From the NCBI GenBank assembly GCA_050253335.1, contig JBFWJG010000029.1, positions 1-32,547 of the forward strand: a DNA stretch of 32,547 bases. Direction: 5' to 3'. The translations under genes were made by a program, and so were the position numbers. Source of the DNA: Deferribacterales bacterium. GTDB taxonomy: Bacteria > Chrysiogenota > Deferribacteres > Deferribacterales > Geovibrionaceae. How positions within the stretch are numbered: position 1 is the first letter of the stretch; every line of letters begins with the position of its first letter. Under the pieces are notes generated by a model. The model was not told where the DNA came from. It saw nothing but the letters and a program-made list of their open reading frames with translations, and ran no database searches. Shown here piece by piece: positions 1 to 32,547 of the stretch.

Positions 1-336
1 TAATGGAGGGCTAGAGTGGGTTTATGAATAACTTAAAATCCCCCTCAATCCCCTTTATAAAAAGGGGACGTTATTTCCGCTGAAAGTAAAACACCCTCCT
101 TTCTTAATGGAGAGCAGGTGTGGATTTATGCATAACTGAAAATCCCCCTCAGTCCCCCTTTACAAAAGGGGGAAGTTGTTTCCGCTGAAAACAAAACACC
201 CTCATTTCTTAATGGAGGGCAAGAGTGGGTTTATGCATAACTGAAAATCCCCCTCAATCCCCTTTATAAAAAGGGGACGTTATTTCCGCTGAAAGTAAAA
301 CACCCTCCTTTCGCAAAGGAGGGCGGGGGAGGATTT
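1..336. repeat. Tandem array of about 104-105 bp units made of inverted REP-like hairpin doublets (family B), truncated at the window start
   Basis: TAATGGAG recurs at 1, 105 and 210. Each unit contains AAATCCCCCTCAATCCCCTTT(ATAA)AAAGGGGA and CCCTCCTTT..GGAGGG..GG(A/G)TTT. The last unit ends in the hairpin CCCTCCTTT-CGC-AAAGGAGGG followed by CGGGGGAGGATTT. Confidence 0.85.
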
Positions 337-365
337 ATGCAAGAATATAGTTTATTTATTTGAAA

Positions 366-559
366 AGCGAAGGTTTGCTTCGCAAACCGCGAGCGTGTAC
401 GCAAACAGGGCACGATGTTCAGGTTTGCGTTATAAGACCTTTATGTTTTGAGTTTTTCCCTACATCCCCAGGGATGGGGATGCGCCGTGCGGAGCGAAGG
501 TTTGCTTCGCAAACCGCGAGCGTGTACGCAAACCCGACACGATGTTCGGGTTTGCGTTA
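366..559 (-). repeat. Two tandem copies (127-bp period) of the three-hairpin repeat family A; full copy 461-559, partial copy 366-432
   Basis: AGCGAAGGTTTGCTTCGCAAACCGCGAGCGTGTACGCAAAC occurs at 366 and 493. Its reverse complement carries the TACACGCTCGCGG...CCTTCGCTCCGCACGGCGCA core also seen at about 15060, 16040 and 31567. Confidence 0.85.
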
Positions 560-567
560 TTAAGTCG

Positions 568-1086
568 TCACTTATTGCGTTTTTCTACAACTGCCCCTTT
601 ATGTATAGGGGTTTCACCAATGCCGAAGGAGGATTCTTCCGTTTTGTGCTCTCCTCCGTCATTAATCTGCCTGTGAAGTTCTCCAAGCCAGGCGGAATCT
701 GAAACTGCGTGATTCACCAGAATCTCAAGCCTTGGCAGAACCTTTCCGCTTATGAGATGTTCAAGCCTATGCACCTCCGGATCCGCTTCTTCCGGTTCCA
801 TTCCCAGTATATCCACAAGGAGCTTTGTGAGGCATTTATCACGTCTTACTATTGATCTCCCTACGGCTTTTCCTTCTTCGGTCATGCCGATTTTTCCGTA
901 GGATTCGTGTGTAAGAAGCCCCATTTTCGCAAGGGTGCTCACCGCCCTGCTTACGCTGGGCAGACTTACGCCAAGTTTTTTTGCTATATCGCTTACCCTT
1001 GCATCCCCGTTTTCCGAAAACCTGTATACCCACTCAAGATAGTTTTCCTGGCTCGGGGTAAGAGGGGCTGAATTCACTGTGTTCAT
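568..1086 (-). CDS. DtxR/MntR-family metal-dependent transcriptional regulator
   Basis: LTPSQENYLE, HTH ARVSDIAKKLGVSLPSVSRAV, and dimerisation/metal region LTKLLVDILG..EVHRLEH; RBS GGAGG upstream. Confidence 0.88.
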   Translation of the reverse strand: MNTVNSAPLTPSQENYLEWVYRFSENGDARVSDIAKKLGVSLPSVSRAVSTLAKMGLLTHESYGKIGMTEEGKAVGRSIVRRDKCLTKLLVDILGMEPEEADPEVHRLEHLISGKVLPRLEILVNHAVSDSAWLGELHRQINDGGEHKTEESSFGIGETPIHKGAVVEKRNK

Positions 1087-1197
1087 CGGAAACCTCCCGA
1101 CTTGTATTTATACAACAAGATATGAAGATCTCCGGTTTAATCAAGGACTAATCAAGACTTATTTAATCTTCTTTCGATAAGCTACTGATCCGTAAAT

Positions 1198-1222
1198 AAA
1201 AAAGGCGGGGTTTCCCCCGCCT
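1198..1222 (-). terminator. Rho-independent terminator after the lipoprotein gene
   Basis: Minus strand AGGCGGGG-GAAA-CCCCGCCT followed by a T run, 11 bp after the stop at 1234. Confidence 0.85.
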
Positions 1223-1233
1223 GTACCGTCTGC

Positions 1234-2583
1234 TTATCGTTTGTAGTCCAAACCTAGAGAATAGAGCGACCACAAAGGTCCGCCGGTTTCATTATCCTCG
1301 GCATATTCAAAATAATATCCTTCATAGGGAGTCCTCACGGCCGTGGGCAGGGAGAATGATGATTTTTCGTAGTACACCATCTCATTGATGCTGATCATCA
1401 GAGCGGAATAGGTTCCGTTATCATCCTCTCCGGACAGGAATATGCCTTTCTTGCCGAAATCGATATATCCTTTGAAGCTCTTCTCATACATCAGAGTCAT
1501 ATTGTCAAACTCGTCATACCCTATATAATCGGCTTCCGCCGTGATGCCGCATCCGTTTGTCAGGCTCATCATCAGTTCAATATAACGGGGCACGTTTGTG
1601 TAGTTATCCATATCATACACATTTGACGACTCAAGATATATTCTGAGCGGAGTCGCATCATCCTCGTCACTCGGCATATCTTCAGGAGAAGGGCAGGATT
1701 CGTTATCATTTCTCATGTCCGCAATTCTCATCATGAAGCCTGTGCCGGAGCATGTGTTGTCGGGCGATGATATGCTTGTGCTGAAAACCTCGGATGTGTT
1801 CGCGGCTATTGTGTAAAGGAGTTCAGATTCATCCGCTATATTGGTAAAAGTGAAGGAATCCTGAGAAATTCTTTTACCTGTGTAAATCCCTATCTTTCTT
1901 GTAGGCGCGAGAGCGGAAACAGAAATAGGCTCTCCCGGCTCAGGAAGCTCATAACCGCCGACATTGAAGGCAAAAGTTCTGCCTTTGTCAAAAAGCATGA
2001 CGGAATCAGCTGTTTCAAAGCCGCCGGGGGCGCAGCGTATAGCGCTTTTGCCTGCGTATGCTCCGTAGATTGAGTAGGCGTTCATGTGATCCAGAGCCTC
2101 TTCTGCGGACTTGGTTATCACGCTTTCCGCTTCAAGGGCGTCCAGAGCGTCCCTGAGCGTCATGTTGTCGCTCACAATTTCGCTGACTGATAAGCCGCTC
2201 TGCTGGTTAAGAACAATGACGCCGCCGGCGACAGTACCCACACTCTGAAGAAGACGGGCTATATCAACAGCGTTGTCATAATCCGCAATATCAAAAGGGG
2301 TGACAAAACCCGCTGCCCTAACTGTGCCGAGGACAAGGGAGCCTAACCTGAAAGTTACATTGTCTCCTTCGTTATAGTCAAACTCTCCGTTTTCATTGGT
2401 AAAGCCTGAAAGACCGCTCGGCTCCGCTGAATAAGCAAGCCCCTGAACCGGAGCATCCGTGAACACGCCGACACTGTCTCCCGTGGGCTCAGGTTCTTCA
2501 ACTGTGGCAGAACTGCTGCCGCTGCACCCTGAAATAAAAGCAAAAATAAGCAACATTGCTAAAAGAGCCAATGTTTTCTTCAT
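1234..2583 (-). CDS. Large acidic lipoprotein of unknown function (start reassigned to MKKTLALL)
   Basis: Signal peptide with lipobox ISGC followed by a Ser-rich linker; GGAGG RBS 7 nt upstream of the ATG at 2583. The N-terminal module GVFTDAPVQGLAY..TNENGEFDY..VTFRLG is typical of surface/adhesin-like lipoproteins. Confidence 0.75.
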   Translation of the reverse strand: MKKTLALLAMLLIFAFISGCSGSSSATVEEPEPTGDSVGVFTDAPVQGLAYSAEPSGLSGFTNENGEFDYNEGDNVTFRLGSLVLGTVRAAGFVTPFDIADYDNAVDIARLLQSVGTVAGGVIVLNQQSGLSVSEIVSDNMTLRDALDALEAESVITKSAEEALDHMNAYSIYGAYAGKSAIRCAPGGFETADSVMLFDKGRTFAFNVGGYELPEPGEPISVSALAPTRKIGIYTGKRISQDSFTFTNIADESELLYTIAANTSEVFSTSISSPDNTCSGTGFMMRIADMRNDNESCPSPEDMPSDEDDATPLRIYLESSNVYDMDNYTNVPRYIELMMSLTNGCGITAEADYIGYDEFDNMTLMYEKSFKGYIDFGKKGIFLSGEDDNGTYSALMISINEMVYYEKSSFSLPTAVRTPYEGYYFEYAEDNETGGPLWSLYSLGLDYKR

Positions 2584-2729
2584 CAGATATCCTCCGCCGA
2601 TATACAATCGTTTGTTAAGTTCAAATGAATTAAACCGCGGCATTCCTGTTCCGTCAACAGAACATGAACAAAAAATGACAATTAAATTTATTCACGTTCA
2701 AAATCAAACACGGCGCAAGGTATTTAGGA

Positions 2730-5700
2730 TTATTTCGATATGTAAACTGAGGCTTCTTTCCTGAACTCGTAGAACTCCTTTACAAAAGAGTTGTAGCTGT
2801 CCTCCGCTCCTGCCATATCTTCAGCGTCCGCGCATTTCTCCATGCGCGCAGCGATGCTTTCAAGGCCGTATGCGGTGAGGTCTCCGGCGGATGCCCTCAG
2901 GTACACGGCAAGCTCAATCACCCTCCACGGGCTTGATTCCGCTATGGCGCGGCTGAGCTCGTCAAGCTGTTTCTCCGTATCCTGAATGAAAATTTCAAGA
3001 ACCTCATTGAAATATTCCCTGTCGCCCATAATGGACATAAGCTCTTCCGGATTGAAGGTTCCGCTCCTTCTCTCGGCGGGAGCCTCGTTCACATCAGTGT
3101 CATAAAGGAATTTATTGAGGATCGACACAAGCTCCTCATGTCTGAAAGGTTTGGAAAGGTAATCGTTCATTCCTTCGCTGATGAACTTCTCCCTGTCCCC
3201 TTTGAGGGCGTGAGCAGTCATGGCGATTATGGGTATATCCGGACAGCGGACTCCGCTCTCGCCGCTTCTTATGGCATTAACAGTCTCAATACCGTTCATC
3301 ACAGGCATCTGTATATCCATGAAGACAATATCAAAATCACTGTTTCGCAGAGCTTCCAGAGCCTTAAAGCCGTTCTCAACGGCGGTGACTTTATAGCCCA
3401 GCTTCTCAAAAACTGTGACAGCGAGTTTCTGGTTAACGATATTATCCTCTGCGAGAAGGATTTTCTTGTTTCTGGCCTCGGGAATGTGCGGAACAAAAAT
3501 ACCGCTGTTTGCACCGTGGGGCGAATCCTTGTCCGTTTCGTAGCCGAAAAGCTCAAGCAGGCACTTTTTAAGATGGTTGGTTTTAAGCGGCTTGAATATC
3601 CGTCCGTTGAACCCTTTCTCAGTGAGGTAATCCGCAGGAACATGCTGACCCATGGGGTAAACAAGCACTGTCTTTGTGCCCGGGTAGCTTTTTATCTCCT
3701 TCATGAGCGAGTCAAGCTCGGAACCGCTCTTTTTAATGAGCGTGTCGGAAATAAGAACAGCCTCAAAGGCTCTGTTTCCTGCGGCGGATTTGTGTATTAT
3801 GTCGGAAGCCTCTTTGATGCTCCCCGCCTTTTCCGCCGAAACGCCGAGAGACAAAAGCTTGTCCGCGCCTGCGGAAGCTGCGAACCCGTTAGGCTCAACA
3901 ATCAGGATGCGCCGTTTTTCCAGCCTTCTGTCTGTTTCAATTTTGGCCTCGGCTCCTGCCACTCTCTCAAAAACAGCAGTGAACCAGAACTCGGAACCTT
4001 CGCCCATTCGGCTTTTACAGCCGATTTCGCCGCCCATCATCTCTGTAAGACGCTTTGCGATGGCAAGCCCGAGACCTGTTCCGCCGTATTTTCTGGACAT
4101 GGAAAGGTCCGCCTGCGAGAAGGAGTCAAAAAGGTTGCCCATCCTGTTTTCCGGTATCCCTATGCCGGTATCCTTAATCCTGAAAAACAGCTTAACATAG
4201 CCGGAGGTTTCCTTCTGAAGGCTTACATCAACCGACACAGAACCTTCATGGGTGAACTTAACCGCGTTGCCTATTATATTAAGCAGAATCTGCCTCAGCC
4301 TCCACGGATCGCCCGCCATAAGACGGGGAATTTTCCCGTCCACATTGAAAGCCATGTCCAGATCCTTCTGAAAAGCTTTGTATGCGATGGAGTCCACGCT
4401 GTTTTCCACCACCTCGCGGACGGAGAAATCCAGATACTCAAGCTCAAGCTGCCCCGCCTCTATCTTTGTGAAGTCCAGTATATCGTTAATAACAACAAGC
4501 AGAGCCTCGGCAGAGGTCGCAACTGTCTCGGCGTATTCTCTCTGCTCGTCCGTGAGTTTTGTATTAAGCAGGAGGCTGTTCATCCCTATGATGCCGTTCA
4601 TGGGGGTTCTTATTTCATGGCTCATGTTCGCAAGGAAAACATCCTTGGACATGCTGGCCACCTCGGCTTCCTCTTTCGCTTTCTTGAGTTCCTTCTCAAA
4701 CTCCTCCTGCTCCTTTATCTTCTCCTCAAGCTCCGCATTGGCCATCACAACCTTGTTCCGGTTGGAATCCATTACAAGAAGCACAACAAGAAGAAGCAGA
4801 ATACAGAGATTAAAGGCGAGGGTCTGTTTTACAAAACGGAGATAAGCCTCATCAAATTCGGTGTCCGTGGCGTATCTCACCAAATAGGTTTCATAATCGC
4901 CGGAAACGCTCTTAATGGGCATGAAGGAGACGATAACCCCTATTCCCCTGTACTTTTCATAGAGCGAAAACGCTTCGTTTGTTTTGAGTCTCGAAGCGGC
5001 CACTTTTTTTATAGTGTCGTTAACTGCGGAAAAGGTTTCCGAAGGCATAATATCCTGCGCAAGCTCAAAATCATAGGAAGTGAGGGACGGTTCTGTCACG
5101 TAATCGGAAGAGAAGGCGGATTCGGTGCTGTTGTCAAGATAGCCGGCAAAAAACTTCCTTTCCGCCACATCTTTCCTGATGCCCAGCGAGTAGTGGTTTC
5201 CGTAGCTTTCCAGCATCCCGGTTATGAAGCCTTTCACATCAAGGCTTATCTCAAGAGTTCCCACATGTGTTCCGCCGCGGGAGAGGGGATAAACAAACCT
5301 GAAGGCGTTTCCGCTTCTGCCGGCTTCAAGCCCTTCGGTGAAACCGTTTTTAAGGTTTGCAATGTAAACGGAATATCTTTTATCGCCCAGCACATCGCCG
5401 TAGAGCTCCCGTTCATGGAGGCGCAGAAAGCTGACCGTGTCGGGGAAATGAAAGTGGATTTTTGAGTAGCCCAGCCTTCCCACCGTGTTGTAGATAACGG
5501 AGGTTTTCTGAATAACATCTTCACGCATTTCATCCCGCTTTTCCGGACGGAGCCATGCTTCGGCGACGGATTCCGTGAGCCCCGGGATGTTCACAAAGGC
5601 CTGATAAACCTCGTCAACATGACGGGAGTACATGGAGAACGAACGCTCATACTCTGCACGGAGCCTGGAGGAAGCCTGCCCGAGCGCATTTTCACGGGAC

Positions 5701-5780
5701 TCCTGAAGCTTGCCGTAAAGAAAAAAACATCCTGCGATATCAATAATAAGCAGTAAAACCGCTATAGATTTGCGAACCAA
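2730..5780 (-). CDS. Hybrid sensor histidine kinase: TM-Cache-TM-HisKA-HATPase-REC-REC-HPt-like
   Basis: H-box [16 protein letters not shown]-box [11 protein letters not shown]-boxes DTGIGI and GGTGLGL, receiver LLAEDN..FMDIQMP..KP, and a C-terminal HPt-like helical domain. Confidence 0.93.
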
Positions 5781-5969
5781 CCTTTAACCTCGTGCCAAGC
5801 GCATAAGCATCACACACAAATAATACAGCAAAAACTTCCGCTCTTACAGTCAAATAATTGAACCTATGCGGATAAACATCGCCGGGGCAAATAAGTTGAC
5901 AGATAATGCCTTTATGGGAAATACTTTAAGGGAACAGACGCATAGCGCTGAAGGGGAGGTAACAGAAAG

Positions 5970-6710
5970 ATGAAAAAACTTTTTACGGCTCTTTTTATTT
6001 TTATGCTTTTTTCAGAGGCATATGCCGAACTCCCTAAAGGCTTTGTCTATCTTTCGGACATTAACTCGTCCATTGTTCAGGAAATCAGGTACTACTCATC
6101 CCACAACTTTGCGGGAACAAGAATAGACGGATACAAGTCCCCCGTGTGCATTCTGACCCGTCAGGCGGCGGAAGCTCTCGGCATGGTTCAGAAGGATCTT
6201 GAACTGATAGGCTTCTCCCTGAAAGTTTACGACTGCTACAGACCGCAGAAGGCGGTTGACCATTTCGTGCGCTGGGCAAAGGACCCAAAGGACACCAAAA
6301 CCAAGGCCGAGTTTTATCCCAATGAGCCGAAAGACACTCTGTTTAAGAAAGGGTTCATCGCTTCCAAGTCAGCCCATTCCAGAGGAAGCACGGTCGATCT
6401 CACCATAATCCCTTACGAAGCGCCGGAACAGGAGGAGTACATACCCCACATCAGGCTGAGAAGCTGCGAGAACAGCGCAGAAAACCGCTTCGGCGACAAC
6501 AGCATAGATATGGGCACAGGGTTTGACTGCTTCAGCCCCCTTTCTGCCGTGGAAAACAGCTCCATAACTGAAAGGCAGCTCTCAAACAGGCTCCTGCTGG
6601 AGGATCTGATGAAGAAATACGGTTTTGACGGCTATGAAAAGGAGTGGTGGCACTTTACCCTGCGGAAAGAGCCCTTTCCGAAGACTTTTTTTAACTTCGA
6701 CGTGAAATAG
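5970..6710 (+). CDS. D-alanyl-D-alanine dipeptidase, peptidase M15D (VanX/DdpX family), with signal peptide
   Basis: YDCYRP, SAHSRGSTVD zinc motif, DMGTGFD and EWWHF motifs; N-terminal Sec signal (..AYA); GGAGG RBS. Confidence 0.92.
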   Translation: MKKLFTALFIFMLFSEAYAELPKGFVYLSDINSSIVQEIRYYSSHNFAGTRIDGYKSPVCILTRQAAEALGMVQKDLELIGFSLKVYDCYRPQKAVDHFVRWAKDPKDTKTKAEFYPNEPKDTLFKKGFIASKSAHSRGSTVDLTIIPYEAPEQEEYIPHIRLRSCENSAENRFGDNSIDMGTGFDCFSPLSAVENSSITERQLSNRLLLEDLMKKYGFDGYEKEWWHFTLRKEPFPKTFFNFDVK

Positions 6711-6741
6711 CTTGCAAACCGAATGACAATTCCTGAAAATA

Positions 6742-8781
6742 TTGCCTGTCATGGTCAATGAACCTTATGTTCCGGATAAAAACATGTCTGCAAACACAAA
6801 AGCGGCGCTGTTCTACCGATGTCTGAGCAGGGCGGCCGCAGGCGCCTGCGATGAAGGCGAGCTGCTGGATGCCCTGTGCCGTCTTTCCGTTGAGGTTCTG
6901 GGATACAAAACCGCTTGGGCGGGCTTTGTCGTGGAATTTAACGACAAGCGCATCATCCCCTCATCATTCTCAGGCGACTTTGAAGGCTACATAAACCCGC
7001 AGGAGATATGCATCTGCTGTGACGACCCCGCCTGCGGTCCCGTCGGCGAAGCTGTCATACAGGGGCATAAAGTCACCGTAAACGATATTTCCCAGATGGA
7101 CGGCTTTTCCTTCTGGCAGTACAAGGCTCTCGGATTCGGGTTCTCCTCCTTCTGCGCTCTTCCCCTGAAAACAAACGGAAAATCCACTGCTGTTTTTGCA
7201 GTGCTCAGCGGAGAGAAAAACCGCTTCTCTCCCGGGGAAACAGAACTCCTCACTGAGATTGCGGAGGAAGTGTCCGCCTGCATGAGCATCGTCTCCGCCA
7301 GAAGCAGAATCCTCAGTGCGGAATCCGGAAACCGTGATCTAATCGAGAAATTCGGTGTACTCTTCAACAACACATCAGATGCCATCTTCGTGCATGAAAT
7401 GCCCACGGAAAAGATCTTCAGCGGCAGATTTGTCGAAGTCAACAAAACCGCCTGCGAAAAGCTGGGCTACACCCAGGAAGAGCTGATGAGCCTCAGCCCC
7501 GAAGAGCTGAACCATCCCTGCGGCAAATTTGATATGGACGAAACATCCCAAACCCTCCTCAAGACAGGACATGCCCACATAGAGGCGCTTATTAAATGCA
7601 GGTCGGGCGCTCTGCTTCCGGTGCGGATAAGCTGCCACACCTTTTCCATGGGCAAAAACAGATACATAGTCTCCATCGTGCGTGATATCTCGGAAAAAAT
7701 ACGCACCATCAAACAGCTCAACCTCCTCAAAAACGCCATAGAGCACAGCACTGTCTCCGTAGTCATAACTGACAGCGAAGGGCGAATTGAGTACGTTAAT
7801 CCGGTCTTCGAAAAATTCACGGGATACTCCGCCGCGGAGGTCATTGGGCAGAACCCCAGAATCCTCAAGTCTGACAAGATGGATCCGAAAGTCTTTGTGG
7901 ATCTGTGGGCTGTCATAGCAGGGGGCAGAATATGGAAGGGCGAGTTCTGCAACAAAAAAAAGAACGGCGAGCTTTACTGGGAATCCGCAATAATATTCCC
8001 TGTGCGGGATCAGACAGGGGAAATAGTTAACTACATAGGCCTCAAAGAGGACATAACCGACAAAAAGATCCTTGAAGAGCAGGTGCGCCACGCCCAGAGA
8101 CTGAACATAATTGGCGAGATGGCAGGCAGTTTCGCCCATGATCTTAAAAACATAATCCTCGTCATAGGCGGTTTCGCCAACAGGCTTCAGAAAAAGCTGG
8201 ATGAAAAATCGTCTGAACATGAATACGCGGTGCATATCATGAAGGCCGTCACAAGAGCGGCAAAGCTCACAAACGGCCTGCTCACCTTCGGGCGGAGACA
8301 GCCAAACCACCCCGAGTGTCTGGACATGAATATACTCCTGCGGGAATATACCGACCTGATAGAAAAAATAGTGGATGAAAACATAAAGGTGGTTCTCCGC
8401 CTTTCCGATGACCGTATGCCCGTCATGGCGGACTATATTCAGCTTGAACAGGTGCTGATGAACCTTGCCTCCAACGCCAAGGACGCGATGCCGGACGGCG
8501 GCACACTCACAATCACATCATTCATCAGGCAGGAGCCCGAAGGGGAGTCCGCCTGCATTCTCTTTGAGGACACAGGCTGCGGGATGCCGCCGGAAGTGCG
8601 CAGCAGGATATTCGATCCCTTCTACACCACAAAAGACCCCGGCAAGGGCACGGGGCTTGGGCTTTCAATAGTTTACGGAATCATAAGACAGCACGGAGGC
8701 AACATATCCTGCACCAGTGAGGAAGGGAAAGGCACTGTCTTTGAAATAAGCCTGCCTCTCAGCACTCCCCATCAGCCGTAA
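6742..8781 (+). CDS. Cytoplasmic GAF-PAS-PAS sensor histidine kinase (true start may be ATG 6751 or 6784)
   Basis: GAF (..FSSFCALPL..), two PAS domains (VNKTACEKLGY; VNPVFEKFTGYSAAEVIGQNPRIL), H-box FAHDLKN, NLASNAKDAM, DTGCG, GTGLGL. Confidence 0.9.
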   Translation: MPVMVNEPYVPDKNMSANTKAALFYRCLSRAAAGACDEGELLDALCRLSVEVLGYKTAWAGFVVEFNDKRIIPSSFSGDFEGYINPQEICICCDDPACGPVGEAVIQGHKVTVNDISQMDGFSFWQYKALGFGFSSFCALPLKTNGKSTAVFAVLSGEKNRFSPGETELLTEIAEEVSACMSIVSARSRILSAESGNRDLIEKFGVLFNNTSDAIFVHEMPTEKIFSGRFVEVNKTACEKLGYTQEELMSLSPEELNHPCGKFDMDETSQTLLKTGHAHIEALIKCRSGALLPVRISCHTFSMGKNRYIVSIVRDISEKIRTIKQLNLLKNAIEHSTVSVVITDSEGRIEYVNPVFEKFTGYSAAEVIGQNPRILKSDKMDPKVFVDLWAVIAGGRIWKGEFCNKKKNGELYWESAIIFPVRDQTGEIVNYIGLKEDITDKKILEEQVRHAQRLNIIGEMAGSFAHDLKNIILVIGGFANRLQKKLDEKSSEHEYAVHIMKAVTRAAKLTNGLLTFGRRQPNHPECLDMNILLREYTDLIEKIVDENIKVVLRLSDDRMPVMADYIQLEQVLMNLASNAKDAMPDGGTLTITSFIRQEPEGESACILFEDTGCGMPPEVRSRIFDPFYTTKDPGKGTGLGLSIVYGIIRQHGGNISCTSEEGKGTVFEISLPLSTPHQP

Positions 8782-9521
8782 TAGGCCGAAGCCACCTGCG
8801 AAAAAAGATAGTCGCCCAGCTCCTTTCTGTCAGCGTGGGAAGCATCCGCAGGTTCCATGATCCTTACGGACGCCTCAACCGTTTCCACGGAGAACAGCCC
8901 CTCAAAATGCGGCTCAAACTCCATATCCCCGTACCAGCATACCGTGTCCCTGTTTTTACTGCCGAATGGCACCCCGTCTATGTTTTCATATTTAAGACAA
9001 GCGGGAAAAACAGGAACACCCGCTTTTCTGGCGGATTCCATGAACGGCGCACGGAAAGGGAGAACTTTCGAGCCGTCCGTGCTTGTGCCTTCGGGAAAAA
9101 GCATCACCGCGAAACCCGCCTTCATAAGTGAGGCCAGTTCGTTTATCTCCTCCCTGAGGCGGGAGGCATTGCGCCGCTCCACAAAATATGTTCCGCCCAG
9201 TTCCGCCATCATCCCCACAAACGGCTTCTCGTGCATATCCACTGAAGAAATAAAGACAAACGGCCGCAGCGAGGCCATTATTATAATATCCAGATAGGAC
9301 ATATGATTGCATACCACAAGACACCCGCCGGCATTTTTCAGGCGTTCTGCGCCGCTGAAAGAGGTGTTTATCCCCAGCGACCCCAGACCGAGACGGCAGA
9401 AGAAAGTGGTCAGCCTTATGCGGATCCGCCGTTTGCGGATTTCGTCACTCACAAGTGCGCTGACCGCTTTTCCGGTTATTATATACAGATATATGAGGAA
9501 CTTAACAGCAAACTTCCTCAT
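8772..9521 (-). CDS. PlsC-family lysolipid O-acyltransferase (OlsA-like)
   Basis: NHMSYLD (HX4D), FVERR and FPEGT motifs; overlaps and follows the olsB-like gene. Confidence 0.88.
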   Translation of the reverse strand: MRKFAVKFLIYLYIITGKAVSALVSDEIRKRRIRIRLTTFFCRLGLGSLGINTSFSGAERLKNAGGCLVVCNHMSYLDIIIMASLRPFVFISSVDMHEKPFVGMMAELGGTYFVERRNASRLREEINELASLMKAGFAVMLFPEGTSTDGSKVLPFRAPFMESARKAGVPVFPACLKYENIDGVPFGSKNRDTVCWYGDMEFEPHFEGLFSVETVEASVRIMEPADASHADRKELGDYLFSQVASAYYG

Positions 9522-10383
9522 TTTTCCTCTCCGTAAATTTCTTTCTGAATGATTCGTCCATGGTTTTTATATCAAGGTAAGTAAGGTAGTCATAACACTT
9601 GAAAGCCTTATCATAGGCAGGTTCACCGCAGATTACCCCGCCCGCCTTAAAGTACGAGAGCATAAGCGGAGGCACAAGGTTCTCCGCCGCCTCGCGGAAG
9701 GGTGCGAAGCGTTTTTCCTGAATCATCTCAAGCATCTTGTGGTATCTGTCCGTGCGGAACTTTGCCTTGGGCATGGCTCTCAGCTCCTCCGGAGCGAGGT
9801 AGTTTTTCTCAAGGTAGTAGTGCACAAGGGCTATGGTGAGGTTATCCGTTGTTTTGACCGATGAACAGCCGAAAAGGCATTCTGTGGATGTTTCGCTTAT
9901 GTATGTGCCCAGACCTTTCCAGAGAGCGGCTATTGTAGCCCCGCTGCGGTAGTCGGGATGTATGCAGGCTCTCCCCAGTTCCAGTTTTATTCCGGGGAGG
10001 GAGGTTATGTTCTCCATCTTGAACTCGGAACAGGAGTAGAACTTATCGCTGAACAGAGAGCTGTTCAGCCTGTATGTGCCGATTATCTGCCCCGCCTCCT
10101 TGTCTATAACCGCGAGGTGATCAAACAGAAAGTCATATTTATCAACATCCTTGCCTCTGAAGCGCTTCTTATCCAGCAGCTCGCGGTAGAATACCTCATG
10201 GCGCAGGCGGAGAACATCGCTGAGCTCGTCCCCGTTTTCCACAGTTTTGACAAGATATTTGCGTGAATCCAAATTAATTGTGACATTCGGCCTGTAGGTT
10301 CTCAGGCGGAACCTGAACTTTTTTGAAAGTTCCTGAAGAAAATCCGCGGCTTTTCTGATTTTTCCCTTTTTAACAGCGTTCAT
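9502..10383 (-). CDS. GNAT acyl-ACP N-acyltransferase (OlsB-like, ornithine/amino-lipid synthesis; often annotated putative hemolysin)
   Basis: LRLRHEVF, DVDKYD..FDHL, IGTYRL, YSCSEF, ELGRACIHPDYR, LFGCSS and PPLMLSY..G..CGEPA.D..F motifs of the OlsB/Acetyltransf_5 family. Confidence 0.85.
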   Translation of the reverse strand: MNAVKKGKIRKAADFLQELSKKFRFRLRTYRPNVTINLDSRKYLVKTVENGDELSDVLRLRHEVFYRELLDKKRFRGKDVDKYDFLFDHLAVIDKEAGQIIGTYRLNSSLFSDKFYSCSEFKMENITSLPGIKLELGRACIHPDYRSGATIAALWKGLGTYISETSTECLFGCSSVKTTDNLTIALVHYYLEKNYLAPEELRAMPKAKFRTDRYHKMLEMIQEKRFAPFREAAENLVPPLMLSYFKAGGVICGEPAYDKAFKCYDYLTYLDIKTMDESFRKKFTERKNEEVCC

Positions 10384-10479
10384 TCTGCCACTCCGTGTGT
10401 TTTCTTATGTCAGGAGGATATTATTTTGTTGTCAGGGATTGTTGCGCCTGTTGTGAAAAATTCTTCAAATCAAATAAAC

Positions 10480-10519
10480 CTGACATTTGTTTTACACAGC
10501 CGCGACATAAAACTGACAA
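10480..10519. promoter_or_regulatory. Four 11-bp-phased direct repeats resembling PhoB/PhoP (Pho) boxes
   Basis: CTGACAT (10480), TTTACAC (10491), GCGACAT (10502) and CTGACAA (10513) with exact 11-bp spacing. CATAAAACTGACA resembles the enterobacterial CTGTCATAAAACTGTCA box. Confidence 0.65.
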
Positions 10520-10573
10520 GGGAGGCTTATAGAAAACATTAGCAAACAGATGACAATACACAGGAGAGAACAA

Positions 10574-12985
10574 ATGGCAAAAGCAGATTTGCACTGTCAC
10601 TCCAAATTTTCCAACCACCCCACCGAATGGTTTTTGCAGAGGCTCGGTTCCGCCGAATCATACACCGAACCGGAATACATCTACCGCACAATGAAAGAAA
10701 GAGGGATGGACTTCGTGACCGTCACTGACCACAACAAGATGGACGCATCCCTTATACTCAATGAAAAATACCCCGAAGACACCTTCACAGGGGTGGAATC
10801 CACAGTCTATTTCCCTGAGGACGGCTGCAAGATACACTGCCTTGTTTACGGGCTGAGCGAAAGCCAGTTCGCTGTGATACAGAAGATACGGCGGGACATT
10901 TACGACTTCCGTGACTACATAAAGGAACAGAACCTCGCCTACTCGGTAGCCCACGCCACATATTCCGTCAACAACAGGCTCAATATCGGTCATCTGGAAA
11001 AACTTATTCTCCTCTTTGATATTTTCGAAGGGATAAACGGCGGGCGGGGCAAGCTCCACAACATGACGTGGGTTAACGCTCTGGAGGGGCTCTCCCCCGA
11101 TAAGATAGACGAACTCGCCTCCAGACATAATATTAAACCCTTCGGTTCATGCCCGTGGATCAAGGGCTTCACCGGAGGCTCTGACGACCATGCGGGTCTG
11201 TTCCTCGGAAATACATACACCATAACGAAGGCCGCAACGCCTCAGGACTTTCTGGAAAAGGTAAAAACCAAGCAGACAAGGCATTCAGGCAACTACAGCA
11301 GCTTTCACTCACTGGCTTTCACAGTGTATAAAATCGCCTACGACTTCACCAGAAACCACAAAAACATGGCAGGAGCAGAGGGGCTTTTCAACAACATAAC
11401 CTCATACATCTTCGAGGACAGAAAACCCACCCTCCTTGAGCGTCTCAAGCTGAAAAGCATGAAAATGCGCAAATCGGCGGATGGAAGCAAGGTCAGGCGT
11501 CTGGTTACTGAGCTTGTGGAGGATGTCCGCGGTCTCACGGACGGCAATATAAACCGCAAGCTCTCCGTTGTTTACGACAAGGCGACGGATATTGCCGATG
11601 AATACACAAAGATGGCTCTCTCCGGACTCACCGGAGATGCGAAAAACTACAGGCCGGAGGAGTTGGTGCGCAGCATCACCTCATCCCTCCCGGGAATATT
11701 CCTCAGCGTGCCCTTTTTCACCTCATTCGGCCACATGTACAAGGATCGCCGCCTCGTGGACGAGATAGAACAGCGATTCTCCGTCCGCTCCACCAGAACA
11801 AAAAAGAAGATACTCTGGTTCACGGACACAATAACCGACCTCAACGGTGTCTCCGTAACTCTCCGCACCATAGGCAGACTGGCGCACGAGCAGGGGTATG
11901 ACCTTAAAATTGTCTCCTGCCTCACCGAAGACGAGATAGACCACCGCCTCCCGCCGAACTATGTGAACCTTCAGCCGATATACTCCTTCGCTATGCCGTA
12001 CTATGAAAAGCTCACGGTCAAAATCCCCTCCGTGCTCAAGGCACTGGAAGATATTTACGCCTTTGATCCGGACGAGGTGTATATATCAACCCCCGGGCCA
12101 GTGGGGCTTGTGGGACTTCTGGCGGCGACGCTGCTGAATGTGAAAAGCTCCGGAATATACCACACGGACTTCACCAAGGAGGTTTACGAAATAACCTCCA
12201 ACGACTCGCTCAAGGTGCTGGTGGAAACATACACCCGCTGGTTCTTTGATTCCGTGACGGAGCTTAAAACCACCTCGGCGGAATACATGAGCCTGCTTTC
12301 CGAACGGGGGATGGCGCGCCACAAGATGAGCGTCTTCCACAGGGGGATAGACGCAAGGCTCTTCTGCCCCATGAAAAGTGACGGGGAAGGCTTCTTCACC
12401 CTCGCATACGCAGGCAGAATATCGAAAGACAAAAATCTCGATTTCCTGCTGGAACTGTTCGGCAGACTTAACGGAAAATACTCAAACCTCAGGCTGATAA
12501 TGGCGGGGGACGGGCCTTACCTTGATGAAGTGAAAAACAGGACAAAAGGGATGACAAACGTCCTGATCATGAACGAAGTGGAACATGCACGGATGCCGGA
12601 GGTTTACGCGAAGGCGGATCTCTTCCTCTTCCCCAGCACAACGGACACCTTCGGCATGGTGGTGCTTGAGGCGCAGGCATGCGGAGTTCCGGCTATCGTG
12701 TCTGACGAGGGCGGCCCCAAGGAGATAATCGCCGATAAGGAAACCGGACTGGTCGCCTATGCTAATAACATGGAAGACTGGATGCACAAAACTTCCCGCA
12801 TGATAGAGCTCGCAGCATCAAAGCCCTCTGAATATGCCCGTTTCTCCGAAGCGGCACGGACAAGGGTTATGTCTGTCTTCAACTGGGATAAGGTTCTGCG
12901 GGACATCTTTGCCAAAAACAAAGCTGAAAACACACCTGAGAAAAGCGCAAACCTGCTCAGGGAAGTCTCCGCCTCGGTAGCCTGA
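10574..12985 (+). CDS. Fusion of a PHP-family phosphoesterase and a GT4 glycosyltransferase (start reassigned to MAKADL)
   Basis: PHP motifs DLHCHS, VTDHN, GVE, AH and GGSDDH; GT4 motifs DTITDLNGV, STPGPVG, YHTDF, YAGRISKDKN and DTFGMVVLEAQACGVP; AGGAGA RBS before ATG 10574. Confidence 0.88.
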   Translation: MAKADLHCHSKFSNHPTEWFLQRLGSAESYTEPEYIYRTMKERGMDFVTVTDHNKMDASLILNEKYPEDTFTGVESTVYFPEDGCKIHCLVYGLSESQFAVIQKIRRDIYDFRDYIKEQNLAYSVAHATYSVNNRLNIGHLEKLILLFDIFEGINGGRGKLHNMTWVNALEGLSPDKIDELASRHNIKPFGSCPWIKGFTGGSDDHAGLFLGNTYTITKAATPQDFLEKVKTKQTRHSGNYSSFHSLAFTVYKIAYDFTRNHKNMAGAEGLFNNITSYIFEDRKPTLLERLKLKSMKMRKSADGSKVRRLVTELVEDVRGLTDGNINRKLSVVYDKATDIADEYTKMALSGLTGDAKNYRPEELVRSITSSLPGIFLSVPFFTSFGHMYKDRRLVDEIEQRFSVRSTRTKKKILWFTDTITDLNGVSVTLRTIGRLAHEQGYDLKIVSCLTEDEIDHRLPPNYVNLQPIYSFAMPYYEKLTVKIPSVLKALEDIYAFDPDEVYISTPGPVGLVGLLAATLLNVKSSGIYHTDFTKEVYEITSNDSLKVLVETYTRWFFDSVTELKTTSAEYMSLLSERGMARHKMSVFHRGIDARLFCPMKSDGEGFFTLAYAGRISKDKNLDFLLELFGRLNGKYSNLRLIMAGDGPYLDEVKNRTKGMTNVLIMNEVEHARMPEVYAKADLFLFPSTTDTFGMVVLEAQACGVPAIVSDEGGPKEIIADKETGLVAYANNMEDWMHKTSRMIELAASKPSEYARFSEAARTRVMSVFNWDKVLRDIFAKNKAENTPEKSANLLREVSASVA

Positions 12986-14244
12986 TGTCTCTGGGGATTA
13001 ACGATTTTTTGAAAAATGCCGGAACTTTTCTGAAAGGCAGAGCACCGGGGCAGGCGGTAATCCAGCTTACCGACAGCTGCAACGCGAAGTGCCCCCAATG
13101 CGGAATGCGCGCTCAGGAAAAGTTTGAGCGGCACCGCCTGCACGATGAACGGCTGTTCGCCATGATAGACCGCGCGGCGGAAAACGGCGTAAGCGCAATA
13201 TCCTTCACCGGCGGGGAGCCCTTTCTCCATACGGATTCGCTGATAAGCTGCATTAACCATGCATCATCAAACGGAATAAAATTCATCCGCACAGGCACAA
13301 ACGCCTATTTCCTCACAGGGCACGACAAGCCCGACTTCACGGACAGAGTCAGACGCATTGCAGAGAAGATAGCCTCCACCAAGCTTTACACCATATGGTT
13401 CAGCCTTGACACATGGAACGCAGAACTCCACGAAGAGATGCGGGGGCTTAAAGGGGTTGTGAAAGGGATGGAAAAAGCTCTGCCAATCTTCGCCGAATAC
13501 GGCATATACCCTTCCGCCAACCTCGGCATAAACAGAAATGTATCCTTCGGCGAGCTTCCCGAACCGGCTTCTGATGAATCAAAAGCCGCTTTCCGTGAAA
13601 GCTTCAGGGAAGGATTCAGACGGTTTTACACATTCGCGGAAAATCTGGGGTTTACCATTGTCAACGCCTGCTACCCCATGAGCGCGGACGGAAACACAGT
13701 CTACAGGGCGGAATCTGCCGACAGGATAGTCCGCTTCACCGCAGATGAAAAAATAGAGCTGTTCAGCGCACTCTTCGAAACTATCCCCGAATACCGCTCC
13801 CGCCTGCGGATTTTCACTCCCCGCTCTTCCCTTCTCAGCCTGCTCAGGCAGTACAAAGGAGACGAAACGGCAGATTACGGATGCCGCGGCGGAATAGATT
13901 TCTTCTACATCGATTCCCAAAACGGACACGCCCACCCCTGCGGTTTCCGCGAAGGTGAGGACATGGGCAGATATGAGGACTTCGAGGCAAAAGGCTTCGG
14001 CCTCAGGGCAGACTGCCGCAGGTGCGACTGGGAATGTTTCCGCGATCCCTCAACCCTTTTCGGTCCTGTCACAGAGTTTTTCGCTCATCCGGCAGGCCTC
14101 ATAAGCCGTTTCGCCAATGACAGGGAGTTTTTCCGCCTCTGGCTGGAGGACATACGCTACTACGCCGCCTGCGGTTATTTCAACGGAAGAGAAAAACCGG
14201 ACTACGCAAAATTATCACGCTTTAAAACCATAAAACCGCTCTGA
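12985..14244 (+). CDS. Radical SAM enzyme with a C-terminal SPASM/twitch-like Cys cluster
   Basis: CNAKCPQC (CX3CX2C), FTGGEP, C-terminal CRGG..HPC..CRRCDWEC; start overlaps the upstream stop (TGATG). Confidence 0.9.
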   Translation: MSLGINDFLKNAGTFLKGRAPGQAVIQLTDSCNAKCPQCGMRAQEKFERHRLHDERLFAMIDRAAENGVSAISFTGGEPFLHTDSLISCINHASSNGIKFIRTGTNAYFLTGHDKPDFTDRVRRIAEKIASTKLYTIWFSLDTWNAELHEEMRGLKGVVKGMEKALPIFAEYGIYPSANLGINRNVSFGELPEPASDESKAAFRESFREGFRRFYTFAENLGFTIVNACYPMSADGNTVYRAESADRIVRFTADEKIELFSALFETIPEYRSRLRIFTPRSSLLSLLRQYKGDETADYGCRGGIDFFYIDSQNGHAHPCGFREGEDMGRYEDFEAKGFGLRADCRRCDWECFRDPSTLFGPVTEFFAHPAGLISRFANDREFFRLWLEDIRYYAACGYFNGREKPDYAKLSRFKTIKPL

Positions 14245-14334
14245 AGCACCTCTTTCACGCAGTTCCCCCTAATTCTGTTGACTTTTATAACAGGAAACCT
14301 TAAAACATCACCATTTGAACGAGGTATTTTTGAG

Positions 14335-14784
14335 ATGAAGACCGAAACCACTGTAAGCATTATTAACGAAATAAGAAAACTTTCCCGCTATCTGGACAAA
14401 TACTCAAAATACCTCAGCAACAAGTATCACATCACTCTGCCGCAGCTTCTCTGTCTTAACGAACTCCGCGCGGAGCAGGAGCTGAACCTCACCGAGCTTA
14501 CCAGACGCCTCAACCTGAACAACAGCGCCATAACCGGCATCATAGACAGGCTTGAGCTGAAAAACTATGTACAGAGGGTTAAAACCGGAAAAGACAGAAG
14601 AGCAATCCACCTGCGCCTCACGGACGAGGGAAGGATTTTTGCTGAAAAATCCCTCCAGATATTCGACCTCGACTGTTTTTTTGATAACACAAAGATAACC
14701 GAGCAGGAAACGGAAGTCCTCCTGCAGAACCTCGGCAAAATAATCAGCCTTCTTGACCCCGAAGTCAAAAAGATAGATCTGTAA
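14335..14784 (+). CDS. MarR-family regulator, EctR/CosR-like (start reassigned to MKTETT)
   Basis: IRKLSRYLDKYSKYL..ITLPQL, TGIIDRLE..V.R..DRR..LTDEG; GAGG RBS upstream of ATG 14335. Confidence 0.85.
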   Translation: MKTETTVSIINEIRKLSRYLDKYSKYLSNKYHITLPQLLCLNELRAEQELNLTELTRRLNLNNSAITGIIDRLELKNYVQRVKTGKDRRAIHLRLTDEGRIFAEKSLQIFDLDCFFDNTKITEQETEVLLQNLGKIISLLDPEVKKIDL

Positions 14785-14810
14785 AACAGGCTTTTTATGT
14801 TCTTCCCTTT

Positions 14811-14960
14811 TTAGGGAAACTTTTTTTACGGCAAAAAAGTTTCCCTAACCCTTCAAAAAACCGAATACTATTCAAAGCTTTTGTATTCTTCCAAAAATCT
14901 GGTTTCTTTGGGAAGAGTTTGAGAAGACCTTTCTTTTTCATTAAAGAAAGGTCTTCTCAA
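14811..14960. repeat. Inverted doublet of long AT-stem hairpins (REP-like family C)
   Basis: Hairpin TTAGGGAAACTTTTTT..AAAAAAGTTTCCCTAA (14811-14848) and hairpin TTGAGAAGACCTTTCTTT..AAAGAAAGGTCTTCTCAA (14919-14960), with partly complementary inner flanks (CCCTTCAAAAAACC / GGTTTCTTTGGGAAGAG). Confidence 0.65.
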
Positions 14961-14966
14961 GTATCT

Positions 14967-15158
14967 TAATGCGGCTTTTCTTCCTGAAAAGCTTACTTCA
15001 CTGCTTTCAGCAGTTCGTCTGTTTTGATAATGCGGAATTTACCGTCCATGGAAATTCCGCATACACGCTCACGGGCGGATAAACCGCCCTACGCTCCGCA
15101 CGGCGGCTTTTCTTCCTGAAAAGCTTATTTCACTGCTTTCAGCAGTTCGTCTATTTTG
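14967..15158. repeat. 56-bp direct repeat of the opuAC 3' end flanking a partial family A element (15028-15105)
   Basis: 14971-15026 matches 15103-15158 with 2 mismatches. Between them lies TAATGCGGAATTT..AAATTCCGCATACACGCTCACGGGCGG-ATAAA-CCGCCCTACGCTCCGCACGGCG. Confidence 0.9.
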
Positions 15159-15982
15159 GCTCTGTTGGTTTTTACGAATTTTTCGGCGCTTTTCTTGGGA
15201 TCCATGCCGTTTTTGTTGTCCACGAGGGCGGTGCTGAGGTCAAGCTTCTTCCAGTCGAACTTGCTGAAAAAAGCAAAGACTTCGGGCATATCCTTATCAA
15301 GGCCTTTTCTCACTATTGTGTTGATGGTTTCCGCTCCGCCGAATATTTTGTCCGGATCATCGAGTATTTTCAGATCCCACTCGCCGAACATCCAGTGGGG
15401 CTGCCAGCCGGGGACTACGATCCATTCCTTTCTTTTGATGGCGTTTGAGAGCGAGGCAACCATTATGGCGTCACTCCCTGAAACATACTCAAACTTGCCG
15501 ATGCCTGAGGTGTTTTTGGCTATGGCTTCCTCAGCCGCCTTGGACATTCCGGCTCCGGGGTCAATACCGATTATTTTGCCTTTGAACTTGTCAATGCTGG
15601 CGCCCATTTCCGTTACGGAGTTAATTGTTACATACGAAGGAACAACGAAGCCCAGTTTCGCATCAACATAGTTGGGGCCGAGATCCACAATCCTGTTTTT
15701 ATACTTGGTATAGAGATCCGCATGGGTTATGGGAAGCCATGCGCAGAGCAGGGCATCGGAATCGCCCTCCGCAACCGAAGCCCACATGGCGGCATTGGCT
15801 ACAGAGGTGGTCTTGACATCGTATCCCATCTCCTCAAGCAGTACCCCCGCCACATGGGTTATGGCAACGGCTCTTGCCCATTCGACATAAACCAGCTCAA
15901 CCCTTTCCTTCGCCTGCGCCGCACCCGTGAAAATCACGAGGCTGAGAAGCGCCGCTGTAAATAACTTTGTAATCTTCTTCAT
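15125..15982 (-). CDS. opuAC: Glycine betaine/proline ABC transporter substrate-binding protein
   Basis: Signal peptide; YVEW, AWLPITH, GIDPGAG and WQPHWMF aromatic-cage motifs. Confidence 0.92.
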   Translation of the reverse strand: MKKITKLFTAALLSLVIFTGAAQAKERVELVYVEWARAVAITHVAGVLLEEMGYDVKTTSVANAAMWASVAEGDSDALLCAWLPITHADLYTKYKNRIVDLGPNYVDAKLGFVVPSYVTINSVTEMGASIDKFKGKIIGIDPGAGMSKAAEEAIAKNTSGIGKFEYVSGSDAIMVASLSNAIKRKEWIVVPGWQPHWMFGEWDLKILDDPDKIFGGAETINTIVRKGLDKDMPEVFAFFSKFDWKKLDLSTALVDNKNGMDPKKSAEKFVKTNRAKIDELLKAVK

Positions 15983-15998
15983 TTATCTTTCCTCCTTT

Positions 15999-16334
15999 TA
16001 TTGATAATTCAAAATTTATTATCCTAAAAATTTTGAATACACGCTCGCGGCAGGATAAACCTGCCTTCGCTTCGCACGGCGCAGTTCCTTCCATGGAACT
16101 GTAGCCGCGTTTCCGCAAACGCCATGTATTGATAATTCAAAATTTATTATCCTAAAAAATCCCGCATACACGCTCGCGGCAGGATAAACCTGCCTCCGCT
16201 TCGCACGGCGCAGTTCCTTCCATGGAACTGTAGCCGCGTTTCCGCAAACGCCATGTATTGATAATTCAAAATTTATTATCCTAAAAAATCCCGCATACAC
16301 GCTCGCGGCAGGATAAACCTGCCTCCGCTTCGCA
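15999..16334 (+). repeat. Tandem array of 2.6 family A units (128/129-bp period) between opuAB and opuAC
   Basis: TATTGATAATTCAAAATTTATTATCCTAAAAA at 15999, 16127 and 16256, each followed by ATACACGCTCGCGGCAGGATAAACCTGCC; the third copy is truncated at 16334. Confidence 0.92.
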
Positions 16335-16351
16335 GTCCTTGGGGACATTTC

Positions 16352-16422
16352 CGTCATTCTGAGCGTCAGCGAAGAATCTCGGTTTATTGCCCTGCATGAG
16401 ACTGCTTCACTTCTTTCATGAC
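16352..16422. repeat. CGTC/TGTC-type REP doublet remnant (family D)
   Basis: CGTCATTCTGAGCGTCAGCGAAGAATCTC followed by a degenerate partner GAGACTGCTTCAC..CATGAC, matching the widespread GTCATTCTGAGC..GCGAAGAATCT REP pattern. Confidence 0.6.
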
Positions 16423-16445
16423 CGCGGAATAACACTGAGCAGTCT

Positions 16446-17279
16446 CTATCTCTTTTTAGCCGCCGTATTTTGCGTAACCCTGTCAAGGATCATGGCGATT
16501 ATCACCACTGCGATACCGGCTTCAAAACCTCTGCCCATCCAGAGCCTCTGGATTGCTCTCCATACCTCTCCGCCCAGTCCGCCTGCGCCGATCATCGCGG
16601 CGATAACCACCATTGAGAGCGCAAGCATAATAGTCTGGTTGACCCCTGCCATGATGGTCGGCATTGCCAGAGGAAGCTGAAGCTTGAAGAGCTTCTGCTT
16701 CTTGGTCGAACCGAAAGCATCCGCCGCCTCTATAAGTTCCGAGGGAACCTGGCTTATGCCGAGGCAGGTAAGCCTTATGGACGGGGGCATGGCGAAAACC
16801 ACTGTGGTAAAAATTGCCGATACGGGGCCAAGCCCGAAAAACGGAATAGCCGGAATGAGATAAACAAACGCCGGCATGGTCTGCATGAAGTCAAGCAGAG
16901 GCATGAGCACCCTGTTGAACGGTTTGTAAATAGCTGCGAAAATACCCAGAGGTATCCCCACTGCGATTGATACCAGTGTCGCCGAAAGGACAAGGGCAAG
17001 GGTCGAGACTGTAGCTTCCCAAAGCCCGAGATTCAGTATAAACAAAAGCCCCGCCACACTGCCTATGGCGATTCTTCTGCCTGAAAACTTAAACAGAAGC
17101 CCGCCTGCAATGGCTATAAACACAACAGGGTGAAAAAACAGCATCCCGTCAATGAGATGATCCAGAGCGGTCTCCGTTATGTCCGATACGGCTCTTGTGA
17201 AGTCGGAAAAATGCTCCGTGGTGAAATCTATGAATTTTTCTATCATTTCCCCAAGGGGAAACTTAGGTATACTATCCAT
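16446..17279 (-). CDS. opuAB: Glycine betaine/proline ABC transporter permease
   Basis: LDFMQTMPAFVYLIP, EAA motif EAADAFG, AGVNQTIMLALSMVVIAAMIG. Confidence 0.95.
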   Translation of the reverse strand: MDSIPKFPLGEMIEKFIDFTTEHFSDFTRAVSDITETALDHLIDGMLFFHPVVFIAIAGGLLFKFSGRRIAIGSVAGLLFILNLGLWEATVSTLALVLSATLVSIAVGIPLGIFAAIYKPFNRVLMPLLDFMQTMPAFVYLIPAIPFFGLGPVSAIFTTVVFAMPPSIRLTCLGISQVPSELIEAADAFGSTKKQKLFKLQLPLAMPTIMAGVNQTIMLALSMVVIAAMIGAGGLGGEVWRAIQRLWMGRGFEAGIAVVIIAMILDRVTQNTAAKKR

Positions 17280-18459
17280 TGCCTGCCCCTCCTTCAGATG
17301 ACAGTGCGGAAAGGAGCGAACCCCTTACCACCGCGCCTTTCAGCACGCCTTTTTCATCAACAACAGCTATGGGGAACTTTGTGGCAGCAAACAGACTGCT
17401 GATGTTCTCGTCCGGAAGAACGCTCACCACATCCCTGTCCAGAACCTCCTCCAGAGTCTTATGATTCAGTTCGGAGGCCTTGCGCACATCCCGCACATGG
17501 ACTATCCCCATGAACTGGCGCTCCCTGTTCACCACCATCACGGAGGAGATCCCCTCCTCCTTCATCTTGAGCAGGGCGGACTTGGGGCCGTCTTTGGGAT
17601 AGGTGACGGCAAAAGGCTTCATCATAACGCTTGAAACAGTGAGAACCTTGGAAAGATCCACATTCTCCACAAATTTCTCAACATACATATTTGCGGGGTT
17701 TGTGAGTATCTCCTCAGGTTCGCCTATCTGAACCACACGGCCGTCTTTCATCAGGACAATTCTGTCTCCAAGTTTGAGCGCCTCGTCAAGATCATGGGTG
17801 ATGAAAACTATTGTCTTGTTCACTCTTGCCTGAAGAGAGAGCAGTTCGTCCTGCATCTCACGCTTTATCAGCGGATCAAGTGCGCTGAACGCCTCATCCA
17901 TCAGCAGAATATCTGGCTCAACGGCAAGAGCCCTCGCCAGTCCCACCCTCTGCTGCATACCGCCGCTGAGGTTTTCCGGATAGTAGTCCTCCCAGCCTTT
18001 CAGCCCCACCAAATCAAGGGCATCGGCCGCGCGCCTGAGCCTCTCCTCTTTGGGTACATCCTGCACCTCAAGTCCGTAAGCGGCGTTTTCGATGACACTT
18101 TTATGGGGAAAGAGAGCGAAACGCTGGAAAACCATGCCGAACTTCTTTGAGCGGAGCTCGCGCAGTTCGTCTCTGCTGAATTTGGTGATGTCCTGCCCGT
18201 CCACTGTGACTGCGCCTTCTGTCGGCTCTATGAGCCTGTTAAGGCAGCGGATCAGGGTGGATTTGCCCGAGCCGGACAGACCCATAACCACAAGTATCTC
18301 CCCCTCCTTAACGGAGAAAGACACATTGTCAAGCCCCACGGCAACGCCGTGCTTCTTCATAATCTCTTCTTTCCTCATGCCTTTTTTCATGTCATTAATG
18401 GCTTGGGGAACATTTTCGCCGAAGAGTTTATAAAGGTTTTTAACCCCAATTTTACACAT
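17272..18459 (-). CDS. opuAA: Glycine betaine/proline ABC transporter ATP-binding subunit with CBS pair
   Basis: Walker A GLSGSGKST, LSGGMQQRVGLARA, MDEAFSALDP; C-terminal CBS domains. Confidence 0.95.
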   Translation of the reverse strand: MCKIGVKNLYKLFGENVPQAINDMKKGMRKEEIMKKHGVAVGLDNVSFSVKEGEILVVMGLSGSGKSTLIRCLNRLIEPTEGAVTVDGQDITKFSRDELRELRSKKFGMVFQRFALFPHKSVIENAAYGLEVQDVPKEERLRRAADALDLVGLKGWEDYYPENLSGGMQQRVGLARALAVEPDILLMDEAFSALDPLIKREMQDELLSLQARVNKTIVFITHDLDEALKLGDRIVLMKDGRVVQIGEPEEILTNPANMYVEKFVENVDLSKVLTVSSVMMKPFAVTYPKDGPKSALLKMKEEGISSVMVVNRERQFMGIVHVRDVRKASELNHKTLEEVLDRDVVSVLPDENISSLFAATKFPIAVVDEKGVLKGAVVRGSLLSALSSEGGAGNG

Positions 18460-18534
18460 AGTACCTTATCCTTATCAAATATGAATAACTGAATATTGGT
18501 TATTGTTATATTTGATATATAAAGCATTTTTATA

Positions 18535-18564
18535 TGACAGATCAAGTCTTTTATTTATCTGTCA
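18535..18564. promoter_or_regulatory. Inverted repeat in the AT-rich opuA promoter region (candidate operator)
   Basis: TGACAGATCAA-N8-TTTATCTGTCA (11-bp arms, 1 mismatch); the right arm overlaps a minus-strand TTGACA. Confidence 0.45.
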
Positions 18565-18649
18565 AGGAAAAATATCATATTTACGAATATCTTATAGAAC
18601 CTGAGACGCCTGTCCGAAGACAGGATTTTTCTATGGCGGGTTTTTCTGA

Positions 18650-18685
18650 GAACCCTTCTCCCCGGAAAGCCGGGAAGAAGGGTTC
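18650..18685 (-). terminator. Strong hairpin after napH (probable end of the nap transcript)
   Basis: GAACCCTTCTCCCCGG-AAAG-CCGGGAAGAAGGGTTC, 24 bp beyond the napH stop; no clear U tract. Confidence 0.5.
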
Positions 18686-18709
18686 AGAGGAGAAGTTATG
18701 AAGTTTGTT

Positions 18710-19528
18710 TTATCTGCCGCTTATGAAGCGGAGAGTCTCTTTCTTTCTGTTATCCGGGCATGTGTCTATGCAGTCCCCGCAGTTGTGGCAGAGGAGGCTG
18801 CTTCCGTCCTTCACAGGGTCAATACCCATGGGGCAGACCTTTCTGCATGAACCGCACATGGAACAGCCGTCCGCAACTCTTTTAAGGTGCATCCCCCTCT
18901 CGGATTTGAAAAGCGAAAGGAAGGTTCCCGTCGGGCAGAAGAGCCTGCACCAGAAAAAAGGGAAAAGCACGAACTCGGCTATTATCAGGGCAAGGATAAA
19001 CACCAGCTCGAATGTGACATAGTGAAACTTAACCAGCACAAGCGCTTGGGAGGAGATGATCCCGGGAGCAGAGATAAGGTTAAGCAGGGGTATGCCCGCA
19101 ACGCCCGCAAGCGTTATGAAGCAGACAAGGATCAAGAGCCTTGCTGTTTCTGTCCGCCTTTTGCCTTCCGCCGAGTAAACGGGGAAGCTCTTTTTCATCC
19201 CCAGCTTCTTCTTCACGAAGCTTACGCCCTCCACAATGAAGTGATAAGGGCACATCCACGAACACCAGATCCTCCCCGCAAGAATCATGAGCAGGATAGG
19301 GATAATCACGGAGAGAGCCATATATATATTCACCGATTTTGAAGACACAGCCGCCTGAAAAACCGCAATGGGATCGGCAGCGGCGGCGCTTCCCACATCA
19401 ATGGAATAGAAAGTGCCTTTGATGAAATATATTTCCATTATGTTCAGAAGGGGGATGATAAACATCATCAGAAAAACAGCCGTCTGAACCAGCCTTCTGT
19501 ATTTTTTTATTCTACTCTGTCCAGCCAT
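18710..19528 (-). CDS. napH: Quinol dehydrogenase membrane subunit NapH
   Basis: TM helices, GRIWCSWMCP and FWCRLFCP motifs, two ferredoxin motifs CSMCGSCRKVCP and CHNCGDCIDTCP. Confidence 0.9.
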   Translation of the reverse strand: MAGQSRIKKYRRLVQTAVFLMMFIIPLLNIMEIYFIKGTFYSIDVGSAAAADPIAVFQAAVSSKSVNIYMALSVIIPILLMILAGRIWCSWMCPYHFIVEGVSFVKKKLGMKKSFPVYSAEGKRRTETARLLILVCFITLAGVAGIPLLNLISAPGIISSQALVLVKFHYVTFELVFILALIIAEFVLFPFFWCRLFCPTGTFLSLFKSERGMHLKRVADGCSMCGSCRKVCPMGIDPVKDGSSLLCHNCGDCIDTCPDNRKKETLRFISGR

Positions 19529-20264
19529 CTATCTTATCCGTGGTTTCATAATCAAACTTGAACTCAGGCTTTTCGCCCGCGGAGTCGATGCTCATCTTTT
19601 TCTGAATGGCGTCATCACCGCCGTATCCGCCGCCGTCGTCTGCTTTTTTGAAATTTCTGCGGGAGCGCTGGTAGTAGAGACCGGCGAGATCCTCGTTCCC
19701 CATTCCGGCCGGAATAATGCTGACAGATTTCGGCTCCGTGGGGCATTTTTCCACACATATGCCGCACCCTGTGCACTTCTCCGTGATAACCGGAAGAAGA
19801 TACTGCTCCATTATGATAGCTTCGTCTGTATATGGGCATACGTTGTAGCAGGTGGAGCAGATGGTGGCGAACCCCTGTGTTCCGCCTGCATTTTCATCTT
19901 TTACATAAAGATAGTTCAGGCATTTGTCCTGCTCTATGTAGGCAAGACCCATGCGTACCTTTTCCGGCTCGTTCAGTTTGGGGTCAAGGGCTCCTGTTGG
20001 GCATACGGAGGGGCAGAGCATACAGAGATAGCAGGCGCGGTCATCGGCGTAAACATAAGGAGTTCCGATCTGAAGCCTGTCGAAAAGATCCGCTCTTTTG
20101 ACAGACTCATAAGGACAGACCTCAATACACCGCGCACAGCGGATGCAGAGTTCCATGAATTTCTCTTCCGTAACCGCTCCGGGCGGGCGGAGCCTGTTGC
20201 GCCTGAAGTATCCTTTGAAAGGGTTTTTGTTCAGGTAGTTTTTCACCTTTTCACGAAGGCTCAT
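19512..20264 (-). CDS. napG: Ferredoxin-type protein NapG
   Basis: LRPPGA, CIRCARCIEVCP, CYLCMLCPSVCPTGAL, CSTCYNVCP, CTGCGICVEKCP. Confidence 0.9.
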   Translation of the reverse strand: MSLREKVKNYLNKNPFKGYFRRNRLRPPGAVTEEKFMELCIRCARCIEVCPYESVKRADLFDRLQIGTPYVYADDRACYLCMLCPSVCPTGALDPKLNEPEKVRMGLAYIEQDKCLNYLYVKDENAGGTQGFATICSTCYNVCPYTDEAIIMEQYLLPVITEKCTGCGICVEKCPTEPKSVSIIPAGMGNEDLAGLYYQRSRRNFKKADDGGGYGGDDAIQKKMSIDSAGEKPEFKFDYETTDKIDGWTE

Positions 20265-20581
20265 ACAGCTTCGTCGGTTTTAATCCCCGCACTTTTGAAG
20301 AGTTCCTCCAGCGCGGGCGCCTCGCCCCGTTCCAGCATTTTTTCCACTTCTTCGCCGAAGTACATGTAATGATGGGCTATATCTTTTATATTCTCGTCCT
20401 TTTTCAGACTGTTGGTTATCTGTTCCAGAGTTCCGGTGTTTTCTGTCTCAATGGCGGCCACTGCGGTCATTCCATCGTCGGAGCTGGCGTAGATCTCTAT
20501 CTGCGGGTAAGCTTTCAGCGCTTCAAGGCCTGCTTCTCTTCCGCCTTCTTCGAATGTTATTATGCTGCCGGTGAATATCAT
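20261..20581 (-). CDS. napD: NapA maturation chaperone NapD
   Basis: About 100-aa acidic protein directly after napA with a NapD-like pattern (GSII..P.IEIYA..G..VAAIE). Confidence 0.78.
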   Translation of the reverse strand: MIFTGSIITFEEGGREAGLEALKAYPQIEIYASSDDGMTAVAAIETENTGTLEQITNSLKKDENIKDIAHHYMYFGEEVEKMLERGEAPALEELFKSAGIKTDEAV

Positions 20582-20657
20582 AAATAAACTCCTTTAATAT
20601 TAAGACCCGCCCGCCTTATGAATGATAAGTGCGGGCAGGCCTTTAAGAGATGGAGGT

Positions 20658-23039
20658 TTAAGCGAAAGGAGCGTTAATATCGGATATGAAATATTTGTCC
20701 GCAACGTCTTTCGGTCCGCTTATGCGTTTGATCCGCACGGCGGCTATTTTAAACTCAGGTTCTTTTGAGTCGGGGTCAACAACGTCATTGCAGACGAAGT
20801 TGATCATCCTGGCGTATACCTGATCGTGCCAGGGCACGAAAGCAACACCGGGAAGAGTTCCTTTAGTGATGCTTGCGGGCATAACGTTTCTGCCCCTTCT
20901 GCTCACTATCTCCACCATGTCCCCTGAGGTTATGCCGAGCTGCTTCGCGTCATCCGGATGGATTTCAACATAAGCGTTCGGGTGTGTTCTCGCTATTTCG
21001 GGAATACGCATTGTCATAGTTCCCGTGTGCCACTGCTCAACAACCCTTCCTGTGGTGAGATAGAAGGGATATTCCTTATCGGGCACTTCTCCGGGACCGT
21101 CGAACGGACGGAGGAAGAGGTTCAGCTTGCCTTCCTTCTTCGCATCTGCGTAGAAGTAGATAGTCGCGCTGTCGGGTATGCCGTCTTTCTCTGCCGGATG
21201 CTCAAACATGGGGTCGAGCCCTCTGACATAGCGTCTTTCCGTTCCGGGGTGGTCAACGGACGGGCAGGGCCACTGAAGACCGGCCTTCTCTTTTTTCAGC
21301 CTGTCGTATGTTGCGCCCCAGAGGGTGTGCTCTGTGTCTTTTGTAACTGCGATATAGTCTTCCCATGCCATCTGGTTTGCTTTCATGGAGTCATTGCCGT
21401 TCCATGGGATGAGTTTTTCCAGACCCATTCTTTTGGCTATCTGCGCCGCTATCCAGACATCAGGCTTTGCCTGTCCGACCGGTTCAACCGCTTTTTCGGT
21501 AAGCTGGCTTCTGCGCTCGGAGCATCCGTAAACCCCGCCTTTCTCATAAAGGAAGGCAGCGGGAAGGATAACATCCGCAAGCTGGGTTGTTCTTGTGGGG
21601 AAGATATCCAGAACCACAAGGAAGCTGTCCTGCATACCCTTGATATATTTATTGAGGTTGGGCAGAGACTGGGCAGGGTTTGTGGTGCTCACAAGCATTG
21701 CCTTAACGGGTTTTTCCGCATCGTTTTCAGCACCGAGCTTCTCGAACATGAGCATGGTGTGGAAGCCGGGTTTGGGGTCAATTGTCCCTGCGGGGATATT
21801 CCATGATTTTTCCACATGAGCGCGCCATTTGTCGTTTGCGACAGGCTTTGTTCCGGGAAGGAGATGGGCAAGGGCGCCTGTCTCACGCACACCGCCGCAG
21901 GCATTGGGCTGGCCGGTAAGCGAGAAGGAATCCGCGCCGGGTTTGCCCATGTTGCCGGTGATTATGTGGAGGTTGTGCACAAGGTTGTTCGCCCAGAGGC
22001 CTCTTTTACGCTGGTTAAGACCCATACACCACATTGACATGGTAGCGCCGCTTGTGGCGAACCACTCGGCCGCTTTCACTATGTGGTCTGCGGGGCATCT
22101 TGTGAGTTTTTCAACCGCTTCGGGAGTGAACTGGGCAAGGAATTTTTTGTATTCCTCTAAATCCACAACCTCTTTGCCTGTGGTAAGGCGTGCGTGCTTG
22201 GCTATGAAATCCCTGTCATGGAGGTTTTTGGAGATAATCACGTTCGCCATTGCGTGGAATACCGCAAGGTCGGTACCCGGGTCATTGGGCAGCCAGAGGT
22301 CGGCGATTTTCGCCGTGCTGGTTTTTCTGGGTTCACAGACAATTATTTTCACATCGGGGTTTTTCATTTTATGGCGCATTACCCTTCTGTAGATTACAGG
22401 GTGGCATTCGCTCATGTTTGAGCCCACGATGAATATGCATTTTGAGTTTTCTATATCCGAGTAGCTTCCCATCGGCTCATCGGAACCGAAAGTTGATATA
22501 TAGCCCGCAACAGCGGAAGCCATGCAGAGCCTGGGGTTGCCTTCCACCATGTTGCTGCGGAAGCCGCCCTTCCAGAGTTTGTTGAATGTATAGGTCTCCT
22601 CCGTGGTGCACTGGCCGCTGCCGTAGTAGGCTACTGCGTCCTTGCCGTATTTCTCACGGAAGTATTTGAATTTGCTTGCGACAAGGTCAAGAGCCTCGTC
22701 CCATGAGGCTGATTTGAATTTGCCGTCTTTCTGGCGGATCATGGGTGTTTTCAGCCTGTCAGGGTGATACATGCACTTATACGCAAGGAAGCCCTTGACG
22801 CAGAGGAAGCCGAAGTTTGTTTTGGCATCGGGGTTTCCTTTTATGGCAACCGCCTTGCCGTTTTTAACTCCGACATAAACACCGCATCCGGTTCCGCAGA
22901 AACGGCATGCGCCTTTTACCCACTTATCAACATCCGCGCCTTCGGCGGAGTGAGCCGCTTCGGGAAGGGATATTCCGACAGAAGCCGCAGCGCTGGCCGC
23001 TACGGTGAATTTAATAAAATCTCGTCTTGAAACGTTCAT
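20658..23039 (-). CDS. napA: Periplasmic nitrate reductase catalytic subunit
   Basis: Tat signal SRRDFIK, [4Fe-4S] motif CRFCGTGC..C, GSGQ, NPRLCMASA (Mo-ligating Cys), SLTGQPNACG, LTTGRVVEQWHTGTMT. Confidence 0.96.
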   Translation of the reverse strand: MNVSRRDFIKFTVAASAAASVGISLPEAAHSAEGADVDKWVKGACRFCGTGCGVYVGVKNGKAVAIKGNPDAKTNFGFLCVKGFLAYKCMYHPDRLKTPMIRQKDGKFKSASWDEALDLVASKFKYFREKYGKDAVAYYGSGQCTTEETYTFNKLWKGGFRSNMVEGNPRLCMASAVAGYISTFGSDEPMGSYSDIENSKCIFIVGSNMSECHPVIYRRVMRHKMKNPDVKIIVCEPRKTSTAKIADLWLPNDPGTDLAVFHAMANVIISKNLHDRDFIAKHARLTTGKEVVDLEEYKKFLAQFTPEAVEKLTRCPADHIVKAAEWFATSGATMSMWCMGLNQRKRGLWANNLVHNLHIITGNMGKPGADSFSLTGQPNACGGVRETGALAHLLPGTKPVANDKWRAHVEKSWNIPAGTIDPKPGFHTMLMFEKLGAENDAEKPVKAMLVSTTNPAQSLPNLNKYIKGMQDSFLVVLDIFPTRTTQLADVILPAAFLYEKGGVYGCSERRSQLTEKAVEPVGQAKPDVWIAAQIAKRMGLEKLIPWNGNDSMKANQMAWEDYIAVTKDTEHTLWGATYDRLKKEKAGLQWPCPSVDHPGTERRYVRGLDPMFEHPAEKDGIPDSATIYFYADAKKEGKLNLFLRPFDGPGEVPDKEYPFYLTTGRVVEQWHTGTMTMRIPEIARTHPNAYVEIHPDDAKQLGITSGDMVEIVSRRGRNVMPASITKGTLPGVAFVPWHDQVYARMINFVCNDVVDPDSKEPEFKIAAVRIKRISGPKDVADKYFISDINAPFA

Positions 23040-23050
23040 CTTTCTCTCCG

Positions 23051-23404
23051 CTACTTGTAGTCTTTCTGCTTATGTACAGTGAAGGTGTGGACCGGGTGGC
23101 ATGAGGCGCAGGTTTTGTCCGCCATGAAGTTGTTCTCGACCTGTTTTGCGTGACATCCCTGACAGATTTCGTTTGACGGTGATTTTTTGAAATTGAACTC
23201 ATCGCCGTGGCATACGCCGCATTTAACGCCTGTGAAGCCGTGCGCGCTCTCTTCCCACTGCTTGGCGGCATCCGGAGTCACTTCAACGTGACATTCCATA
23301 CAGTCTTTGTTCCCTATTTCCTCCGGATGCTTATCCGCATAAACGGCGAAAGCCGTGAGGAACAACGTCAGCGCGATGAAGCCGACCTTAATAAAATTAA
23401 ACAT
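23051..23404 (-). CDS. napM: Small periplasmic tetraheme cytochrome c (NapM-type)
   Basis: Signal peptide plus four CxxCH motifs (CMECH, CGVCH, CQGCH, CASCH) immediately upstream of napA. Confidence 0.82.
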   Translation of the reverse strand: MFNFIKVGFIALTLFLTAFAVYADKHPEEIGNKDCMECHVEVTPDAAKQWEESAHGFTGVKCGVCHGDEFNFKKSPSNEICQGCHAKQVENNFMADKTCASCHPVHTFTVHKQKDYK

Positions 23405-23645
23405 TCTGGACCTCCTGATGTTTACTCTGGTAACACTATAGATCCAAGAATGTTAAGGGGGTTTTAATCTTGTATATGGGCGGTTAAGATTGCAAAGCAC
23501 TTCCTTTACATTATTTAACCCCTAGCAGGGCAGTATGCTTTTGCAGAATAAGACAATTTTCATCGGTTAATTATTAAACGGCGTTTGCCGGAGGCGGTCT
23601 GCTTAAAACGGATTTAAGAAAATTACAAAAACGGACAGGCTTTTT

Positions 23646-26600
23646 CTAGCCCTCCGCCCTGCGGGCGACAACCCTGTTCCGTCCCTCTCTTTTTGCCTGA
23701 TAAAGAGCCTGATCCGCCGCCTTCATCATTGCGCTCTCGGTAATCTGTCCGCCGTGGTCTGTCACGCCGATGCTGCATGTGACGCTTCCCACTATCATAA
23801 ATTCTCGGGATTCCACAGCTGAACGGAGCTTTTCGGCAAGCCTTACGGCGCCGTCCAGATCGGTCTCGGGGCATATTATAAGAAACTCCTCGCCCCCCCA
23901 GCGGCCGATTGTATCTGTTTTTCTTATGCTTCCGCCCAGAACCTCAGCGACTTCCCTGAGGATTATATCCCCGGTCTGGTGGCCGAAGCTGTCGTTTATG
24001 CTCTTGAAGCCGTCAACATCTATGAGGATTACCGAAAGGGAGCAGCCGTAGCGCTCGCATCTCTCGATCTCCTTTCTGAAAACCGAATCCAGCCGGAGCC
24101 TGTTGTAAAGTCCCGTGAGCGGGTCCGTGACGGAGAGCTTCTCCATCTGTTTCTTGACCGTTATGTCAGTGCCCACGGCGGTGTATCCGTTTATCCTGCC
24201 GCTTTTGCCGTATGTCGGCGATATGGTGACAGAAATCCAGTAGTCATTCCCCTTTCCGCTGCGGTTTTTCAGCTCCCCTTTCCAGACGCTTCCGCCGCTT
24301 ATCGTGCTCCAGAGGTTTGTGTAAACCTCCCTGTCCATGTCCGGGTGGGAAAGAACGCTGTGGGTGCGGCCTATAAGCTCCTCGCGGGAGAATTCCGCCG
24401 CGCGGCAGAAGGCGTCACTGACATAAAGTATCCTTCCGTTAAGATCGGTTCTGGATACTATTACGTTTTTATCCACTATCTCGGTGTACTCCGAGAGCAT
24501 CCGGTTCATTCTGTCCAGCGCCAGCTGGGCGTTTCTTATATCCGTGACATCCTGCAGGGTTCCTATGAACGCCGCGGGGGCACCGTTTTCTCCTGTTATC
24601 ACACTGCCCCTGATATGCACATGCTTGTGCTCCTCTCCGGGGATGTTAAGCACATGCTCCTCGCTGAAGGACTTTTTCTCCCTGAGAGCCTGCTCTATAA
24701 CCTCTTTGATCCTTTCTCTGTCCCGCTTGCCCACAAACTCCAGAAAAAGCTCTAAAGAGGGGAGCACACTTCCGCTTTCAAGGTTCAGTATCCTGTAATG
24801 CTCGTCCGACCAGACCATTCGCCCCGTGCCTATCTCATAACGCCAGCTTCCGATCTTCGCCAGCGCCTGAGCATCGTCCAGATCCTTCTTGGCTCTGTGG
24901 ACTTCTTCGGCATTGTTCATAAGCATCCGCTGGAGAGACTTCATTTCCGTGACATCCGCAAAAGCGCCTATAACGCCCGCAGGCTCTCCCTCCGAGTTTT
25001 TAAAGGCGCGCTTGTATATAATGACCTTTCTCCTGCTGCCCCGCAGGGTGGTCAGTTCCACTTCATATTCATGCATCCGCCCCGTGTCTTCCAGAGCAAG
25101 CTTGTCGTAGCCGCCCTGAACATCGGTCTGCCCCGGATCAAGGAAGTTGAAATCACGCCTGCCTATTATCTCATCCTTTGACTGAGCGCCCATAAATTCC
25201 AGAAAACGCTGGTTGCAGCCTGTATATTTCAGACTGCGGTCCTTGTAAAACACCGGAACGGGAAGGTTCTCAAGCAGAACCTCCAGAAATCTTCCGTTGT
25301 CGTCAAGCTTGAGCTCAAGGAGCTTTCTGTCTGTTATGTCAAAGTGCAGGCCGACAACCCGCAGCGGCCTTCCGTCCTCGCCGAACACCGCCTTGGCGAA
25401 TGAGCTTACCCACCTGTATGAGCCGTCGCTGCATCTCATCCTGAATTCGCAGGCAAGACGCTCGGATTCGCCGGAAAGCATCCTGTTAACCTCCGCCAGA
25501 GCCCGCTCCCTGTCCGCAGAATGCAGAAGATCACGCCATGACTGGGCACAGCCCTTAACCGCCTTTTCGTCATAGCCGAGCATGGACTTCCACTCAGGGG
25601 AGAAATAGACCTCGTCCGTCAGCAGGTTCCAGTCGTACATGCCTATGCCTGCGGCGTCTGATGCCAGGCTGTATCTGCTCATTGTTTCCCTGAGTTTCTC
25701 CGTTTCGGAATAGAGATCCGTTATGTCGCATATATATCCGAGGAAATGCAGCGCCTTTCCGCTCTCGTCCCTTATGACTTTCGTGGAATCAAGCACCCAT
25801 CTTACTCCGCCGTCCTTCGCGGTTATGCGGTAGGGTTCATGAATAAAACTGCGGACATTGCTCTCAGCGGCATTTTTTACTTCGCTTATCACTCTGCCTA
25901 GATCAGCCTTATGCACAACAGATACATATTTCACTGCTCCGGAGCAGAACTCTCCGGAAGTATAGCCGAAAACATTTTTTACGTTTCCCGTGCAGAAGGT
26001 CACATCCCAGTTCAGGTTGTTGTTCCATCTGAATATCACCGTGGAGCCTTCGTCAAAAAGGGCGTAAAGAGTGTCCAGCTCGCTGTTTCTTTCGCTGTAG
26101 TAGCGGAGGAAGCTCTCAAAGCCTTTTCGCATTATGAGATAAAGAATAACAAAGAGGAGCACGGAAAGGGCAAAGAACAGAAATGTTTTCTCCGCTATGA
26201 GAAGGCTTGCGTCCGTTATGTCGTAGAACGCGCCGAGAACAGCCGCCTCCTGCCCCCTGAAGTTTTTGAAAACAGCACCGCCGCAGACGGCATAGGTGCG
26301 CGAGCCGAACTCGATTACCCTTTCATCGGTATCTGCATACCTCTCAACGAGAAGGGCGTTTTCGCCTCCGGAGTGGAACAGGCGCTCTCCTCCGCCCGCC
26401 GCTGAAGGGCTGAGGCTGCTTTTTGCGATGCTGATATAAGGAATAAGCTCCGGCATGAAATCTTTTACGGTTTCATAGAAATACTGCGGGGAGATGCCCA
26501 CCTCTATGCTTCCCAGATGCCTGCCTTTGCTGTCTATCACGGGGCGCATTATGCGGTAATACAGTCCGGCAGCCCCGAGTTCAAATCCGTAAACCGGACG

Positions 26601-27044
26601 CAGGGAGGAATTGACTTCGCTCACCGAGTCGCGGAAGGCTCCCAGACTGTCCCCTGATTTGTCCGGCATATGCATCCGGATCAGGGAATGCGAGTCCTGA
26701 GTGTGGACATGCATCACGCCTACATATGGATTGTTCTTCCTGAGAAATTCGTATTTCGGAGCGAGGATGCGGATCAGCTTCTCTCTGTCCTCCGAAAGGA
26801 GAGCCTCCGTGAATTCCTCGGATTCGGTGATCTCTTCCAGACGGGCGAGGTAGACCCTTGTAAGCCGCTTGAGATGGTTTTCAAAAAGCATAACCATCTT
26901 GCGGTCAGCCTCAATGATTCTGATCTCAAGGACACTTTTCTGTTCGGAATAAAGCAGAGCGGAAAAAACAAGCGCGAAAAAAGAAAGAACTGAGGCGAGG
27001 ATTACTGCTGTGTTTTTCCTGATGCTGCTGATGGACTTAACCAT
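23646..27044 (-). CDS. Membrane-bound diguanylate cyclase: TM-Cache-TM, multiple PAS, GGDEF
   Basis: Cache-like HVH..SLIRMH..GD, several PAS/PAC repeats, TDPLTGLYNR, DVDGFKSINDSFGH, RWGGEEF. Confidence 0.92.
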   Translation of the reverse strand: MVKSISSIRKNTAVILASVLSFFALVFSALLYSEQKSVLEIRIIEADRKMVMLFENHLKRLTRVYLARLEEITESEEFTEALLSEDREKLIRILAPKYEFLRKNNPYVGVMHVHTQDSHSLIRMHMPDKSGDSLGAFRDSVSEVNSSLRPVYGFELGAAGLYYRIMRPVIDSKGRHLGSIEVGISPQYFYETVKDFMPELIPYISIAKSSLSPSAAGGGERLFHSGGENALLVERYADTDERVIEFGSRTYAVCGGAVFKNFRGQEAAVLGAFYDITDASLLIAEKTFLFFALSVLLFVILYLIMRKGFESFLRYYSERNSELDTLYALFDEGSTVIFRWNNNLNWDVTFCTGNVKNVFGYTSGEFCSGAVKYVSVVHKADLGRVISEVKNAAESNVRSFIHEPYRITAKDGGVRWVLDSTKVIRDESGKALHFLGYICDITDLYSETEKLRETMSRYSLASDAAGIGMYDWNLLTDEVYFSPEWKSMLGYDEKAVKGCAQSWRDLLHSADRERALAEVNRMLSGESERLACEFRMRCSDGSYRWVSSFAKAVFGEDGRPLRVVGLHFDITDRKLLELKLDDNGRFLEVLLENLPVPVFYKDRSLKYTGCNQRFLEFMGAQSKDEIIGRRDFNFLDPGQTDVQGGYDKLALEDTGRMHEYEVELTTLRGSRRKVIIYKRAFKNSEGEPAGVIGAFADVTEMKSLQRMLMNNAEEVHRAKKDLDDAQALAKIGSWRYEIGTGRMVWSDEHYRILNLESGSVLPSLELFLEFVGKRDRERIKEVIEQALREKKSFSEEHVLNIPGEEHKHVHIRGSVITGENGAPAAFIGTLQDVTDIRNAQLALDRMNRMLSEYTEIVDKNVIVSRTDLNGRILYVSDAFCRAAEFSREELIGRTHSVLSHPDMDREVYTNLWSTISGGSVWKGELKNRSGKGNDYWISVTISPTYGKSGRINGYTAVGTDITVKKQMEKLSVTDPLTGLYNRLRLDSVFRKEIERCERYGCSLSVILIDVDGFKSINDSFGHQTGDIILREVAEVLGGSIRKTDTIGRWGGEEFLIICPETDLDGAVRLAEKLRSAVESREFMIVGSVTCSIGVTDHGGQITESAMMKAADQALYQAKREGRNRVVARRAEG

Positions 27045-27080
27045 ATAACCGCCCGGCCGCGGGGCGGTGAGGTTCTGGCC

Positions 27081-28643
27081 TCAGCCCCGGAGTTTTATAA
27101 TAAACGAAGCGCCTTCGGAAACCTTTTCGGCCTCTGCCGTGCCGCCGAAGCACTGTTCTGCTATGTCGGCTGCCATATAAAGTCCGAGACCTCTGCCTGA
27201 GCCGCACCCCTTGGTTGAGAAATAGGGTTCGAACAGCCTGCTGAAGTCATCGTTTTTTATGCCCGTTCCGTTGTCGGCAATTCTAATACAGTAATACCCT
27301 TCCGTGCGGAAATATTCAATATCCACATGATATAAAATCTTTTTTTCATGCTGCTTTCTTTCAAGGACAGACTCCACCGCGTTTGTGATAAAGAATGAAA
27401 CAAGATGGCGGAACTCGCTGAGATCGCCCTTAACGCGCATCAGCTTTCCGTCCAGACAGCCGAAACTGCATGAGGCAAACTTTCTGCATTCATACACAGG
27501 CCCCGCGAGACTGAGATTTTCGGCCGGCGTTTTATCTATGCCCCGTCTTATCGTCATCCTTATGTCGTTCTCCCTGAGGTAGGGCTCGTATATCCTTGCC
27601 ACATCCACCAAGGCCTCACAGAGATCGAAAATTTCCGTCTTTTCCGCATGGGTGAAAACCTTTGAAAAATTGTCTATGGTTCCGGAAAGTCTTACGACCG
27701 AGGCGAGGGTTTCCTCCACAAGTTCGTTATCCTCGCGGGTGAGCGGATATGAGTCCTGAAGATGCTGAACCGTGGCGCAGAAGGAGTTCATGGGCTGGCG
27801 CCAGTGGTGGGCTATGGAGCGGAGGATCTCTGTCATGTTGTTCAGTCTGGTCTGCTTAGCGGCAACGGCCTCGCTCTCTTCCCTCTTTTTTATCTCGATA
27901 TTCAGCGCCTCAACCTTTTCCGCCAGAGCGGTATCAGCCTTCTCAAGCTTTCTCTGCAAAAGGTAGATGGCTCCCACAGCCAGAACCCCGAAAAAAAACA
28001 TCAGGGACGCGGTCCAGATATTCTTCCCGATCTGCTCCCTGCGCAGAATATCGAGATTCCTCACTATGGTGAGCGCACCGAGGATATCCCCTGTGACGTA
28101 TCCTTCGTGGCAGTGCATACATTCCGCCTGAACAACCATCGGAGCGGCGTAGCGGATATAGTATGAGCCGTTCTCCTCAGTCCACATATGGAATTCCCTG
28201 CGCCCCTTTTCAAAGCTTGCAATTGCCTCTGCCTCCCAGGGCACAGTGGCATTTTCCGGCCTGAGCGGTTTTATTCCGGTAAGCTTCACCCTGATATTGG
28301 TCTGCTGATTGATAATTTCGCCTATCTGTCTTGTCATGTACGCAGGGTTGACCATGGTGAGGAGCTCCCCTTTTTCCGTGCGGACATCCCTGTTTGGAAC
28401 ATCAAGATACGGGTTCGGCGGGCAGACATCGCTGACCGGGGCATACACCCACCCGAGCACGGCGTTCCATTGTCTGGTTGCAATCAGGATATCGTAAATC
28501 TGCTTTGTCTGGCTGAGAGCGGTATTCTTAAAAGCGGTTCTCCCCCTGTACAGTTCAAACACTGAGACAGACACCGCAAAAAAAGCTATAAAAATAACCG
28601 GAATAAGGTATTTCAGTTTCATATTCAAACCCTTGCCGAACAT
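27081..28643 (-). CDS. Sensor histidine kinase with periplasmic heme-c-binding DUF3365/Tll0287-like domain (start may be 28622)
   Basis: PNPYL..NPAYMTRQ..P.RPEN..WE..CMHCH..G periplasmic module, H-box IAHHWRQPM, ADNGTG, FEPYFSTK, GRGLGL. Confidence 0.88.
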   Translation of the reverse strand: MFGKGLNMKLKYLIPVIFIAFFAVSVSVFELYRGRTAFKNTALSQTKQIYDILIATRQWNAVLGWVYAPVSDVCPPNPYLDVPNRDVRTEKGELLTMVNPAYMTRQIGEIINQQTNIRVKLTGIKPLRPENATVPWEAEAIASFEKGRREFHMWTEENGSYYIRYAAPMVVQAECMHCHEGYVTGDILGALTIVRNLDILRREQIGKNIWTASLMFFFGVLAVGAIYLLQRKLEKADTALAEKVEALNIEIKKREESEAVAAKQTRLNNMTEILRSIAHHWRQPMNSFCATVQHLQDSYPLTREDNELVEETLASVVRLSGTIDNFSKVFTHAEKTEIFDLCEALVDVARIYEPYLRENDIRMTIRRGIDKTPAENLSLAGPVYECRKFASCSFGCLDGKLMRVKGDLSEFRHLVSFFITNAVESVLERKQHEKKILYHVDIEYFRTEGYYCIRIADNGTGIKNDDFSRLFEPYFSTKGCGSGRGLGLYMAADIAEQCFGGTAEAEKVSEGASFIIKLRG

Positions 28644-28689
28644 ATTTTCAAACTCTGCCGGAGGAGCTTTCAGAATTATTCAGACAGTT

Positions 28690-30060
28690 TCAGGCACGGC
28701 AGACTTTGTCTCTGCCGGAGTTTTTGGCCATGTACAGAGCATTGTCGGCACGAAGAAGAAGAGTATCCGGCGTATCGGATTCATTTGCCTGAGCCACGCC
28801 GAGGCTCACTGTTATCTGCCTTTTGTTCCTGACGGGAAGAGACCTGACCGAATTCCTTATCCTTTCTGCGAGAACAGCCGCCTCCTCCGCTGCGGTTTCA
28901 GTGCAGAGAACAAGAAACTCCTCGCCGCCCCATCGGCCGCATATATCGGAATTGCGCACTGTCTCCCTCAGGGCACAGGCGATTTCCCCGAGCACCCTAT
29001 CCCCTTCCAGATGCCCCAGATTGTCGTTTACTTCCTTAAAATGGTCTACATCAAACATTATAACAGAAAACGGACGGCTGTACCTCTTTGAACGATCAAG
29101 TTCCGCACAGAATTTGGAATCTATCATTGTCCTGTTATAAAGCCCTGTCAGGAGGTCTTTCTGCGAAGCCCTTTCAAGCTTTCTGTTGAGTTTGCGGAGC
29201 TGCATATTCCATTTTATAAAAATTATCAGAAGAACGGAAGCGGCGGCAAAAATCTGAAGCAGAAGGCGGTAGTTTGCCGGAGTCTGCACGTTTATGGACA
29301 CATGGCGGTTGATAATCTGCTCGCGCTCGGCATTTGTTATTTCGGCTATGCCTTTGTTGAGTATGTCCCGCAGCACGGGCTTGTCCTTCGCAATGCCGAT
29401 GCGGAGATAGTTTTTATACCCCGGAAGTCTGCCGGATATTTTCAGGTTGAAGAGCCCCTGTTTTTTTATGGTGTATGCCGCCATAATGAGAGAGCGCATT
29501 GTCATATCCGCCTTGCGGTCGGAGACCATGTTGAAGGCGCCGATCTCAGAATCGGTGAGGATTATTTTCAGATTAGGGTAATCCCTGCGGATAAGCTCCT
29601 CCATCGCTGTTCCCTTAGGGAAAACTATGGTTTCATCAGGCAGGTCGGCAGGGTCTGCTATGAAGGAATGCTCCTCGCGGGTTACAAAAACATTGGAATC
29701 TGTGAAGTGAGGCTCTGTGAATATAAGCCACTCCTCCCGCTGAGGGGTGCTGTTCAGAAAGCTGAGCGCATCGCATCCGCCGCTTTTTGAGAGGGCAAGG
29801 CTCTCATCCCAGTCTTTCGTTGGGACAAGGACAAACTTTATGCCTGTGCGGCTGCTTATAAGCGCAAGGAGATCCGCCGCTATGCCCTCATGTTTCCCTT
29901 CCTCGCTTATCCGCTCGAAAGGAACCCAGTCAGGATCAACACAAAGACGCACTTCGGGATTGTTTTTTATGTACTCCTTTTCCGCAGAGGTAAATTCCAA
30001 GGCGAAAGCAGGGGAGCAGACTGACAGAAGGAGGAGCAACAGCAGGAATCTTTTAAACAC
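28690..30060 (-). CDS. Diguanylate cyclase with periplasmic solute-binding (PBPb/SBP_bac_3) sensor (start reassigned to GTG 30060)
   Basis: Signal peptide (..SPAFA), DPDWVPFE..G.H.GIAAD binding domain, TM, KDLLTGLYNR, RWGGEEF; GAGG 5 nt before the GTG. Confidence 0.88.
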   Translation of the reverse strand: MFKRFLLLLLLLSVCSPAFALEFTSAEKEYIKNNPEVRLCVDPDWVPFERISEEGKHEGIAADLLALISSRTGIKFVLVPTKDWDESLALSKSGGCDALSFLNSTPQREEWLIFTEPHFTDSNVFVTREEHSFIADPADLPDETIVFPKGTAMEELIRRDYPNLKIILTDSEIGAFNMVSDRKADMTMRSLIMAAYTIKKQGLFNLKISGRLPGYKNYLRIGIAKDKPVLRDILNKGIAEITNAEREQIINRHVSINVQTPANYRLLLQIFAAASVLLIIFIKWNMQLRKLNRKLERASQKDLLTGLYNRTMIDSKFCAELDRSKRYSRPFSVIMFDVDHFKEVNDNLGHLEGDRVLGEIACALRETVRNSDICGRWGGEEFLVLCTETAAEEAAVLAERIRNSVRSLPVRNKRQITVSLGVAQANESDTPDTLLLRADNALYMAKNSGRDKVCRA

Positions 30061-30218
30061 AGCGGCCTCGGCAATGAACTGCGCCGACAGAAAAATTCGG
30101 ACGGCGTAAGTCTTGTATATGGTTAAAAAATACACCGCTTATGCATTCTTGTCAATCAGGGCTGGGGGATTGGGGGGTAAAGATTAAAGTTATTGAGACA
30201 CAGAGGCGACAGACAGTT

Positions 30219-30536
30219 CTAACCCTGTCCGCTTTGCAGTCTTTTAAATATTTCTTTATATACTTCTAAATTTTCTCTCTTCCCTATGCCGACAACAAAC
30301 ACCAGAAGCTCATAATCTATTACCTGATAGACGATTCTGACCTGCTTTTTATGGACATAGAGCTTATAACAGCCGTTCAGATCAATTCCTGCCTTGCTTC
30401 CCAGTGATTCGCCTTTGAAAGGATTGCTCCGAAGAGCCTGAAGCTGTTTAACCACAAGTTTCTTTATGCTGCCATCAAGTCTTTCTATATCCTCAACAGC
30501 TTTTTCAGAAAGAGAAACATTGTACGAGCTACTCAT
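30219..30536 (-). CDS. Type II toxin, RelE/ParE (RelE/StbE) family
   Basis: YNVSLSEKAVEDIERLD..NP..G..L..CYKL..RIVYQV..V.VVGIGKR..VY pattern; overlaps the antitoxin stop. Confidence 0.88.
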   Translation of the reverse strand: MSSSYNVSLSEKAVEDIERLDGSIKKLVVKQLQALRSNPFKGESLGSKAGIDLNGCYKLYVHKKQVRIVYQVIDYELLVFVVGIGKRENLEVYKEIFKRLQSGQG

Positions 30537-30813
30537 CTTCTAAGCCCAGTCTTTTCAGTGCCTCATCCAAAGGAACCTTTTTCGAATTTTTTCTTTCTTC
30601 AATAAGCTGAGCTATTTCAACATGTTCTGCCAAGTCCATGACAGACTTCATAAGTTCGTATTCCTGTACAGGAAGTACAATCATCTCTGGATTATTGTTT
30701 CTCAGCACCACAACGCGGTTTTTATCTCTGAGGAGCTCTGCGACTTTATTCATATTTCTTGAAAAGCTGCTGGCACTCATCATTTCATTAAGCTCATACT
30801 TTACACCATACAT
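30529..30813 (-). CDS. Type II antitoxin, Phd/YefM family (start reassigned to MYGVKY)
   Basis: SASSFSRN..VVVLRNNNPEMIVLPVQEYE Phd pattern; GAGGTG RBS before ATG 30813. Confidence 0.85.
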   Translation of the reverse strand: MYGVKYELNEMMSASSFSRNMNKVAELLRDKNRVVVLRNNNPEMIVLPVQEYELMKSVMDLAEHVEIAQLIEERKNSKKVPLDEALKRLGLEDE

Positions 30814-30834
30814 GCTACACCTCTCACAGACAAT

Positions 30835-30872
30835 ATTACGCATAATTATACGTAATTCAATGTAAATATCAA
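30835..30872 (-). promoter_or_regulatory. Sigma70-like TA promoter with a palindromic operator overlapping the -10 element
   Basis: Minus strand TTGATA-N16-TATAAT; near-perfect palindrome ATTACGCATAATTATACGTAAT at 30835-30856. Confidence 0.7.
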
Positions 30873-30930
30873 TTTAACAATTTCTTTTTATTCAGTTGGA
30901 GAAAATCACAAACTCAATTTCTAATATAGC

Positions 30931-31350
30931 ATGAAAGAAATCGAACTCATAATCAGCAGCCTGATAGTTATAGCAGGCTGGATATTCAACGGTTGGTGGT
31001 CATCTAAAAGAGCTGTTCAGGATGATAAAAGAAAAATAATTACAAGCCATTTAATTGATGCTTATAGAATATTAAACAATGAAGTCGCACACAGAAAATC
31101 AACTGAAGAACGTAATAAGAAGCTTGAAAGCCTCATTGGAGCAATTCAACTATTTGGAAATGAAGAACAAGTTGAGTTAGCTAAAAAGCTTGCATATGAT
31201 ATAGCCAAAGGCGGTACTTTTGAGCTTGACCCCTTGATCAACTCTTTAAAAGACAGCCTTAGAAAATCACTCAACTTAAAACACATTCAAGGCAATGTCA
31301 CATTGGTTCGCTTTAATGACAATGATGTTAATAAAAGAAATCAAGACTAA
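30931..31350 (+). CDS. AT-rich hypothetical protein with an N-terminal TM helix
   Basis: 139-aa ORF with hydrophobic N-terminus (LIISSLIVIAGWIF); composition visibly more AT-rich than flanking genes; no obvious RBS. Confidence 0.65.
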   Translation: MKEIELIISSLIVIAGWIFNGWWSSKRAVQDDKRKIITSHLIDAYRILNNEVAHRKSTEERNKKLESLIGAIQLFGNEEQVELAKKLAYDIAKGGTFELDPLINSLKDSLRKSLNLKHIQGNVTLVRFNDNDVNKRNQD

Positions 31351-31392
31351 TGCCAATAATTACAATTATAAAAAATCAAGTCTTTTAAAAAG

Positions 31393-31477
31393 TGCCCGAA
31401 GCCGGAATTGAACCGGCACAGAATTAAATTCCGAGGGATTTTAAGTCCCTTGCGTCTACCTATTCCGCCATTCGGGC
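31393..31477 (-). tRNA. tRNA-Leu(TAA), 85 nt, CCA not encoded
   Basis: Minus strand GCCCGAA..TGGCGGAATAGGTAGACGCA, anticodon arm AGGGA-CTTAAAA-TCCCT, long variable arm, T-arm GCCGG-TTCAATT-CCGGC, acceptor TTCGGGC-A. Confidence 0.96.
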
Positions 31478-31533
31478 TAAACCTTATAGAATCGGTTTAG
31501 TTTTATATGCTGAATTGTATTGTGTGTCAATTA

Positions 31534-31662
31534 CCAACGGAAATTTATCATCCATGAAAATTTACGTACACGCTCGCGGCAGGGAGAAGCCTGCCTACGC
31601 TACGCACGGCGCAACCCCATCCATGGGGTTGTTCAAACATATATCCAACGGAAATTTATCAT
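31534..31662 (+). repeat. Full family A copy plus the 18-bp start of a second copy
   Basis: GTACACGCTCGCGGCAGG-GAGAAG-CCTGCCTACGCTACGCACGGCGCAACCCC-ATCCAT-GGGGTTG; CCAACGGAAATTTATCAT at both 31534 and 31645. Confidence 0.85.
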
Positions 31663-31666
31663 TCAC

Positions 31667-31699
31667 AAAAAAAAGGGGAACCGGAAATCCGGCTCCCCT
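31667..31699 (-). terminator. Rho-independent terminator of the aminotransferase gene
   Basis: Minus strand AGGGGAGCCGG-ATTT-CCGGTTCCCC followed by T8. Confidence 0.85.
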
Positions 31700-31725
31700 C
31701 TGGAAGTTTTCTTAAAAAAGTCCGC

Positions 31726-32547
31726 TTACTTCGCGGCGAGTTCTTTGCATGCCTGATAGATGCATTTGAAGAGCTCTTCGCTGTCGCCGACCTCAACACA
31801 TGAGAAAGCGATGCGCAGGTCTGTCTTGCTTGTGGAGATAGTGCCTATGCCGTATTTATCCAGCAGGTGAATGCGGAGTTCCTCAGCGTCCACAGTGTTC
31901 AGCTTGAGGCACATAAAGTAGCCTGAGTTGAAGGGGTAGTAAGTAAACTGGTCTGTGAATTCGCCTCTGCCCAGTATTTCTTTAAATTTAAGCGCTCTTT
32001 CTTTGAGCACCTCGAATTTCTGTTTTCTCTGTTTCTCGAAGTCGGGGTGTTCCAGAGACTTGAGAACAAGAGTCTGCGAGGGGTGGGGGCAGTTGGAGAT
32101 TGTTCCCCTGATGAGGCCTGTAACCTTTTTCTCGATAGCGGCAAACATTTTGGATTCGTCCGCGCTGCTTGTGGCACCGAAGGTGATGAAGCCCACGCGG
32201 AAGCCCCATACGAACTCCTCTTTAGTTGCTCCGTCAAGTTTGACGGGGAGAAGGTTTTTGCTTCTGCCCACAAGCTGGCCGTAGATAGATTCTGTTATGC
32301 TGTCCTCATAGAAAAGCGTGAAGTAAGCATCGTCAGTAACCACGACAAGCTTGATCCCTTTCTCGGCGATGGCGGTGAGGCCATCGGCTATTGCTTTCGC
32401 CTCAGCGGGCACGGGTGTGTAGCCTGAGGGGTTGTTGGGGAAGTTGAGGATAACAACAGCCTTCCCTTTTATTTTGCCGCACTCCTCAACCTTGGAAAGC
32501 AGAGCCTGAACATTGAATCCGCCTTTCTCGGTGAAGGTTTCGTAAGT
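31726..32547 (-). CDS. PLP-dependent aminotransferase class I/II, 5'-truncated by the window edge
   Basis: Frame is open to the window end. ILNFPNNPSGYTP, DDAY, KLDGATKE..WGFRVG (PLP Lys) and LRIAFS motifs. Confidence 0.9.
   Translation of the reverse strand, partial: TYETFTEKGGFNVQALLSKVEECGKIKGKAVVILNFPNNPSGYTPVPAEAKAIADGLTAIAEKGIKLVVVTDDAYFTLFYEDSITESIYGQLVGRSKNLLPVKLDGATKEEFVWGFRVGFITFGATSSADESKMFAAIEKKVTGLIRGTISNCPHPSQTLVLKSLEHPDFEKQRKQKFEVLKERALKFKEILGRGEFTDQFTYYPFNSGYFMCLKLNTVDAEELRIHLLDKYGIGTISTSKTDLRIAFSCVEVGDSEELFKCIYQACKELAAK

Follow-up and report, generated by a model that had tools for sequence, protein, structure and literature searches.

The window, a stretch of 32,547 nucleotides from a Deferribacterales genome (G000), carries copies of a mobile, non-autonomous element, namely a non-coding, intergenic repeat of ~ 105 bases made of three hairpins and two conserved linkers. 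On balance, we think it probable that the element moves in the form of a folded single strand through a nicking and strand-joining enzyme, which would join the fixed end of the element to a GA in the target. An earlier note, made from the letters of the window, had proposed a non-autonomous mobile hairpin element, or else an undescribed structured RNA, that it could assign to no named family. A mobile hairpin element is borne out by an empty/filled pair of sites with a target duplication, and the lack of a named family by the absence of any Rfam match at threshold. The note did not mention which strand is read, that the loops are of the CsrA type, that duplications are long, or that TwoAYGGAY and YPAL repeats are akin to the element.

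On the strand with GGA in its loops, hairpins 3, 2 and 1 follow one another in this order from 5' to 3', separated by the two linkers, with GGA in the loops of hairpins 3 and 1; a tail then extends ~ 11 nt past hairpin 1 and stops at a fixed point where the 3' junction reads CA|GA. This is likely the true reading strand, opposite to that of the earlier note, given that both outer loops then show the CsrA-site pattern CA(N)GGANG and that the element is in sense in 111/141 co-directional gaps. Both loops fit the pattern in 93/141 copies of G000 and in 170/286 copies of its congener G003, and perfect hairpins with a GGA loop number 311 vs 15-88 for seven other loop triplets. In the RNAalifold prediction, the three stems are independent of one another and the termini stay unpaired; the stems have 6-11 pairs. 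A longer sibling form of ~ 145 bp is also seen. The stems had been said to differ while keeping their pairing and, over 79 copies, all three indeed covary, with double changes in 22/23 pairs, 90.7% of cells paired vs 61.6% after shuffling, and a covariation score of 0.756 vs 0.220 for shuffled and at most 0.17 for slid controls. The two linkers are conserved as described, except for the terminal 'CGG' and 'CC', which vary and make up the opening base pair of hairpin 2 (CG in 61 and GC in 52 of 131 unique 15-mers). Selection on the structure, which the earlier note had deduced from the stems, is not established: between the orthologous copies compared, double changes outnumber single ones 35:10, an excess that module swapping or template switching could yield without it. 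G-T exceeds A-C on the GGA strand of hairpin 1 (52:27, p 0.007), while the excess is not significant in hairpin 2 (13:8) and hairpin 3 (23:14); it could be a mutational bias.

The comparison of occupied and empty sites gave one clean pair, located where a phage lysozyme gene ends. The empty allele, with a single 24-bp segment, is seen in viral contigs L282 and L283; in metagenome contig L279, the element stands between two copies of this segment (2 differences), of which the second opens with a GA that lies 27 nt past the hairpin-1 GGA, and no element remnant follows it. G002 has a copy of this prophage (C1, ~ 384.5-385.4 kb) which exceeds L279 by 47 bp over the part that matches. The fixed end meets GA 26-29 nt past the hairpin-1 GGA; the position of the other junction varies between 14 and 90 nt farther downstream in the target, and the segment in between (X) is duplicated. 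The junction was tested on 207 arrays from three genomes, which gave 55 unique duplications. In 17/55, GA coincides with the junction (null 7.5%, p 3e-7), and in 37/55 it is within 3 nt of it (null 44.5%, p 5e-4), 27 of these 37 being at offsets 26-29. A duplication of any kind is present in only 71/207 arrays, 18/55 duplications show no GA near the junction and 11/55 are remnants of an earlier copy and not a true X; in other genera, junctions were seen that are not at GA (L220, L221, L232). The idea that X generally ends in GA was rejected, this being true of the phage site only. Tandem (X-element)n arrays display the same junction, and the spacer copies the upstream flank in 44/72 scored arrays (a trailing copy being absent in 28 and present in 16), vs 0/72 in the shuffled control. 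At five sites (C22:31477; C41:8059 and its G003 orthologue; G003:2580139; G003 1669873 on the minus strand; L206), X holds the ribosome-binding site or start of the next gene, which is not easily explained by later tandem copying.

All seven copies reported in the window were recovered at their places: covariance model R1, whose training set of 79 rows includes four of them, gives exactly 7 matches there, with 50-115 bits (Table 1).

Table 1. Positions of the element copies and of associated features in the window.
Feature	Position	Strand	Details and basis
Full copy	462..568	+ (GGA strand)	112.8 bits; hairpin 3 462-482, hairpin 2 499-515, linker 516-525, hairpin 1 526-557, tail
Partial tandem copy without hairpin 3	366..437	+	54.3 bits
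Full copy	15020..15124	-	98.5 bits; fixed end CA|GA at 15020/15019
Duplicated segment X, first copy	15125..15151	-	Final 27 bp of opuAC, GA to stop codon
Second X (14993-15019), then hairpin-3 remnant (14971-14992)	14971..15019	-	Direct repeat and cross-genome comparison
Full copy, tail abutting opuAC Shine-Dalgarno	15997..16107	-	115.2 bits
opuAC Shine-Dalgarno AGGAGG	15991..15996	-	Start codon 42 nt from hairpin-1 GGA
Second copy of 129-bp tandem array, hairpin 1 with hybrid arm	16121..16236	-	93.5 bits
Third copy, without hairpin 3	16250..16334	-	50.3 bits
Unrelated CGTC-type palindromic repeat, at truncated array end	16353..16380	+	Repeat search
Full copy between aminotransferase terminator and tRNA-Leu	31523..31637	-	90.2 bits
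18-bp repeat of one hairpin-1 arm	31645..31662	-	Direct repeat

The first full copy is antisense to a DtxR/MntR-type gene (stop at 568-570), and in G003 this site holds an array with an identical hairpin 1 and other hairpins 2 and 3. At site 2, the copy begins immediately past the stop codon of opuAC, which encodes a glycine-betaine binding protein; the same 3' site shows a single X and a hairpin-3 remnant in G003, one full, unduplicated element in G001 and none in G002. The array upstream of opuAC (site 3), where the two outer copies have a mismatched, hybrid hairpin 1 arm, has three copies in G003 with a near-identical spacer and different hairpins 1 and 2, and is empty in G001. At the tRNA-Leu (site 4), a copy is found in G001 and G003 and half of hairpin 1 is kept in G002; the 18-bp repeat beside the window copy is read as a remnant of a second tandem copy. 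Given that element remnants are kept at site 2 in G003 and at site 4 in G002, both are read as losses and not as empty targets, and several 'empty' chromosomal sites are likewise losses retaining a remnant. A terminator role at the tRNA-Leu was not supported, the terminator scan calling the host terminator only. The Rfam scan of the window returned tRNA and two sub-threshold plastid motifs, and nothing else.

Counted genome-wide, copy number is high, with 165 copies at 102 loci in G000, 308 at 138 loci in G003 and ~ 150-300 per genome in the genus, and diverged forms are present in 15/15 genomes of the bacterial family. G000 has 130 occurrences of the strict core vs 0 in three shuffles, and the reversed-pattern control gave 0 in 41/41 genomes. 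The exact core is found 0 times in viral contigs, and blastn against plasmids and phages gave no credible match. In GTDB genomes, 40 of its 41 loci belong to one congener, the other being a chance match without hairpins; in metagenomes, 35 of 37 come from one congener-like assembly and the other two are chance-like. Copies do lie 3' of genes in both orientations, as had been noted, but with a bias (45:9 in G000, 66:21 in G003). In the complete genome of G003 (n = 138), the sense orientation has an odds ratio of 2.5 (p 4e-4), and the GGA strand is the leading strand with an odds ratio of 1.67 (p 0.01), the latter bias being from this one genome only. Both species are occupied at 55/66 comparable loci, and the majority of copies are old and passed on by descent; arrays have been homogenised, hairpin modules differ among orthologous loci, and copies truncated in 5' as well as in 3' occur.

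The partners suggested in the earlier note were a RAYT/Y1 transposase, a GIY-YIG nuclease or another nuclease. Y1_Tnp (PF01797) is found in 0/4 genus genomes, the element is absent beside RAYT/Y1 genes at 12 loci from relatives, and for GIY-YIG G000 has only one UvrC-sized frame of 615 aa. DDE_Tnp_1 was found in 0/5 genomes, DUF4277 in 0/16 and Y2_Tnp in 0/16, the positive control of this last search being likewise silent. RVT_1 is present in 1/5 genomes searched and 1/4 genus genomes, though not in the one with most copies, and an Ssn-like nuclease in 1/4 genus genomes. Judged by translation, genes flanked on both sides by the element are host genes, mostly housekeeping, with 0 nuclease-like, and the 226 reading frames beside 77 loci in G001 and metagenomes include no candidate mover. 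In G001, a gene with DUF4357 close to site 4 was set aside, being part of the variable island beyond the tRNA-Leu. By analogy with Ssn-type repeats, the enzyme may have been lost from most genomes. Such orphaned repeats have a local precedent, since G000 and G003 hold 95 and 80 CGTC repeats, respectively, and an Ssn gene is found in neither.

In the mechanism that we favour, the active form would be single-stranded DNA, which transcription and the lagging-strand template would make available. The chemistry may be like that of TnpA(REP), with dinucleotide cleavage, then primer extension, then strand transfer; in the TnpA(REP) model, as excerpted from PMC3333891, the last two steps add a tandem unit. 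Selection would then retain insertions whose duplication restores a gene end or a ribosome-binding site. Against this chemistry, HUH transposition is not known to make a target duplication. A more far-reaching version, which we regard as doubtful, is an undescribed insertion route common to twin-GGA-hairpin repeats, with an enzyme outside Y1/DDE/RT/Ssn, in which the fixed end would join GA with up to 90 bp duplicated, wiring dozens of genes into CsrA-FliW. Under such a route the CsrA hairpin would land ~ 29 nt upstream of the Shine-Dalgarno because Shine-Dalgarno sequences are GA-rich.

Among described repeats, the element resembles TwoAYGGAY and YPAL, and no published description of this family was found in the literature on related repeats, CsrA sites and TnpA(REP). 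With TwoAYGGAY (RF01731), it has in common two hairpins with AYGGAY-type loops, a high and variable copy number and other repeats at fixed positions; the best score in G000 is 22.4 bits vs a cut-off of 43, and the window has no match. Putative CsrA binding has been proposed for TwoAYGGAY in the available text of PMC2864571, PMC4333381 and bioRxiv 10.64898/2026.09.22.753630. There, the two hairpins are neighbours sharing one basal stem, and most doublets are divergent, whereas in the element the two linkers and a third hairpin come between them, a basal stem is not predicted and arrays are head-to-tail. YPAL/RU-2 of Yersinia is likewise intergenic, without terminal inverted repeats and with a variable target duplication, and the excerpts of PMC2229807 report no TA ends, co-transcription with upstream genes and no named mover. 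Its sequence as printed in Table 1b of PMC2759123, compared by eye only, shows two GGA-tipped hairpins. However, YPAL is 168 bp long, contains internal inverted repeats and shows 3-26-bp duplications (PMC2229807, in part), compared with ~ 105 bp, three separate hairpins, duplications of up to 90 bp, the fixed CA|GA end, tandem arrays and another phylum for the element.

Structured intergenic repeats with a dinucleotide junction distant from the hairpin, local growth into tandem units and persistence after gene loss are also features of REP/BIME with TnpA(REP)/RAYT (PMC3333891, in part). The element differs by its lack of a tetranucleotide tag, its long target duplication, a genus without Y1 gene and a GA/TC junction instead of the C|T of E. 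coli TnpA(REP) given in the same excerpts; moreover, the REP/REPIN likeness drawn in the earlier note is not supported as to inverted doublets, mixed-strand loci numbering 0/102 in G000 and 1/138 in G003. Long, variable direct repeats (8-514 bp) arise on insertion of IS1549/IS1634, according to excerpts of PMC2266710, but these are insertion sequences with a DDE transposase, while the termini of the element are unpaired and no such transposase was found. A MITE of an IS1634-type transposase was rejected on the same grounds, namely no terminal inverted repeats and no cognate DDE transposase in the DDE_Tnp_1 and DUF4277 searches. The SRM/NTS repeats of Ssn nucleases are also single-stranded hairpin repeats with a sporadic nuclease gene (PMC11893778, in part), and such repeats co-reside with the element in intergenic regions. 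Identity with SRM was dismissed, as the published SRM pattern gives 11 and 13 sites vs 165 and 308 elements.

As a side function, the two loops are predicted to bind CsrA in mRNA, hairpin 1 and the Shine-Dalgarno GGA ~ 29 nt away forming a two-site operator. GGA does lie in hairpin loops on the transcribed strand and csrA is present, adjoining fliW; the role as a CsrA target is a prediction from sequence. The commonest hairpin-1 tip matches the CsrA SELEX consensus RUACARGGAUGU (PMC7652899, in part). At 39/118 sense-downstream loci the tail abuts the next gene start, usually at the Shine-Dalgarno GA (start codon abutting in 14/48 sense loci of G000 and 25/70 of G003 vs 11% expected, p 5e-4 and 6e-8). 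The Shine-Dalgarno GA stands at +28 to +30 in 24/35, within the 10-63 nt given as the CsrA bridging range in excerpts of PMC7652899. Such data, together with the excess of GGA loops, the loops retained in diverged relatives and the loci shared by both species, would also suit a domesticated CsrA-binding RNA cassette, kept copy by copy for translation or mRNA stability and rarely spread by host repair, in which the same two-site operator would act at gene starts and 3'-region copies would soak up CsrA. We consider this unlikely. Indeed, the hairpin-1 loop is no better retained in Shine-Dalgarno-abutting copies than elsewhere (34/39 vs 158/185, p 1.0), 36/41 genomes have csrA, many element-free ones among them, and the stems are longer than those of SELEX hairpins, mostly of at most 4 pairs (PMC7652899, in part). 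The same abutment is predicted by the GA rule with purging of intragenic insertions, and the fixed end and the duplications are left unexplained by a cassette.

The footprint of target-primed reverse transcription is a 3' end that is precise and a 5' end that is less so, together with microhomology of 2 nt and duplications of variable length, which the ends and duplications of the element fit, as do the sense bias and the 5'-truncated copies. The RNA would end at the fixed tail, its GA would pair with a nicked or nascent DNA end in TC, and reverse transcriptase would copy it, a staggered second nick giving the long duplication; yet RVT_1 is found in only 1/4 genus genomes, which is not the most copy-rich one, 3'-truncated copies exist too, and no discrete RNA could be made out in the unstranded contigs of four RNA runs from one study of a related strain, hence we give retrotransposition little chance. 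Equally slight, to our mind, is the prospect of spread without any dedicated enzyme, through lagging-strand template switching at hairpins, with Okazaki flaps producing the duplications and linker gene conversion the homogeneity. It would agree with the failure of every search for a partner gene, the leading/lagging bias, the predominance of double over single changes and the different junction motifs of other genera, but a junction fixed within 4 nt at a set dinucleotide is more enzyme-like than slippage, and invariant unpaired linkers resemble a protein site. It is highly improbable that the element hitchhikes on nicks made by an Ssn (GIY-YIG) nuclease beside CGTC-type repeats. At 7/258 loci, a CGTC repeat does begin where hairpin 3 has its foot, 27-28 nt beyond the core and in one orientation, CGTC neighbours in the same and opposite orientation number 25:12, G007 has an Ssn-like gene at a distance of 48 nt from an element relative, and the cut made by SsnA lies a few bases upstream of the SsnA repeat (PMC11893778, in part). 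Nevertheless, ~ 3% of loci are concerned, in two cases the CGTC repeat occupies the place of a missing hairpin 3, Ssn homologues also occur in element-free families, and SsnA requires its own repeat sequence according to the same excerpts.

Repeats of the TwoAYGGAY and YPAL types are frequent and still lack an explanation, and as of PMC2266710, in the portion available, there was no mechanistic model for target duplications that are long and variable. The present family offers a precise footprint: one end is fixed, the target is a GA, the strands are used unequally and a phage provides an empty/filled pair. In addition, it defines ~ 39 genes with a predicted CsrA two-site operator.

The element, a ~105-base non-coding three-hairpin repeat, was modelled from 79 copies, 4 of the window and 75 of the complete congener genome G003. 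This covariance model displays exactly seven matches in the window, and all seven copies of the earlier note lie at the positions it reported. In the 2.58-Mb genome to which the window belongs (G000) the strict core is found 130 times, compared to 0 in three shuffles, and a profile search yields 191 matches, of which 165 at 25 bits or above are distributed over 102 loci. G003 contains 308 copies in 138 loci (2.8 of 3.0 Mb covered). Furthermore, covariation is present in all three stems, with double changes at 22 of the 23 pairs and a score of 0.756 versus 0.220 when shuffled. The exact core is present in 4/4 genomes of the genus (61–228 matches each) and in 0/37 other genomes of the order. Diverged forms are detected by the model throughout the family (15/15 genomes) and in one further family (3/4 genomes); the remaining 21 genomes gave no match. 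The diverged forms that were read retain both GGA loops and the middle hairpin, often with a gene-end duplication. A longer sibling of ~145 bp, having the outer hairpins in common with the element, gives 20 pattern matches in two genomes, and some orthologous loci carry it instead of the short form.

When the element is read on the complement of the earlier note's strand, the hairpin tips show the sequence CA(N)GGANG and the order is hairpin 3, linker, hairpin 2, linker, hairpin 1 and tail. The motif is found at hairpin 1 in 119/141 copies of G000 and 251/286 of G003, at hairpin 3 in 103/141 and 191/286, and at both together in 93/141 and 170/286 respectively. Of the co-directional gaps, 45 of 54 in G000 and 66 of 87 in G003 have this GGA strand as the sense strand, according to gene orientations from a purpose-made simple gene caller. 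Mixed-strand loci number none in G000 and one in G003. The G003 loci comprise 41 convergent and 10 divergent ones, compared to 111 and 239 for all gaps of at least 100 bp. In a logistic fit for G003 (n=138), sense orientation (odds ratio 2.5, p 4e-4) and replichore (odds ratio 1.67, p 0.01) have separate effects. On the GGA strand of hairpin 1, G-T pairs exceed A-C pairs (52:27, p 0.007), while this excess is not significant in hairpins 2 and 3.

Ortholog comparison shows that many seemingly empty chromosomal sites are losses, but the comparison of occupied and empty sites that the earlier note proposed has a clear case in a prophage. In the metagenome contig L279 the element lies at the end of the phage lysozyme gene, flanked by two copies of a 24-bp segment which the viral contigs L282 and L283, identical over the stretch compared and possibly one lineage, carry once and without the element. 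The second copy in L279 begins at a GA located 27 nt beyond the GGA of hairpin 1, and from there the sequence continues through the original end of the gene to the ribosome-binding site that follows. At five further sites the duplicated target segment (X) includes the ribosome-binding site or start of the next gene. Duplication on arrival would be far simpler than an element that broke the gene at first and was duplicated and precisely lost later.

Among 266 arrays of three genomes, 207 were testable, and in 71 of these (55 once orthologues were removed) the upstream flank is repeated directly after the element, over a median of 42 and a maximum of 90 bp. Of the 55 duplications, 17 have GA exactly at the junction (null 7.5%) and 37 have it no more than 3 nt away (null 44.5%), counts which are diluted by 11/55 being remnants of an earlier copy; in 27 of the 37 near-GA cases it lies 26–29 nt past the hairpin-1 GGA. 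At site 2, behind opuAC, 27 bp of the gene end (GA to stop) are duplicated beyond the element. Spacers of at least 14 bp were analysed in 72 arrays, after exclusion of 62 whose spacers were shorter and of 7 located at the edge of a contig: 44 copy the upstream flank, 28 without and 16 with a trailing copy, 6 match downstream only and 22 neither flank. Hence, the same junction serves local amplification. In several second X copies (G000 C26, C41, C79 and their G003 orthologues) the junction GATC has become GCTC or GTTC.

Occupation is shared with G003 at 55 of the 66 comparable G000 loci, 54 in the same orientation, with 15 more lacking an orthologue; conversely, 54/94 G003 loci are occupied in G000. 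Hairpin identity in 43 parsed orthologous pairs is 0.71–0.81, compared to 0.43–0.54 in random pairs, and is below 0.7 in 10–16 orthologous pairs per hairpin. In hairpin 2 these pairs display 35 pairing-preserving double changes versus 10 single changes, and at site 3, the array before opuAC, both species have three copies with a nearly alike spacer and different hairpins 1 and 2. Such differences point to module exchange and array homogenisation, so that covariation by itself is no proof of the selection on structure put forward in the earlier note. Genome-wide, the copies of G000 and G003 cluster in core operons, examples of which, as named from translations, are recA, dnaA, hrcA-grpE-dnaK-dnaJ, tuf-rpmG-secE, prfA and rpmE. 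In the G000 orthologue of G003:C1:2580139, an element remnant apparently supplies the opening codons of the following gene.

Further features of the window
Feature	Position	Description
Second repeat family	1-345	Three tandem copies, ~105-bp period; C-rich/G-rich hairpin pairs
Acyltransferase/glycosyltransferase cluster with radical-SAM gene	9502-14244	Acyltransferase and glycosyltransferase presumed from translations; radical SAM assigned by separate annotation
Third repeat family	14805-14962	Two long A/T-rich hairpins behind MarR gene
CGTC-type repeat	16353-16380	Pattern count 95 (G000), 80 (G003)
Periplasmic nitrate-reductase-like operon	18710-23404	Presumed from translations
ParE-type toxin, Phd-type antitoxin, unknown 139-aa frame	30219-31350	Adjoining tRNA-Leu
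tRNA-Leu integration site	31393-31477	
TTGACA/TATAAA	31502-31530 (-)	TTGACA in element tail, TATAAA 17 nt further, upstream of tRNA-Leu; not called by promoter scan

Numerous intergenic regions across the genus contain units like those of the second family. The third family is retained in G003, present in partly inverted form in G002 and absent in G001 (the latter two being other genomes of the genus). Inserts at tRNA-Leu measure ~4 kb in G003 and ~34 kb in G002, with a tRNA repeat of ~60 bp, and the latter contains a prophage related to L279. The region of G001 matching the toxin-antitoxin stretch carries a DUF4357 gene.

When the following gene is encoded on the GGA strand, the distance from the hairpin-1 loop to the start of that gene is 28–50 nt at 14/48 loci of G000 and 25/70 of G003 (about ten being orthologous pairs), compared to 11% under uniform placement, and the Shine-Dalgarno GA is at +28 to +30 in 24/35, at the fixed end of the tail or 1–2 bases beyond. 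The gene csrA, which adjoins fliW, is found in 36/41 genomes, and PMC7652899 gives for CsrA a SELEX consensus, a 10–63 nt bridging range and a hairpin-plus-Shine-Dalgarno mode. A CsrA link of the element is predicted only. The hairpin-1 loop is kept in 34/39 Shine-Dalgarno-abutting copies and 158/185 elsewhere; being no better kept where it abuts counts against a regulatory role. It is kept slightly oftener in sense (143/166) than in antisense (37/51) copies (p 0.03, uncorrected).

A RAYT or other nuclease partner flanked by the element, as the earlier note envisaged, did not turn up in the mover searches; Y1_Tnp, GIY-YIG, Ssn-like, RVT_1, DDE_Tnp_1 and DUF4277, flanked genes and locus-side frames gave no candidate. 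CGTC-type repeats are plentiful in G000 and G003, both without an Ssn gene, and thus present-day absence of an enzyme excludes no former one. Within the genus an Ssn-like gene is observed in G002 only. The fixed end, the dinucleotide target and the replichore bias lead us to favour as the mover an enzyme that would nick and join single strands, as does the TnpA(REP) model of PMC3333891, in which primer extension and strand transfer give tandem units.

Among known families, YPAL is the closest in working, with variable duplication and no terminal repeats (PMC2229807, PMC2759123), and TwoAYGGAY the closest in appearance (PMC2864571, PMC4333381, bioRxiv 10.64898/2026.09.22.753630). The element scores below the cut-off of RF01731 (TwoAYGGAY) and belongs neither to REP/RAYT nor to IS1634-type MITEs (PMC2266710). 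Literature searches at the level of listings returned no published description of the family. We conclude that the family is real, mobile and undescribed, and of a known broad kind.
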